A stretch of 64,000 bases of DNA from Candidatus Oxydemutator sp. (GCA_965203445.1 OZ241883.1:672001-736000), one strand, 5' to 3'; shown: positions 1-64,000, numbered from the stretch's first letter. Notes: generated from the sequence alone by a model not told the origin. Numbers and translations: made by a program.

Positions 1-3000
1 GCGCTGACGGCGCCGGACGGGATGACCACGCTGCCGGTCGTGCCGACAAAGTCGGCGGCGTCGACTTCGCCGCCGCCCACCGACCAATTCCAACTCGCGC
101 TCACCCCCGCCGGCAAGACCTTCGCCAAGCTCACCACGTAACTCGCGGTGCCACCTTCCGACACCGTCTCGCTGCCGGCGAGCGTCGGCACAAGAATTAC
201 CCCCTGCGCCTGCTGCTGCGACGTGCGACGCATCGCCATAGTCTCGGTAGCGCCGGCGAACACCAACACCGGGTAATCAAACACGGTACCGAAATCCCAC
301 GGCGCGTCGTCGTTCAAGTCGCCGTCGTCTTCCTGATCCACGTCGTCCACGTTCAACTGGTCCCAGCCCTCGTAGATGGTGAGCGCGGCCGTGGTCGGGC
401 TGAACAACTCGGCCGACGTCCTCGAGGTGTTGTCCGGACTCGGCGGATTCCTTCCGCAGCAACTGCTCTGGCCGCTGCGCTGGCCGTCAAAATAACTCGA
501 CTGCAACACGTCGGCGTAATTCAGCAGCAACGGTCGTATGTCGTAACCCCCTATCAAGCCGCCGACTCTGCTTCCCCCCGCCGTTTCCCCGATGGAGTAG
601 CTGGCGCTCACCACCGACGCGGCGGCGACTTCGCCTACCAGACCGCCCACGTTCCTTCCATCTGCCTGCACTTCCACGTCGGCGTAACTCGCCACCAAGC
701 TGCCGTAATGACCCCCGATCAAACCGCCCACCCCAAATACGCCGGATATGCGACCGCCACTGACGTAACTCGCCGCCACTTTGCCCTCGTTGCGACCCAC
801 CAGCGCTCCTATATAACTGCTACCACCGTCCTCCAGACTCACCCGCGCGTTACGCAAGCCCACGTTGCGGATGATGCCGTTGGCATTCACGGCCCCGAAC
901 AAACCCATGTGCCACCACCGCCTATCCCTGTTCATCCTCAGGTTGCTGATGACGTGGCCGTTGCCTTCAAAAACCGCGGTGTAATAATAATCCGCCGGAG
1001 CTCCGTCCCAGCATACACGCGTGCCCCTCGACTGCCGGGTAACGCAAGAGCGATAATCCTGCGGAAAGGCACCATCATTAGGAATCTCATCACTGCCGCC
1101 CCCGCCTATCGGCGTCCAGTCCGGGATGCTAGACAGATCCAGGTCGGCCGACAACTCGTAGCCGGTGCACGACGCCCCCGGACAGGTCTGCGTCTGCTCG
1201 AAAAACGGAAACGCCGCCAGATAAACGGCCCTGTTCGCGTCGCCGCTCACGCCCGCCAGCCCGGCACCGCCCAGGTCGTGGCGGATCGCCGCCAACTGCG
1301 ACGTCGTCGCCACCTCTATCAGGGTGTCGTCGTCGAGGTCGTAGTCTCTGCCGGCTCCGTCGCTGGGACTGATCACGGTGCTGACGGAAGCCGGCACACC
1401 CAGACTCACGCGCGCGGGCGCCCCCGCGAGCATCGCGTCGCTCAACGCGACCACCATGACCTCGGACAACTCGGTAATGACGTCATCGCGCACCCCCACC
1501 GAAAACGACGCGCTGCTCGCGCCGGATGCGATGACCACGCTGCCGCTGGTCCTGCCGTCAAAGTCGTCGGTGCTGACTTGGTTGCCGCCCACCGCCCAAT
1601 TCCAACTCGCAGTCACCCCCGCCGGCAAGGACTCCGGCAAGCTCACCACGTAACTCGCGGTGCCGCCTTCCGACACCCCCGCGCTTCCGGCGAACGTCGG
1701 CGTAAGACTTACCTCCGGCTGCGCCTGCTGCTGCGACGTGCGACGCGCCGACTCCGTGTCGGTAGCGCCGCCGAACACCAGCACCGGGTAATCAAACGCG
1801 CTGCCGAAATCCCATGGAGCGTCGTCGTTGTAGTCGCCGTCGCCCCCCTGATCCACGTCGTCCACGTTCAACTTGTCCCAACCGGCGTAGATGGTGCCCG
1901 CCGCCGTGATCGGGAGAATCAAGTCGCTCGACGTCTTCGCAACAACGTCGTCCAGACCGAACTCATTCGTTCCGCAGCAACTGCTCCGGAAGCTGCGCTC
2001 TTTGTCAAAATAACTCGACTCCACCGCGGCGATGACGGTCACCCCGAACTGTCCGCCACCCGCGGTGGCAACCCGCCGCCCTATCAAGCCGCCGACTCTG
2101 CTACCCCCCGTCGTTTCCCCGACGGAGTAGCTGGCGCTGACCACCGACGCGGCGCCGGCTTCGCCTACCAGACCGCCCGCGTTGCTTGCCTTTGCATGCA
2201 CCTCCACGTCGGCGTAACTCGCCACCAACCGGCCGTAATGACCCCCTATCAAACCGCCCACCCCGGATGCGCCGGATATGCGACCGCCACTGACGTAACT
2301 CGCCGCCACTTTGCCCTCGTTGCGGCCCACCAGCGCACCGGTATAGGTGCTGCTGCGACCCAAGTCCACCTGCGCGTTGCGCAAGCCCACGTTGCGGATT
2401 CTGCCGTCGGCGCCGACGATGCCGAACAAACCCGTGCCATACACCCCGCCGCCGCTCATCCGCAGGTTGCTGATGACGTGGCCGTTGCCTTCGAAAACAG
2501 CGGTGTAAGCATCCGGCGTACCGCCCCCGCCTAGCGGCGTCCAGTCCGCTACGTCGGACAGATCCAGGTCGGCCGATAACTCGTAGCCGGTGCACGCGCG
2601 CGGACAGCTCGCCTCGTCGAAAAAGGGAAACGCCTTCCGATAAGCGACGTTGTTCGTATCGCTCACGCCCGTCACCCCGGCACCGTCCAGGTCGTGGCGG
2701 ATCGCCGCCAACTGCGACGTCGTCGCCACCTCTATCAAGGTGTCGCCGTCGACGTCGTAGTCCTTTTCGACTCCGTCGCTGGGATCGATCACGGTCCTCA
2801 CCGGAGCGGGCACGCCTAAGCGCACGCCACGCGCGGGCACCCCCGCGCCCGTGAGCCTCGCGTTGCTCAACGCAACCACCATGGTCTCGAACGACTCGGC
2901 ATCGGCGTCGTCGCGCACCGTCAACGAAAACGCTATTCGGTTCTGGCCGGACTCGATGGTCACGCTGCCGGTGGTCGCGCCGACAATGTCGTCGGCGTTG

Positions 3001-4904
3001 ACTTCGCCGCCACCCACCGACCAATCCCAAGTCGCGTTCACCCCCACCGGCAAGGCTTCCGGCAAACGCACCGCGTAAAGCGCGACGCCACCTTCCGACA
3101 CGGTCTCGCTTCCGATGAGCGTCGGTGCAAGACTTACCTCCGGCTGCGCCTCCTGCTGCGACCTGCTACGCGCCTGCCTCGTCTCGGTAGCACCGCCGAA
3201 CACCAGCACCGGGTAATCAAACGCGGTGCCGAAATCCCATGGAGCGTCGTCGTTGTAGTCGCCGTCGCCTCCCTGATCCACGCGGTCCACGTGCAACTTG
3301 TCCCAACCCTCGTAGATGGTGCCCGCGGCGGTGGTCGGTGTGCGCAACTGGTGTGACGCCCTCGATCCGCAGCAACCACCCTGGCGACTGCGCTCCCGGT
3401 CAAAATAACTGGACTCCACCACGGCGCCGGCCACCCGGTTCCCTATCAAACCGCCAATCGGGTAAATCCCCGTCACTCTCCCGACCGAGTAGCTGGCGCT
3501 CACCACCGACGCGCCACCGGCTTCGCCTATCAGACCGCCCACGTTAGCTCCATCTGCATGCACTTCCACGTCGGCGTAACTCGCCACCAGCCTGCCGGCG
3601 TAATGACCCCCTATCAAACCGCCCACCCCCGCATTGCCGGATACGCGACCGCCAATGACGTAACTCGCCAACACTTCGCCCTCGTTGTCTCCCACCAGCG
3701 CACCTATAAACAAGCTATCACCACCCATTTCCACCTGCGCGTTGTGCAAGCCCACGTTGCGGATCACGCCGCCGGCGCCCACCCTGCCGAACAAACCTAT
3801 CTGCCACTCCCCGTCCCTGGCCACCCGCAAATTGCGGATGACGTGGCCGTTGCCTTCAAAAACGGCGGTGTAGGCATCCCCCGGCACGGCACGCGGAACC
3901 CCCCCGCCCAGCGGCTTCCAGCCTGGGCCCGGGGCCGGGTTCACACTGGACAGATCCAGGTCGGCCGACAACTCGTAGCCGGCGCACGTGCCCGGACAGG
4001 TCTCCATCTCGTCGTAATGGGGAAACGCCGCCCGATAAGCCCGATAAGCGGCCTCGTTGGCACTGCTCACGCCCGCCAGCCCGGCACCGCCCAGGTCGTA
4101 ACGGATCGCCGCCAACTGCGACGTCGTCGCCACCTCTATCAAGTTGTCGTCGTCAAAGTCGTAGTCCACGCGATCACGCACCTCGACCGTCACCACGTCC
4201 ACGCCCGTCGCACCGCGCGCGTCCGCAACCGTCAACTCGAACACCAGCGTCTCCGCCACCGCCACCCGCGGCACCGCGAACGTCGCCGTCTCCGACGTGG
4301 CGCCCGTCACCCCGACGACCGTGCCGCTGAGCTGACGCCACCGATACGTCAACTCCTCGCCTTCCGGATCATCCGCGACGCCGCGCAGCGTAACCACGTC
4401 GCCCTCGCTCACGATCACGTCGGAACCCGCGTCCACCATCGGCGCGTCGTTCGCGCCCGCGCGCACCGTGATCACCACCGTGTTCGTCGTATTGCCGACC
4501 AGCTGCCGTTCCACGGGCGACGACAAACCCCGCACGTCGGTTACCACCAGCGCGAACTCAAGCGTCTCGTCGTCCACCAACTGCGTCGGTGCCAGGAACG
4601 TCGTGCTGCGCGCCGCGGCGTCGCGCAACGCCACCGTGGCGCCGCCGGTCTGACGCCATGCGTACCTCAGCGGCTCGTTGTGCGAACTGCTGCTCGCGGC
4701 GCCGTCCAAAGTCACCACGGCACCCTCGGACACGGTCTGATCGGGCCCGGCGTGCGCCGTCGGCGCGACCGCTTCCTGGGCGGACACGGTAGCGACAACG
4801 GACAACCCTAATAGCAATAACAGACTACGCACCCCCCCCATCACTGGACCGCCGAGCGTTGGAGCAAGGGAGCGTCGGAGCGTTGAAGCGAGGAATCCGG
4901 CCAT
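1..4904 (-). CDS. Giant secreted repeat protein D (partial, >=1634 aa, continues beyond left edge): signal peptide, 2 PKD-like domains, >=3 GLUG/Calx-beta modules
   Basis: ATG at 4904 (cat 4902-4904) in a context identical to the start of gene C. The same frame at the window edge still reads ...ADFVGTTGSVVIPSGAVS. Not in the ORF track, consistent with no in-window stop. VATTSQLAA motifs near 4120, 2715 and 1300. Confidence 0.9.
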   Translation of the reverse strand, partial: MAGFLASTLRRSLAPTLGGPVMGGVRSLLLLLGLSVVATVSAQEAVAPTAHAGPDQTVSEGAVVTLDGAASSSSHNEPLRYAWRQTGGATVALRDAAARSTTFLAPTQLVDDETLEFALVVTDVRGLSSPVERQLVGNTTNTVVITVRAGANDAPMVDAGSDVIVSEGDVVTLRGVADDPEGEELTYRWRQLSGTVVGVTGATSETATFAVPRVAVAETLVFELTVADARGATGVDVVTVEVRDRVDYDFDDDNLIEVATTSQLAAIRYDLGGAGLAGVSSANEAAYRAYRAAFPHYDEMETCPGTCAGYELSADLDLSSVNPAPGPGWKPLGGGVPRAVPGDAYTAVFEGNGHVIRNLRVARDGEWQIGLFGRVGAGGVIRNVGLHNAQVEMGGDSLFIGALVGDNEGEVLASYVIGGRVSGNAGVGGLIGGHYAGRLVASYADVEVHADGANVGGLIGEAGGASVVSASYSVGRVTGIYPIGGLIGNRVAGAVVESSYFDRERSRQGGCCGSRASHQLRTPTTAAGTIYEGWDKLHVDRVDQGGDGDYNDDAPWDFGTAFDYPVLVFGGATETRQARSRSQQEAQPEVSLAPTLIGSETVSEGGVALYAVRLPEALPVGVNATWDWSVGGGEVNADDIVGATTGSVTIESGQNRIAFSLTVRDDADAESFETMVVALSNARLTGAGVPARGVRLGVPAPVRTVIDPSDGVEKDYDVDGDTLIEVATTSQLAAIRHDLDGAGVTGVSDTNNVAYRKAFPFFDEASCPRACTGYELSADLDLSDVADWTPLGGGGTPDAYTAVFEGNGHVISNLRMSGGGVYGTGLFGIVGADGRIRNVGLRNAQVDLGRSSTYTGALVGRNEGKVAASYVSGGRISGASGVGGLIGGHYGRLVASYADVEVHAKASNAGGLVGEAGAASVVSASYSVGETTGGSRVGGLIGRRVATAGGGQFGVTVIAAVESSYFDKERSFRSSCCGTNEFGLDDVVAKTSSDLILPITAAGTIYAGWDKLNVDDVDQGGDGDYNDDAPWDFGSAFDYPVLVFGGATDTESARRTSQQQAQPEVSLTPTFAGSAGVSEGGTASYVVSLPESLPAGVTASWNWAVGGNQVSTDDFDGRTSGSVVIASGASSASFSVGVRDDVITELSEVMVVALSDAMLAGAPARVSLGVPASVSTVISPSDGAGRDYDLDDDTLIEVATTSQLAAIRHDLGGAGLAGVSGDANRAVYLAAFPFFEQTQTCPGASCTGYELSADLDLSSIPDWTPIGGGGSDEIPNDGAFPQDYRSCVTRQSRGTRVCWDGAPADYYYTAVFEGNGHVISNLRMNRDRRWWHMGLFGAVNANGIIRNVGLRNARVSLEDGGSSYIGALVGRNEGKVAASYVSGGRISGVFGVGGLIGGHYGSLVASYADVEVQADGRNVGGLVGEVAAASVVSASYSIGETAGGSRVGGLIGGYDIRPLLLNYADVLQSSYFDGQRSGQSSCCGRNPPSPDNTSRTSAELFSPTTAALTIYEGWDQLNVDDVDQEDDGDLNDDAPWDFGTVFDYPVLVFAGATETMAMRRTSQQQAQGVILVPTLAGSETVSEGGTASYVVSLAKVLPAGVSASWNWSVGGGEVDAADFVGTTGSVVIPSGAVS

Positions 4905-5010
4905 TGTCTAACGCACCGAAAACGGCCTGTGCCGACCCTTGTTCTCTATCACGAAATACCGATCGGCGGACAGCACCTCGCCGTCAAAGTCCACGTCCGC
5001 GTCCACCGCG
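4330..5010. repeat. Near-identical copy of ~14896-15576 (gene junction, leader and first PKD domain)
   Basis: Constant 10566-bp offset (4468/15034, 4589/15155, 4908/15474), including the stop/start junction. Confidence 0.9.
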
Positions 5011-8000
5011 TAACGGCCGACCGCGGCCGCGGCGCGGTAGCCGACCGCGCCCAACGACGTCAGGTTGTACACGCGTATCAATGCCTCGTCTCGCTCATCA
5101 ATCACGCCGTTTCGATCCAGGTCGCCCGCGACCATCGCATGCAGGCCCGCCCCCATTTCAACCTGCCCGTCGCCGTGCGACTGCCCGACGCGGAAGTCCA
5201 CGCAGTAGTCCGCCTCGCAATCGGTGCCCGTGGCCGCGACGACCGGAGCAGACGACATCACCGGCAGATGGTTGCGGTGGTGGATCAGCACGTACAGATC
5301 CTCGCCTTCGGGCGGCTTCAGCTCGAAGCGCACGCCGTCCAATAACGACGCATCCGCCACCGACGCCGCCTCGTTTATCCCCGCGATGCGACCGTCGCTC
5401 AGCAGCAGACCCGTCGCGCGACCGCCCGCCAGCGGCCGCGACGACGCGGCCGCGGCCGCGCTCTGGCCGGTGCGCAACTCCACCAGCACCCAGTCCACTA
5501 TCGCCGAGGTTACCCCGGCCAGGCCGGCCGCCGTGCCCACGTGCGGCACCGTCGTCGTAGCCGGGTAGTTCCATGGGGACGCGCCGTACGGCTGGCGCCT
5601 CGGCAACAGACCCGCCAAGTCGCTCCTCATGCGGCGGGTTTCGGGAAGCAACGCCCCCTGCAAAACCACTCGCGCGTCCACCAGTATGCTCCTCGGGTCG
5701 CGCACGTTGACGTCCGCAAACGACGGGGTTCCCAGCTCCGCTACATGGGTGAGGCAATTCGGGCAGCCCGTCAACCTCAAACGGAAGCGCTCGCGCTCCT
5801 CATTCTCCAACTGGTCGCTCGCCACGCGCACCGCTATCGTCGCCGTGCCCATCTCATTCAACGTCACGCTCCCGGTGAACGGCAGCGAACCCACCGAGCG
5901 CGCGCTGGCGGCGCGCCCCTCTACGTTCACGGTAGCCAGGTCCTCGTGCGTCAAACCCTCGGATACGGCGGTAATCTCATATTCCACTACCACCGCCCGA
6001 TCACCGCCGCCACGCAGCGTGATCGTGAACGTCGCGGTAGTGCCTTCGCTCACCGTCGCGGACCTCGCCGCCACCGTTATCGGATCATTGATCGCTATCG
6101 TCGTACGCGCGACGGTGCTCGGCACGCCCAAACGTACGTCAGCCGGCGCCCCCGTGAGCCTCGCGCTGCTCAACGTAACCGCCAGCACCTCGGGCGGTTC
6201 GATAACGCCGTCGGCGCGCACCCTCAACACAAACGACGCGCTGGCGGCACCGGGCGCAATGACCACGCTGCCCGCGGTGGTGCCGACAAAGTCGTCGGCG
6301 TCGACTTCGCCGCCCACCGCCCAGCTCCAACGCGCGCTCGCCCCCGCCGGCAAGGCCCCCGGCAAGCGCACCACGTAACTCGCGGTGCCGCCTTCCGCCA
6401 CCACCGTGCTCCCGGTGAGCGTCGGCGCAAAATCTACCTCCGGCTGCGTCTGCTGCTGCGACGTGCGACGCGCCGCCTGCGTGTCGGTAGCGCCGCCGAA
6501 CACCAACACCGGGTAATCGAACACGCTGCCGAAATCCCACGGCGCGTCGTCGTTAAAATCGCCGTCGCGTCCCTGATCCAGGCCGTCCACGTTCAACCTG
6601 CTCCAACCGGCGTAGATGGTGCCCGTCGCCGTCGTCGGGGCGCGCAACTGGTTCGACGTCTTCGAGGTGTTGTCCGGACTCGGCACGTTCGATCCGCAGC
6701 AGTCACTTTGGCCGCTGCGCTCTCGGTCAAAATAACTGGACTCCACCACGGCGCCGACCATCCTGTTCCCTATCAAGCCGCCGGCCGTAGCCCCCGTCGG
6801 TTTCCCGACCGAGTAACTGGCGCTCACCACCGACGCGCCACCGGCTTCGCCCACCAGACCGCCCGCGTTGGCTCCCTCTGCTGTATGCACTTCCACGTCG
6901 GCGTAACTTGCTACCAGCCTGCCGTAATTACCCCCTATCAAGCCACCCACCGCCCATACGCCGGATATGCGACCGCCACTGACGTAACTCGCCACCACTT
7001 TGCCCTCGTTGCGCCCGACCAGCGCTCCTGTATTAGTACTGTGATCACCCAGGGATATCCACGCGTTGCGCAAGCCCACGTTGCGGACCGTGCCGACGGC
7101 GCTCACGGCGCCGAACAAGCCCGTATGAGACAACCGCCCACCCCTGGCCACCCGCAGATTGCTGATGACGTGGCCGTTGCCTTCAAAAACAGCGGTGTAA
7201 TAATTATCCAGAAGGCTGTCCCCTCCCCCGCCTATCGGCGTCCAACCCGGGCCCGGGGCCGGCTCCACGCTGGACAAATCCAGGTCGGCCGACAACTCGT
7301 AGCCGGTGCACGTGCTCGGACAGGTCTGCTTCTCGTCGAAAACGGGAAACGCCGCGAAATAAGCGAGTCTGTTCGCCTTGCCCACCACGCCCGCTATCCC
7401 GGCACCGCCCAGGTCATAGCGGATTGCCGCCAACTGCGACGTCGTCGCCACGTCTATCAAACCGTCGTTGTCGTCGTCGTAGTCTATCTCGTCGCTCGCC
7501 TCGATCGTGGTCCTGACGGAAACCGGCACGCCTAAACGCGCACGCGCGGGCGCCCCCGTCGGCATCGCGCTGCTCAACGTTACCACCATGACCTCGGACA
7601 ACTCAGGGATAGTGTCATCGAACACCTCCACCGAAAACGACGCGCTGCTCGCGCCGGAACCGATGACTACGACGCCGGTCGTACCGACAAAGTCGGCGAT
7701 GCTAACCTCGTCGCCGCCCACGACCCAATCCCAACGCACGCTCGCCCCCGTCGGCAAGGCCTCCGGCAAACTCACCACGTAACTCGCCGCCTCGCCTTCC
7801 GACACGGTAACGCTCCCGGTGAGCGTCGCCGCAAGAATTATCGCCGGCTGCGCCTCCTGCTGCGACGTGCGGCGCATCGCCATAGTCTCGGTAGCGCCGC
7901 CGAACACCAGCACCGGATAATCAAACACGGTGCCGAAATCCCACGGCGCGTCGTCGTTCAGATCATCGTCGCCCGTCTGATCCACGTCGTCCACGTTCAA

Positions 8001-11000
8001 CTGGTCCCAACCCGCGTAGATCGTGCCCGCCGCGGTGGTGGGCGCGCGCAACTGGTTCGACGTCTGCGGGGTGTTGTCCGGACTCGGCACGCTATTTCCG
8101 CAGCATCGGCTCTGGCCGCTGCGCCCGGTGTCAAAATAACTCGACTCCACCACCGCGGCGATGGCCTTGCTCCCTATCAAGCCGCTGGGTATGCCCCTCG
8201 CTATGTTTGAGGGATCGATGTACCCCGTCGTCGCCCCGACCGAGTAACTGGCGCTCACCACCGACCCGACGGCGCTTCCGCCTATCAGACCGCCTCCGGT
8301 TGGACCTGATTCTACATACATTTCCACGTCGGCGTAACTCGCCACCACCACACCGTAATTACCCCCCACCAAACCGCCCACCGTCTCTACGCCGAATACG
8401 CGACCGCCAATCACGTAACTCGCCGCCACCTTGCCCTCGTTGCGGCCCACCAGCGCACCTACATGATCGCCACCATCGCCACCACCACCCAGTGCAAACG
8501 GAGCCAGCTCCACCCGCGCGTTGTGCAAGCCCACGTTGCGGATCACGCCGCCGGCGCTCACGGCGCCGAACAAACCCATGTAATACGAGTCCCCTTTCCT
8601 GGTCATCGTCAGATTGCTGATGACGTGGCCGTTGCCTTCAAAAACGGCGCTGTAATAATCCGCATCCCTCAGCCCCTGCCCCCTACGGGGGTTACCGCTG
8701 TCCCCGCCCAGCGGCGTCCAGTTCAAGCCGGACAAGTCCAGATCGCTCGACAACTCGTAGCCGGTGCACGTGCTCGGACAGGTCTGCGGCGCGCCGAAAA
8801 GGGGAAACGCCGCAAAATAAGCGGATTTGTTCGCACTGCTCACGCCCGCTATCCCGGCACCGCCCAGGTCGTAGCGGATCGCCGCCAACTGCGACGTCGT
8901 CGCCACCTCTATCAAACCGTCGTCGTCCTCGTCGTAGTCGGTGCCGTCGTTGAACTCGATCGTGGTCCTGAAGGGAAGCGGCACGCCCAAAGCCACGCCC
9001 TGCGGCGCCCCCGCGAGCCTCGCGTTGCTCAACGCAACCACCATGACCTCGGGCATCTCGATCTCGCCGTCGGCGCGCACCCTCAACACAAACGACGCGC
9101 TGGCGGCGCCGGCTGCGATGACCACGCTGCCTACGGTGGTGCCGACAAAGTCGTCGGCGTCGACTTCGCCGCCGCCCACCGACCAATTCCAACTCGCGCT
9201 CACCCCCGCCGGCAAGGCCCCCGAAAAGCGCACCACGTAACTCGCGATCCCACCTTCCTGCCCCGTCGCACTCCCGGCGAGCGTCGGCGTAAGAATTACC
9301 TCCGGCCGCGCCTGCCGCTGCGACGTGCGACGCACCGCCTCGGTCTCGGTAGCGCCGCCGAACACCAGCACCGGGTAATCAAACACGCCGCCGAAATCCC
9401 ACGGCGCGTCGTCGTTCAAGTCGCCGTCGCGTCCCTGATCCACGTCGTCCACGTTCAACTGGTCCCAACCCGCGTAGATCGTGCCCGTCGCCGTAGTCGG
9501 AAAAAGCAACTCGGCCGACAACCTCGGGGTGTGGTCCGGATCCGGCGAATTCCTTCCGCAGCAGCTGCTCAGGCCGCTGCGCTCTTTGTCAAAATAACTG
9601 GACTCCACCACGGAGCCGGTAACCCTGCTCCCTATCAAACCATTGGCCGATACCCCCGTCGGTCTGCCGATGGAGTAACTGGCTCTCACGGCCCCCTCGG
9701 ATGGGTCTGAACCCACGAGGCCGCCCGCGTTCGCCCCACCTGCATGCACTTCCACGTCGGCGTAACTCGCCACTACCTCACCGATATTAATCCCTACCAG
9801 GCCGCCCACCGAGGTTCCGCCGGATATGCGACCGCCACTGACGTAACTCGCCGCCACTTTGCCACGGTTGGTTCCCACCAGCGCACCGGCACTCACGCTA
9901 TCACGACCCAGGTCTATCTGCGCGTTGCGCAAGCCCACGTTGCGGACTCTGCCGTCGGCGCCCACCCTGCCGAACAAACCCACGAGAAACCATCGTCCAC
10001 TCCTCACCACCCGCAGATTGCTGATGACGTGGCCGTTGCCTTCAAAAACCGCGGTGTAAGTATCCCCCGGAAGGCCTTCCAGCCTGACGCCCCCGCCTAG
10101 CGGCGTCCAGCCCGCGCCCGGCGCCGGGTTCACGCTGGACACATCCAGGTCGGCCGATAACTCGTAGCCGGTGCACGCGCCAGAACAGGTCTGCTCCGCG
10201 TCGAAAAAGGGAAACGCCGCCAGATAAGCGGCCCTGTTCTCGTCGCCGCTCACGCCCGCCAGCCCGGCACCGCCCAGGTCGTAGCGGATCGCCGCCAACT
10301 GCGACGTCGTCGCCACCTCTATCAAGGTGTCGCCGTCGAAGTCGTAGTCTATCTGGTCGCTCGCCTCGATCGTGGTCCTGACGGAAAACGGCACGCCCAG
10401 ACCCACGTGCGCGGGCACCCCCGTGAGCCTTGCGTTGCTCAACGTTACCACCATGACCTCGGACAACTCGGTCTCGCCGTCTGCGCGCACCCTCACCGAA
10501 AACGACGCGCTGACGGCGCCGGATGCGATGACCACGTCGCCGGTGGTCGCGCCGACAAAGTCGTCGGTGCTGACTTCGCCACCCACCGACCAATCCCAAG
10601 TCGCGCTCACCCCCGCCGGCAAGGCCTCCGGCAGGCGCACCTGGTAACTCGCCATCTCGCCTTCCGACACGGTCTCGCTTCCGGTGAGCGTCGGTGCAAG
10701 ACTTACCTGCGGCTGCGCCTCCTGCTGCAACGTGCGACGCGCCGCATCCGTCTCGGTAGCGCCGGCGAACACCAACACAGGGTAATCAAACACGGTGCCG
10801 AAATCCCACGGCGCGTCGTCGTTCAAATCGCCGTCGTCTTCCTGATCCACGTCGTCCACGTTCAACTGCTCCCAGCCCTCGTAGATGGTGAACGCGGCCG
10901 TGGTCGGACTGAACAACTCGGCTGACGTCTTCGAGGTGTTGTCCGGACTCGGCGGATTCCTTCCGCAGCAGCTGCTCTGGCCGCTGCGCTGGCCGTCAAA

Positions 11001-14000
11001 ATAACTGGACTGCACCACGTCGGCGTAATTCAGCAGCAACGGTTGTATGTCGTAACCCCCTATCAAGCCGCCGACCCTGTTCCCCCCCGTCGTCTCCCCG
11101 ATGGAGTAGCTGGCGCTCACCACCGACGCGGCGGCGACTTCGCCTACCAGACCGCCCACGTTGCTTCCATCTGCATGCACTTCCACGTCGGCGTAACTCG
11201 CCACCAAGCTGCCGAAATTGCCCCCGATCAAACCACCCACCCCAAATACGCCGGATATGCGACCGCCACTGACGTAACTCGCCGCCACTTTGCCCTCGTT
11301 GCGGCCCACCAGCGCTCCTATATAACTGCTACCACCGTCCTCCAGACTCACACGCGCGTTACGCAAGCCCACGTTGCGGATGATGCCGTTGGCGTTCACG
11401 GCCCCGAACAGACCCATGTGCCACCACCGCCCATCCCTGTCCATCCTCAAATTGCTGATGACGTGGCCGTTGCCTTCAAAAACCGCGGTGTAATAATAAT
11501 CCACCGGAGGGGTTTCCTCGCTGACCCAGCATACACGTGTATGCCCCGTCTGGTCGACAACGTCCCCCGTCTGGGCAATGCAATCGGAATAATCCTGCGG
11601 AAAGGCATCAGCATTAGGAATCTCATCACTGCCGCCCCCGCCTATCGGCGTCCAGTCCGGGATGCTCGACAGATCCAGGTCGGCCGACAACTCGTAGCCG
11701 GTGCACGACGCCCCCGGACAGGTCTGCGTCTGCTCGAAAAACGGAAACGCCGCCAGATAAACGGCCCTGTTCGCGTCGCCGCTCACGCCCGCCAGCCCGA
11801 CACCGCCCAGGTCGTGGCGGATCGCCGCCAACTGCGACGTCGTCGCCACCTCTATCAGGGTGTCGTCGTCGAGGTCGTAGTCTCTGCCGACCCCGTCGCT
11901 GGGATTGATCGCGGTGCTGACGGGAAGCGGCACGCCCAGACCCACGCGCGCGGGCGCCCCCGTGAGCATCGCGTCGCTCAACGCGACCACCATGACCTCG
12001 GACAACTCGGTAATGATGTCATCGCGCACCCTCACCGAAAACGACGCGCTGCTCGCGCCGGATGCGATGACCACGCTGCCGGTCGTGCCGTCAAAGTCGT
12101 CGGCGCCGACCTGGTTGCCGCCCACCGCCCAATTCCAACTCGCAGTCACCCCCGCCGGCAAGGCCCCCGGAAAGCGCACCACGTAACTCGCGGTGCCACC
12201 TTCCGACACCGCCTCGCTCCCGGCGAGCGTCGGCGTAAGACTTACCTCCGGCTGCGCCTGCTGCTGCGACGTGCGACGCGCCACCTCCGTCTCGGTAGCA
12301 CCGCCGAACACCAGCACCGGGTAATCAAACGCGCTGCCGAAATCCCACGGAGCGTCGTCGTTGTAGTCGCCGTCGCCCCCCTGATCCACGTCGTCCACGT
12401 TCAACTTGTCCCAACCGGCGTAGATGGTGCCCGTCGCCGTGATCGGGAGAATCATGTCGCTCGACGTCTTCGCAACAACGTCGTCCAGACCATGCGCGTT
12501 CGTTCCGCAGCAACTGCTCCGGAGGCTGCGCTCTTTGTCAAAATAACTCGACTCCACCGCGGCGATGGTGGTCACCCCGAACTGTCCGCCACCCGCCGAG
12601 GCAACGCGCCGCCCTATCAAGCCGCCGACGCTGCTTGTCCCCGTCGTTTTCCCGACGGAGTAGCTGGCGCTTACCACCGACGCGACACTGGCTTCGCCTA
12701 CCAGACCGCCCACCTCACCTATACTTGCATGCACTTCCACGTCGGCGTAACTCGCCACCAACCTGCCGTCATTGCCCCCTATCAAGCCGCCCACCCTGAA
12801 TGAACCGGATATGCGACCGCCACTGACGTAACTCGCCGCCACTTTGCCCCGGTTGCGCCCCACCAGCGCTCCCACGTAGATGTGTCCTACGGCCACCTGC
12901 GCGTTGCGCAAGCCCACGTTGCGGATTCTGCCGTCGGCGCCCACACTGCCGAACAAACCCGTGCCATACACCCCGCCGCCGCTCATCCGCAGGTCGCTGA
13001 TGACGTGGCCGTTGCCTTCGAAAACAGCGGTGTAAGAATCCGGCGTATCCCCCCCGCCTAGCGGCGTCCAGTCCGCTATGCCGGACAGGTCCAGGTCGGC
13101 CGACAGCTCATAGCCGGTGCACGCGCGCGGACAGCTCGCCTCATCAAAAAAGGGAAACGCCTTCCGATAAGCCCGATAAGCGGCCTCGTTGGCACTGCTC
13201 ACGCCCGCCAACCCGGCACCGTCCAGGTCGTGGCGGATCGCCGCCAACTGCGACGTCGTCGCCACCTCTATCAAGGTGTCGCCGTCGACGTCGTAGTCCT
13301 TTTCGACTCCGTCGCTGGGATCGATCACGGTCCTCACCGGAGCGGGCACGCCTAAGCGCACGCCACGCGCGGGCACCCCCGCGCCCGCGAGCCTTGCATT
13401 GCTCAACGCAACCACCATGGTCTCGAACGACTCGGCATCGGCGTCGTCGCGCACCGTCAACAAAAACGCTATTCGGTCCTGGCCGGACTCGATGGTCACG
13501 CTGCCGATGGTCGCGCCGACAAAGTCGTCGCCGTTGACTTCGCCGCCCACCGACCAATCCCAACTCGCGTTCACCCCCGCCGGCAAGGCCTCCGGCAAAC
13601 GCACCACGTAAAGCGCGACGCCACCTTCCGACACGGTCTCGTTTCCGATGAGCGTCGGTGCAAGACTTACCTCCGGCTGCGCCTCCTGCTGCAACGTGCG
13701 ACGCGCCGCCTGCGTCTCGGTAGCGCCGCCGAACACCAGCACCGGGTAATCAAACGCGGTGCCAAAATCCCATGGACTGTCGTCGTTGAAATCGCCGTCG
13801 CCTCCCTGATCGACGCGGTCCACGTTCAACTTGTCCCAACCCTCGTAGAGGGTGCCCGCGGCGGTGGTCGGGGCGCGCAACTGGCGCGACGTCCTCGAAG
13901 TGTCGTCCGGACTCAGCGGATTCCTTCCGCAGCAACTGCTCAGGCCGTTGCGCTGGCCGTCAAAATAACTCGATTCCACCACGGCAGCGGCGTGCCTTCT

Positions 14001-15470
14001 CCCTATCAAACCGCCAACCGCGCTCCCCGTCGGGGTGCCGACGAAGTAACTGGCGCTCGTCACCGACGCGCGACCGGCTCGGCCTACCAGACCGCCCACG
14101 TCACCTGTATCGGAATGCACGTCCACGGCGGCGTAACTCGCCACCAGCCTGCCGCGATGATCCCCTATCAAGCCGCCCAAGAAGTTCGCCGAGGTTCCGC
14201 CTATGCGACCGCCAATGACGTAACTCGCCGCCACTTCGCCCAGATTGAACCCCACCAGCGCACCTATACCTCGGCCATCACTACTCAGACTCACCTGCGC
14301 GTTGCGCAAGCCCACGTTGCGAATCCTGCCGTCGGCACCCACGGCGCCGAACAAACCCATGCTATGCCACTGCCTGTCCCTGACCATCCGCAGATTGCTG
14401 ATGACGTGGCCGTTGCCCTCGAAAACAGCGGTATAGCGCTCCTGTCCCAGAAGATCCCCGATACTGCTGACCTCGCCGCCCAGCGGCGTCCAGCCCGCGC
14501 CCGGCGCCGGGTTCACGCTGGACAAATCCAGGTCGGCCGACAATTCGTAGCCGGCGCACGTGCCCGGACAGGTCTCCATCTCGTCGTACAGGGGAAACGC
14601 CGCCCGATAAGCCCGATAAGCGGCCTCGTTGGTACTGCTCACGCCCGCCAGCCCGGCGCCGCCCAGGTCGTAGCGGATCGCCGCCAACTGCGACGTCGTC
14701 GCCACCTCTATCAAGGTGTCGTCGTCGACGTCGTAGTCCATGCGATCACGCACCTCGACCGTCATCGTGTCCACGCCCGTCGCGCCGCGCGCGTCCGCAA
14801 CCGTCAACTCGAACCCCAGCGTCTCCACCACCTGCGGCGCCAGGAACGTCGCCGTCTCCGAGGTGGCGCCCGTCACCCCGACGACCGTGCCGCTGGTCTG
14901 ACGCCACCGATACGTCAACTCCTCGCCTTCCGGATCATCCGCGACGCCGCGCAGCGTAACCACGTCGCCCTCGCCCGCGATCACGTCGGAACCCGCGTCC
15001 ACCATCGGCGCGTCGTTCGCACCCGCGCGCACCGTGATCACCACCGTGTTCGTCGTATTGCCGACCAGCTGCCGTTCCACGGGCGACGACAAACCCCGCA
15101 CGTCGGTTACCACCAGCGCGAACTCAAGCGTCTCGTCGTCCACCAACTGCGTCGGTGCCAGGAACGTCGTGCTGCGCGCCGCGGCGTCGCGCAACGCCAC
15201 CGTGGCGCCGCCGGTCTGACGCCATGCGTACCTCAGCGGCTCGTTGTGCGAACTGCTGCTCGCGGCGCCGTCCAAAGTCACCACGGCGCCCTCGGACACG
15301 GTCTGATCGGGCCCGGCGTGCGCCGTCGGCGCGACCGCTTCCTGGGCGGACACGGTAGCGACAACGGACAACCCTAATAGCAATAACAGACTACGCACCC
15401 CCCCCATCACTGGACCGCCGAGCGTTGGAGCAAGGGAGCGTCGGAGCGTTGAAGCGAGGAATCCGGCCAT
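4908..15470 (-). CDS. Giant secreted repeat protein C (3520 aa): signal peptide, 2 PKD-like domains, 6 GLUG/Calx-beta modules, extra Calx-beta, C-terminal dockerin-like domain
   Basis: ORF track. Hydrophobic leader RSLLLLLGLSVVATVSA-QE; APTAHAGPDQTVSEGAVVTLDG (PKD-like); 6x DYDxDxDxLIxVATTSQLAAI; repeated GLFG/GALVG/GGLIG rungs; C-terminal GDLDRNGVID...DVDFDGEVLSAD. True start may be the downstream ATG (MGGVRSLL). Confidence 0.92.
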   Translation of the reverse strand: MAGFLASTLRRSLAPTLGGPVMGGVRSLLLLLGLSVVATVSAQEAVAPTAHAGPDQTVSEGAVVTLDGAASSSSHNEPLRYAWRQTGGATVALRDAAARSTTFLAPTQLVDDETLEFALVVTDVRGLSSPVERQLVGNTTNTVVITVRAGANDAPMVDAGSDVIAGEGDVVTLRGVADDPEGEELTYRWRQTSGTVVGVTGATSETATFLAPQVVETLGFELTVADARGATGVDTMTVEVRDRMDYDVDDDTLIEVATTSQLAAIRYDLGGAGLAGVSSTNEAAYRAYRAAFPLYDEMETCPGTCAGYELSADLDLSSVNPAPGAGWTPLGGEVSSIGDLLGQERYTAVFEGNGHVISNLRMVRDRQWHSMGLFGAVGADGRIRNVGLRNAQVSLSSDGRGIGALVGFNLGEVAASYVIGGRIGGTSANFLGGLIGDHRGRLVASYAAVDVHSDTGDVGGLVGRAGRASVTSASYFVGTPTGSAVGGLIGRRHAAAVVESSYFDGQRNGLSSCCGRNPLSPDDTSRTSRQLRAPTTAAGTLYEGWDKLNVDRVDQGGDGDFNDDSPWDFGTAFDYPVLVFGGATETQAARRTLQQEAQPEVSLAPTLIGNETVSEGGVALYVVRLPEALPAGVNASWDWSVGGEVNGDDFVGATIGSVTIESGQDRIAFLLTVRDDADAESFETMVVALSNARLAGAGVPARGVRLGVPAPVRTVIDPSDGVEKDYDVDGDTLIEVATTSQLAAIRHDLDGAGLAGVSSANEAAYRAYRKAFPFFDEASCPRACTGYELSADLDLSGIADWTPLGGGDTPDSYTAVFEGNGHVISDLRMSGGGVYGTGLFGSVGADGRIRNVGLRNAQVAVGHIYVGALVGRNRGKVAASYVSGGRISGSFRVGGLIGGNDGRLVASYADVEVHASIGEVGGLVGEASVASVVSASYSVGKTTGTSSVGGLIGRRVASAGGGQFGVTTIAAVESSYFDKERSLRSSCCGTNAHGLDDVVAKTSSDMILPITATGTIYAGWDKLNVDDVDQGGDGDYNDDAPWDFGSAFDYPVLVFGGATETEVARRTSQQQAQPEVSLTPTLAGSEAVSEGGTASYVVRFPGALPAGVTASWNWAVGGNQVGADDFDGTTGSVVIASGASSASFSVRVRDDIITELSEVMVVALSDAMLTGAPARVGLGVPLPVSTAINPSDGVGRDYDLDDDTLIEVATTSQLAAIRHDLGGVGLAGVSGDANRAVYLAAFPFFEQTQTCPGASCTGYELSADLDLSSIPDWTPIGGGGSDEIPNADAFPQDYSDCIAQTGDVVDQTGHTRVCWVSEETPPVDYYYTAVFEGNGHVISNLRMDRDGRWWHMGLFGAVNANGIIRNVGLRNARVSLEDGGSSYIGALVGRNEGKVAASYVSGGRISGVFGVGGLIGGNFGSLVASYADVEVHADGSNVGGLVGEVAAASVVSASYSIGETTGGNRVGGLIGGYDIQPLLLNYADVVQSSYFDGQRSGQSSCCGRNPPSPDNTSKTSAELFSPTTAAFTIYEGWEQLNVDDVDQEDDGDLNDDAPWDFGTVFDYPVLVFAGATETDAARRTLQQEAQPQVSLAPTLTGSETVSEGEMASYQVRLPEALPAGVSATWDWSVGGEVSTDDFVGATTGDVVIASGAVSASFSVRVRADGETELSEVMVVTLSNARLTGVPAHVGLGVPFSVRTTIEASDQIDYDFDGDTLIEVATTSQLAAIRYDLGGAGLAGVSGDENRAAYLAAFPFFDAEQTCSGACTGYELSADLDVSSVNPAPGAGWTPLGGGVRLEGLPGDTYTAVFEGNGHVISNLRVVRSGRWFLVGLFGRVGADGRVRNVGLRNAQIDLGRDSVSAGALVGTNRGKVAASYVSGGRISGGTSVGGLVGINIGEVVASYADVEVHAGGANAGGLVGSDPSEGAVRASYSIGRPTGVSANGLIGSRVTGSVVESSYFDKERSGLSSCCGRNSPDPDHTPRLSAELLFPTTATGTIYAGWDQLNVDDVDQGRDGDLNDDAPWDFGGVFDYPVLVFGGATETEAVRRTSQRQARPEVILTPTLAGSATGQEGGIASYVVRFSGALPAGVSASWNWSVGGGEVDADDFVGTTVGSVVIAAGAASASFVLRVRADGEIEMPEVMVVALSNARLAGAPQGVALGVPLPFRTTIEFNDGTDYDEDDDGLIEVATTSQLAAIRYDLGGAGIAGVSSANKSAYFAAFPLFGAPQTCPSTCTGYELSSDLDLSGLNWTPLGGDSGNPRRGQGLRDADYYSAVFEGNGHVISNLTMTRKGDSYYMGLFGAVSAGGVIRNVGLHNARVELAPFALGGGGDGGDHVGALVGRNEGKVAASYVIGGRVFGVETVGGLVGGNYGVVVASYADVEMYVESGPTGGGLIGGSAVGSVVSASYSVGATTGYIDPSNIARGIPSGLIGSKAIAAVVESSYFDTGRSGQSRCCGNSVPSPDNTPQTSNQLRAPTTAAGTIYAGWDQLNVDDVDQTGDDDLNDDAPWDFGTVFDYPVLVFGGATETMAMRRTSQQEAQPAIILAATLTGSVTVSEGEAASYVVSLPEALPTGASVRWDWVVGGDEVSIADFVGTTGVVVIGSGASSASFSVEVFDDTIPELSEVMVVTLSSAMPTGAPARARLGVPVSVRTTIEASDEIDYDDDNDGLIDVATTSQLAAIRYDLGGAGIAGVVGKANRLAYFAAFPVFDEKQTCPSTCTGYELSADLDLSSVEPAPGPGWTPIGGGGDSLLDNYYTAVFEGNGHVISNLRVARGGRLSHTGLFGAVSAVGTVRNVGLRNAWISLGDHSTNTGALVGRNEGKVVASYVSGGRISGVWAVGGLIGGNYGRLVASYADVEVHTAEGANAGGLVGEAGGASVVSASYSVGKPTGATAGGLIGNRMVGAVVESSYFDRERSGQSDCCGSNVPSPDNTSKTSNQLRAPTTATGTIYAGWSRLNVDGLDQGRDGDFNDDAPWDFGSVFDYPVLVFGGATDTQAARRTSQQQTQPEVDFAPTLTGSTVVAEGGTASYVVRLPGALPAGASARWSWAVGGEVDADDFVGTTAGSVVIAPGAASASFVLRVRADGVIEPPEVLAVTLSSARLTGAPADVRLGVPSTVARTTIAINDPITVAARSATVSEGTTATFTITLRGGGDRAVVVEYEITAVSEGLTHEDLATVNVEGRAASARSVGSLPFTGSVTLNEMGTATIAVRVASDQLENEERERFRLRLTGCPNCLTHVAELGTPSFADVNVRDPRSILVDARVVLQGALLPETRRMRSDLAGLLPRRQPYGASPWNYPATTTVPHVGTAAGLAGVTSAIVDWVLVELRTGQSAAAAASSRPLAGGRATGLLLSDGRIAGINEAASVADASLLDGVRFELKPPEGEDLYVLIHHRNHLPVMSSAPVVAATGTDCEADYCVDFRVGQSHGDGQVEMGAGLHAMVAGDLDRNGVIDERDEALIRVYNLTSLGAVGYRAAAAVGRYAVDADVDFDGEVLSADRYFVIENKGRHRPFSVR
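4930..10060. repeat. ~5-kb near-identical copy of ~42916-48046 (3' portions of genes C and A)
   Basis: Near-identical shadow ORFs at a constant 37986-bp offset (5541/43527, 7507/45493, 8941/46927, 9859/47845), with only scattered substitutions. Similarity continues to ~13500/~51500 after a 66-bp shift in offset. Confidence 0.92.
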
Positions 15471-15473
15471 TGT

Positions 15474-18400
15474 CTAACGCACCGAAAACGGCCTGTGCCG
15501 ACCCTTGTTCTCTATCACGAAATACCGATCGGCGGACAACACCTCGCCGTCAAAGTCCACGTCCGCGTCCACCGCGTAATGGCCGGCCGCGGCCGCGGCG
15601 CGGTAGTCGCCCACGCCCAACGACGTCAGGTTGTACACGCGTATCAATACTTCGTCTCGCTCATCAATCACGCCGTTTCGATCCACGTCGCCCGCGACCA
15701 TCGCATACACGCCTGCCCCCACTGCGATCTGTCCATCCCCGTGCGACTGCCCGACGCGAAAGTCCACGCAGTAGTCCGCCTCGCAATCGGCGCCCGTGGT
15801 CGCGGCCGCCGGCACCGCCGACATCACCGACAGATGGTTGCGGTGGTGGATCAGCACGTACAGGTGCTCGCCTTCGAACGGCTCCGCCTCAAAGCGCACG
15901 CCGTCCAATGACAGCGCGTCCGCCACCGACGACGCCGCCTCGTTTATCCCGGCGATGCGACCGTCGCTCAACAGCAGACCCGCGGCGCGACCGCCCGTCG
16001 GCGGCCGCGACGACGCGGCCGCGGTCGTGCTCTGGCCGGTGCGCAACTCCACCAGCACCCAGTCCACTATCGTCGAGGTGACACCGGCCAGGCCGGCCGC
16101 CGCGCCCGCGTGCGGCACCGTCGTCGTCACCGGGTGCTCCCACGGCAACGCGTCGTACGGCTGGCGGCTCGGCAACAAGTTTACCAAGTCGCTCCTCATG
16201 CGGCGAGATCCGGGAAGCAACGCCCCCTGCAAAACCACTCGCGCGCCCACCTCCACTACGCTCCTCTCTCTGCGAATAGCGACGTCCGCGAACGACGGGG
16301 TTCCCAGCTCCGCTATATGGGTGACGCAATTCGGGCAGCCCGTCAGCCTCAAACGAAACCGCTCGCGACCCTCATTCTCCAACCGGTCGCTCGCCACGCG
16401 CACCGCTATCGTCGCCGTGCCCATCTCATTCAACGTTACGCTCCCGGTGAACGGCAGCGAACCCACCGAACGGGCGTCGGCGCCGCCGCGCCCCGCTATG
16501 TCCACGGTAGCCAGGTCCTCGTGCGTCAAACCTCCGGAGGCGGCGGTAATCTCATATTCTACGACCACCGCCCGATCACCGCCGCCACGCAGCGTGATCG
16601 TGAACGTCGCGGTAGTGTTTTCGCTCACCGTCGCGGACCTCGCCGCCACCGTTATCGGATCATTGACCGCTATCGTCGTACGCGCGACGGTGCTCGGCAC
16701 GCCCAAACGTACGTCAGCCGGCGCCCCCGTAAGCCTCGCGCTGCTCAACGTAACCGCCAGCACCTCGGGCGGTTCGATAACGCCGTCGGCGCGCACCCTC
16801 AACACAAACGACGCGCTGGCGGCGCCGGCTGCGATGACCACGCTGCCTGCGGTGGTGCCGATAAAGTCGGCGATGTCGACTTCGCCGCCCACCGCCCAGC
16901 TCCAACGCGCGCTCGCCCCCGCCGGCAAGGCCCCCGGCAAGCGCACCACGTAACTCGCGGTGCCACCTTCCGCCACCACCGTGCTCCCGGCGAGCGTCGG
17001 CGTAAAATCTACCTCCGGCTGCGCTTCCTGCTGCGACGTGCGACGCGCCGCCTGCGTCTCGGTAGCGCCGCCGAACACCAGCACCGGGTAATCAAACACG
17101 CTGCCGAAATCCCACGGCGCGTCGTCGTTCAAGTCGCCGTCGTCTCCCCGATCCAGGCCGTCCACGTTCAATTTGTCCCAGCCCTCGTAGATGGTGCCCG
17201 CGGCCGTGGTCGGGGCGCGCAACTCGCTCGATGTCTTCGGGGTGTTGTCCGGACTCGGCACGCTCGTTCCGCAGCATCGGCTCTGGCCGCTGCGCCCGGT
17301 GTCAAAATAACTGGACTCCACCACCGCGGCGATGGCCTTGCTCCCTATCAAGCCGCTGGGCACGCCCCTCGCTACGTTGTCTGAGGGATCGATTCTCCCC
17401 GTCGTCGCCCCGACCGAGTAACTGGCGCTCACCACCGACCCGACGACGCTTCCGCCTACCAGACCGCCTCCGGTTAGACCTGATTCTATATACACTTCCG
17501 CGTCGGCGTAACTCGCCACCATCACACCGAAATTACCCCCCACCAAACCGCCCACCACCTCTTCGCCGGATACGCGACCGCCAATCACGTAACTCGCCGC
17601 CACCTTGCCCTCGTTGCGGCCCACCAATGCGCCTACCTGATTGCCACCATCACCACCACCACCCGGTACACCCGCGGCCAGCTCCACCCGCGCGTTGTGC
17701 AAGCCCACGTTGCGGATCACGCCGCCGGCGCTCACCGCGCCGAACAGACCCATGTGATACGACGCCCCGTCCCTGGTCATCGTCAGATTGCTGATGACGT
17801 GGCCGTTGCCTTCAAAAACGGCGCTGTAGTAATCCGCATCCCTCAGCGCATCCCTCAGCCTCAGCCCCATACGGGAGTAATCGGTGTCCCCGCCCAGCGG
17901 CGTCCAGTTCAAGCCGGACAAGTCCAGATCGCTCGACAACTCGTAGCCGGTGCACGTGCTCGGACAGGTCTGCACCGCACCGAAAAAGGGAAACGCCGCA
18001 AAATAAGCGGCCCTGTTGGCGCTGCTCACACCCGCTATCCCGGCACCGCCCAGGTCGTGGCCGATCGCCGCCAACTGCGACGTCGTCGCCACGTCTATCA
18101 AGGTGTCATTGTCAAGGTCGTAGTCTATCTCGTCGCTCGCCTCGACGGTGGTCCTGAGCGGAGCCGGCACGCCCAGACCCACGTGCGCGGGCGCCCCCGT
18201 GAGCCTCGCGCCCGTCAACGTTACCACCAGCACCTCGGAAAACTCGGGCACGTCGTCATCGAGCACTACCAACGAAAACGACGCGCTGCTAGCGCCAGAC
18301 CTGATGACTACGGCACCGGTCGCGGCGACAAAATCGGCGATGTCGGCTTCGCCGCCGCCCACCGTCCAATCCCAACGCGCGCGCACCCCCGTCGGCAAGA

Positions 18401-21400
18401 CCAGCGGCAAACTCACCTCGTAACTCGCGGTGCCGCCTTCCGACACCGTCTCGCTGCCGGCGAGCGCCGCCGCAAGAATTACCCCCTGCGCCTGCTGCTG
18501 CGACGTGCGACGCATCGCCATAGTCTCGGTAGCGCCGCCGAACACCAGCACCGGGTAATCAAACACGCTGCCGAAATCCCACGGCGCGTCGTCGTTGAAA
18601 TCGCCGTCGCCTCCCTGATCCACGTCGTCCACGTTCAACTTGTCCCAACCCTCGTAGATGGTGCCCGCCGCGGTGGTCGGAACGCGCAACTCGTTCGACG
18701 TCTTCGAGGTGTTGTCCGGACTCGGCGGATTCGTTCCGCAGCAACTGCTCTGACCACTAAGCTCGCCGTCAAAATAACTTGACTCTATCGCGGCGGTGCC
18801 GGCCCTGGCCCCGATCAAGCCACCGATCTTAATCCCGGTCTTTTCCCCGATGGAGTAACTGGCGCTCACCACCGACCCGGCATTGCCCGCGCCTATCAGG
18901 CCGCCTCCCGTATTTATACCTGCAATCACTTCCACGTCGGCGTAACTCGCCACCACCTGACCGGAATTACTTCCCACCAGGCCGCCCACCGCCTGGTCGC
19001 CGGATACACTACCGCCACTGACGTAACTCGCCGCCACCTTGCCCTCGTTGCGTCCCACCAGCGCGCCTATATAAAGGCTATTATTACCCACGCTCACCTG
19101 CACGTCGCGCAAACCCACGTTGCGGATCACGCCGACGTTGCTGACGACGCCGAACAAACCCATGCTGTACAACTGGCGATCATTCCTGGTTATCGTCAGA
19201 TTGCTGATGACGTGGCCGTTGCCTTCAAAAACGGCGCTGTAAGGATTCCTCAAACGCTCCCCGAACGTGGTGGCCGCTCCGCCTATCGGCGTCCAATTCA
19301 AGCCGGACAGATTCAGGCCGGCCGATAACTCGTAGCCGGTGCACGTACTGGGGCAGGTCTGCACCTCACCGAAAAGGGGAAACGCCGCAAAATAAGCGGC
19401 CCTGTTGGCACTGCTCACGCCCGCTATCCCGGCACCGCCCAGGTCGTAGCGTATCGCCGCCAACTGCGACGTCGTCGCCACCTCTATCAAATCGTCGTCG
19501 TCGGTGTCGTAGTCCATCTCGTAGCTTGCCTCGACGGTGGTCCTGACCGGAGCCGGCACGCCCAGACCCACGTGCTTTAACGTCCCCGTGAGCCTTGCGC
19601 CCGTCAACGAGACCACCAGAACCTCGGAAAACTCGGGCACGTCGTCATCGAGCACTGTCACCGAAAACGACGCGCTGACGGCGCCGGGGCCGATGACCAC
19701 GGTGCCGCCTCTCGGGTCCACAAAGCCGCCGCGCACGGCCCAATCCCAACGCGCGCTCGCCCCCGCCGGCAAAACTATCGGCAAGCGCACCACGTAACGC
19801 GCCATCTCGCCTTCCGACACTATCACGCTGCCGGTGAGCGTCGCCGCAAGACTTGCCTGCGGCTGCGCCTCCAGCTGCAACGCGCGACGCGCCTGCCTGG
19901 TCTCGGTGGCGCCACCGAACACCAACACCGGGTAATCAAACACGCTGCCGAAATCCCACGGCGCGTCGTCGTTGTAGTCGCCGTCGCCGCCCTGATCCAC
20001 GCCGTCCACGTTCAATCTGTCCCAACCCGCATAGATGGTGCCCGCGGCGGTGGTCGGGACGCGCAACTGGCTCGACGTCTTCGAGGTGTCGTCCGGACTC
20101 GGTGGATTCGACCCGCAGCAACGGCTCTGGCCGCTGCGCCCGCCGTCAAAATAACTCGACTCCAGCGCGGCGCCGACTATCCTGTCCCCTATCAAGCCGC
20201 CGACCAAGTCGCTCCCCGTCGTTGCCCCGATGGAGTAACTGGCTCTCACTACCGACGCGCCACCGCTTGCGCCCACCAGACCGCCCCCGGTATTCACGTC
20301 TACGTGCACCTCCACGTCGGCGTAACTCGCCACCAGACTGCCGAAATTCGCACCGATCAAGCCGCCCACCGAAAACGCACCGGATATGCTGCCGCCACTG
20401 ACGTAACTCGCCGCCACCTTGCCCTCGTTGCGCCCCACCAGCGCGCCTATATAAGTGCCATTATTACCCACGCTCACCCGCGCGTTGCGCAAACCCACGT
20501 TGCGGATCACGCCGACGTCGCTGACGACGCCGAACAAACCCATGCCATACCACTGGCGATCATTCCTGGTCATCGTCAGATTGCTGATAACGTGGCCGTT
20601 GCCTTCAAAAACGGCGCTGTAAGGATTCCTCAAACGGTGCGCGAACGTGGTGGCCTCTCCGCCTATCGGCTTCCAGTTCAAGCCGGACAGATCCAGATCG
20701 CTCGACAACTCGTAGCCGGTGCACGTGCTGGGACAGGTGCGCCTCTCGTCGAAAAGGGGAAACGCCGCATAATAAGCGGTCCTGTTGGCACTGCTCACGC
20801 CCGCCAGCCCGACACCGCCCAGGTCATGGCCGATCGCCGCCAACTGCGACGTCGTCGCCACGTCTATCAAACCGTCGTCGTCGCCGTCGTAATCTATCTC
20901 GTCGCTCACCTCGACGACGGTCCTGACGGAAAACGGCACACCCAAACTCACGCGCGCGGGCGCCCCCGTGAGCCTCGCGCTGCTCAACGAGACCACCAGA
21001 ACTTCGGGAAACTCGGGCACGTCGTCGTCGCGCACCGTCACCGAAAACGACGCGCTGCTCGCGCCGGACGCGATAACCACGCTGCCCGTGGTCGTGCCGG
21101 CAAAATCGGCGATGCCGACGGTGCCGCCGCCCACCGCCCAATCCCAACTTGCACGCACCCCCGCCGGCAAGACCACCGGCAAACTCACCATGTAACTCGC
21201 GGTGTCACCTTCCGACACGGTCTCACTCCCGGTGAGCGTCGCCGCAAGAGTTGCCTGCGGCTGCGCCTCCAGCTGCGACGCGCGACGCGCCTGCCTGGTC
21301 TCGGTAGCACCGGCGAACACCAACACCGGGTAATCAAACACGCTGCCGAAATCCCACGGACTATCGTCGTTCAGATCATCGTCGCCTCCCTGATCCACGT

Positions 21401-24400
21401 CGTCCACGTGCAACTTGTTCCAACCCTCGTAGATGGTGCCCACCGCGGTGGTTGGAAAAAACAACTCGACCGACGCCTTCGACGCGTCGTCCGGACTCGG
21501 CGGATTCGTTCCGCAGCAACGGCTGCGGCCGCTGCGCTCTGCGTCAAAATAACTCGACTCCACCACGGCGCCGGCAGCCCTGTCCCCTATCAAACCGCCG
21601 ACCACCGCCCCGGTCGGTTTGCCGATGGAGTAACTGGCGCTCACCACCGACCCGGCACGGACTTCGCCTACCAGGCCGCCCACGTTACTTATATCAGCAT
21701 GCACTTCCGCGTCGGCGTAACTCGCGACCAACCTGCCGTGATGATCCCCTATCAAGCCGCCCACCCCCTGTTCGCCGGATACACTGCCATTACTCACGTA
21801 ACTCGCCGCCACTCTGCCATCGTTGCGTCCCACCAGCGCACCTGCAAAAACGCCACCGCCGCTACCGCGTACAACCAAGTCCAGCCGCGCGTTGCGCAAG
21901 CCCACGTTGCGGATCACGCCGTCGGCGCCGACGACGCCGAACAGACCCAGGTAATACCACTTCCCGCGCCTGGTCATCCGCAAATTGCTGATGACGTGGC
22001 CGTTGCCTTCAAAAACGGCGGTGTACGTATCTCCCGGAAGGTCTTCAAACCTGACCCCCCCGCCTAGCGGCGTCCAGTCCGGGATGCCGGACAAGTCCAG
22101 GTCGGCCGACAATTCGTAGCCGGTGCACGTGCCCGGACAGGTCCGCGTCTCGTCGTACAGGGGAAACGCCGCCCGATAAGCGGCCTCGTTGGCACTGCTC
22201 ACGCCCGCTATCCCGGCACCGCCCAGGTCGTGGCGAATCGCCGCCAACTGCGACGTCGTCGCCACCTCTATCAAGGCGTCGTCGTCGACGTCGTAATCTA
22301 TCTCGTCGCTCACCTCGATGGTGGTCATCACGGCGGAAACCGGCACGCCCAAACTCACGCGCTCCGGTGCCCCCGTGAGCCTCGCGCTGCTCAACGAGAC
22401 CACCAGGAACTCGGAAAACTCGGGCACGTCGTCGTCGCGCACCCTCAGCGAAAACGACGCGCTGCTCGCGCCGGACGCGATGACCACGCTGCCTGCGGTC
22501 GTGCCGACGAAGTCGGCGATGCCGACGGTGCCGCCGCCCGCCGCCCAATCCCAACTCGCACGCACCCCCGCCGGCAAGACCAGCGGCAAACTCACCACGT
22601 AACTCGCGGTGCCGCCTTCCGACACGGTCTCGCTCCCGACGAGCGTCACCGTAGGAGTTACCCCCTGCGCCTGCTGCTGCGACGTGCGACGCATCGCCCT
22701 GGTCTCGGTGGCGCCGCCGAACACCAGCACCGGGTAATCAAACACGCCGCCGAAGTCCCACGGCGCGTCGTCGTTGTAGTCGCCGTCGCGTCCCTGATCC
22801 ACGTCGTCCACGTTCAACTTATCCCAACCCTCGTAGATGGTGCCCGCCGCCGCGGTCGGGGCGTGCAACTGCAAGGAAGTCCTGGGCGCGGTGTCCGTAG
22901 TCGGTACGTTACCGGCGCCGCAACACGCGGACTGCCCGCTGCGCCCCTTGGCAAAGTAACTGCTCTCTATCGCGGTGGATGCAGCTACGTTGTAGCCCAC
23001 CAAACCGCCTCTGGTCAGATCCAGCAACCAAAAGGCGGGCGCAAGCCCCACCGCTCCCAATGAATAACTCGCCGTGATCTTCCCGCCGGAACCGTTACCA
23101 CCCACCAGACCGCCGGCACCGTCGGAACCCACCCCCACGATCACGTCGGTGTAACCGGCAATGATCGTTCCCCTATTGTCAGCCACCAGACCACCCACGC
23201 CCCAACCGCCGTACACCGTACCGCCCACCACGTAACTCGCCGCCACCTTGCCGCCGTAATTGGCACCCGCCAACGCGCCCGTCTGTACGCTGTTCCTATG
23301 CACGCCCACGTCCACGTTCGTCAAACCCACGTTGCGGATGACACCGTCGTCGCTCAACGCGCGGAACAAGCCCACAAAGTGCCAAATTTCATTCAGGGCA
23401 CCCACTTTCATATTGCTGATAACGTGGCCGTTGCCCTCGAACACCGCGTTGTAACGGTGCTCCTCAGGCAGCACGTTGCCACTGGCGATGGACCTGCGCT
23501 CGCCACCCCCTATCGGCTTCCAGTCCTCCCCCGACAGGTCTATATCGTTCGACAATTCGTAACCGGTGCACGTGCTGGGACAGGTGCGCCTCTCATCGAA
23601 AAAGGGAAACGCCCGGTCATACTCAATCAGGTCGTCTGCCTCACCTACGCTGATCCTGCCCCCACCTCTCAAGTCATAGCGTATCGCCGCCAGCTGCGAC
23701 GTCGTCGCCACCTCTATCAAGGTGTCGTCGTCGACGTCGTAATCTCTTCCGACCCCGTCGCTTAACTCGACGACGGTCCTGACGGAAACCGGCGCGCCTA
23801 AATCCACATCACGCGCAGGCACCCCCGTGAGCCTCGCGCCCGTCAACGTTACCACCAGAACCTCGGACGGCTCGGGCACGTCGTCATCAAGCACTGTCAC
23901 CGAAAACGACGCGCTGACGGCGCCCGCGGCGATGACCACGCTGCCCGCGGTCGTGCCGACAAAGTCGGCGATGTCGACTTCGCCGCCCACCGTCCAACTC
24001 CAACTCACCGTCACCCCCGCCGGCAAGACCTCCGGCAGGCGCACCACGTAACTCGCGGTGCCACCTTCCGGCACCGTCGCGCTGCCGGTGAGCGTCGGCG
24101 CAAGAATTACCCGCGGCTGCGCCTCCTGCTGCGACGTGCGACGCATCGCCCTGGTCTCGGTAGCGCCGCCGAACACCAGCACCGGATAATCGAACACGCC
24201 GCCGAAATCCCACGGCGCGTCGTCGTTGTAGTCGCCGTCGCGTCCCTGATCCAGGCGGTCCACGTTCAACTGGTCCCAGCCCTCGTAGATGGTGCCCGCG
24301 GCCGTGGTCGGGACGCGCAACTCGCCCGACGTCTTCGGGGCGACGTTGTTCAAAGCACCCGGGTTCGTTCCACAGCAACCGGCCCGTAGGCTGCGCTTCG

Positions 24401-27400
24401 TATCAAAATAACTGGACTCCACCACGGCGCCGACTGCCCTTTGCCCTATCAAGCCGCCGACGGTATTCCCCGTCGGTTTTCCGACCGAGTAACTGGCGCT
24501 CACCACCGATGGAACAAAGGCTTGGCCTACCAGACCGCCCACGGTACCTCCACCGGCATGCACTTCCACGTCGGCATAACTCGCCACCAAGCGGCCGTAA
24601 TGACCCCCTATCAAACCACCCACCCCCCATACGCCGGATATGCGACCGCCACTGACGTAACTCGCCGCCACTTCGCCGTCGTTGCGGCCCACCAGCGCTC
24701 CTATAAAAGTACTATGATCGCCCAGGGACACCCGCGCGTTGCGCAAGCCCACGTTGTGGATCACGCCGCCGGCGCCGACGGCGCCAAACAAACCCGCGTG
24801 AGACAACCGTCCACCCCTGGCCACCCGCAGATTGCTGACGACGTGGCCGTTGCCTTCAAAAACAGCGGTGTAATAATTATCCAGAAGGCTGTCCCCTCCC
24901 CCGCCCAGCGGCGTCCAGCCCGCGCCCGGGGCCGGGTTCACGCTGGACAAATCCAGGTCGGCCGACAACTCGTAGCCGGTGCACGTGCTGAGACAGGTGC
25001 GCATCTCATCGAAAAAGGGAAACGCCGCCCGATAAGCACTCCTGTTGGCACCGCCGCTGACGCCCGCTAATCCGGCACCGCCCAGGTCGTAGCGGATCGC
25101 CGCCAACTGCGACGTCGTCGCCACCTCTATCAAGGTGTCGTCGTCGGCGTCGTAGTCGGTGCCTTCGCTCATCTCGATGGTGGTCACCTGGGGAGTCGTG
25201 CCCCTCGATGCCACCTCCGCTCCCACGTCCGCGACCAGGTTCACGCTCACCTGGAAGCGCTCCGGGTATTCCGCGTCCTGGTCATCGAAAACGTGAACCG
25301 AAAACGTCGTCCTGCTGCCGCCCGTCATGATGATCGCGGTGCCGGTCGGAAAATCGGCCAGCGCCGTCGTTGCCGTGGCGTCGGCGCGAAAATCCCCGGG
25401 CGCCGCGCCGTCGCTCCCGGCCGCCGCGGAAACGACCCAACTCACGGTAACCGGACGGGGCACCTCGATGGGCACGCCCACGGTGTACTCCGCCGTTGCT
25501 CCCTCGGCCACCGTCGCGCTCCCCCTCAAGGTCACCACCTGCTGCACCCCGATCTGCGATGCCCGACGTGCCGACCTCGTGCCGGTAGCACCGCCGAACA
25601 CCAACACCGGGTAATCAAACTCGGTGCCAAAATCCCACGGCGCGTCGTCGTTGTAGTCGCCGTCGCGTCCCTGATCGACGCGATCCACGTTCAACTGGTC
25701 CCAGCCCTCGTAGAGGGTGCCCGTCGCCGTGGTCGGGATGCGCAAATCGTTCGACGTCCTCGGGGCGTCGTCCGGACTCGGCCATCTCTCTCCGCAGCAT
25801 CGGTGCTCGCCGCTGCGCACGCCGTCGAAGTAACTTGCGCTCAATACGCTGCTTCCCGAGCGCCCGCCCACCAGACCGCCTACCGAACGTGAATTGTCGC
25901 TTCTCACCACCCTGCTCACAGAGTAACTCGCGCTCACCACCCCGGAACCAGACAAACTGCCCACCAATCCGCCCAATGACCGATCCGTCGCAGCCACCGA
26001 TACGTCCGCGTAACTCGCTATCAACGTGCCGCCGTTGGCCCCCGTCAGACCCCCCACCTCCCAACCGCCGCTCACCGATCCACCCGACACGTAACTCGCC
26101 GCCACCCGCCCATAACTATGACCCACCAAGGCGCCCGCTCCTATGCTACCGCTGAAGCCTCCCCGCACGTCCACGACCACGTCCCGCAGACCCACGCCCC
26201 GCACCCAGCCGGCCTCGCCCAACGCGCCGAACAAGCCGACATAATGCCAATTCTGCGACGGGCTGCGGATACGCATGTTCCTGATCACGTGACCGTTGCC
26301 CTCGAAGCCCCCCTGGTAGCGGCCATCCAGGGGCGGGGTGTTGCTGTTGCCCGGCCCCACCCGGCTGCGCCGAGTAGCGCCGCCTATCGGCGTCCAGTCC
26401 ACGCCGGACAGGTCCAGGTCGGCCGATAACTCGTAACCGGTGCACGTTCCGGGGCAGGTCTGCTCCACGTCGAAAAAGGGAAACGCCGCCAGATAAGCGG
26501 CCCTGTTCGCATCGCCGCCCACGCCCGCCAGCCCGGCGCCGCCCAAGTCGTGGCGGATCGCCGCCAACTGCGACGTCGTCGCCACCTCTATCAAGCCGTC
26601 GTTGTCTACGTCGTAGCCTATCCCGTCGCTCGCCTCGATCGTGGTCCTGACGGAAACCGGCACGCCCAAACTCACACTGCGCGCGGGCGCTCCCACGAGC
26701 CTCGCGCTGCTCAACGTTACCACCAGTACCTCGAACGACTCGGGCACGGCGTCGTCGCGCACCCTCAGCGAAAACGACGCGCTGACGGCGCCCGAGGCGA
26801 TGACCACGCTGCCTGCGGTCGTGCCGACGAAGTCGGCGGCGCTGACGTCGCCGCCCACCGTCCAACTCCAACTCACGGTCACCCCCGTCGGCAAGACCAC
26901 CGGCAAGCGCACCACGTAACTCGCGGTGCCGCCTTCCGCCACGGTCTCGCTCCCGGCGAGCGTCGCCGCAAGACTTACCCGCGGCCGCGCCTGCTGCTGC
27001 GACGTGCGACGCATCGCCCTGGTCTCGGTGGCGCCGCCGAACACCAACACCGGGTAATCAAACACGCCGCCGAAGTCCCACGGCGCGTCGTCGTTGTAGT
27101 CGCCGTCGCCGCCCTGATCCACGTCGTCCACGTTCAACCGGTCCCAACCCTCATAGATGGTGCCCGCGGCCGCGGTCGGGGCGCGCAACTGAAAGGAAGT
27201 CCTGGGCGCGGTGTCCGTAGTCGGTACGTTACCGGCGCCGCAACACGCGGACCGTCTGCTGAGCCCTTTGGCAAAGTAACTGCTCTCTATCGCGGTGGAT
27301 GCAGCCGTGTTGTAGCCCACCAAACCGCCTCTGGTCAGATCCAGCAGCCAAAAGGCGGGCGCAAGCCCCACCACTCCCAATGAATAACTTGCCGTGATCT

Positions 27401-30400
27401 TCCCGCCGGAACCGTTACCACCCACCAGACCGCCGGCACCGTCGGAACCCACCCCCACGGCTACGTCGGTGTAACCGGCAATGATCGTTCCTCTATTGTC
27501 GGCTACCAGACCGCCCACGCCCCAACCGCCGTACACCGTACCGCCCACCACGTAACTCGCCGCCACCTTGCCGCCGTAATTGGCACCCGCCAACGCGCCC
27601 GTCTGTACGCTGTTCCGATGCACGCCCACGTCCACGTTCGTCAAACCCACGTTGCGGATGACACCGTCGTCGCTCAACGCGCGGAACAAGCCCACAAAGT
27701 GCCAAATTTCATTCAGGGCACCCACTTTCATATTGCTGATAACGTGGCCGTTGCCCTCGAACACCGCGTTGTAACGGTGCTCCTCAGGCAGCACGTTGCC
27801 AGCGGCGACGGAGATGGACCTGCGCTCGCCGCCCCCTATCGGCTCCCAGTCCTCTCCTGACAGGTCTATATCGTTCGACAATTCGTAACCGGTGCACGTG
27901 CCCGGGCAGCTGCGCCTCTCATCGAAAAAGGGAAACGCCGCAAAATAATGGGCCTTGTCGTTGCCATCGTCGCTCACGCCCGCTGGCCCGACACCGCCCA
28001 GGTCATAGCGTATCGCCGCCAACTGCGACGTCGTCGCCACCTCTATCAAACCGTCGTCGTCGACGTCGTAGTCTCTTCCGGCCCCGTCGCTTAACTCGAT
28101 GATGGTCCTGACGGAAACCGAAACCGGCCCGCTTACACTCACGCTACGCGCGGGCGCCCCCGTGAGCCTCGCGCTCGTCAGCGTTACCACCAGTACCTCG
28201 CGCGACTCGGGCACGCCGTCAGCGCGCACTATCAACGAAAACGACGCGCTGACGGCGCCCGAGGCGATGACCACGCTGCCTGCGGTCGTGCCGACAAAAT
28301 CGGCGACGTCGACTTCGCCGCCCACCGCCCAACTCCAACTCATGGTCACCCCCATCGGCAAGGCCTCCGACAAGCGCACCACGTAACTCGCGACCTCGCC
28401 TTCCGACACCGTCGCGCTGCCGGCGAGCGTCGGCGCAAGAATTACCCGCGGCTGCGCCTCCTGCTGCGACGTGCGACGCATCGCCCTGGTCTCGGTAGCG
28501 CCGCCGAACACCAACACCGGATAATCAAACGCGCTGCCGAAATCCCACGGCGCGTCGTCGTTGTAGTCGCCGTCGCGTCCCTGATCCACGTCGTCCACGT
28601 TCAACTGGTCCCAACCCTCGTAGATGGTGCCCGCCGCCGCGGTCGGCGCGCGCAACTGAGAGAACGTCTTGGGCGCGTTGTCCGTAGTCGGTTTATTGTT
28701 GCCGCAACACGCGGACTGACCGCTGCGCCCTTTGTCAAAATAGCTTATCTGTATCGTACCGGAACTATGATCCCCGACCAGACCGCCGGATGCAGAACCT
28801 GACAGGCCGCTGCCGTTCCTTGTCAGCCTCGAAACCGCGTAGCTGGCGCTGACTATGCCGCCGTTCACAACGCCGCCTATCAACCCCCCCACGCTTTGCC
28901 CTGGAAACCACTGATGCACCGGCACGTCCGCATAACTGGCAATCACGACGCCCCCGTCCAATCTGCCTACCAGACCGCCCAAGGCCCATCCACCGCGCAC
29001 TACTGTGCCACCGTTCACCACGTAACACGCCGCCACCTTGCCCGCGTTGTACCCCGCCAACGCGCCCGCCCCTACGCTGCTGCCGGCCATGTTCGTATGC
29101 ACGTTGTTCAAGCCCAAGTTGCGGATGGTGCCGCCTGCACCCACGGCGCCAAAAAAGCCCACGCTATCGAAGCGGCCGGCTGCATTGTTTGGGCCGATTA
29201 TCGTTACATTGCTGATGACGTGGCCGTTGCCTTCAAAAACGGCCTGGTAACGCCGCTCCGGGGGAATATCCCAAGGGGCGCGCGTAATCCCCCCGCCTAT
29301 CGGCGTCCAGTTCGGTATGCCGGACAAGTCCAGGTCGTTCGACAGCTCGTAGCCGGTGCACGTGCTGGGACAGGTGCGCTCCGCGTCGAAAAAGGGAAAC
29401 GCCGCCAGATAAGCGGCCCTGTTGGCACTGCTCACGCCCGCTGACCCGACACCGCCCAGGTCGTAGCGAATCGCCGCCAACTGCGACGTCGTCGCCACCT
29501 CTATCAAGTTGTCGCCGTCGTCGTCGTAGTCTATCTCGTCGCTCGCCTCGACGGTGGTCCTGAGCGGAGCCGGCACGCCCAAACCCACGTGCGCAGGCGC
29601 CCCCGTGAGCCTCGCGCCCGTCAACGAGATCACCAGGACCTCGGACAACTCGGGGGCGTCGTCGTCTAACACTACCAACGAAAACGACGCGCTGACGGCG
29701 CCGGAACCGATGACCACGCTGCCGCCGCTCGGATCCACGAAGCCGCCGCGCACGGCCCAATCCCAACGCGCGCTCACCCCCGCCGGCAAGGCCTCCGGCA
29801 AACTCACCACGTAGCTCGCGCCCTCGCCTTCCGACACCGTCGCGCTGCCGGTGAGCGCCGCCGCAAGAATTATCCCCTGCGCCTCCAGCTGCAACGTGCG
29901 ACGCGCCTGCCTCGTCTCGGTAGCACCGCCGAACACCAGCACCGGGTAATCAAACACGCTGCCGAAATCCCACGGCGCGTCGTCGTTCAGATCATCGTCG
30001 CCACCCTGATCGACGTCGTCCACGTTCAACTGGTCCCAACCCTCGTAGATGGTGCCCGCCGCGGTGGTCGGGACGCGCAACTCGCTCGATGTCTTCGGGG
30101 TGTCGTCCGGACTCGGCGGATTCGTTCCGCAGCAACTGCTCTGGCCGCTGCGCTCGGTGTCAAAATAACTCGACTCCAGCGCGGCGCCGACTATCCTGTC
30201 CCCTATCAAGCCGCCGACCAAGCCGCTCCCCGTCGTTGCCCCGAGGGAGTAACTGGCGCTCACTACCGACGCGCCACCGCTTGCGCCCACCAGACCGCCC
30301 CCGGTATTCACGTCTACGTGCACCTCCACGTCGGCGTAACTCGCCACCACCACACCGTAATTACCCCCCACCAAACCGCCCACCGTCTCTTCGCCGGATA

Positions 30401-33400
30401 CGCGACCGCCAATCACGTAACTCGCCGCCACCTTGCCCTCGTTGCGGCCCACCAGCGCACCTACCTGATTGCCACCATCACTGCCCGGTACACCCGCGGC
30501 CAGCTCCACCCGCGCGTTGCGCAAGCCCACGTTGCGGATCACGCCGACGGCGCTCACGGCGCCGAACAAGCCCATGTGATACGACTCCCCGTCCCTGGTC
30601 ATCTGCAAATTGCTGATGACGTGGCCGTTGCCTTCAAAAACGGCGCTGTAATAATCCGCATCCCTCAGCCGGGAGTCAAAATCGCCGCCGCCGCCCAGCG
30701 GTGTCCAGTCCGGGATGCCGGACAAGTCCAGATCGCCCGACAACTCATAGCCGGTGCACGTGCTGGGACAGGTCTGCACCGCACCGAAAACGGGAAACGC
30801 CGCAAAATAAGCGGCCCTGTTGGCACTGCTCACGCCCGCCAGCCCGACACCGCCCAGGTCGTGGCCGATCGCCGCCAACTGCGACGTCGTCGCCACCTCT
30901 ATCAAACCGTCGTTGTCGTCGTCGTAGTCTATCTCGTCGCTCGCCTCGATCGTGGTCCTGACGGAAACCGGCACGCCCAGATCCACACCACGCGCGGGCG
31001 CCCCCGTGAGCCTCGCGCCCGTCAACGTTACCACCAGAACCTCGGAAAACTCGGGCACGTCGTCATCGAGCACCGTCACCGAAAACGACGCGCTGACGGC
31101 GCCGGAACCGATGACTACGACGCCGGTCGTGCCGACAAAGTCGGCAATGCTGACCTCGCCGCCGCCCACGACCCAATCCCAACGCACGGTTGCCTCCGCC
31201 GGCAAGACCTCCGGCAAACTCACCACGTAACTCGCCGCTTCGCCTTCCGACACGGTAACGCTGCCGGTGAGCGTCGCCGCAAGAATTACCTGCGGCTGCG
31301 CCTGCTGCTGCGACGTGCGGCGCATCGCCATAGTCTCGGTAGCGCCGCCGAACACCAGCACCGGATAATCAAACACGCTGCCGAAATCCCACGGCGCGTC
31401 GTCGTTCAGATCATCGTCGCCCCCCTGATCCACGTCGTCCACGTTCAACTGGTCCCAACCCGCGTAGATGGTGCCCGCGGTCGTCGTCGGGGTGCGCAAC
31501 TCGCTCGACGTCTTCGAGGTGTTGTCCGGACTCGGCACACTCCTTCCGCAGCATCTGCTCTGGCCGCTGCGCCCTACGTCAAAATAACTCGACTCCAGCG
31601 CGGCGCCGACTATCCTGTCCCCTATCAAGCCGCCGACCAAGTCGCTCCCCGTCGTTGCCCCGAGGGAGTAACTGGCGCTCACCACCGACGCGCCACCGCT
31701 TGCGCCCACCAGACCGCCCCCGGTATTCACGTCTACGTGCACCTCCACGTCGGCGTAACTCGCCACCACCACACCGTAATTACCCCCCACCAAACCGCCC
31801 ACCACCTCTACGCCGGATACGCGACCGCCAATCACGTAACTCGCCGCCACCTTGCCCTCGTTGCGGCCCACCAGCGCACCTACCTGATTGCCGCCATCAC
31901 CACCCGGTACAACCGCGGCCAGCTCCACCCGCGCGTTGCGCAAGCCCACGTTGCGGATCACGCCGCCGGCGCTCACCGCGCCGAACAAACCCATGTGATG
32001 CGACTCCCCGTCCCTGGTCATCGTCAGATTGCTGATGACGTGGCCGTTGCCTTCAAAAACGGCGCTGTAATAATCCGCATCCCTCAACCGGGAGTCAAAA
32101 TCGCCGCCGCCGCCCAGCGGCGTCCAGTCCGGGATGCCGGACAAGTCCAGGTCGGCCGATAACTCGTAGCCGGTGCACGTACTGGGGCAGGTCTGCACCT
32201 CACCGAAAAGGGGAAACGCCGCAAAATAAGCGGCCCTGTTGGCACTGCTCACGCCCGCTATCCCGGCACCGCCCAGGTCGTGGCCGATCGCCGCCAACTG
32301 CGACGTCGTCGCCACCTCTATCAAACCGTCGTCGTCGACGTCGTAGTCCATCTCGTAGCTCGCCTCGACGGTGGTCCTGACCGGAGCCAGCACGCCCAAA
32401 CCCACGTGCTTTAACGTCCCCGTGAGCCTTGCGCCCGTCAACGAGATCACCAGAACCTCGGAAAACTCGGGCACGTCGTCATCGAGCACTGTCACCGAAA
32501 ACGACGCGCTGACGGCGCCCGGGCCGATGACCACGGTGCCGCTTCTCGGGTACACAAAGCCGCCGCGCACGGCCCAATCCCAACGCGCGCTCGCCCCCGC
32601 CGGCAAGACTATCGGCAAGCGCACCACGTAACGCGCGACCTCGCCTTCCGACACCGTCACGCTGCCGGTGAACGTCGCCGCAAGAGTTACCCGCGGCTGC
32701 GCCTCCAGCTGCGATACGCGACGCGCCTGCCTGGTGTCGGTAGCACCGCCGAACACCAGCACCGGGTAATCAAGGACGCTGCCGAAGTCCCACGGCGCGT
32801 CGTCGTTGTAGTCGCGGTCGCCACCCTGATCCACGCCGTCCACGTTCAACTGGTCCCAACCCGCGTAGATGGTGCCCGCGGCGGCGGTGGGCGCGCGCAA
32901 CTGGCTCGACGTCTTCGAGGTGTCGTCCGGACTCGGCGGATTCGACCCGCAGCAACGGCTCTGACCGCTGCGCCCGCCGTCAAAATAACTCGACTCCAGC
33001 GCGGCACCGACTATCCTGTCCCCTATCAAGCCGCCGACCAAGTCGGTGCCCGTCGTTGCCCCGATGGAGTAACTGGCGCTCACTACCGACGCGCCACCGC
33101 TTGCGCCCACCAGACCGCCCACGGTACCCAATCCATGCACTTCCACGTCGGCGTAACTCGCCACCACTCTGCCGAAATGAGACCCTATCAAGCCGCCCAC
33201 CGAAAACGCGCCGGATACGCGACCGCCACTGACGTAACTCGCCGCCACTTTGCCCCGGTTGGAACCCACCAGCGCGCCTATATAAGTACCGTTATTACCC
33301 ACGCTCACCCGCGCGTTGCGCAAACCCACGTTGCGGATCACGCCGACGTCGCTGACGACGCCGAACAAACCCATGCTGTACCACGGGCGATCATTCCTGG

Positions 33401-36400
33401 TTATCGTCAGATCGCTGATAACGCGGCCGTTGCCCTCAAAAACGGCGCTGTAAGGATTCCTCAAACGGTGCGTGAGCGTGGTGGCCTCTCCGCCTATCGG
33501 CGTCCAGTTCGAGCCGGACAGATTCAGGTCGGCCGATAGCTCGTAGCCGGTGCACGTTCTCGGACAGGTCCGCGCCTTGTCGAAAAGGGGAAACGCCGCC
33601 AGATAATCATCCCTGTTCGCATCGCCCACGACGCCCGCCAGCCCGGCGCCGCCCAGGTCGTGGCGAATCGCCGCCAACTGCGACGTCGTCGCCACCTCTA
33701 TCAAGGTGTCGCCGTCGAGGTCGTAGCCGGTGCCGTCGCTGAACTCGATGGTGGTCATCACGGAAACCACGCCTGAAGTCACGTACGCGGGCGCCCCCGT
33801 GAGCCTCGCGCCCGTCAACGTCACCACCAGAACCTCGGGCGACTCGAGCACCGCGTCATCGAAGACCCTGACCGAAAACGACGCGCTGACGGCGCCCGAG
33901 GCGATGACCACGCTGCCCGCGGTGGTGCCGACAAAATCGTCGGCGCCGACGTCGCCGCCACCCACCACCCAACTCCAACTCGTGGCTACCCCCGTCGGCA
34001 AGGCTATCGGAAAACTCACCACGTAACTCGCTACCTCGCCTTCCGACACCGTCTCGCTGCCGGCGAGCGTCGGCGTAAGAATTATCCTCTGCGCCTGCCG
34101 CTGCGACGTGCGACGCGCCTGCACCGTCTCGGTAGAGCCGCCGAACACCAGCACCGGGTAATCAAACGCGCCGCCGAAATCCCACGGCGCGTCGTCGTAC
34201 AGGTCGCCGTCGTCTCCCCGATCCACGTCGTCCACGTTCAACTGGTTCCAACCCTCGTAGATGGTGCCCGCCGCGGTAGTCGGAAAAAACAACTCGACCG
34301 ACGCCTTCGAGGCGTCGTCCGGAGTCGGCGGATTCGACCCGCAGCAACGGTTCTGACCGCTGCGCTCCCGGTCAAAATAACTGGACTCCACGACGGCGCC
34401 GACTACCCTGTTCCCTATCAAACCGCCGACCGTGTCCCTCCCCGTCGTTGCCCCGACCGAGTAACTGGCGCTCACCACCGACGCGCCAGCGGCTTCGCCT
34501 ACCAGACCGCCCACGTTACTTTCCTCTGCATGCACTTCCACGTCGGCGTAACTCGCCACCAACCTGCCGCGATGATCCCCTATCAGGCCGCCCACCGCGG
34601 AGGCGCCGGATATGCGACCGCCACTGACGTAACTCGCCGCCACCTGGCCGTCGTTGCGGCCCACCAGCGCTCCCATTTGCCCGCTGTCACCACCCAGGTT
34701 CACCCGCGCGTTGCGCAAGCCCACGTTGCGGATGGTGCCGACGGCGCTCACGGCGCCGAACAAACCCACGTGATACCGCCGCCCGCCCCCGGTCACCCGC
34801 AAATTGCTGATGACGTGGCCGTTGCCTTCAAAAACGGCGGTGTAATAGTCCACCGGATCTTCGACCTGCGAACCTCCGCCTAACGGCGTCCAGTCCGGGA
34901 TGCCGGACAGATCCAGGTCGGCCGATAGCTCATAGCCGGTGCACGTGCCGGGACAAGTCTGCTCCACGTCGAAAAAGGGAAACGCCGCAAAATAATCGGG
35001 CCTGTTCGCGTCGCTCACGCCCGCCATCCCGACACCGCCCAGGTCGTAGCGGATCGCCGCCAACTGCGACGTCGTCGCCACCTCTATCAAGGTGTCGCCA
35101 TCGTCGTCGTAGTCTATCTTGTCGCTCGCCTCGACGGTGGTCCTGACCGGAAACGGCACGCCCAGACCCACGTGCGCGGGCGCCCCCGTGAGCCTCGCGC
35201 CCGTCAACGCAACCACCAGGATCCCGGACAAATCGGGGACCTCGTCATCGAGCACTACCAACGAAAACGACGCGCTGACGGCGCCGGGCGCGATGACCAC
35301 GCTGCCGCTGCTCGGCTCCACCAAGTCGCCGCGCGCGGCCCAATTCCAACGCGCGCTCACCCCCGCCGGCAAGGCCTCCGGCAAACTCACCACGTAACTC
35401 GCGGTGTCGCCTTCCGACACCGTTTCGCTGCCGACGAACGTCGGCACAAGAATGACCCCCTGCGCCTGCTGCTGCGACGTGCGACGCGTCGCCCTCACGT
35501 CGGTAGCGCCGCCGAATACCAATACCGGGTAATCAAACGCGCTGCCGAAATCCCACGGCGCGTCGTCGTTGAAATCGCCGTCGCCGTGCTGATCAACGTC
35601 GTCCACGTTCAACTTGTCCCAACCCTCGTAGATGGTGCCCGTCGCGGTGGTCGGGGCGCGCAACTCGCTCGATGTCTTCGAGGTGTTGTCCGGACTCGGC
35701 ACGTTCGTTGCGCAGCAATCACTCTGGCCGCTGCGCTCGCTGTCAAAATAACTGGACTCCACCACGGCGCCGACGTCCTTAGTCCCTAGCAAGCCGCCGA
35801 TCACCCCCCCCGTCAGTCTGCCGACGGAGTAGCTGGCGCTCACCACCGACGCGCCGCCGGCTTCACCGACCAGGCCGCCCGCGTTGCTTCGACGCACGTG
35901 CACTTCCACGTCGGCGTAACTCGCCACCACGCTGCCGAAATTACCCCCTATCAAGCCACCCACCGCAAATACGCCGGATATGCGACCACCACTGACGTAA
36001 CTCGCCGCCACCTTGCCCTCGTTGCGGCCCACCAGCGCACCTGTAAACTCGCTGTCACTACCCAGGTTCACCCGCGCGTTACGCAAGCCCACGTTGCGGA
36101 TGATGCCGCCGGCGCCGACGGCGCCGAACAAACCCACGTGGTACCACGACCCACCCCTGGCCACCCGCAGATTGCTGACGACGTGGCCGTTGCCTTCAAA
36201 AACGGCGGTATAAGTATCCACCGGAGCTTCGACCTGCGAGCCGCCGCCCAGCGGCTTCCAGTCCGGGATGTCGGACAGATCCAGATCATTAGACAGCTCG
36301 TAGCCGGTGCACGTGCTGGGACAGGTCTGCTTGTCGTCGAAAAAGGGAAACGCCGCCAGATAAGCGGCCCTGTCGGCACTGCTCACGCCCGCTATCCCGA

Positions 36401-39400
36401 CGCCGCCCAGGTCGTGGCCGATCGCGGCCAACTGCGACGTCGTCGCCACGTCTATCAAGTTGTCGTCATCAAAGTCGTAGTCTATCTCGTCGCTCGCCTC
36501 GACGGTGGTCATCACCGGAGCCGGCACGCCCAAACCCACGTGCGCGGGCGTCCCCGTGAGCCTCGCGCCCGTCAGCGAGACCACCAGGACCTCGGACAAC
36601 TCGGGCACGTCGTCATCTAGCACCGTCACCGAAAACGACGCGCTGACGGCGCCCGAGGCGATGACCACGTTGCCGCCGCTCGGGTTCACCGAGCCGCTTA
36701 CGGCCCAATCCCAACGCGCGCTCACTCCCGCCGGCAAGGCCAGAGGCAAACGCACCACGTAACTCGCAGTGTCGCCTTCCGACACCGTCGCGCTACCGGT
36801 GAGCACCGGCACAAAACTTACCCCCTGCGCCTGCTGCTGCGACGTGCGACGTGCCGCCTGCGTGTCGGTAGCGCCGCCGAACACCAACACCGGATAATCA
36901 AACACGCTGCCGAAATCCCACGGCGCGTCGTCGTTGTAGTCGCCGTCGTCTCCCTGATCCACGTCGTCCACGTTCAACCTGTCCCAACCGGCGTAGATCG
37001 TGCCCGTCGCCGTCGTCGGGACGCGCAACTCGCTCGACGTCTTCGAGGTGTTGTCCGGACTCGGCACGTTCGATCCGCAGCAGTCACTCTGGCCGCTGCG
37101 CTCGGCGTCAAAATAACTGGACTCCACCACGGCGCCGACTCTCCTGTTCCCTATCAAGCCGCCGACTATGCCGCTCCCCGTCGTTGCCCCGACCGAGTAA
37201 CTGGCGCTGACCACCGACGCGCCACCGGCTTCGCCCACCAGACCGCCCGCGTTGGCTCCCTCTGCATGCACCTCCACGTCGGCGTAACTCGCCACCAACC
37301 CGCCGTAATGACCCCCTACCAGACCGCCCACCGCCCATACGCCGGATATGCGACCGCCACTGACGTAACTCGCCGCCACCCGGCCTTCGTTGCGGCCCAC
37401 CAGCGCTCCTATATAAGTGCTATGAGCACCCAGGGACACCCGCGCGTTGCGCAAGCCCACGTTGCGGATCACGCCGACGGCGCTCACGGCGCCGAACAAG
37501 CCCGCGTGAGACAGCTGCTCATCGCTGATCATCCGCAGATTGCTGACGACGTGGCCGTTGCCTTCAAAAACGGCGGTGTAGTAATCCTCCTCCAGAAGGG
37601 TTTCGACCCCCCCGCCCAGCGGCGTCCAGCTCAAGCCGGACAAGTCCAGGTCGGCCGACAACTCGTAGCCGGTACACGTGCTGGGGCAGGTCTGCTTTTC
37701 ATCGAAAAGGGGAAACGCCGCAAAATAATCATCCTCGTTCGCATCGCTCACGCCCGCTATTCCGGCACCGCCCAGGTCGTGGCGGATCGCCGCCAACTGC
37801 GACGTCGTCGCCACCTCTATCAAGTTGTCGCCGTCGGCGTCGTAGTCTATCTCGTCGCTGAGCTCGATCTCCGTTGCCACCGCCCGGTGCCCGCCAAAAA
37901 TTATTCGGCCCCCAAAATCCGCCACGCTCGCGGTCACCTCGAATGATTCCGCATACTCCGGCTCTGCATCATCAAACACGTGAACCGAAAACGTCGTCCT
38001 GCTGCTGCCGGTCATGATAATCGCGGTGCCCGTTGGAAAATCCGACAGTGCCGTGGCCGCTTCGCCGGCGCTCCCGAAATCCCGCGCCTCGGCACCGTTC
38101 AACGGCGCCGGCGCAACGACCCAGCTCACCGTCACCGGATAGGGCACCTCCACGGACGCGGCCACCTGATACTCGACCGTATCGCCCTCCGCCGCCGACG
38201 CGGCCCCCGTCAAGGCCAGCGTTATCCCAAATTGCGACGAACGCTGCCTGGCAACGTCGCTGCCGCGCAACACCGGATAGTCGAAAGACGTGCCGAAGTC
38301 CCACGGATCGTCTTTGCCGTCCACGCCGGTGCCGACGTCGCCGTCCACGTCCACGTTCCAACCGGCGTAGATGCCGGTGTAGTCCGTCGGCGTCTGCAAT
38401 GCCCCGGTATCCATGCCGTCGCCAAGAGCGCTTGTACTCTGCCCGCTGAAAAACGTGTCCCAATAAACGTTCTCGACGCTGCTGAGAGCGTCCGCGTGTT
38501 CCCCGACCAGACCGCCGACGTCGCCGACCCCCGCGACCCTGCCCGCCGCGTAAGCGGCGACCAGCTGCCTGGCGTGGCCGCCGCCGGAAACCCCCGCCAG
38601 ACCGCCGACGCCACGCGTGCCGCTGACGGCGACCGACGCATACACCGCGATTACGTCGTCGCTTATCATTCCGGCCAGACCGCCGACCGCTTCCTCGCCG
38701 GAAACCGAACCGCCCGACGCATAGACCGTCGCCACCACCGTGCCGCTGCCGGCCCAACCCGCCACCGAACCGACCCGATTGCCGCCGGTAACGTCCACGC
38801 CGATCAAGCCGAGATTCTGAAACCCGCGCTCTACGACACCCCCGGCGCCTATGCGCGCGAACAGACCGACGTGATCCGAACCGGGGCGGTTGATGAACAG
38901 TCCCGAAACAACGTGGCCGCGGCCGTCGAAATCGCCGGCGTAGCCGGCGTCGCCGTCGCCGATGGGCGGCCAGCCAAAACCGCCGCGGGCGCGACCGAAG
39001 CGCGACGCGCCCAGATCAACGTCGCCGCGCAACGCGTAACCGGTGCAGGTCGAGGCGCAGCCCATGTCCGGCAACGCGTTCGGGAAGGCATTGGTATACG
39101 AGGACGCGTACGCCGGCCGATCGGGCACGCCGTCGCCGTCCAGATCCCAGCGTATCGCGTGCAACTGCGCGGCCGTGCGCACGTCTATCAGGTCGTCTTC
39201 GTCGTCGTCGTAGTCTCTGTGTTGCGCCGACGTCACCGAGGCGGTCGCGGGAAAGACCACCACGGCCGTGGCCGTCGTCGCCGTGAGCGACAGCGTGAAC
39301 CCGAGATCATCGAGCGGCGTAACCTCGAGGCAGTGGCGCGCGTCGTCGTCGCTGAACGGCCCCAGTTCGCGCACCGACAGCGCCGCCCTCGGCAGCGGCG

Positions 39401-42400
39401 GCGCGCCGGCGGCCGCCGCCTCCTCCTCGGCCACGCCCACCGTCAGGGTCAGCGGCCGCGTCGTCATCAGCGGAAGCGTGGCCGCGACGCACACCTCGCC
39501 CGGGAGGCCCCCGCGCATCGGGTAATCGTCGCGCTCGAAGCCGACCGTGGCCGCGTCGTCGTCCACTATGATCGTCTGCGTCGAGGCGCCGCCGTAGTCG
39601 AAGTCGGGCAGCAACGTGTAGAAAGGCGCGCCCGGGGCGGTCGGCGCCGTCGGCGTGGTTACCGACAGCAGCCGCGCAAAGATGGTCTCGTCCGGCTCGT
39701 TGCGATTGTCGTCGCAGACGATGAGGACGCCGATTGCGCCCAGGCCGGGTGAAACTCGCGTCGCGGTGCCGCGACGCGCGACGGGATCGTATCCCTCCGG
39801 CCACCGGTAATCGGCCGCACCGGAGCAGGAAGATCCGCCCTGCGCCGTTCCCCCGAGGGTATAGGTGAAGCGTGCGCCCGCTACCGACAGAGGTCTCGGA
39901 AGATAACCATTGCTGTCGAGGATATAGGGGAATTTATTCAGCTGTAGCCGGTGCGCTCGAAAGTTCGGGACGATACTTTCGCTCTCCGACTCATCCGTAG
40001 CTCCCATGTTTCCGGTGATCAGAGGCGGCACGTAGAGGGCTACACCGTTGACGAAGTACGACGCGGTCGCCGACGAGGGCGTGCCGATCAGCACGTTCGC
40101 GCTTGCCGGGCTCAGACGCAGCCGTACCCCGCTCCTCGTAGTGCTATCCCGCGTAATCTCGGCATTTAGGCGGATAAAAAACTCCGCCGTCGTCTGCCCG
40201 GGCGGGATGGTCACGCTGTAGCGTTGCGGCAACGCGGGCGGGTCGCCGTCCACGGATGAGGGCGGGCGGTCGCCCGCCACCGCGCCGCCTTCCCGGTCGA
40301 GAACGCGCACGCTCCCTCCTCCGAACGACAATGCGTCGTAAAACACCGTCGTCTCCGCGAACGCGGGGCGGTTCAGCGTGACCGTGAAATAGATCGGCCG
40401 AAGTATATCCAGCGCGTTCAGCTCCGAGCGCGCCGGGCGCGTCGGCCCGGTGATCGTAACCGTCGGCAGCCCGCCCGGCAGCTGCGCCTCGAGCTGGCGC
40501 GCGACGTCGTGGCCGCCGCTCTTCAGCACCGGATACCGGCCGTCGGCGCCGAAGTCCCACGGATCGTCCTTGCCGTCCACGCCGGTGCCGACGTCGCCGT
40601 CCACGTCCACGTTCCAACCGGCGTAGATGCCGGTGTAGTCCGTCGGCGTCTGCAACGCCCCGGTATCCATGCCGTCGCCAAGAGCGCTTGTACTCTGCCC
40701 GCTGAAAAACGTGTCCCAATAAACGTTCTCGACGCTGCTGAGAGCGTCCGCGTGTTCCCCGACCAGACCGCCGACGTCGCCGACCCCCGCGACCCTGCCC
40801 GCCGCGTAAGCGGCGACCAGCTGCCTGGCGTGGCCGCCGCCGGAAACCCCCGCCAGACCACCGACGCCACGCGTGCCGCTGACGGCGACCGACGCATACA
40901 CCGCGATTACGTCGTCGCTTATCATTCCGGCCAGACCGCCGACCGCTTCCTCGCCGGAAACCGAACCGCCCGACGCATAGACCGTCGCCACCACCGTGCC
41001 GCTGCCGGCCCAACCCGCCACCGAACCGACCCGATTGCCGCCGGTAACGTCCACGTTGATCAAGCCGAGATTCCGAAACCCGCGCTCTACGACACCCCCG
41101 GCGCCTAGGCGCGCGAACAGACCGACGTGATCCGAACCGGGGCGGTTGATGAACAGTCCCGAAACAACGTGGCCGCGGCCGTCGAAATCGCCGGCGTAGC
41201 CGGCGTCGCCGTCGCCGATGGGCGGCCAGCCAAAACCGCCGCGGGCGCGACCGAAGCGCGACGCGCCCAGATCAACGTCGCCGCGCAACGCGTAACCGGT
41301 GCAGGTCGAGGCGCAGCCCATGCCCGGCAACGCGTTCGAGAAGGCGTCGGTGTACGAGGACGCGTACGCCGGCCGATCGGGCACACCGTCGCCGTCCAGA
41401 TCCCAGCGTATCGCGTGCAACTGCGCGACCGTGCGCACGTCTATCAGGTCGTCTTCGTCGTCGTCGTAGTCCCTGGGTTGCGCCGACGTCACCGAGGCGG
41501 TCGCCGGGGAGACCACCACCGCCGTCGCCGTCATCGCCGCGAGCGACAGCGTGAATCCCAGCTCATCGAGCGGCGTAACCTCGAGGCAGTGGCGCGCGTC
41601 GTCGTCGCTGAACGGCCCCAGTTCGCGCACCGACAGCGCCGCCCTCGGCAGCGGCGGCGCGCCGACGGCGGCCGCCTCCTCCTCCTCGGCCACGCCCACC
41701 GTCAGGGTCAGCGGCCGCGTCGTCATCAGCGGAGGCGCGGCCACGACGCACACCTCGCCCGTGGCCCCTTGCCGTATCAGGTAGCCGTCGCGCTCGAAGC
41801 CGACCGTGGCCGCGTCGTCGTCCACTATGATCGTCTGCGTCGAGGCGTCGCTGTAGTCGAAGTCGGGCAGCAACGTGTAGAAAGGCGCGCCCGGGGCGGT
41901 CGGCGCCGTCGGCGTGGTTACCGACAGCAGCCGCGCAAAGATGGTCTCGTCCGGCTCGTTGCGATTGTCGTCGCAGACGATGAGGGCGCCGATTGCGCCC
42001 AGGCCGGGTGAAACTCCCGTCGCGGTGCCGCGACGCGCGACGGGGTCGTATCCCTCCGGCCACCGGTAATCGGCCGCGCCGGAGCAGGAAGACCCGCCCT
42101 GCGCCGTTCCCCCGAGGGTATAGGTAAAGCGTGCGCCCACCAGGAGGGGTCTCGGCAAATAGCTGATAAAGTCGAGGACATAGGGCACTTTATTCTCATG
42201 TACACGAAGCGCTCGAAAGCTCGGGGCGATACTTGCGCTCTCCGACTCATCCGTCGCTCTCACGATTCCGGTGATCAGAGGCGGCACGTAGTGGGCTATA
42301 CCGTTGACGAAGTACGACACCGTCGCCGACGACGGCGTGCCGATCAACACGTTCGCGCTTGCCGGGCTCAGACGCAGCCGTACCGTGGTCCTGGTAGTGC

Positions 42401-42890
42401 CGTCCAACGCGACCCGGGCCAGGCGGATAAAAAACTCCGCCGTCGTCCGCCCGGGCGGGATGGTCACGCTGTAGCGTCGCGGCAACGCGGGCAGGTCCTC
42501 GACCTCGGGTAAGACGGGGCGGTCGCCCGCCACCGCGCCTTCCCGGTCGAGAACGCTGACCCTTCCTCCTCCGAGCGACAACGCGTCGTAAAACACCGTC
42601 GTCTCCACGGGCACCGGGCGCTCCAGCGTAACCGTGAAATAGATCGGCCGAAGTATATCCAGCGCGTTCAGCTCCGAGCGCGCCGGCCGCGTGGGCCCGG
42701 TGATCACGACCGTCGGCGGCCGCAGCGTCGCCTGCGCCTCGAACTGGCGCGCGGCGTAGCTTCCGGTGGTGGTGGACGCGTGGAACGGAGCGGCGTCCGT
42801 TGCCTCCCCGTCAGCGGGCAGCGGTGCTACGCTAACGACGATGAACAACCCCAATGACGATAACCGCCGAGCATTCATGCTGTCGGCCAC
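15474..42890 (-). CDS. Giant secreted repeat protein B (9138 aa): signal peptide, 2 divergent N-terminal units, 15 GLUG/Calx-beta modules, C-terminal dockerin-like domain
   Basis: 27.4-kb uninterrupted ORF. Leader MNARRLSSLGLFIVVSVAPLPA (alternative ATG at 42878). 15 VATTSQLAA motifs between ~37800 and ~18080 at ~1.36-1.46 kb spacing. Two DVRTxAQLHAIRWDLDGDG units. Confidence 0.92.
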   Translation of the reverse strand: MADSMNARRLSSLGLFIVVSVAPLPADGEATDAAPFHASTTTGSYAARQFEAQATLRPPTVVITGPTRPARSELNALDILRPIYFTVTLERPVPVETTVFYDALSLGGGRVSVLDREGAVAGDRPVLPEVEDLPALPRRYSVTIPPGRTTAEFFIRLARVALDGTTRTTVRLRLSPASANVLIGTPSSATVSYFVNGIAHYVPPLITGIVRATDESESASIAPSFRALRVHENKVPYVLDFISYLPRPLLVGARFTYTLGGTAQGGSSCSGAADYRWPEGYDPVARRGTATGVSPGLGAIGALIVCDDNRNEPDETIFARLLSVTTPTAPTAPGAPFYTLLPDFDYSDASTQTIIVDDDAATVGFERDGYLIRQGATGEVCVVAAPPLMTTRPLTLTVGVAEEEEAAAVGAPPLPRAALSVRELGPFSDDDARHCLEVTPLDELGFTLSLAAMTATAVVVSPATASVTSAQPRDYDDDEDDLIDVRTVAQLHAIRWDLDGDGVPDRPAYASSYTDAFSNALPGMGCASTCTGYALRGDVDLGASRFGRARGGFGWPPIGDGDAGYAGDFDGRGHVVSGLFINRPGSDHVGLFARLGAGGVVERGFRNLGLINVDVTGGNRVGSVAGWAGSGTVVATVYASGGSVSGEEAVGGLAGMISDDVIAVYASVAVSGTRGVGGLAGVSGGGHARQLVAAYAAGRVAGVGDVGGLVGEHADALSSVENVYWDTFFSGQSTSALGDGMDTGALQTPTDYTGIYAGWNVDVDGDVGTGVDGKDDPWDFGADGRYPVLKSGGHDVARQLEAQLPGGLPTVTITGPTRPARSELNALDILRPIYFTVTLNRPAFAETTVFYDALSFGGGSVRVLDREGGAVAGDRPPSSVDGDPPALPQRYSVTIPPGQTTAEFFIRLNAEITRDSTTRSGVRLRLSPASANVLIGTPSSATASYFVNGVALYVPPLITGNMGATDESESESIVPNFRAHRLQLNKFPYILDSNGYLPRPLSVAGARFTYTLGGTAQGGSSCSGAADYRWPEGYDPVARRGTATRVSPGLGAIGVLIVCDDNRNEPDETIFARLLSVTTPTAPTAPGAPFYTLLPDFDYGGASTQTIIVDDDAATVGFERDDYPMRGGLPGEVCVAATLPLMTTRPLTLTVGVAEEEAAAAGAPPLPRAALSVRELGPFSDDDARHCLEVTPLDDLGFTLSLTATTATAVVVFPATASVTSAQHRDYDDDEDDLIDVRTAAQLHAIRWDLDGDGVPDRPAYASSYTNAFPNALPDMGCASTCTGYALRGDVDLGASRFGRARGGFGWPPIGDGDAGYAGDFDGRGHVVSGLFINRPGSDHVGLFARIGAGGVVERGFQNLGLIGVDVTGGNRVGSVAGWAGSGTVVATVYASGGSVSGEEAVGGLAGMISDDVIAVYASVAVSGTRGVGGLAGVSGGGHARQLVAAYAAGRVAGVGDVGGLVGEHADALSSVENVYWDTFFSGQSTSALGDGMDTGALQTPTDYTGIYAGWNVDVDGDVGTGVDGKDDPWDFGTSFDYPVLRGSDVARQRSSQFGITLALTGAASAAEGDTVEYQVAASVEVPYPVTVSWVVAPAPLNGAEARDFGSAGEAATALSDFPTGTAIIMTGSSRTTFSVHVFDDAEPEYAESFEVTASVADFGGRIIFGGHRAVATEIELSDEIDYDADGDNLIEVATTSQLAAIRHDLGGAGIAGVSDANEDDYFAAFPLFDEKQTCPSTCTGYELSADLDLSGLSWTPLGGGVETLLEEDYYTAVFEGNGHVVSNLRMISDEQLSHAGLFGAVSAVGVIRNVGLRNARVSLGAHSTYIGALVGRNEGRVAASYVSGGRISGVWAVGGLVGGHYGGLVASYADVEVHAEGANAGGLVGEAGGASVVSASYSVGATTGSGIVGGLIGNRRVGAVVESSYFDAERSGQSDCCGSNVPSPDNTSKTSSELRVPTTATGTIYAGWDRLNVDDVDQGDDGDYNDDAPWDFGSVFDYPVLVFGGATDTQAARRTSQQQAQGVSFVPVLTGSATVSEGDTASYVVRLPLALPAGVSARWDWAVSGSVNPSGGNVVIASGAVSASFSVTVLDDDVPELSEVLVVSLTGARLTGTPAHVGLGVPAPVMTTVEASDEIDYDFDDDNLIDVATTSQLAAIGHDLGGVGIAGVSSADRAAYLAAFPFFDDKQTCPSTCTGYELSNDLDLSDIPDWKPLGGGSQVEAPVDTYTAVFEGNGHVVSNLRVARGGSWYHVGLFGAVGAGGIIRNVGLRNARVNLGSDSEFTGALVGRNEGKVAASYVSGGRISGVFAVGGLIGGNFGSVVASYADVEVHVRRSNAGGLVGEAGGASVVSASYSVGRLTGGVIGGLLGTKDVGAVVESSYFDSERSGQSDCCATNVPSPDNTSKTSSELRAPTTATGTIYEGWDKLNVDDVDQHGDGDFNDDAPWDFGSAFDYPVLVFGGATDVRATRRTSQQQAQGVILVPTFVGSETVSEGDTASYVVSLPEALPAGVSARWNWAARGDLVEPSSGSVVIAPGAVSASFSLVVLDDEVPDLSGILVVALTGARLTGAPAHVGLGVPFPVRTTVEASDKIDYDDDGDTLIEVATTSQLAAIRYDLGGVGMAGVSDANRPDYFAAFPFFDVEQTCPGTCTGYELSADLDLSGIPDWTPLGGGSQVEDPVDYYTAVFEGNGHVISNLRVTGGGRRYHVGLFGAVSAVGTIRNVGLRNARVNLGGDSGQMGALVGRNDGQVAASYVSGGRISGASAVGGLIGDHRGRLVASYADVEVHAEESNVGGLVGEAAGASVVSASYSVGATTGRDTVGGLIGNRVVGAVVESSYFDRERSGQNRCCGSNPPTPDDASKASVELFFPTTAAGTIYEGWNQLNVDDVDRGDDGDLYDDAPWDFGGAFDYPVLVFGGSTETVQARRTSQRQAQRIILTPTLAGSETVSEGEVASYVVSFPIALPTGVATSWSWVVGGGDVGADDFVGTTAGSVVIASGAVSASFSVRVFDDAVLESPEVLVVTLTGARLTGAPAYVTSGVVSVMTTIEFSDGTGYDLDGDTLIEVATTSQLAAIRHDLGGAGLAGVVGDANRDDYLAAFPLFDKARTCPRTCTGYELSADLNLSGSNWTPIGGEATTLTHRLRNPYSAVFEGNGRVISDLTITRNDRPWYSMGLFGVVSDVGVIRNVGLRNARVSVGNNGTYIGALVGSNRGKVAASYVSGGRVSGAFSVGGLIGSHFGRVVASYADVEVHGLGTVGGLVGASGGASVVSASYSIGATTGTDLVGGLIGDRIVGAALESSYFDGGRSGQSRCCGSNPPSPDDTSKTSSQLRAPTAAAGTIYAGWDQLNVDGVDQGGDRDYNDDAPWDFGSVLDYPVLVFGGATDTRQARRVSQLEAQPRVTLAATFTGSVTVSEGEVARYVVRLPIVLPAGASARWDWAVRGGFVYPRSGTVVIGPGAVSASFSVTVLDDDVPEFSEVLVISLTGARLTGTLKHVGLGVLAPVRTTVEASYEMDYDVDDDGLIEVATTSQLAAIGHDLGGAGIAGVSSANRAAYFAAFPLFGEVQTCPSTCTGYELSADLDLSGIPDWTPLGGGGDFDSRLRDADYYSAVFEGNGHVISNLTMTRDGESHHMGLFGAVSAGGVIRNVGLRNARVELAAVVPGGDGGNQVGALVGRNEGKVAASYVIGGRVSGVEVVGGLVGGNYGVVVASYADVEVHVDVNTGGGLVGASGGASVVSASYSLGATTGSDLVGGLIGDRIVGAALESSYFDVGRSGQSRCCGRSVPSPDNTSKTSSELRTPTTTAGTIYAGWDQLNVDDVDQGGDDDLNDDAPWDFGSVFDYPVLVFGGATETMAMRRTSQQQAQPQVILAATLTGSVTVSEGEAASYVVSLPEVLPAEATVRWDWVVGGGEVSIADFVGTTGVVVIGSGAVSASFSVTVLDDDVPEFSEVLVVTLTGARLTGAPARGVDLGVPVSVRTTIEASDEIDYDDDNDGLIEVATTSQLAAIGHDLGGVGLAGVSSANRAAYFAAFPVFGAVQTCPSTCTGYELSGDLDLSGIPDWTPLGGGGDFDSRLRDADYYSAVFEGNGHVISNLQMTRDGESYHMGLFGAVSAVGVIRNVGLRNARVELAAGVPGSDGGNQVGALVGRNEGKVAASYVIGGRVSGEETVGGLVGGNYGVVVASYADVEVHVDVNTGGGLVGASGGASVVSASYSLGATTGSGLVGGLIGDRIVGAALESSYFDTERSGQSSCCGTNPPSPDDTPKTSSELRVPTTAAGTIYEGWDQLNVDDVDQGGDDDLNDDAPWDFGSVFDYPVLVFGGATETRQARRTLQLEAQGIILAAALTGSATVSEGEGASYVVSLPEALPAGVSARWDWAVRGGFVDPSGGSVVIGSGAVSASFSLVVLDDDAPELSEVLVISLTGARLTGAPAHVGLGVPAPLRTTVEASDEIDYDDDGDNLIEVATTSQLAAIRYDLGGVGSAGVSSANRAAYLAAFPFFDAERTCPSTCTGYELSNDLDLSGIPNWTPIGGGITRAPWDIPPERRYQAVFEGNGHVISNVTIIGPNNAAGRFDSVGFFGAVGAGGTIRNLGLNNVHTNMAGSSVGAGALAGYNAGKVAACYVVNGGTVVRGGWALGGLVGRLDGGVVIASYADVPVHQWFPGQSVGGLIGGVVNGGIVSASYAVSRLTRNGSGLSGSASGGLVGDHSSGTIQISYFDKGRSGQSACCGNNKPTTDNAPKTFSQLRAPTAAAGTIYEGWDQLNVDDVDQGRDGDYNDDAPWDFGSAFDYPVLVFGGATETRAMRRTSQQEAQPRVILAPTLAGSATVSEGEVASYVVRLSEALPMGVTMSWSWAVGGEVDVADFVGTTAGSVVIASGAVSASFSLIVRADGVPESREVLVVTLTSARLTGAPARSVSVSGPVSVSVRTIIELSDGAGRDYDVDDDGLIEVATTSQLAAIRYDLGGVGPAGVSDDGNDKAHYFAAFPFFDERRSCPGTCTGYELSNDIDLSGEDWEPIGGGERRSISVAAGNVLPEEHRYNAVFEGNGHVISNMKVGALNEIWHFVGLFRALSDDGVIRNVGLTNVDVGVHRNSVQTGALAGANYGGKVAASYVVGGTVYGGWGVGGLVADNRGTIIAGYTDVAVGVGSDGAGGLVGGNGSGGKITASYSLGVVGLAPAFWLLDLTRGGLVGYNTAASTAIESSYFAKGLSRRSACCGAGNVPTTDTAPRTSFQLRAPTAAAGTIYEGWDRLNVDDVDQGGDGDYNDDAPWDFGGVFDYPVLVFGGATETRAMRRTSQQQARPRVSLAATLAGSETVAEGGTASYVVRLPVVLPTGVTVSWSWTVGGDVSAADFVGTTAGSVVIASGAVSASFSLRVRDDAVPESFEVLVVTLSSARLVGAPARSVSLGVPVSVRTTIEASDGIGYDVDNDGLIEVATTSQLAAIRHDLGGAGLAGVGGDANRAAYLAAFPFFDVEQTCPGTCTGYELSADLDLSGVDWTPIGGATRRSRVGPGNSNTPPLDGRYQGGFEGNGHVIRNMRIRSPSQNWHYVGLFGALGEAGWVRGVGLRDVVVDVRGGFSGSIGAGALVGHSYGRVAASYVSGGSVSGGWEVGGLTGANGGTLIASYADVSVAATDRSLGGLVGSLSGSGVVSASYSVSRVVRSDNSRSVGGLVGGRSGSSVLSASYFDGVRSGEHRCCGERWPSPDDAPRTSNDLRIPTTATGTLYEGWDQLNVDRVDQGRDGDYNDDAPWDFGTEFDYPVLVFGGATGTRSARRASQIGVQQVVTLRGSATVAEGATAEYTVGVPIEVPRPVTVSWVVSAAAGSDGAAPGDFRADATATTALADFPTGTAIIMTGGSRTTFSVHVFDDQDAEYPERFQVSVNLVADVGAEVASRGTTPQVTTIEMSEGTDYDADDDTLIEVATTSQLAAIRYDLGGAGLAGVSGGANRSAYRAAFPFFDEMRTCLSTCTGYELSADLDLSSVNPAPGAGWTPLGGGGDSLLDNYYTAVFEGNGHVVSNLRVARGGRLSHAGLFGAVGAGGVIHNVGLRNARVSLGDHSTFIGALVGRNDGEVAASYVSGGRISGVWGVGGLIGGHYGRLVASYADVEVHAGGGTVGGLVGQAFVPSVVSASYSVGKPTGNTVGGLIGQRAVGAVVESSYFDTKRSLRAGCCGTNPGALNNVAPKTSGELRVPTTAAGTIYEGWDQLNVDRLDQGRDGDYNDDAPWDFGGVFDYPVLVFGGATETRAMRRTSQQEAQPRVILAPTLTGSATVPEGGTASYVVRLPEVLPAGVTVSWSWTVGGEVDIADFVGTTAGSVVIAAGAVSASFSVTVLDDDVPEPSEVLVVTLTGARLTGVPARDVDLGAPVSVRTVVELSDGVGRDYDVDDDTLIEVATTSQLAAIRYDLRGGGRISVGEADDLIEYDRAFPFFDERRTCPSTCTGYELSNDIDLSGEDWKPIGGGERRSIASGNVLPEEHRYNAVFEGNGHVISNMKVGALNEIWHFVGLFRALSDDGVIRNVGLTNVDVGVHRNSVQTGALAGANYGGKVAASYVVGGTVYGGWGVGGLVADNRGTIIAGYTDVIVGVGSDGAGGLVGGNGSGGKITASYSLGAVGLAPAFWLLDLTRGGLVGYNVAASTAIESSYFAKGRSGQSACCGAGNVPTTDTAPRTSLQLHAPTAAAGTIYEGWDKLNVDDVDQGRDGDYNDDAPWDFGGVFDYPVLVFGGATETRAMRRTSQQQAQGVTPTVTLVGSETVSEGGTASYVVSLPLVLPAGVRASWDWAAGGGTVGIADFVGTTAGSVVIASGASSASFSLRVRDDDVPEFSEFLVVSLSSARLTGAPERVSLGVPVSAVMTTIEVSDEIDYDVDDDALIEVATTSQLAAIRHDLGGAGIAGVSSANEAAYRAAFPLYDETRTCPGTCTGYELSADLDLSGIPDWTPLGGGVRFEDLPGDTYTAVFEGNGHVISNLRMTRRGKWYYLGLFGVVGADGVIRNVGLRNARLDLVVRGSGGGVFAGALVGRNDGRVAASYVSNGSVSGEQGVGGLIGDHHGRLVASYADAEVHADISNVGGLVGEVRAGSVVSASYSIGKPTGAVVGGLIGDRAAGAVVESSYFDAERSGRSRCCGTNPPSPDDASKASVELFFPTTAVGTIYEGWNKLHVDDVDQGGDDDLNDDSPWDFGSVFDYPVLVFAGATETRQARRASQLEAQPQATLAATLTGSETVSEGDTASYMVSLPVVLPAGVRASWDWAVGGGTVGIADFAGTTTGSVVIASGASSASFSVTVRDDDVPEFPEVLVVSLSSARLTGAPARVSLGVPFSVRTVVEVSDEIDYDGDDDGLIDVATTSQLAAIGHDLGGVGLAGVSSANRTAYYAAFPLFDERRTCPSTCTGYELSSDLDLSGLNWKPIGGEATTFAHRLRNPYSAVFEGNGHVISNLTMTRNDRQWYGMGLFGVVSDVGVIRNVGLRNARVSVGNNGTYIGALVGRNEGKVAASYVSGGSISGAFSVGGLIGANFGSLVASYADVEVHVDVNTGGGLVGASGGASVVRASYSIGATTGSDLVGGLIGDRIVGAALESSYFDGGRSGQSRCCGSNPPSPDDTSKTSSQLRVPTTAAGTIYAGWDRLNVDGVDQGGDGDYNDDAPWDFGSVFDYPVLVFGGATETRQARRALQLEAQPQASLAATLTGSVIVSEGEMARYVVRLPIVLPAGASARWDWAVRGGFVDPRGGTVVIGPGAVSASFSVTVLDDDVPEFSEVLVVSLTGARLTGTLKHVGLGVPAPVRTTVEASYEMDYDTDDDDLIEVATTSQLAAIRYDLGGAGIAGVSSANRAAYFAAFPLFGEVQTCPSTCTGYELSAGLNLSGLNWTPIGGAATTFGERLRNPYSAVFEGNGHVISNLTITRNDRQLYSMGLFGVVSNVGVIRNVGLRDVQVSVGNNSLYIGALVGRNEGKVAASYVSGGSVSGDQAVGGLVGSNSGQVVASYADVEVIAGINTGGGLIGAGNAGSVVSASYSIGEKTGIKIGGLIGARAGTAAIESSYFDGELSGQSSCCGTNPPSPDNTSKTSNELRVPTTAAGTIYEGWDKLNVDDVDQGGDGDFNDDAPWDFGSVFDYPVLVFGGATETMAMRRTSQQQAQGVILAAALAGSETVSEGGTASYEVSLPLVLPTGVRARWDWTVGGGEADIADFVAATGAVVIRSGASSASFSLVVLDDDVPEFSEVLVVTLTGARLTGAPAHVGLGVPAPLRTTVEASDEIDYDLDNDTLIDVATTSQLAAIGHDLGGAGIAGVSSANRAAYFAAFPFFGAVQTCPSTCTGYELSSDLDLSGLNWTPLGGDTDYSRMGLRLRDALRDADYYSAVFEGNGHVISNLTMTRDGASYHMGLFGAVSAGGVIRNVGLHNARVELAAGVPGGGGDGGNQVGALVGRNEGKVAASYVIGGRVSGEEVVGGLVGGNFGVMVASYADAEVYIESGLTGGGLVGGSVVGSVVSASYSVGATTGRIDPSDNVARGVPSGLIGSKAIAAVVESSYFDTGRSGQSRCCGTSVPSPDNTPKTSSELRAPTTAAGTIYEGWDKLNVDGLDRGDDGDLNDDAPWDFGSVFDYPVLVFGGATETQAARRTSQQEAQPEVDFTPTLAGSTVVAEGGTASYVVRLPGALPAGASARWSWAVGGEVDIADFIGTTAGSVVIAAGAASASFVLRVRADGVIEPPEVLAVTLSSARLTGAPADVRLGVPSTVARTTIAVNDPITVAARSATVSENTTATFTITLRGGGDRAVVVEYEITAASGGLTHEDLATVDIAGRGGADARSVGSLPFTGSVTLNEMGTATIAVRVASDRLENEGRERFRLRLTGCPNCVTHIAELGTPSFADVAIRRERSVVEVGARVVLQGALLPGSRRMRSDLVNLLPSRQPYDALPWEHPVTTTVPHAGAAAGLAGVTSTIVDWVLVELRTGQSTTAAASSRPPTGGRAAGLLLSDGRIAGINEAASSVADALSLDGVRFEAEPFEGEHLYVLIHHRNHLSVMSAVPAAATTGADCEADYCVDFRVGQSHGDGQIAVGAGVYAMVAGDVDRNGVIDERDEVLIRVYNLTSLGVGDYRAAAAAGHYAVDADVDFDGEVLSADRYFVIENKGRHRPFSVR
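38270..42720 (-). repeat. Tandem duplication of a ~2256-bp (~752 aa) unit at the N-terminus of gene B
   Basis: PTVxITGPTRPARSELNALDILRPIYFTV occurs at ~42720 and ~40465. Shadow ORFs 38849/41105 and 39307/41563 are offset by 2256. Confidence 0.92.
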
Positions 42891-42893
42891 TGC

Positions 42894-45800
42894 CTACTGA
42901 ATCGAAATCGTCCTGCGCCGATCCTTGTTCTCTATCACGAAATACCGATCGGCGGACAACACCTCGCCGTCAAAGTCCAGATCCGCGTCCACCGTGTAAT
43001 GGGCGGCCGCGGCCGCGGCGCGGTAGCCGACCGCGCCCAACGACGTCAGGTTGTACACGCGTATCAATGCCTCGTCTCGCTCATCAATCACGCCGTTTCG
43101 ATCCAGGTCGCCCGCGACCATCGCATGCAGGCCCGCCCCCATTTCAACCTGCCCGTCGCCGTGCGACTGCCCGACGCGGAAGTCCACGCAGTAGTCCGCC
43201 TCGCAATCGGTGCCCGTGGCCGCGACGACCGGAGCAGACGACATCACCGGCAGATGGTTGCGGTGGTGGATCAGCACGTACAGATCCTCGCCTTCGGGCG
43301 GCTTCAGCTCGAAGCGCACGCCGTCCAATAACGACGCATCCGCCACCGACGCCGCCTCGTTTATCCCCGCGATGCGACCGTCGCTCAGCAGCAGACCCGT
43401 CGCGCGACCGCCCGCCAGCGGCCGCGACGACGCGGCCGCGGCCGCGCTCTGGCCGGTGCGCAACTCCACCAGCACCCAGTCCACTATCGCCGAGGTTACC
43501 CCGGCCAGGCCGGCCGCCGTGCCCACGTGCGGCACCGTCGTCGTAGCCGGGTAGTTCCATGGGGACGCGCCGTACGGCTGGCGCCTCGGCAACAGACCCG
43601 CCAAGTCGCTCCTCATGCGGCGGGTTTCGGCAAGCAACGCCCCCTGCAAAACCACTCGCGCGTCCACCAGTATGCTCCTCGGGTCGCGCACGTTGACGTC
43701 CGCAAACGACGGGGTTCCCAGCTCCGCTACATGGGTGACGCAATTCGGGCAGCCCGTCAACCTCAAACGGAAGCGCTCGCGCTCCTCATTCTCCAACTGG
43801 TCGCTCGCCACGCGCACCGCTATCGTCGCCGTGCCCGTCTCATTCAACGTCACGCTCCCGGCAAACGGCAGCGAACCCACCGAGCGCGCGCTGGCGGCGC
43901 GCCCCTCTACGTTCACGGTAGCCAGGTCCTCGTGCGTCAAACCCTCGGATACGGCGGTAATCTCATATTCCACTACCACCGCCCGATCACCGCCGCCACG
44001 CAGCGTGATCGTGAACGTCGCGGTAGTGCCTTCGCTCACCGTCGCGGACCTCGCCGCCACCGTTATCGGATCATTGATCGCTATCGTCGTACGCGCGACG
44101 GTGCTCGGCACGCCCAAACGTACGTCAGCCGGCGCCCCCGTGAGCCTCGCGCTGCTCAACGTAACCGCCAGCACCTCGGGCGGTTCGATAACGCCGTCGG
44201 CGCGCACCCTCAACACAAACGACGCGCTGGCGGCGCCGGGCGCAATGACCACGCTGCCCGCGGTGGTGCCGACAAAGTCGTCGGCGTCGACTTCGCCGCC
44301 CACCGCCCAGCTCCAACGCGCGCTCGCCCCCGCCGGCAAGGCCCCCGGCAAGCGCACCACGTAACTCGCGGTGCCGCCTTCCGCCACCACCGTGCTCCCG
44401 GTGAGCGTCGGCGCAAAATCTACCTCCGGCTGCGTCTGCTGCTGCGACGTGCGACGCGCCGCCTGCGTGTCGGTAGCGCCGCCGAACACCAGCACCGGGT
44501 AATCGAACACGCTGCCGAAATCCCACGGCGCGTCGTCGTTAAAATCGCCGTCGCGTCCCTGATCCAGGCCGTCCACGTTCAACCTGCTCCAACCGGCGTA
44601 GATGGTGCCCGTCGCCGTCGTCGGGGCGCGCAACTGGTTCGACGTCTTCGAGGTGTTGTCCGGACTCGGCACGTTCGATCCGCAGCAGTCACTTTGGCCG
44701 CTGCGCTCTCGGTCAAAATAACTGGACTCCACCACGGCGCCGACCATCCTGTTCCCTATCAAGCCGCCGGCCGTAGCCCCCGTCGGTTTCCCGACCGAGT
44801 AACTGGCGCTCACCACCGACGCGCCACCGGCTTCGCCCACCAGACCGCCCGCGTTGGCTCCCTCTGCTGTATGCACTTCCACGTCGGCGTAACTTGCTAC
44901 CAGCCTGCCGTAATTACCCCCTATCAAGCCACCCACCGCCCATACGCCGGATATGCGACCGCCACTGACGTAACTCGCCACCACTTTGCCCTCGTTGCGC
45001 CCGACCAGCGCTCCTGTATTAGTACTGTGATCACCCAGGGATATCCACGCGTTGCGCAAGCCCACGTTGCGGACCGTGCCGACGGCGCTCACGGCGCCGA
45101 ACAAGCCCGTATGAGACAACCGCCCACCCCTGGCCACCCGCAGATTGCTGATGACGTGGCCGTTGCCTTCAAAAACAGCGGTGTAATAATTATCCAGAAG
45201 GCTGTCCCCTCCCCCGCCTATCGGCGTCCAACCCGGGCCCGGGGCCGGCTCCACGCTGGACAAATCCAGGTCGGCCGACAACTCGTAGCCGGTGCACGTG
45301 CTCGGACAGGTCTGCTTCTCGTCGAAAACGGGAAACGCCGCGAAATAAGCGAGTCTGTTCGCCTTGCCCACCACGCCCGCTATCCCGGCACCGCCCAGGT
45401 CATAGCGGATTGCCGCCAACTGCGACGTCGTCGCCACGTCTATCAAACCGTCGTTGTCGTCGTCGTAGTCTATCTCGTCGCTCGCCTCGATCGTGGTCCT
45501 GACGGAAACCGGCACGCCTAAACGCGCACGCGCGGGCGCCCCCGTCGGCATCGCGCTGCTCAACGTTACCACCATGACCTCGGACAACTCAGGGATAGTG
45601 TCATCGAACACCTCCACCGAAAACGACGCGCTGCTCGCGCCGGAACCGATGACTACGACGCCGGTCGTACCGACAAAGTCGGCGATGCTAACCTCGTCGC
45701 CGCCCACGACCCAATCCCAACGCACGCTCGCCCCCGTCGGCAAGGCCTCCGGCAAACTCACCACGTAACTCGCCGCCTCGCCTTCCGACACGGTAACGCT

Positions 45801-48800
45801 CCCGGTGAGCGTCGCCGCAAGAATTACCGCCGGCTGCGCCTCCTGCTGCGACGTGCGGCGCATCGCCATAGTCTCGGTAGCGCCGCCGAACACCAGCACC
45901 GGGTAATCAAACACGGTGCCGAAATCCCACGGCGCGTCGTCGTTCAGATCATCACCGCCCGTCTGATCCACGTCGTCCACGTTCAACTGGTCCCAACCCG
46001 CGTAGATCGTGCCCGCCGCGGTGGTGGGCGCGCGCAACTGGTTCGACGTCTGCGGGGTGTTGTCCGGACTCGGCACGCTATTTCCGCAGCATCGGCTCTG
46101 GCCGCTGCGCCCGGTGTCAAAATAACTCGACTCCACCACCGCGGCGATGGCCTTGCTCCCTATCAAGCCGCTGGGTATGCCCCTCGCTATGTTTGAGGGA
46201 TCGATGTACCCCGTCGTCGCCCCGACCGAGTAACTGGCGCTCACCACCGACCCGACGGCGCTTCCGCCTATCAGACCGCCTCCGGTTGGACCTGATTCTA
46301 CATACATTTCCACGTCGGCGTAACTCGCCACCACCACACCGAAATTACCCCCCACCAAACCGCCCACCGTCTCTACGCCGAATACGCGACCGCCAATCAC
46401 GTAACTCGCCGCCACCTTGCCCTCGTTGCGGCCCACCAGCGCACCTACATGATCGCCACCATCGCCACCACCACCCAGTGCAAACGGAGCCAGCTCCACC
46501 CGCGCGTTGTGCAAGCCCACGTTGCGGATCACGCCGCCGGCGCTCACGGCGCCGAACAAACCCATGTAATACGAGTCCCCTTTCCTGGTCATCGTCAGAT
46601 TGCTGATGACGTGGCCGTTGCCTTCAAAAACGGCGCTGTAATAATCCGCATCCCTCAGCCCCGGCCCCCTACGGGGGTTACCGCTGTCCCCGCCCAGCGG
46701 CGTCCAGTTCAAGCCGGACAAGTCCAGATCGCTCGACAACTCGTAGCCGGTGCACGTGCTCGGACAGGTCTGCGGCGCGCCGAAAAGGGGAAACGCCGCA
46801 AAATAAGCGGATTTGTTCGCACTGCTCACGCCCGCTATCCCGGCACCGCCCAGGTCGTAGCGGATCGCCGCCAACTGCGACGTCGTCGCCACCTCTATCA
46901 AACCGTCGTCGTCCTCGTCGTAGTCGGTGCCGTCGTTGAACTCGATCGTGGTCCTGAAGGGAAGCGGCACGCCCAAAGCCACGCCCTGCGGCGCCCCCGC
47001 GAGCCTCGCGTTGCTCAACGCAACCACCATGACCTCGGGCATCTCGATCTCGCCGTCGGCGCGCACCCTCAACACAAACGACGCGCTGGCGGCGCCGGCT
47101 GCGATGACCACGCTGCCTACGGTGGTGCCGACAAAGTCGTCGGCGTCGACTTCGCCGCCGCCCACCGACCAATTCCAACTCGCGCTCACCCCCGCCGGCA
47201 AGGCCCCCGAAAAGCGCACCACGTAACTCGCGATCCCACCTTCCTGCCCCGTCGCACTCCCGGCGAGCGTCGGCGTAAGAATTACCTCCGGCCGCGCCTG
47301 CCGCTGCGACGTGCGACGCACCGCCTCGGTCTCGGTAGCGCCGCCGAACACCAGCACCGGGTAATCAAACACGCCGCCGAAATCCCACGGCGCGTCGTCG
47401 TTGTAGTCGCCGTCGCGTCCCTGATCCACGTCGTCCACGTTCAACTGGTCCCAACCCGCGTAGATGGTGCCCGCCGCCGTGGTCGGAAAAAGCAACTCGG
47501 CCGACAACCTCGGGGTGTGGTCCGGATCCGGCGAATTCCTTCCGCAGCAGCTGCTCAGGCCGCTGCGCTCTTTGTCAAAATAACTGGACTCCACCACGGA
47601 GCCGGTAACCCTGCTCCCTATCAAACCATTGGCCGATACCCCCGTCGGTCTGCCGATGGAGTAACTGGCTGTCACGGCCCCCTCGGATGAGTCTGAACCC
47701 ACGAGGCCGCCCGCGTTCGCCCCACCTGCATGCACTTCCACGTCGGCGTAACTCGCCACCACCTCACCGCCATTGATTCCTATCAAGCCGCCCACCGAGA
47801 TTCCGCCGGATATGCGACCGCCACTGACGTAACTCGCCGCCACTTTGCCGCCGTTGGTTCCCACCAGCGCACCTGCACTCTCGCTATCACGACCCAGGTC
47901 TATCTGCGCGTTGCGCAAGCCCACGTTGCGGACTCTGCCGTCGGCGCCCACCCTGCCGAACAAACCCACGAGAAACCATCGTCCACTCCTCACCACCCGC
48001 AGATTGCTGATGACGTGGCCGTTGCCTTCAAAAACCGCGGTGTAAACATCCCCCGGAAGGTCTTCCAGCCTGACGCCCCCGCCTATCGGCGTCCAGCCCG
48101 CGCCCGGCGCCGGTTCCACGTCGGACAGGTCCAGATCATTCGACAGCTCGTAGCCGGTACACGTGCTGGGACAGGTCTGCCCGTCGCCGAAAAAGGGAAA
48201 CGCCGCCAGATAAGCGGCCCTGTTCGCGTCGCCGCTCACGCCCGCTATCCCGACACCGCCCAGGTCGTAGCGGATCGCCGCCAACTGCGACGTCGTCGCC
48301 ACCTCTATCAAGGTGTCGCCGTCGTCGTCGTAGTCTATCTGGTCGCTCGCCTCGATCGTGGTCCTGACCGCAAGCGGCACGCCCAGACCCACGTGCGCGG
48401 GCACCCCCGTGAGCCTTGCGTTGCTCAACGTTACCACCATGACCTCGGACAACTCGGACACGCCGTCTGCGCGCACTGCCACCGAAAACGACGCGCTGAC
48501 GGCGCCGGACGGGATGACCACGCTGCCGGTCGTGCCGACAAAGTCGGCGGCGTCGGCTTCGCCGCCGCCCACCGACCAATCCCAATGCGCGCTCACCCCC
48601 GGCAGCAAAGGCTGCGGCATGATCATGTCGACACACCCTAAGGTGGTGCAAACTCTGGACGTCGCCACCGGCAAGCCCCCCCCCGCCAAGCTCACCACGT
48701 AACTCGCGGTGCCACCTTCCGACACCGTCTCGCTGCCGGCGAGCGTCGGCACAAGAATTACCCCCTGCGCCTGCTGCTGCGACGTGCGACGCATCGCCAT

Positions 48801-51800
48801 AGTCTCGGTAGCGCCGGCGAACACCAACACCGGGTAATCAAACACGGTGCCGAAATCCCACGGCGCGTCGTCGTTCAAGTCGCCGTCGTCTCCCTGATCC
48901 ACGTCGTCCACGTTCAACTGCTCCCAGCCCTCGTAGATGGTGAATGCGGCCGTGGTCGGGCTGAACAACTCGGCCGACGTCCTCGAGGTGTTGTCCGGAC
49001 TCGGCGGATTCCTTCCGCAGCAACTGCTCTGGCCGCTGCGCTGGCCGTCAAAATAACTCGACTGCAACACGTCGGCGTAATTCAGCAGCAACGGTCGTAT
49101 GTCGTAACCCCCTATCAAGCCGCCGACTCTGCTTCCCCCCGCCGTTTCCCCGATGGAGTAGCTGGCGCTCACCACCGACGCGGCGGCGACTTCGCCTACC
49201 AGACCGCCCACGTTCCTTCCATCTGCCTGCACTTCCACGTCGGCGTAACTCGCCACCAAGCTGCCGTAATGACCCCCGATCAAACCGCCCACCCCAAATA
49301 CGCCGGATATGCGACCGCCACTGACGTAACTCGCCGCCACTTTGCCCTCGTTGCGGCCCACCAGCGCTCCTATATAACTGCTACCACCGTCCTCCAGACT
49401 CACACGCGCGTTACGCAAGCCCACGTTGCGGATGATGCCGTTGGCGTTCACGGCCCCGAACAGACCCATGTGCCACCACCGCCCATCCCTGTCCATCCTC
49501 AAATTGCTGATGACGTGGCCGTTGCCTTCAAAAACCGCGGTGTAATAATAATCCACCGGAGGGGTTTCCTCGCTGACCCAGCATACACGTGTATGCCCCG
49601 TCTGGTCGACAACGTCCCCCGTCTGGGCAATGCAATCGGAATAATCCTGCGGAAAGGCATCATCATTAGGAATCTCATCACTGCCGCCCCCGCCTATCGG
49701 CGTCCAGTCCGGGATGCTCGACAGATCCAGGTCGGCCGACAACTCGTAGCCGGTGCACGACGCCCCCGGACAGGTCTGCGTCTGCTCGAAAAACGGAAAC
49801 GCCGCCAGATAAACGGCCCTGTTCGCGTCGCCGCTCACGCCCGCCAGCCCGGCACCGCCCAGGTCGTGGCGGATCGCCGACAACTGCGACGTCGTCGCCA
49901 CCTCTATCAGGGTGTCGTCGTCGAGGTCGTAGTCTCTGCCGACTCCGTCGCTGGGACTGATCGCGGTGCTGACGGGAAGCGGCACGCCCAAACTCACGCG
50001 CGCGGGCGCCCCCGTGAGTATCGCGTCGCTCAACGCGACCACCATGACCTCGGACAACTCGGTAATGACGTCATCGCGCACCCTCACCGAAAACGACGCG
50101 CTGCTCGCGCCGGATGCGATGACCACGCTGCCGCTGGTCGCGCCGACAAAGTCGTCGGTGCTGACCTGGTTGCCGCCCACCGCCCAATTCCAACTCGCAG
50201 TCACCCCCGCCGGCAAGGCCTCCGGCAAGCTCACCACGTAACTCGCGGTGCCACCTTCCGACACCCCCGCGCTTCCGGCGAACGTCGGCGTAAGACTTAC
50301 CTCCGGCTGCGCCTGCTGCTGCGACGTGCGACGCGCCACCTCCGTGTCGGTAGCACCGCCGAACACCAGCACCGGGTAATCAAACGCGCTGCCGAAATCC
50401 CACGGACTGTCGTCGTTGTAGTCGCGGTCGCCCCCCTGATCCACGTCGTCCACGTTCAACTGGTCCCAACCCTCGTAGATGGTGCCCATCGCCGTGGTCG
50501 GGAGAATCAAGTCGCTCGACGTCTTCGCAACAACGTCGTCCAGACCATGCGCGTTCGTTCCGCAGCAACTGCTCCGGAGGCTGCGCTCTTTGTCAAAATA
50601 ACTCGACTCCACCGCGGCGATGATGGTCACCCCGAACTGTCCGCCACCCGCCGAGGCAACCCGCCGCCCTATCAAGCCGCCGACTCTGCTACCCCCCGTC
50701 GTTTCCCCGACGGAGTAACTGGCGCTTACCACCGACGCGACACTGGCTTCGCCTACCAGACCGCCCACCTGACCTATACTTGCATGCACTTCCACGTCGG
50801 CGTAACTCGCCACCAACCTGCCGTCATTGCCCCCTATCAAGCCGCCCACCCTGAATGAACCGGATATGCGACCGCCACTGACGTAACTCGCCGCCACTTT
50901 GCCCCGGTTGCGCCCCACCAGCGCTCCCACGTAGATGTGTCCTACGGCCACCTGCGCGTTGCGCAAGCCCACGTTGCGGATTCTGCCGTCGGCGCCGACG
51001 ATGCCGAACAAACCCGTGCCATACACCCCGCCGCCGCTCATCCGCAGGTTGCTGATGACGTGGCCGTGACCTTCGAAAACAGCGGTGTAAGCAACCGGCG
51101 TACCCCCCCCGCCTAGCGGCGTCCAGTCCGCTATGCCGGACAGGTCCAGGTCGGCCGACAACTCGTAGCCGGTGCACGCGCGCGGACAGCTCGCCTCGTC
51201 GAAAAAGGGAAACGCCTTCCGATAAGCCCGATACGCGGCCTCGTTGGCACTGCTCACGCCCGCCAGCCCGGCACCGTCCAGGTCGTGGCGGATCGCCGCC
51301 AACTGCGACGTCGTCGCCACCTCTATCAAGGTGTCGCCGTCGACGTCGTAGTCCTTTTCGACTCCGTCGCTGGGATCGATCACGGTCCTCACCGGAGCGG
51401 GCACGCCTAAGCGCACGCCACGCGCGGGCACCCCCGCGACCGCGAGCCTCGCGTTGCTCAACGCAACCACCATGGTCTCGAACGACTCGGCATCGGTGTC
51501 GTCGCGCACTTCCAACGAAAACGACGCGCTGACGGCGCCGGATGCGATGACGACGTCGCCGGTGGTCGCGCCGACAAAGTCGTCGGTGCCGACTTCGCCA
51601 CCCACCGACCAATTCCAAGTCGCGCTCACCCCCGCCGGCAAGGCCTCCGGCAAACTCACCTGGTAACTCGCCGTCTCGCCTTCCGACACCGTCGGGGACC
51701 CCGTGAGCGTCGGCGCAAGAATTACTTCCGGCTGCGCCTCCTGCTGCAACGTGCGACGCGCCGACTCCGTGTCGGTAGCACCGCCGAACACCAGCACCGG

Positions 51801-54800
51801 GTAATCAAACGCGGTGCCGAAATCCCACGGACCGTCGTCGTTGAAATCGCCGTCGCCTCCCTGATCGACGCGGTCCACGTTCAACTTGTCCCAACCCTCG
51901 TAGAGGGTGCCCACCGCGGTGGTCGGGGTGCGTAACTGGTGTGACGCCCTCGATCCGCAGCAGCCACCCTGGCGACTGCGCTCCCGGTCAAAATAACTGG
52001 ACTCCACCACGGCGCCGGCCACCCGGTTCCCTATCAAACCGCCAATCGGGTAAATCCCCGTCACTCTCCCGACCGAGTAGCTGGCGCTCACCACCGACGC
52101 GCCACCGGCTTCGCCTATCAGACCGCCCACGTTAGCTCCATCTGCATGCACTTCCACGTCGGCGTAACTCGCCACCAGCCTGCCGGCGTAATGACCCCCT
52201 ATCAAACCGCCCACCCCCGCATTGCCGGATACGCGACCGCCAATGACGTAACTCGCCAACACTTCGCCCTCGTTGTCTCCCACCAGCGCACCTATAAACA
52301 AGCTATCACCACCCATTTCCACCCGCGCGTTGTGCAAGCCCACGTTGCGGATCACGCCGCCGGCGCCCACCCTGCCGAACAAACCTATCTGCCACTCCCC
52401 GTCCCTGGCCACCCGCAAATTGCGGATGACGTGGCCGTTGCCTTCAAAAACGGCGGTGTAAGCATCCCCCGGCACGGCACGCGGAACCCCCCCGCCCAGC
52501 GGCGTCCAGCCTGGGCCCGGGGCCGGGTTCACGCTGGACAGATCCAGGTCGGCCGACAACTCGTAGCCGGCGCACGTGCCCGGACAGGTCTCCATCTCGT
52601 CGTAATGGGGAAACGCCGCCCGATAAGCCCGATAAGCGGCCTCGTTGGCACTGCTCACGCCCGCCAACCCGGCGCCGCCCAGGTCGTAGCGGATCGCCGC
52701 CAACTGCGACGTCGTCGCCACCTCTATCAAGTTGTCGTCGTCGGCGTCGTAGTCCATCTGGTCGCTCGCCTCGATGGTGGTCCTTACGGAAACCGGCACG
52801 CCTACACTCACGCGCGCGGGCGCCCCTGCGAGCCTCGCGCCCGTCAACGTTACCACCAGCACCTCGGACAACTCGGCCACGTCGTCATCGAACACCCGCA
52901 CCGAAAACGACGCGCTGCTCGCGCCGGATGCGATGACTACGACGCCGGTCGTGCCGACAAAGTCGGCGACGCCGACTTCGCCGCCGCCCACCGTCCAATC
53001 CCAACGCGCGCTCACCCCCGCCGGCATGACCACCGGCAAACTCACCACGTAACTCGCGGCCTCACCTTCCGACACCGTCGCGCTGCCGGCGAGCGTCGGT
53101 GCAAGACTCACTTCCGGCTGCGCTTCCTGCTGCGACGTGCGACGCATCGCCACAGTCTCGGTAGCGCCGCCGAACACCAGCACCGGGTAATCCAGCGAGG
53201 TGCCGAAATCCCACGGACCGTCGTCGTTGTAGTCGCCGTCGCCTCTCTGATCGACGCCATCCACGTTCAACTTATCCCAACCCTCGTAGAGGGTGCCGGC
53301 CGCGGTAGTGGGACCGAACAAGTCGCTTGACGTCTTCGGGGCGTTGTCCGGACTCGGCGGATTCGTTCCGCAGCAACTGCTCTGACCGCTAAGCTCGCCG
53401 TCAAAATAACTTGACTCTATCGCGGCGGTGGCGGCCCTGGCCCCGATCAAGCCACCGATCTTAATCCCGGTCTTTTCCCCGATGGAGTAACTGGCGCTCA
53501 CCACCGACCCGGCATTGCCCGCGCCTATCAGGCCGCCTCCCGTATTTATACCTGCAATCACTTCCACGTCGGCGTAACTCGCCACCACCTGACCGGAATT
53601 ACTTCCCACCAGGCCGCCCACCGCCTGGTCGCCGGATACACTACCGCCACTGACGTAACTCGCCGCCACCTTGCCCTCGTTGCGTCCCACCAGCGCGCCT
53701 ATATAAAGGCTATTATTACCCACGCTCACCCGCGCGTTGCGCAAACCCACGTTGCGGATCACGCCGACGTCGCTGACGACGCCGAACAAACCCATGCTGT
53801 ACAACCGGCGATCATTCCTGGTTATCGTCAGATTGCTGATAACGTGGCCGTTGCCTTCAAAAACGGCGCTGTATGGATTCCTCAAACGCTCCCCGAGCGT
53901 GGTGGCCGCTCCGCCTATCGGCGTCCAATTCAAGCCGGACAGATTCAGGCCGGCCGACAACTCGTAGCCGGTGCACGTGCTGGGACAGGTCTGTATCTCA
54001 CCGAAAAGGGGAAATGCCGCCAGATAAGCCCGATAAGCGGCCTCGTTGGCACTGCTCACGCCCGCCAGCCCGGCACCGCCCAGGTCGTGGCGGATCGCCG
54101 CCAACTGCGACGTCGTCGCCACCTCTATCAAGGTGTCGTCGTCGACGTCGTAGTCCATGCGATCACGCACCTCGACCGTCATCGTGTCCACGCCCGTCGC
54201 GCCGCGCGCGTCCGCAACCGTCAACTCGAACCCCAGCGTCTCCACCACCTGCGGCGCCAGGAACGTCGCCGTCTCCGAGGTGGCGCCCGTCACCACGACG
54301 ACCGTGCCGCTGGTCTGACGCCACCGATACGTTACATCCTCGCCCTCCGGATCAACCGCGCCGCCGCGCAGCGTAACCACGCCGCCCTTGCCCGCAATCA
54401 AGTCGGAACCCGCGTCCGCCATCGGCGCGTCGTTCGCGCCCGCGCGCACCGTGATCACCACCGTGTTCGTCGTCTGACCACTCAGCTGCCGTTCCACGGG
54501 CGACGACAAACCCCGCACGTCGGTTACCACCAGCGCGAACTCAAGCGTCTCGTCGTTCACCAACTGCGTCGGTGCCAGGAACGTCGTGCTGCGCGCCGCG
54601 GCGTCGCGCAGCGCCACCGTGGCGCCGCCGGTCTGACGCCAGCCGTACCTCAGCAGCTCGTTCCGCGGACTGCTCGCGGCGCCGTCCAAAGTCACCACGG
54701 CGCCCTCGGACACGTCCTGATCGGGCCCGGCGTGCGCCGTCGGCGCGACCGCTTCCTCGGCGGACAACGTGTAGGTGCCCGTCGCGCCGGCCGCGGGCGC

Positions 54801-55874
54801 GGCCACCAGATGGTAGCCCCCGGCAACGGACGGCACGTGGAACAGGAGGGCATTGTTCCCCATCCCCCCATTGTCGTCCTGCGCCAGCAGGGTACTCCCG
54901 TCCGGGTCGCGTAGCCCGAGAACGGGATCGGGAAGCGTGCCCTTTCCGGTGTCGGTCCCCTGCAATTCAAACCAGTAGCGCACCCCGGCTTCAAGGGTTA
55001 TATGAAACCAGTCCTCATCGTCCGAGGCGTCTATGCTACCGGTCGCGCTGCTTCCCACGGCGAGAGTCTCCGTCGGGATCAGCGCAGCCGACAAAGTGTA
55101 GGTTCCCGCCGCCCCTCCATTCCCGCTTGCCGAAGAGACGGCCACGTAATAAGTTTCGGTCCTAGTCGTCGAGCGGAACAAGCGGGCATTGTTCCCCACC
55201 CCGCCGCCCGTGTCTTCCGCCACGCGATTCCCATCCGAGTCGTAAAGCGCAACGGTAGGGGTGGAAAGCGTGCCTTTCCCGGTGTCGGCCCCCTCCAGAT
55301 CGAACCGATACAGTCCGGCTCCGAGGGTCGTGGCAAACCAATCCTCGTCGCCCGCAACCTCTATCTCGCCGACAACGCTTTCCCCTGCGGCAATCATCGC
55401 AGTGGTGTCGCGATCGTCGGGGAAATCATCGCCTACCGCAGCCGACATGGTAAAGGTGCCAAGGTTCACGGAGCTTCCAGGCGCGGCCTCGGCAGTCAGG
55501 TAGTGGAGTCCGGCACTGGCGGGTCTGTAGAACAGACGGGCGTTTCTTGCCTCGCCGCCGTCGTTGTCCGACGTTATGCCGCTCCCAGCCGAGTTGCGCA
55601 GCCCGAGAAAAGGATCGGGAAGCGTGCCTTTCCCGGTGTCGGCCCCCTCCAGGTCGAACTGATAGGGTACTCCGGCCTCAAGGGTTATGCGAAACCAGAG
55701 CTGCTGGCCGCTGCTTGCTATAGTGCCGGTCGCGCTGCCCCCTACGGCAATTGGCCCAATAATCTGCTGGGCGTGCGCCGGCGCCACGGCAATGACAAGA
55801 GACAGCCCCAATGACGATAACAGGCTACGCATGCCCCTCACGTAACTGCCGGGCGTTCGGTATCTTTTCCGCAC
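42894..55874 (-). CDS. Giant secreted repeat protein A (4326 aa): signal peptide, 3 PPC-like domains, 2 PKD-like domains, 7 GLUG/Calx-beta modules, C-terminal dockerin-like domain
   Basis: ORF track. Leader MRSLLSSLGLSLVIAVAPAHA-QQ (AxA site; alternative ATG at 55832). Three WF..TL.AG..Y.F.L.G.DTGKGTL repeats. 7 VATTSQL motifs between ~54110 and ~45420. Confidence 0.92.
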   Translation of the reverse strand: MRKRYRTPGSYVRGMRSLLSSLGLSLVIAVAPAHAQQIIGPIAVGGSATGTIASSGQQLWFRITLEAGVPYQFDLEGADTGKGTLPDPFLGLRNSAGSGITSDNDGGEARNARLFYRPASAGLHYLTAEAAPGSSVNLGTFTMSAAVGDDFPDDRDTTAMIAAGESVVGEIEVAGDEDWFATTLGAGLYRFDLEGADTGKGTLSTPTVALYDSDGNRVAEDTGGGVGNNARLFRSTTRTETYYVAVSSASGNGGAAGTYTLSAALIPTETLAVGSSATGSIDASDDEDWFHITLEAGVRYWFELQGTDTGKGTLPDPVLGLRDPDGSTLLAQDDNGGMGNNALLFHVPSVAGGYHLVAAPAAGATGTYTLSAEEAVAPTAHAGPDQDVSEGAVVTLDGAASSPRNELLRYGWRQTGGATVALRDAAARSTTFLAPTQLVNDETLEFALVVTDVRGLSSPVERQLSGQTTNTVVITVRAGANDAPMADAGSDLIAGKGGVVTLRGGAVDPEGEDVTYRWRQTSGTVVVVTGATSETATFLAPQVVETLGFELTVADARGATGVDTMTVEVRDRMDYDVDDDTLIEVATTSQLAAIRHDLGGAGLAGVSSANEAAYRAYLAAFPLFGEIQTCPSTCTGYELSAGLNLSGLNWTPIGGAATTLGERLRNPYSAVFEGNGHVISNLTITRNDRRLYSMGLFGVVSDVGVIRNVGLRNARVSVGNNSLYIGALVGRNEGKVAASYVSGGSVSGDQAVGGLVGSNSGQVVASYADVEVIAGINTGGGLIGAGNAGSVVSASYSIGEKTGIKIGGLIGARAATAAIESSYFDGELSGQSSCCGTNPPSPDNAPKTSSDLFGPTTAAGTLYEGWDKLNVDGVDQRGDGDYNDDGPWDFGTSLDYPVLVFGGATETVAMRRTSQQEAQPEVSLAPTLAGSATVSEGEAASYVVSLPVVMPAGVSARWDWTVGGGEVGVADFVGTTGVVVIASGASSASFSVRVFDDDVAELSEVLVVTLTGARLAGAPARVSVGVPVSVRTTIEASDQMDYDADDDNLIEVATTSQLAAIRYDLGGAGLAGVSSANEAAYRAYRAAFPHYDEMETCPGTCAGYELSADLDLSSVNPAPGPGWTPLGGGVPRAVPGDAYTAVFEGNGHVIRNLRVARDGEWQIGLFGRVGAGGVIRNVGLHNARVEMGGDSLFIGALVGDNEGEVLASYVIGGRVSGNAGVGGLIGGHYAGRLVASYADVEVHADGANVGGLIGEAGGASVVSASYSVGRVTGIYPIGGLIGNRVAGAVVESSYFDRERSRQGGCCGSRASHQLRTPTTAVGTLYEGWDKLNVDRVDQGGDGDFNDDGPWDFGTAFDYPVLVFGGATDTESARRTLQQEAQPEVILAPTLTGSPTVSEGETASYQVSLPEALPAGVSATWNWSVGGEVGTDDFVGATTGDVVIASGAVSASFSLEVRDDTDAESFETMVVALSNARLAVAGVPARGVRLGVPAPVRTVIDPSDGVEKDYDVDGDTLIEVATTSQLAAIRHDLDGAGLAGVSSANEAAYRAYRKAFPFFDEASCPRACTGYELSADLDLSGIADWTPLGGGGTPVAYTAVFEGHGHVISNLRMSGGGVYGTGLFGIVGADGRIRNVGLRNAQVAVGHIYVGALVGRNRGKVAASYVSGGRISGSFRVGGLIGGNDGRLVASYADVEVHASIGQVGGLVGEASVASVVSASYSVGETTGGSRVGGLIGRRVASAGGGQFGVTIIAAVESSYFDKERSLRSSCCGTNAHGLDDVVAKTSSDLILPTTAMGTIYEGWDQLNVDDVDQGGDRDYNDDSPWDFGSAFDYPVLVFGGATDTEVARRTSQQQAQPEVSLTPTFAGSAGVSEGGTASYVVSLPEALPAGVTASWNWAVGGNQVSTDDFVGATSGSVVIASGASSASFSVRVRDDVITELSEVMVVALSDAILTGAPARVSLGVPLPVSTAISPSDGVGRDYDLDDDTLIEVATTSQLSAIRHDLGGAGLAGVSGDANRAVYLAAFPFFEQTQTCPGASCTGYELSADLDLSSIPDWTPIGGGGSDEIPNDDAFPQDYSDCIAQTGDVVDQTGHTRVCWVSEETPPVDYYYTAVFEGNGHVISNLRMDRDGRWWHMGLFGAVNANGIIRNVGLRNARVSLEDGGSSYIGALVGRNEGKVAASYVSGGRISGVFGVGGLIGGHYGSLVASYADVEVQADGRNVGGLVGEVAAASVVSASYSIGETAGGSRVGGLIGGYDIRPLLLNYADVLQSSYFDGQRSGQSSCCGRNPPSPDNTSRTSAELFSPTTAAFTIYEGWEQLNVDDVDQGDDGDLNDDAPWDFGTVFDYPVLVFAGATETMAMRRTSQQQAQGVILVPTLAGSETVSEGGTASYVVSLAGGGLPVATSRVCTTLGCVDMIMPQPLLPGVSAHWDWSVGGGEADAADFVGTTGSVVIPSGAVSASFSVAVRADGVSELSEVMVVTLSNARLTGVPAHVGLGVPLAVRTTIEASDQIDYDDDGDTLIEVATTSQLAAIRYDLGGVGIAGVSGDANRAAYLAAFPFFGDGQTCPSTCTGYELSNDLDLSDVEPAPGAGWTPIGGGVRLEDLPGDVYTAVFEGNGHVISNLRVVRSGRWFLVGLFGRVGADGRVRNVGLRNAQIDLGRDSESAGALVGTNGGKVAASYVSGGRISGGISVGGLIGINGGEVVASYADVEVHAGGANAGGLVGSDSSEGAVTASYSIGRPTGVSANGLIGSRVTGSVVESSYFDKERSGLSSCCGRNSPDPDHTPRLSAELLFPTTAAGTIYAGWDQLNVDDVDQGRDGDYNDDAPWDFGGVFDYPVLVFGGATETEAVRRTSQRQARPEVILTPTLAGSATGQEGGIASYVVRFSGALPAGVSASWNWSVGGGEVDADDFVGTTVGSVVIAAGAASASFVLRVRADGEIEMPEVMVVALSNARLAGAPQGVALGVPLPFRTTIEFNDGTDYDEDDDGLIEVATTSQLAAIRYDLGGAGIAGVSSANKSAYFAAFPLFGAPQTCPSTCTGYELSSDLDLSGLNWTPLGGDSGNPRRGPGLRDADYYSAVFEGNGHVISNLTMTRKGDSYYMGLFGAVSAGGVIRNVGLHNARVELAPFALGGGGDGGDHVGALVGRNEGKVAASYVIGGRVFGVETVGGLVGGNFGVVVASYADVEMYVESGPTGGGLIGGSAVGSVVSASYSVGATTGYIDPSNIARGIPSGLIGSKAIAAVVESSYFDTGRSGQSRCCGNSVPSPDNTPQTSNQLRAPTTAAGTIYAGWDQLNVDDVDQTGGDDLNDDAPWDFGTVFDYPVLVFGGATETMAMRRTSQQEAQPAVILAATLTGSVTVSEGEAASYVVSLPEALPTGASVRWDWVVGGDEVSIADFVGTTGVVVIGSGASSASFSVEVFDDTIPELSEVMVVTLSSAMPTGAPARARLGVPVSVRTTIEASDEIDYDDDNDGLIDVATTSQLAAIRYDLGGAGIAGVVGKANRLAYFAAFPVFDEKQTCPSTCTGYELSADLDLSSVEPAPGPGWTPIGGGGDSLLDNYYTAVFEGNGHVISNLRVARGGRLSHTGLFGAVSAVGTVRNVGLRNAWISLGDHSTNTGALVGRNEGKVVASYVSGGRISGVWAVGGLIGGNYGRLVASYADVEVHTAEGANAGGLVGEAGGASVVSASYSVGKPTGATAGGLIGNRMVGAVVESSYFDRERSGQSDCCGSNVPSPDNTSKTSNQLRAPTTATGTIYAGWSRLNVDGLDQGRDGDFNDDAPWDFGSVFDYPVLVFGGATDTQAARRTSQQQTQPEVDFAPTLTGSTVVAEGGTASYVVRLPGALPAGASARWSWAVGGEVDADDFVGTTAGSVVIAPGAASASFVLRVRADGVIEPPEVLAVTLSSARLTGAPADVRLGVPSTVARTTIAINDPITVAARSATVSEGTTATFTITLRGGGDRAVVVEYEITAVSEGLTHEDLATVNVEGRAASARSVGSLPFAGSVTLNETGTATIAVRVASDQLENEERERFRLRLTGCPNCVTHVAELGTPSFADVNVRDPRSILVDARVVLQGALLAETRRMRSDLAGLLPRRQPYGASPWNYPATTTVPHVGTAAGLAGVTSAIVDWVLVELRTGQSAAAAASSRPLAGGRATGLLLSDGRIAGINEAASVADASLLDGVRFELKPPEGEDLYVLIHHRNHLPVMSSAPVVAATGTDCEADYCVDFRVGQSHGDGQVEMGAGLHAMVAGDLDRNGVIDERDEALIRVYNLTSLGAVGYRAAAAAAHYTVDADLDFDGEVLSADRYFVIENKDRRRTISIQ
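54760..55750 (-). repeat. Three tandem PPC-like (pre-peptidase C-terminal) domains in gene A
   Basis: Three copies of G.I...G/D..xWF..TL.AG..Y.F.L.G.DTGKGTL..P...L....G....D..GG...NA.LF. Plus-strand tttcc(c)ggtgtcgg appears near 54945, 55275 and 55630. Confidence 0.75.
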
Positions 55875-55932
55875 TCATTGATTCCAGTGATGGCCAGTGT
55901 CGCCTCGCTGCACGGGCGGCGTCCGACTGCGG

Positions 55933-55979
55933 AATATACCACGAAAACGCCAGTTTCCTTATGAAATGCGGGAACTGGC
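55933..55979 (-). promoter_or_regulatory. Putative extended -10 promoter (TGGTATATT) for the giant-gene array, with an adjacent imperfect inverted repeat
   Basis: Minus-strand TGnTATATT at 55941-55933, ~60 nt upstream of gene A. gccagtttcc-N11-gggaactggc at 55949-55979. No good -35 box. Confidence 0.35.
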
Positions 55980-56126
55980 CCTGCTCCGAAGGGAAAATAC
56001 TGTCATCGGACACTCTGCGCCACGTGCAACCCCAACGGGGCTTGTACAGGTGGACCGATGAAATGGGGTTTTTAGAGATTCCCTTATGACAGAGGAGGCA
56101 GCTCGACGTATAAAAAGAATCCCGAA

Positions 56127-56612
56127 CTATCGGTATGTTCGCAAGCTTACACTTTCGAAGTCGAAGGGCATTTGTCCTTTTTGGTCACGTTTAGACTCCC
56201 TTAGAATCGGCACAAGCGTGACCGACTGCAACGGGCCTTTGTCGCAAACACGTTTCAGCGATTGGGTGATGGGCACTACTATGCGCTGGCGGGTCAGCGG
56301 ATGCTGAGTCACCAGTGGCGCGCCAAGCATGGGTCGGGGCACGTCACAATGGCCGTCTCCGCCGAAGCAACCACCGTGGCCAAACACCGTGAATTTTCCC
56401 GCGTAGCCGGCGTCAGCGATGCATTTTGTATCGCAGTTCGCTTGCTTGTTGTTCAAGTAAATTCGCACTTCATAGGAAAGCGTGCCGTGGTCAACCCCCA
56501 TGAAGATCAAATCAGCACGAGAAAACCTCATCTCCCCATTTTCCGGCGATTTGAAGTTCAGATCCGCGTGGCGAACCTCGTTATTCACACCTGTCTTTTT
56601 TTGTGGTTCCAT
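56127..56612 (-). CDS. Hypothetical protein (~161 aa), probable tyrosinase-associated beta-sandwich (C-terminal/shielding-domain-like) protein
   Basis: ORF 56127..56627; ATG at 56612 is preceded by GAGGAAGG. Motifs SYEVRIYLNN and YAGKFTVFGHGGCFGGDGHCDVP resemble the YAGxF C-terminal domains of type-3 copper proteins. Lies directly after the tyrosinase fragment. Confidence 0.7.
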   Translation of the reverse strand: MEPQKKTGVNNEVRHADLNFKSPENGEMRFSRADLIFMGVDHGTLSYEVRIYLNNKQANCDTKCIADAGYAGKFTVFGHGGCFGGDGHCDVPRPMLGAPLVTQHPLTRQRIVVPITQSLKRVCDKGPLQSVTLVPILRESKRDQKGQMPFDFESVSLRTYR

Positions 56613-56623
56613 ATAACCCTTCC

Positions 56624-56815
56624 TCACTGAACGACTTGAATGGCGTACTCATAGCCGAGTCTAGCAATATCGAGTGTTTGGGCAACCGTCATGGGAAACG
56701 GCGACAATACAGTGTCCAACATATGGTCCGGGGGATTCTGGCCATGCTCACTGTTCTGCCACAGATACCAGAGGCGGTCTATCATAGAGTGATGAGACCA
56801 GAAAATCGGATCAAA
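56624..56815 (-). pseudogene. 5'-truncated tyrosinase / type-3 copper protein (end of CuB site and C-terminus only)
   Basis: FDPIFWSHHSMIDRLWYLWQ matches the tyrosinase CuB signature DPxFxxHHxxxDxxWxxWQ, followed by LSPF and LGYEY. Upstream, this frame is merely an alternative frame of mpl with no CuA. Confidence 0.85.
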
Positions 56816-56817
56816 GG

Positions 56818-58194
56818 TTATTCGCAAAAAACCGCCCGCAACTTTTCGCGCAACGTTGCGTGCACGCCGCCGAAGTCTCCGTTGGACATTACCACCACGT
56901 GATCTCCTTCGGCGGCCTCGGCGATCACCGCCGCGACCAGTTCCTCTATTTCCTCGTGCACCGACCAGTGCGGTTCGGTGCGTGCGAGCGTCTTCTCGGG
57001 CGACCATTCCAGGTCCTTCGGGCGGTAGAAGAACAGGCGGTCGGCGGCGGCGAATGACGCGCCCAGGTCGTCGTTGTGGCGACCGGCCCTCATCGTGTTC
57101 GAGCGCGGCTCGAAGACCGCGAGCACGCGGCCCGGCGCTTCGGTGCGCTCGCGCACCGCGGCCAGGCTCGCGCGGATCTCGGTCGGGTGGTGGGCGAAGT
57201 CGTCGTACAGCGTGACGCCGCCGATCTCGGCTATGACCTCGAGACGCCGGCGCACGCCGCCGAACGATTCAAGCGCCTCCAGCGAGGCGGCGACCGGCAC
57301 GCCGACGCGGTAGGCGGCGGCCACGGCGCCGACCGCGTTGACGACGTTGTGGACGCCGGGCAGCGACCAGTTGCAGACGCCGGCGTGTTGCCCCAGGTGG
57401 CGCACCGCAAAACCGCCGCCGTCGGTCGCGCGTCCCTGCCAGTCGGCGGCCTCGTCGTCGAGGCCGAAGGTCTGCAACTCCGACCACAGCCCGCGCGCCA
57501 GCACCGAGCGCAGACGTTCGTCGCCGGCGCGGGTCACCACCAGAGCGCTCGCGGGCAGCGTCCGCAGCAGGTGGTGAAATTGCGTCTTGATGTTTTCGAG
57601 GTTATCGAAGACGTCGGCGTGGTCGTATTCGAGGTTGTTCAGCACCAACACGCGCGGGCGGTAATGCAGGAACTTCGAGCGCTTGTCGAAAAACGCGGTA
57701 TCGTATTCGTCGCCCTCGATCACGAACGAGTCGGACTGGCCGACGCGCGCCGAGACGTCGAAATCGGCCGGGGCGCCGCCAATCAAAAACCCCGGCGCCA
57801 TGCCCGCAAACTCGAGGATCCAGGCGAGCATCGCGCTGACGGTGGTCTTGCCGTGGGTGCCGGCGACGCACAGCACGCGGCGCTCGCACAGCACCTCCTC
57901 GGACAGCCACTGCGGGCCGGATACCAGCGGCGCGCCGCGTTCGAGCAGCGCCTCGACCAGTTCGTCGCCGCGCGCCAGCGCGTTGCCGACGACGTAGCGG
58001 TCGTAACCGGCGGCGGCGGCGGCGCGACAGCCGGTGTCGAACGTGATCCCGAACCTCGCCAGCTGCTCGCTCATCGGCGGCCACGCGCCGCGGTCGCAAC
58101 CGCCGACGTCGTGGCCGAGTTCGCGCGCGATGCACGCAAGCCCGGCCATGAAGGTGCCGCAGATGCCGAGCACGTAGACGCTGCGCTCAGGCAT
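56818..58194 (-). CDS. mpl: UDP-N-acetylmuramate:L-alanyl-gamma-D-glutamyl-meso-diaminopimelate ligase
   Basis: LGICGTFMAGLA, VAGTHGKTT, FVIEGDEYDTAFFDKRSKFLHY, YDDFAHHPT, FEPRSNTM, MSNGDFGG. Confidence 0.97.
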   Translation of the reverse strand: MPERSVYVLGICGTFMAGLACIARELGHDVGGCDRGAWPPMSEQLARFGITFDTGCRAAAAAGYDRYVVGNALARGDELVEALLERGAPLVSGPQWLSEEVLCERRVLCVAGTHGKTTVSAMLAWILEFAGMAPGFLIGGAPADFDVSARVGQSDSFVIEGDEYDTAFFDKRSKFLHYRPRVLVLNNLEYDHADVFDNLENIKTQFHHLLRTLPASALVVTRAGDERLRSVLARGLWSELQTFGLDDEAADWQGRATDGGGFAVRHLGQHAGVCNWSLPGVHNVVNAVGAVAAAYRVGVPVAASLEALESFGGVRRRLEVIAEIGGVTLYDDFAHHPTEIRASLAAVRERTEAPGRVLAVFEPRSNTMRAGRHNDDLGASFAAADRLFFYRPKDLEWSPEKTLARTEPHWSVHEEIEELVAAVIAEAAEGDHVVVMSNGDFGGVHATLREKLRAVFCE

Positions 58195-58720
58195 GAATCG
58201 CAAGCGACAGCACCAGGCTGCCCGCCATGTAGAGCAGCGCGAGACCGACGGCGAACGCGGTGCGCACCTCCAACGCGTGGCGCAGTATGTGGCCGATGAC
58301 GCGCACGATCCAGATGAACACGGCCAGATAGACCAGCGCCAGCATCGCGCCCGGCGGCGCCCCGGCGCCCGCCTGCCCGCCGCTGCCGAAACCCAGCTGC
58401 ACCGCGAAATAATTCAGCGGTATCAGAATCGCGTTGAACAACGCGGCGCTGCCGGTCATCGCAGTCGCCGACTGCACGAAGCGCTCCGGGAAACGAAACA
58501 ACGCGAGCACGGTATAGAAAAACACCAGCAGAAACGCCAGTTCCGCGGCGACGTCCAACCACACGCGATCGGAGACGCCGGCCACTTGCGCGGACACCGC
58601 GCCGCTGACCGCAAGCAGCGCGCAAAAGGACGCGAGCAGGCGCGGCGATACCGGAAAATCCTGCGGCGCGGCGCGCAACAGCAGCAGCGACCACGCCAGG
58701 CGTATCTGCTCCGTCATCAC
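58187..58720 (-). CDS. Hypothetical inner-membrane protein (177 aa)
   Basis: About 5 hydrophobic segments, LLRAAPQDFP motif, host-like GC, overlaps the mpl start. Confidence 0.8.
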   Translation of the reverse strand: MMTEQIRLAWSLLLLRAAPQDFPVSPRLLASFCALLAVSGAVSAQVAGVSDRVWLDVAAELAFLLVFFYTVLALFRFPERFVQSATAMTGSAALFNAILIPLNYFAVQLGFGSGGQAGAGAPPGAMLALVYLAVFIWIVRVIGHILRHALEVRTAFAVGLALLYMAGSLVLSLAIHA

Positions 58721-58776
58721 CAGACGCCCGGCCGCGGTGCCGGAGCGGCGGCGTCGCGGCGCGTCGTCACGCGCGT

Positions 58777-59580
58777 TCAGCCGCGCGTGAACACCCAGTC
58801 CGTTTCATCGGAGAGGCGCGCGTCGAACGCATAGCCGCCCTCGCAAAAGCGCTTGATCGCGGCGACGTCGCGGACGCGGTTTTTGACGATCCACGAGGCC
58901 ATCATGCCGCGCGAGCGTTTTGCGGTGAACGAGATGACCTTGTAGCGGCCGTTCTTTTTCTCCTTGAATACCGGCGTGACGACGCGCGCCTTGAGGCGTC
59001 GCGGCCGGATCGCGCGGAAATACTCGTTCGACGCGAGGTTCACCAGCACCGCTTCGCCGCGCCCGAAATCGCCGTTCAACTGCTCGGTAATTTTGTCGCC
59101 CCAGAAGTCGTAGAGGCTGACGCCCGGCTTTCCGGCGGCGCGCGCGCGACCAGCGGCGGCGCCGTCAGGTAGCTTCACGCCCATCTCCAGGCGGTACGGC
59201 TGAATCAGGTCGAGCGGTTTCAACACGCCGTAGAGACCGGACAGCACGCGCACGTGGCGCTGCGCGAAATCGAGGTCGGCGGCACCGAACGATTCGGCGG
59301 CCAACCCCAGATAAACGTCGCCGCGAAAAGCGAGCAGCGCCTGCTTGGCGTTGCCCGGCGTGAACGGTTTTTTCCACTCGCGGTAGCGCGCGACGTTCAA
59401 GTCCGCGACCTTCTGGCTGACGCCCATCATGCGTTGCAAGTCGGCCGCCGACAATTTTTTCATCCGCCCGACCAACTTCTGGGCGTCGTCCAAAAACGCC
59501 GGCTGCGTATGCTTGCGCACGCCGGCGGCCTCGAAGTCCAGGCGTTTCGACGGCGACAACACGATTATCAGAAAACTCAT
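58777..59580 (-). CDS. yaaA: Peroxide stress protein YaaA (DUF328/UPF0246)
   Basis: LSPSKRLDF, AFRGDVYLGL, LSGLYGVLKPLDLIQPYRLEMG, LVNLASNEYF, SFTAKRSRGMM. Confidence 0.96.
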   Translation of the reverse strand: MSFLIIVLSPSKRLDFEAAGVRKHTQPAFLDDAQKLVGRMKKLSAADLQRMMGVSQKVADLNVARYREWKKPFTPGNAKQALLAFRGDVYLGLAAESFGAADLDFAQRHVRVLSGLYGVLKPLDLIQPYRLEMGVKLPDGAAAGRARAAGKPGVSLYDFWGDKITEQLNGDFGRGEAVLVNLASNEYFRAIRPRRLKARVVTPVFKEKKNGRYKVISFTAKRSRGMMASWIVKNRVRDVAAIKRFCEGGYAFDARLSDETDWVFTRG

Positions 59581-59679
59581 GCGACAATTATATAGGCAAC
59601 CTGCCCCCGATCCCGATGGTGCATTTTTGTATAATTCCCCTATAAAAGCAACATATATCCGTGAACCTGTTGTTCTGAT

Positions 59680-59713
59680 ACATAGAAAAGGGAGTGTCCT
59701 AGAACACTCCCTT
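59680..59713 (-). terminator. Intrinsic terminator downstream of the 94-aa orphan gene
   Basis: Minus strand reads AAGGGAGTGT-TCTAGG-ACACTCCCTT (perfect 10-bp stem, 59713-59688), continuing into TTCTATGT, 22 nt after the stop codon. Confidence 0.75.
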
Positions 59714-59735
59714 GATTAGGCTTTCTTTATGATAG

Positions 59736-60020
59736 TTAGTTACGTAGTTTTTCTATCTTACCTAACTTTTTGTTTATTTCTCTGAATTGGAGACTAGTAT
59801 TATCTCTATCTGTGTCAACTGCCTTCCTCAAAGAAACCAGTTCCTCATTCGTTTCTCCTACTAAAGACACAAGACTATCATGGTCATCTTTTGTAGGGAG
59901 GTTTTGGACCGCCTCTGTGATAACGTCCCTGAAAGCTTGAGCAAGTACATCAACGCTTCCATTAAGCTTTTTCTTCCCGTCAGGTTTTCTCCTTACTGAT
60001 TGTTTTTTCTTTGTTGCCAT
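59736..60020 (-). CDS. AT-rich hypothetical protein (94 aa) with basic N-terminus and coiled-coil C-terminus
   Basis: ATG preceded by CAGGAAA and followed by its own terminator. KKKQSVRRKPDGKKK, LPTKDD, heptad-like tail. Confidence 0.75.
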   Translation of the reverse strand: MATKKKQSVRRKPDGKKKLNGSVDVLAQAFRDVITEAVQNLPTKDDHDSLVSLVGETNEELVSLRKAVDTDRDNTSLQFREINKKLGKIEKLRN

Positions 60021-60151
60021 TTTCCTGTTAAAAAGTTTGTTGTTTTCCGCCTTTTAATAGGCGGAACCGGCATAATATACCAACTGGTGGTTTTAAGCAA
60101 AAAAGAATGGATTTTCTTTATAATTTCAACCCGCTCAATAAAAGCAGCCGG

Positions 60152-61495
60152 CTATTTGCCGGCCACCGTCATCTCGGAAAGCAGCAGCGAACCGCAGCGG
60201 ATGCGGCCTCTTTCGTCCATATCGTCGCCGGTCTTTACGACGGCCGCGAACATGTCCTTCAGGTTGCCGGCCACGGTGATCTCCTCGACCGGGTGGGCGA
60301 ACGCGCCGTTCTCGACCCAGAAGCCGGCGGCGCCCTGCGAGTAGTCGCCGGTCACCGGGTTGACGCCGGAACCGATCAGTTCGGTCACGACCAAGCCGGT
60401 TCCCATGTCCGCCGCAAGCTCGTCGAAATCGCCGCCGCTGCCGCGCACCGTCAGGTTTCTGACGCCGCCGGCGTTGCCCGTCGTGCGCAGACCGAGGCGC
60501 CGTGCCGAGTAACCGTCGAGCACGTAGCTTTCGAGCACGCCGCGCCGTACAAGCGCGTGCGCGCGGGTGGCGACGCCGTCGAGGTCGAACGGCGCGCTCG
60601 CAAGCCCGCCCTCGATGCGCGGCTCCTCGTCCACGTCCACCGATTGCGGAAAGATCGCCCGTCCCAGCGAGTCCGGCAAAAACGTAGTCTTGCGATAGAG
60701 CGCCGGGCCGCTGACCGCGCCGACGAAACACGCGAACAACGTGCGCGCCATTTCCGGCGTGAACAGCACCGGCGTCTTGCAGCTCTTGATCTTGCGTGCG
60801 CCGAGGCGCCGCGCCGCGCGCACGGCGGCGCGCCGGCCCACCTGCTGCGGCGTCTGTAGCCGCCGCGGACAGCGGTTGACGCTGAACCAGCCGTCGCGCT
60901 GCATCTGCCCGTCGCGTCCGGCGACGACTATGCAGCTCAGGTCGTGGCGGGTGCCGGCGTAGGCGCCGGCGAAGCCGTGGCTGTTGCCGTAACAGTAGAG
61001 CGAGCGCATCGTGCTGACGCCGGCGCCTTCCGAGTTGACTATCTCGGGCACCGCGCGCGCCGCGTCCTCGCATTCGACGGCGAGCGCAATCGCATCGCGC
61101 ACGTCCACCGACCACGGGCGGTCGAGGTCGAGATCAACCGGCGCCGGCAGCATGTCGCCGGCGTCGGCGAGACCGGCGCAATCGTCCTCGCCGACCTCGC
61201 GCGCCGTGGCGCAAGCCGAGCGCACCATTTCAGAGACCGCGGCTTCGCGCAGATCGGACGACGAGGCCGCGCTCTTGCGGTTGCCGAAATACACCGTGCA
61301 CGTGATGTCCCGGTCGTTCTCGTGCTCGAGCGTCTCGACCTCACCCATGCGCACGCTCACGGAAAACCCGCAGCCGCGCCCGACCGCCGCTTCGGCGGCG
61401 CTCGCGCCGGCGCGCCTGGCTTCATCCAGCACGCACTCGATCAGCGCCAGCGCGCTTTGCTCGGCCGCCGCGACGTCGAGGTCGCGCGCGCTCAA
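60152..61495 (-). CDS. pmbA: Metalloprotease subunit PmbA/TldE
   Basis: [67 protein letters not shown]. Its TTG start overlaps the tldD TGA. Confidence 0.96.
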
Positions 61496-62931
61496 GCGGT
61501 GCCCCCGACCGTCAACTCGTCCACGCGCATCGTCGGCTGGCCGACGCCGACCGGCACCATCTGCCCGTGTTTGCCGCAGGTACCGATACCGTCGTCGAGC
61601 TTGAGGTCGTTGCCGACCATGGCGACGCGCGTCAACACGTCGGGGCCGTTGCCGATCAGCGACACGTTCTTTACCGGCGCGGTGACCTTGCCGTTCTCGA
61701 TGCGGTACGCCTCGCTGGTCGAAAACACGAACTTGCCGGAGGTGATGTCCACCTGACCGCCGCCGAAGTTGACCGCGTAAATGCCATTGTCCACCGAGCG
61801 GATAATTTCCTCCGGGTCGTAGCCCCCGGCCAACATGTAGGTATTGGTCATGCGCGGCATCGGCAGATGCGCGTACGACTGGCGGCGCCCGTTGCCGGTG
61901 CGCGCCATGCCGAGCAGACGCGCGTTGAGCTTGTCCTGCATGTAGCCCTTGAGCACGCCGTTCTCGATCAGCGTCGTGTACTGCGTCGGTGCGCCCTCGT
62001 CGTCCACGCTGAGCGAACCGCGGCGGTTCGCCAGCGTGCCGTCGTCGACGACGGTTACTCCGTCGCTGGCGACGCGCTCGCCGATACGGTTGCTGAAGGC
62101 CGACGTGCCCTTGCGGCAGAAATCACCTTCGAGGCCGTGGCCGATGGCCTCGTGCAGCAGCACGCCGGGCCAGCCGGGGCCCAGCACGACCGTCATCTCG
62201 CCGGCGGGCGCGGGCACCGCCTCGAGGTTGAGCAGCGCCAGGCGCACGGCCTCGGCGCTCAGGGCCAGGGGGTCGTGGCGTTCGAGCAGCGCGCGATAAT
62301 CGTAGCGTCCGCCGGCACCCGCCGCGCCGCGTTCCTTCAGCGCGCCGTCTTCGGCGACGACGGCGACGTTGAGGCGCACCAGCGGGCGCACGTCGGCGGC
62401 CAGAGTGCCGTCGGCGGCGGCCACCAATACCACTTCGTGCACCCCCACAAGCGACACCATGACCTGTTTTACGCGCGCGTCGGCGCGCCGCGCGGCCGCG
62501 TCCATCGAACGCAGCAACGCGGTCTTTTCCGAGGCTTCCATCAACGCCGCCGGGTCGTTCGCCGGGTAGAGATCGCGCCCGTCGGTCGCGCGCCACGCCC
62601 GCATACGCCCATGTGCGCCGGCGCGCACGATGCCGCGCGCGGCCTTGCCGGCGTCGGTCAACGCCGGCAGCATAATCTCGTCGGAATAGGCGAAGCCGGT
62701 CTTCTCGCCCGCCACCGCGCGCACGCCGACGCCGCGCTCGACGCCGCAACCGGCCTCCTTGACGATGCCGTCCTCGAGCGACCACGACTCGCCGCGGCTG
62801 TGCTGAAAATACAACTCGGCATCGTCCACGCCGGGCGCCATCAGCGACGCCAGCACGTCGCCGATATGGTTTTCGTCCAGCCCCGAGGATTCGAGCAGGT
62901 TTTGTCTTGCGAGATCGAGCGCTTGGGTCAT
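61492..62931 (-). CDS. tldD: Metalloprotease TldD
   Basis: [79 protein letters not shown]. Confidence 0.98.
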
Positions 62932-63015
62932 CGCGGAATTATATCGGGATTCCGGCGGTTCACGCCATTGGTGCGCGGCCCCTTTGCCGGGCGCGTCGCC
63001 GCGCAGCCCGCGTCG

Positions 63016-63444
63016 TCAGCGGGTGCGCGCGCAGATTTCTTCCGGCTGGAAGAAGAACGCGATTTCCCGGGCCGCGGTTTGCGGCGAGTCCGACCCGTGC
63101 ACCGCGTTTTCGTCTATGGTGGAGGCGAAGTCGGCGCGCAGCGTGCCGCGCGCGGCCTTGCGCGGGTCGGTATCGCCCATCAGTTCGCGGTTGCGGCGGA
63201 TCGCGTCCCGGCCTTCCAGCACCTGGACGACGACCGGCCCGGACGTCATGAACGCGACGAGGTCGTCGAAGAACGGACGCTCGCGGTGCACGTCGTAGAA
63301 TGCTTCGGCTTGGCGCCTCGTCAGGTGCAGCATCCTGGCGGCGACGATGCGCAGGCCGGCGGTCTCGAAACGCGCGTTGATCTCGCCGGTCACGTTTTTT
63401 GCGACCGCGTCGGGCTTGAGGATGGACAACGTGCGCTCGGTCAT
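63016..63444 (-). CDS. ndk: Nucleoside diphosphate kinase (142 aa)
   Basis: [44 protein letters not shown]. The true ATG at 63444 overlaps the iscX TGA (ATGA). Confidence 0.98.
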
Positions 63445-63641
63445 TCCCTTTCCTCCAACCAAGCCATCTGTATGGCCTCCAGGATCCTCTCGCCGGATCG
63501 TTGCGGATCGTCGTCGAATTCGTCGAGCGCGCACACCCACGCGTGGAGGTCGGTAAAGCGCACGTAGCGAGGATCCACGTCCGGGTGGGCCTCGTCGAGC
63601 GCAAGCGCGATTTCCGCGCTGTCGGTCCATCGCAAAGCCAT
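63441..63641 (-). CDS. iscX: Fe-S cluster assembly protein IscX
   Basis: [34 protein letters not shown]...[16 protein letters not shown], directly downstream of fdx. Confidence 0.96.
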
Positions 63642-63654
63642 CGTATTCCTCCCG

Positions 63655-63993
63655 TCAGCGGCCTTCGGAAACCAGGTTGATAGTATACTTCGGAATCTCG
63701 ACGACGAGATCGGCGTCGGCCACCTTCGCCTGGCAGCTCAGGCGCGAATCGGGGTCCAGGCCCCATGCCTTGTCGAGATAATCCTCCTCGTTCTCCGACG
63801 GTTCCGCGAGCGAATCAAAGCCCTCGCGCACGTAGACGTGACAGGTCGTGCACGCGCACGACTTCTCGCAGGCGTGTTCGATCTCGATGCCGTTTGCGAG
63901 CGCCGCGTCGCAGATGCTGGTGCCGGGGCTGACCTCGACGGTCTTCGGCCGCGGGCAGATCTCGGGGTGCGCCAGGAAAGTGATTCTGGTCAC
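63655..63993 (-). CDS. fdx: ISC-system 2Fe-2S ferredoxin
   Basis: [49 protein letters not shown]. Confidence 0.97.
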
Positions 63994-64000
63994 TCGAACT

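What the first reader, a model, noticed from the sequence alone, without database searches (positions are those of the whole stretch)
1..54160. Repertoire of 31 modules with invariant framework and patterned hypervariable positions (antibody/VLR-like surface binder array)
Seen: framework DNA is nearly identical across copies, even at synonymous sites (VATTSQLAA, FEGNGHV, RNVGL, WDFG..YPVL). Variation is concentrated in (i) a loop of very variable length between WxP(L/I)GG and YxAVFEGNG (DTPDS, VPRAVPGDA, EATTLTHRLRNP, ITRAPWDIPPERR, ATRRSRVGPGNSNTPPLDGR, or a >40-aa Cys loop) and (ii) 3-4 residues before each rung motif. Before GLF: WHSM, WWHM, WFLV, SYYM, LSHT, WYHV, WYYL, WHFV. Before GAL: SSYI, HIYV, SEFT, GTYI. 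Before VGG: VFG, SFR, VWA, AFS, EQG, DQA. These positions are enriched in W/Y/H/F. Established: GLUG repeats form beta-solenoids and Calx-beta domains act as Ca-stiffened spacers. Inference: the variable residues stack on one solenoid face as a diversified binding surface, giving a multivalent, multi-specificity adhesin or decoy system for host, phage or glycan recognition.
Basis: partly seen in the sequence, partly recalled or inferred. Interest (0 to 1): 0.85.

Follow-up and report, generated by a model that had tools for sequence, protein, structure and literature searches.

The report
Giant repeat-protein array with variable solenoid turns
Four back-to-back giant secreted proteins of a small-genome marine bacterium are built from 31 copies of one 470-residue module whose rigid core is kept while a few surface turns vary, which looks like an ordinary but very large adhesin family rather than an antibody-like system.

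Summary
The 31 modules are real. They lie in four tandem minus-strand genes, which belong to a six-gene, 158,650-bp array of 90 modules.

The other 26 lie elsewhere.

The framework is not specially conserved at silent sites. pS is 0.255 in invariant columns, against 0.23-0.30 in most others.

Modules are mosaics made by gene conversion. The 31 collapse to 19 groups at 85% identity or more.

Pre-rung sites evolve near neutrality (omega 1.07-1.43). A site model finds 33 of 466 sites with dN above dS, against 2-9 in null simulations. Six of the 20 pre-rung sites are among them.

omega is high throughout these genes and elevated in two housekeeping genes. The genome has no reverse transcriptase.

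The fold could not be predicted, so the one-face claim rests on rung periodicity alone.

Verdict: a lineage-specific expansion of the widespread GLUG-type giant surface-protein family, with modest diversifying selection.

The parts
42894..55874 (-). Gene A, 4326 aa. Likely start is the ATG at 55832 (MRSLLSS..., signal-peptide-like). It has an N-terminal PPC + PKD region, 7 modules and a C-terminal domain.
   Evidence: ORF list; start region; Pfam PPC, PKD_4 and K319L-like_PKD; modules.
15474..42890 (-). Gene B, 9138 aa. It has a 1679-aa N-terminal region without a Pfam family, which holds two degenerate module-like stretches. Then come 15 modules and a C-terminal domain.
   Evidence: One search found no Pfam family at E<=0.01. 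One search found weak module hits of 167 and 234 bits at aa 473-818 and 1225-1680.
4908..15470 (-). Gene C, 3520 aa (P0001). It has a signal-peptide-like start, two PKD-like domains, 6 modules and a C-terminal domain.
3..4904 (-). 5' part of gene D. 1634 aa lie in the window. The whole gene is 10540 aa with 21 modules and continues beyond the window start. The window holds its N-terminal PKD region and modules D1-D3.
   Evidence: The full ORF is genome 645288-676907.
44037..54161 (-). Modules A1-A7.
   Evidence: Coordinates; alignment.
16692..37853 (-). Modules B1-B15.
   Evidence: Coordinates; alignment.
6051..14744 (-). Modules C1-C6.
   Evidence: Coordinates; alignment.
3..4172 (-). Modules D1-D3. 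D3 is cut by the window edge.
   Evidence: Coordinates; alignment.
4908..6050 (-). C-terminal non-module domain of gene C (about 380 aa), with a dockerin-like acidic pair near the end. The same domain closes gene A (42894-44036) and gene B (15474-16691).
   Evidence: Pfam Dockerin_1 at E 5.8e-4, below its cut-off. Paralogue comparison.
15398..15405 (-). Run of eight G (coding sense) directly after an in-frame ATG at the head of gene C's signal peptide. An identical run lies at 4832-4839 in gene D.
   Evidence: The same position holds runs of 27 and 25 G in genes F and E outside the window.
15468..15476 (-). Gene junction TAG-ACA-ATG: the stop of gene B, one codon, then the start of gene C, all in one frame. 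The same junction lies at 4902-4910 between C and D. Between A and B the junction is TAG-GCA-GTG at 42888-42896.
   Evidence: Sequence read.

Best explanation
The window holds four of six tandem genes for giant secreted repeat proteins of a small-genome gammaproteobacterium. A close relative occurs in a sponge metagenome.

Each module of about 470 aa has four parts:
- an acidic DxDxD cap;
- a five- or six-rung GLUG-type beta-solenoid (inferred);
- a C-cap with conserved Cys pairs;
- a Calx-beta-like sandwich.

The modules multiplied recently (dS about 0.3) by tandem and whole-gene duplication, and they keep exchanging segments by gene conversion. Core rung residues are under strong purifying selection. 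An insertion-prone loop and the three to five residues in the turn before each rung are free to vary. They evolve at about the neutral rate, and a minority of sites shows real diversifying selection.

The product is most likely a set of long, multivalent surface or extracellular fibres (adhesin-like) offering many slightly different turn surfaces. Diversity comes from ordinary germline duplication, recombination and weak selection, not from a dedicated hypervariation mechanism.

Shown: architecture, copy number, mosaicism and site-wise selection. Inferred: the solenoid fold, surface exposure, Ca binding and the adhesive role.
For: ARCHITECTURE.
- Four ORFs and 31 modules.
- Signal-peptide-like starts.
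- 4 conserved Cys per module, up to 8 in modules with inserts.
- Rung periodicity and internal repeat homology.

FAMILY.
- 514 of 2367 scored giant proteins match a module. Many carry PF07581 or PF05342, and one is named 'GLUG motif-containing protein'.
- 61,011 cluster representatives match at E<=0.001.
- 14 of 18 same-family genomes have the helix part, but the 800-bit module is found only in this genome.

SCALE.
- 90 modules in 158,650 bp.
- 23 ORFs of 2000 aa or more, equal to 20.8% of the genome.

RECENT ORIGIN AND MOSAICISM.
- Median dS 0.30.
- The nearest neighbour changes from segment to segment.
- 285 of 463 module pairs have longer identical runs than permutation gives at p<0.05, where 23 are expected.

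SELECTION.
- omega by region: helix core 0.56, pre-rung 1.07, loop 1.02.
- Close pairs: pre-rung 1.21 against helix-rest 0.32.
- M2a beats M1a by 2dlnL = 807, with 14.9% of sites at omega 3.1.
- 33 of 466 sites have P(beta>alpha) > 0.9, against 2, 4 and 9 in three null simulations with recombination.

NO SPECIAL MECHANISM.
- No RVT_1 in the complete genome.
- pS is uniform across column classes.
Against: - No structure could be predicted, so the solenoid fold and the exposure of the variable turns are inferred.
- Pfam Glug and Calx-beta are sub-threshold for single modules. No solved homologue of the helix was found.
- No expression or localisation data exist. How 3,500-16,000-aa proteins would cross a Gram-negative outer membrane is unexplained.
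- My site tests are home-made (parsimony counts, fixed FastTree segment trees, NG86). They do not model multi-nucleotide changes brought in by gene conversion.
- Homopolymers and repeat counts in a long-read assembly may contain errors.
Confidence: 0.6

Rival explanations
1. The array is an adaptively diversified, multi-specificity binder repertoire. The stacked variable turns form one binding face per module, and selection maintains many different specificities for host, glycan or phage ligands.
For: - Variability recurs at the same position before each rung in five successive rungs.
- Sites with dN above dS are enriched there: 6 of 20 against 27 of 446, p = 0.0015.
- Real data exceed the null simulations.
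- W/Y/H/F make up 46-48% of residues before rung 1.
- There are 73 distinct five-turn combinations in 90 modules.
- Gene conversion could shuffle turn variants.
Against: - Class-wide omega is only 1.07-1.43.
- 27 of the 33 selected sites lie outside the pre-rung class, 11 of them in the Calx-like domain.
- The last two rungs carry no aromatic enrichment.
- Blocks of 84-95% identical neighbouring modules exist (D14-D21, F24-F33).
- Non-module domains show similar omega.
- No binding data and no structure are available.
Confidence: 0.2
2. Purely neutral reading. The modules are structural spacers of a long fibre or cell coat. The variable turns and loop are simply unconstrained, and the diversity is drift plus gene conversion in a small-population symbiont, with no role in binding.
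For: - omega is close to 1 at pre-rung and loop sites.
- omega is 0.37-1.44 in the N- and C-terminal domains of the same genes.
- Two housekeeping genes give 0.2-0.4 against same-genus genomes.
- Adjacent and non-adjacent modules are equally similar (0.700 against 0.707, p = 0.75).
Against: - 33 sites have P(beta>alpha) > 0.9, against 2-9 under a neutral null with recombination. At P > 0.99 the counts are 13 against 0-1.
- M2a beats M1a by 2dlnL = 807.
- Aromatic enrichment at the variable positions (15-16%, against 5% in other variable columns) is not expected from drift alone.
Confidence: 0.15
3. Targeted hypermutation, by a diversity-generating retroelement or a similar device, writes the variable positions.
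For: Only the appearance of an invariant framework with patterned variable positions.
Against: - No RVT_1 match in the 100%-complete genome, while the control genomes ring.
- Silent-site divergence is uniform across column classes.
- The variable sites are spread over about 470 aa in 90 copies, not in one short variable region.
Confidence: 0.01
4. Assembly artefact. The array's length, module order or mosaics come from misassembly of repeats.
For: - The array is highly repetitive.
- Only Logan contigs, not raw reads, could be laid, and the module region cross-maps heavily, with a summed depth in the thousands.
Against: - The genome is a single contig scored 100% complete and 0.19% contaminated.
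- All giant ORFs are open over 3,500-16,000 codons without stops.
- Most neighbouring modules are only 54-78% identical, which long reads resolve easily.
- The run that holds the stretch matches the unique flank exactly.
Confidence: 0.03

Closest known systems
GLUG motif-containing giant proteins (Pfam PF07581, often with PF05342 Peptidase_M26_N), as annotated in metagenome-assembled genomes
   Same: - Same cap-helix-C-cap unit.
- Module hits reach E 1.5e-192 to a protein named 'GLUG motif-containing protein'.
- 61,011 cluster representatives match the module profile.
- Multi-module giant proteins are the rule among the hits.
   Different: - Here each helix is followed by a Calx-beta-like domain. 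Only some listed hits cover the full 466 positions.
- The 800-bit version is amplified to 90 copies in this genome alone among the 31 searched.
- No member I could find has a solved structure or a tested function (paper searches).
Chlamydial polymorphic membrane proteins (Pmp)
   Same: - A paralogous family of predicted adhesins with repeated GGA(I,L,V) motifs and conserved cysteines.
- One member carries a poly-G tract proposed to give phase variation (PMC4488443; passages read).
- Here there are G-G-L-x-G rungs, conserved Cys, and poly-G runs at gene starts.
   Different: - Pmps are type V autotransporters of about 1000 aa with one passenger domain.
- Here no autotransporter barrel or any other anchor family was found.
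- Here the proteins are 3,500-16,000 aa with up to 33 modules.
- No sequence relationship was tested.
Giant RTX/T1SS adhesins with Ca-stiffened Ig-like extender repeats (for example LapA and ice-binding adhesins; recalled, not read here)
   Same: Very long tandem-repeat surface proteins with probable Ca-binding acidic motifs and beta-sandwich spacers.
   Different: - There are 0-2 chance matches to the RTX nonapeptide per protein, and no HemolysinCabind hit.
- The starts look like Sec signal peptides, which T1SS substrates lack (recalled).
- The repeat unit is a 470-aa helix-plus-sandwich module, not a 100-aa Ig domain.
Variable lymphocyte receptors and other solenoid binders with variable positions on one face (recalled)
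   Same: A solenoid-type repeat with conserved core positions and variable residues at fixed offsets in each turn, plus exchange of segments between copies.
   Different: - There is no somatic assembly and no dedicated machinery.
- All copies are expressed in cis as one polypeptide.
- omega at the variable sites is only about 1-1.4.
- The fold is unverified.
Calx-beta domains (Na/Ca exchanger CBD1; sponge aggregation factors)
   Same: - Weak profile match to NCX1 CBD at E 0.018 over 79 positions, including the acidic DD..E stretch.
- Pfam Calx-beta at 47.8 bits for whole gene C.
- Sponge aggregation factors are built of Calx-beta domains (PMC5400394; listing and abstract only).
   Different: - Single modules reach E<=1 in only 6 of 28 cases, best 0.0089.
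- Only part of the acidic Ca-binding cluster is kept.
- Any mimicry of the host factor is speculation.

Membership tests
GLUG motif repeat proteins (PF07581) | Match to the Pfam Glug model above its gathering score (20.5 bits). | tested here: inconclusive
   11 of 28 modules match at E<=1, best E 6.9e-4. The two modules shown in full scored 12.0 and 12.5 bits. Whole gene C gave no Glug hit at E<=0.01.
GLUG motif repeat proteins (PF07581) | Clear homology to proteins that carry the family. | tested here: met
   514 of 2367 scored proteins match at E<=0.001. Many of the 120 listed carry precomputed PF07581. P0047, named 'GLUG motif-containing protein', matches at E 1.5e-192.
GLUG motif repeat proteins (PF07581) | Tandem rungs of about 26-28 aa with a G-G-L-x-G core. 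| tested here: met
   Five rungs are spaced 26-31 columns apart, with invariant G, L and G. hhalign gives R2-R3 E 6.8e-5, R4-R5 E 9.1e-6, and R2+3 against R4+5 E 1.8e-7. R0 and R1 do not match the others (E 0.11-0.95).
GLUG motif repeat proteins (PF07581) | Right-handed beta-solenoid fold. | not testable with these tools
No solved homologue was found by sequence.
Calx-beta domain (PF03160) | Match to the Pfam model above its gathering score (27 bits). | tested here: inconclusive
   Whole gene C scores 47.8 bits at E 1.7e-12, but no single stretch passes on its own. Single modules: 6 of 28 at E<=1, best 0.0089. The PDB profile search gives NCX1 CBD at E 0.018.
Calx-beta domain (PF03160) | Acidic Ca-binding cluster (the DDD...E..E stretch). 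| tested here: inconclusive
   The stretch aligns to the NCX1 acidic segment. In the 90-module consensus, one Asp of 'RDDD' is invariant and the neighbours vary. Which residues bind Ca in NCX1 is recalled.
Diversity-generating retroelement targets | A reverse transcriptase in the genome. | tested here: not met
   0 matches to RVT_1 in the 100%-complete genome. The same search rings in 3 of 14 control genomes.
Antibody/VLR-like diversified receptors | Framework held constant, silent sites included, while variable sites diverge. | tested here: not met
   pS is 0.255 in invariant columns and 0.23-0.30 in most other classes. It reaches 0.40-0.46 only in the most variable columns.
Antibody/VLR-like diversified receptors | Variable sites under positive selection (dN well above dS). 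| tested here: inconclusive
   The class omega is 1.07, 1.21 and 1.43. 6 of 20 pre-rung sites have P(beta>alpha) > 0.9. The null gives 2-9 such sites in all 466.
RTX/T1SS giant adhesins | C-terminal RTX nonapeptide repeats. | tested here: not met
   A regex for GGxGxDx(hydrophobic)x finds 0-2 matches per protein. No HemolysinCabind family appears in the Pfam scans.
Type V autotransporter adhesins (Pmp-like) | C-terminal autotransporter barrel. | tested here: not met
   The C-terminal 380 aa match only Dockerin_1 (E 5.8e-4) and DUF7927 (E 0.02) in Pfam, and a chance-level NCBIfam hit.
Phase-variable contingency genes | A homopolymer tract at the gene start whose length changes switch expression. 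| tested here: inconclusive
   Tracts are present: runs of 8 G in genes C and D, 25 in E and 27 in F, each directly after an ATG. Length variation could not be examined, because only contigs were available.

The most novel reading that the evidence does not exclude
The six-gene array is a germline library of about 90 beta-solenoid binding modules. Gene conversion shuffles a limited set of turn variants among the modules, and diversifying selection keeps the stacked, aromatic-rich turns different. This gives a host-associated bacterium a multivalent, multi-specificity surface for recognising or evading a sponge-like host. Poly-G tracts at the gene starts would switch whole genes on and off. It would be a bacterial, in-cis counterpart of solenoid-based immune receptors.
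Probability: 0.2. Interest if true: 0.8.

Novelty: new member of a known kind. Interest (0 to 1): 0.5.

Why it matters
A 2.38-Mb genome spends 20.8% of its DNA on ORFs of 2000 aa or more, and 6.7% on this one array. The products must matter to the organism's way of life, which probably involves an animal host.

The module is a compact, Cys-stabilised solenoid that tolerates very different residues at fixed turn positions. If those turns bind ligands, it would be a natural scaffold for engineered binders. It would also open a way into how reduced-genome symbionts recognise hosts.

The family is huge (61,011 cluster representatives). My text searches found no paper on its structure or function, so one solved and assayed module would inform a very large set of proteins.

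The array is also a clean natural case for studying gene conversion together with site-specific selection in tandem repeats.

Tried and rejected
STRUCTURE.
No model and no fold search were therefore possible.
- I did not use complex prediction as a substitute.
- PDB sequence searches with one module, the 28-module profile and homologue P0009 found no helix homologue. They returned only weak Calx-beta, antibody-noise and FN3 hits.

PAPERS.
- 'GLUG' + 'symbiont' returned microsporidian (Glugea) noise.
- 'Oxydemutatoraceae' returned 0 papers.
- 'GLUG motif' returned 2 unrelated papers.
- 'IgA1 protease' + 'GLUG' returned 0.
- The giant-protein and giant-gene searches gave only context: 10.1101/2023.11.21.568195, seen as listing and abstract.
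- Supplements were not consulted.

READS.
- No RNA holder is listed.
- All runs are Logan contigs, so within-population variants and poly-G length could not be examined.
- The part 54896-56800 (gene A N-terminus and promoter) had next to no cover (depth 0-1.1) in runs X4, X5 and X12. This is no evidence of absence.

REJECTED IDEAS.
- DGR.
- Selection for dissimilar neighbouring modules: adjacent 0.700 against non-adjacent 0.707 identity, p = 0.75.
- RTX/T1SS and autotransporter membership.
- Poly-G tracts as a companion of the modules: among relatives the two do not go together. Genus g4 has tracts in 5 of 5 genomes and modules in 2 of 5. Genus g3 has modules in 5 of 5 and tracts in 1 of 5.

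METHOD NOTES.
- The first FUBAR-like run gave NaN because beta = 0 has zero likelihood at variable sites. It was repaired.
- A 753-aa ORF is an antisense artefact and was ignored.
- The NG86 figures are rough in this GC-rich DNA.
- 29 of the 90 modules were left out of the site models, to keep taxa below 93% nt identity.

Full report
WHAT IS THERE. The minus strand of the window carries four huge open reading frames:
- A: 42894-55874, 4326 aa.
- B: 15474-42890, 9138 aa.
- C: 4908-15470, 3520 aa.
- D: 3-4904, cut by the window edge.

Each gene starts with a signal-peptide-like sequence. B/C and C/D are separated only by TAG-ACA-ATG in one frame, and A/B by TAG-GCA-GTG.

The anchor ATTSQL occurs 7+15+6+3 = 31 times at spacings of 455-533 aa. 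Module A1 ends at 54161, which matches the finding's end coordinate.

Downstream lie ordinary housekeeping ORFs. By my reading of the translations these are mpl, yaaA, pmbA, tldD, ndk and a ferredoxin.

WIDER SETTING. The window is bases 672001-736000 of a single 2,378,814-bp contig with 63.6% G+C, scored 100% complete.
- Gene D is really 10540 aa with 21 modules.
- Two further genes follow it: E (9081 aa, 8 modules) and F (16130 aa, 33 modules).
- The array therefore spans 158,650 bp and holds 90 modules scoring above 550 bits.
- Genome-wide, 178 near-full module hits lie in giant ORFs.
- 23 ORFs of 2000 aa or more make up 20.8% of the genome.
- TldD is at best 70% identical to a MAG titled 'Candidatus Oxydemutatoraceae bacterium', and otherwise matches Gammaproteobacteria.
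- Contigs of a run labelled 'sponge metagenome' match the housekeeping flank at about 94-95% identity over 922-1187 bases. A relative therefore lives in a sponge sample. This is a weak pointer to habitat.

WHAT THE MODULE IS. Pfam hits on single modules are only sub-threshold:
- Glug in 11 of 28 modules, best E 6.9e-4.
- Calx-beta in 6 of 28, best E 0.0089.
- Whole gene C reaches Calx-beta at 47.8 bits.
- The module profile matches the Na/Ca-exchanger Ca-binding domain at E 0.018.

Homology to the wider family is nevertheless clear.
- 514 of 2367 scored giant proteins match. Many carry PF07581 or PF05342, and one is named 'GLUG motif-containing protein'.
- 61,011 cluster representatives match at E<=0.001, mostly over profile positions 2 to about 240-330, which is the cap plus helix. 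Only some cover the Calx-like part.
- Among 30 relatives, 14 of 18 same-family genomes have the helix part. The 800-bit module occurs only in this genome, and the same-genus genomes reach only E 1e-10 to 1e-13.

Inside the module, five rungs of 26-31 columns share an invariant G-(G/A)-L-x-G and a downstream S-Y. Rungs 2-5 are detectably homologous to one another (hhalign E 6.8e-5, 9.1e-6 and 1.8e-7), but rungs 0 and 1 are not. Most modules have four Cys, and those with inserts have up to eight. That this is a beta-solenoid is inference.

IS THE VARIATION PATTERNED? Yes.
- In the 31 modules, mean entropy is 2.35 bits in the 20 pre-rung columns and 2.50 in the 12 loop columns, against 0.79 elsewhere.
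- 21 of the 47 most variable columns lie in those 32 columns (p = 6e-16).
- The loop is 6-48 aa long, with 27 distinct sequences.
- However, 26 of the top 47 columns lie elsewhere, including the turn after G-L-x-G in rungs 3-5 and nine columns of the Calx-like domain.
- W/Y/H/F make up 46-48% of residues before rung 1, 15-20% before rungs 2-3 and 0-3% before rungs 4-5. Overall the figure is 15-16%, against 5% in other variable columns.

IS THE FRAMEWORK FROZEN AT SILENT SITES? No.
- Invariant residues often use a single codon, even the rare ATA and TTG.
- But the pairwise silent difference in invariant columns is 0.255. This is no lower than in most other classes (0.23-0.30), and it reaches 0.40-0.46 only in the most variable columns.
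- The shared codons simply reflect recent common origin. Median dS is 0.30 and dN is 0.22.

HOW THE COPIES RELATE. Typical module pairs are 52-78% identical.
- Genes A, C and D are paralogues with positional pairs at 87-100%, so the 31 modules form 19 groups at 85% or more.
- The nearest neighbour changes from segment to segment. B15, for example, is closest to B5, then A6, then A7.
- 285 of 463 pairs have longer identical runs than permutation gives at p<0.05, where 23 are expected.
- In 40 independent close pairs, multi-difference codons are far too common.

This is gene conversion. Adjacent modules are no less alike than distant ones (0.700 against 0.707), and blocks of 84-95% identical neighbours exist in D and F.

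SELECTION. Parsimony counting on the 90 modules with six segment trees gives a global omega of 0.67. By region:
- pre-rung 1.07 (1.59 against the global silent rate);
- loop 1.02;
- helix core 0.56;
- N-cap 0.54;
- post-helix 0.52;
- Calx-like 0.83.

Single-difference codons in the 40 close pairs give pre-rung 1.21 (19 silent, 76 replacement), loop 0.63, helix-rest 0.32 and Calx-like 0.66.

A maximum-likelihood site model on 61 modules (below 93% nt identity, six segment trees) prefers M2a to M1a by 2dlnL = 807. It puts 14.9% of sites at omega 3.1.

A FUBAR-like grid with silent-rate variation gives 33 of 466 sites with P(beta>alpha) > 0.9. Of these, 29 exceed 0.95 and 13 exceed 0.99. By region:
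- pre-rung 6 of 20;
- loop 2 of 12;
- helix-rest 8 of 137;
- N-cap 3 of 82;
- post-helix 3 of 82;
- Calx-like 11 of 133.

The pre-rung enrichment has Fisher p = 0.0015. Three null simulations without positive selection, each with three different trees per segment, gave 2, 4 and 9 sites above 0.9 and 0, 0 and 1 above 0.99.

There is therefore real but modest diversifying selection. It is enriched at the pre-rung turns but not confined to them.

Against a special status for the modules:
- The C-terminal and N-terminal non-module domains of the same genes have omega 0.37-1.44 between paralogues.
- TldD and PmbA against same-genus genomes give 0.2-0.4 by the same rough method.

MECHANISM. The complete genome has no reverse transcriptase, so a diversity-generating retroelement is excluded. 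Nothing points to somatic assembly. Ordinary duplication, gene conversion, relaxed constraint and some positive selection explain the picture.

FUNCTION (INFERRED). Five features fit long extracellular or surface fibres of adhesin type:
- signal-peptide-like starts;
- conserved Cys;
- acidic DxDxD and dockerin-like motifs;
- PKD and PPC domains at the N-termini;
- the sheer size of the proteins.

RTX/T1SS and autotransporter membership are not met.

The closest analogy in behaviour is the chlamydial Pmp family. These are paralogous GGA(I,L,V)-motif adhesins with conserved cysteines, one of which has a poly-G tract (PMC4488443; passages read).

VERDICT. The antibody-like interpretation is overstated. 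The object is a very large, lineage-specific expansion of a widespread but uncharacterised giant-protein family, with stacked variable turns that evolve near neutrality and a minority of sites under positive selection. Whether those turns form a binding face is untested.

Noticed in passing
window 15398-15405 and 4832-4839; genome 617587-617613 and 644946-644970 (outside the window): Poly-G runs sit directly after an ATG at the head of the signal peptide: 8 G in genes C and D, 25 in E and 27 in F. As assembled, E is in frame with that ATG and F is not. The genome has 12 G/C runs of 13 or more. This suggests slipped-strand phase variation, but homopolymer lengths in the assembly are uncertain.
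   Followed up: partly
relatives G001-G030: Runs of 15 or more G occur in 16 of the 31 genomes searched (G000 included). They do not track the presence of the helix modules: genus g4 has tracts in 5 of 5 genomes and modules in 2 of 5, while genus g3 has modules in 5 of 5 and tracts in 1 of 5.
   Followed up: partly
whole genome G000: 23 ORFs of 2000 aa or more (up to 17496 aa) make up 164,685 aa, or 20.8% of a 2.38-Mb genome. Several further module families scoring 150-500 bits lie at other loci.
   Followed up: partly
window 4902-4910, 15468-15476, 42888-42896: Consecutive giant genes are joined by a stop, one codon and a start codon, all in the same frame. In C and D the promoter-bearing leader seen upstream of E and F is missing, and an in-frame ATG follows the upstream stop. 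This suggests translational coupling or read-on.
   Followed up: partly
window 56127-57007, minus strand: Two short adjoining ORFs between gene A and mpl. One contains a ...FDPIFWSHHSMIDRLWYLWQ... stretch that I recall as tyrosinase-like copper-site sequence. It looks like a split or decayed gene and was not searched.
   Followed up: no
window 37854-42890 (gene B, first 1679 aa): A long N-terminal region with no Pfam or NCBIfam family. It holds two degenerate module-like stretches of 167 and 234 bits, perhaps decayed modules.
   Followed up: partly
window 48342-49940, 10356-11888, 3-1352 (modules A4, C3, D3): The variable loop carries a 39-48-aa insert with two extra Cys. A4 also has a further Cys-containing insert in its Calx-like part.
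   Followed up: no
L085-L088 (tldD and pmbA in this genome and three same-genus genomes): By NG86, the housekeeping genes TldD and PmbA give dN/dS of 0.2-0.4 at dS 0.4-0.6. This is high for such genes. It may reflect weak selection in this lineage or a bias of the method in GC-rich DNA.
   Followed up: no
P0009 and P0047 (homologues from other metagenomes): A protein named from 'Candidatus Poriferisocius' and an unnamed metagenome protein share the same cap-helix-C-cap unit. P0009 also shares the C-terminal domain of the window's genes. In its canonical rungs the pre-rung turn is a near-constant G-N-D-x rather than variable.
   Followed up: no
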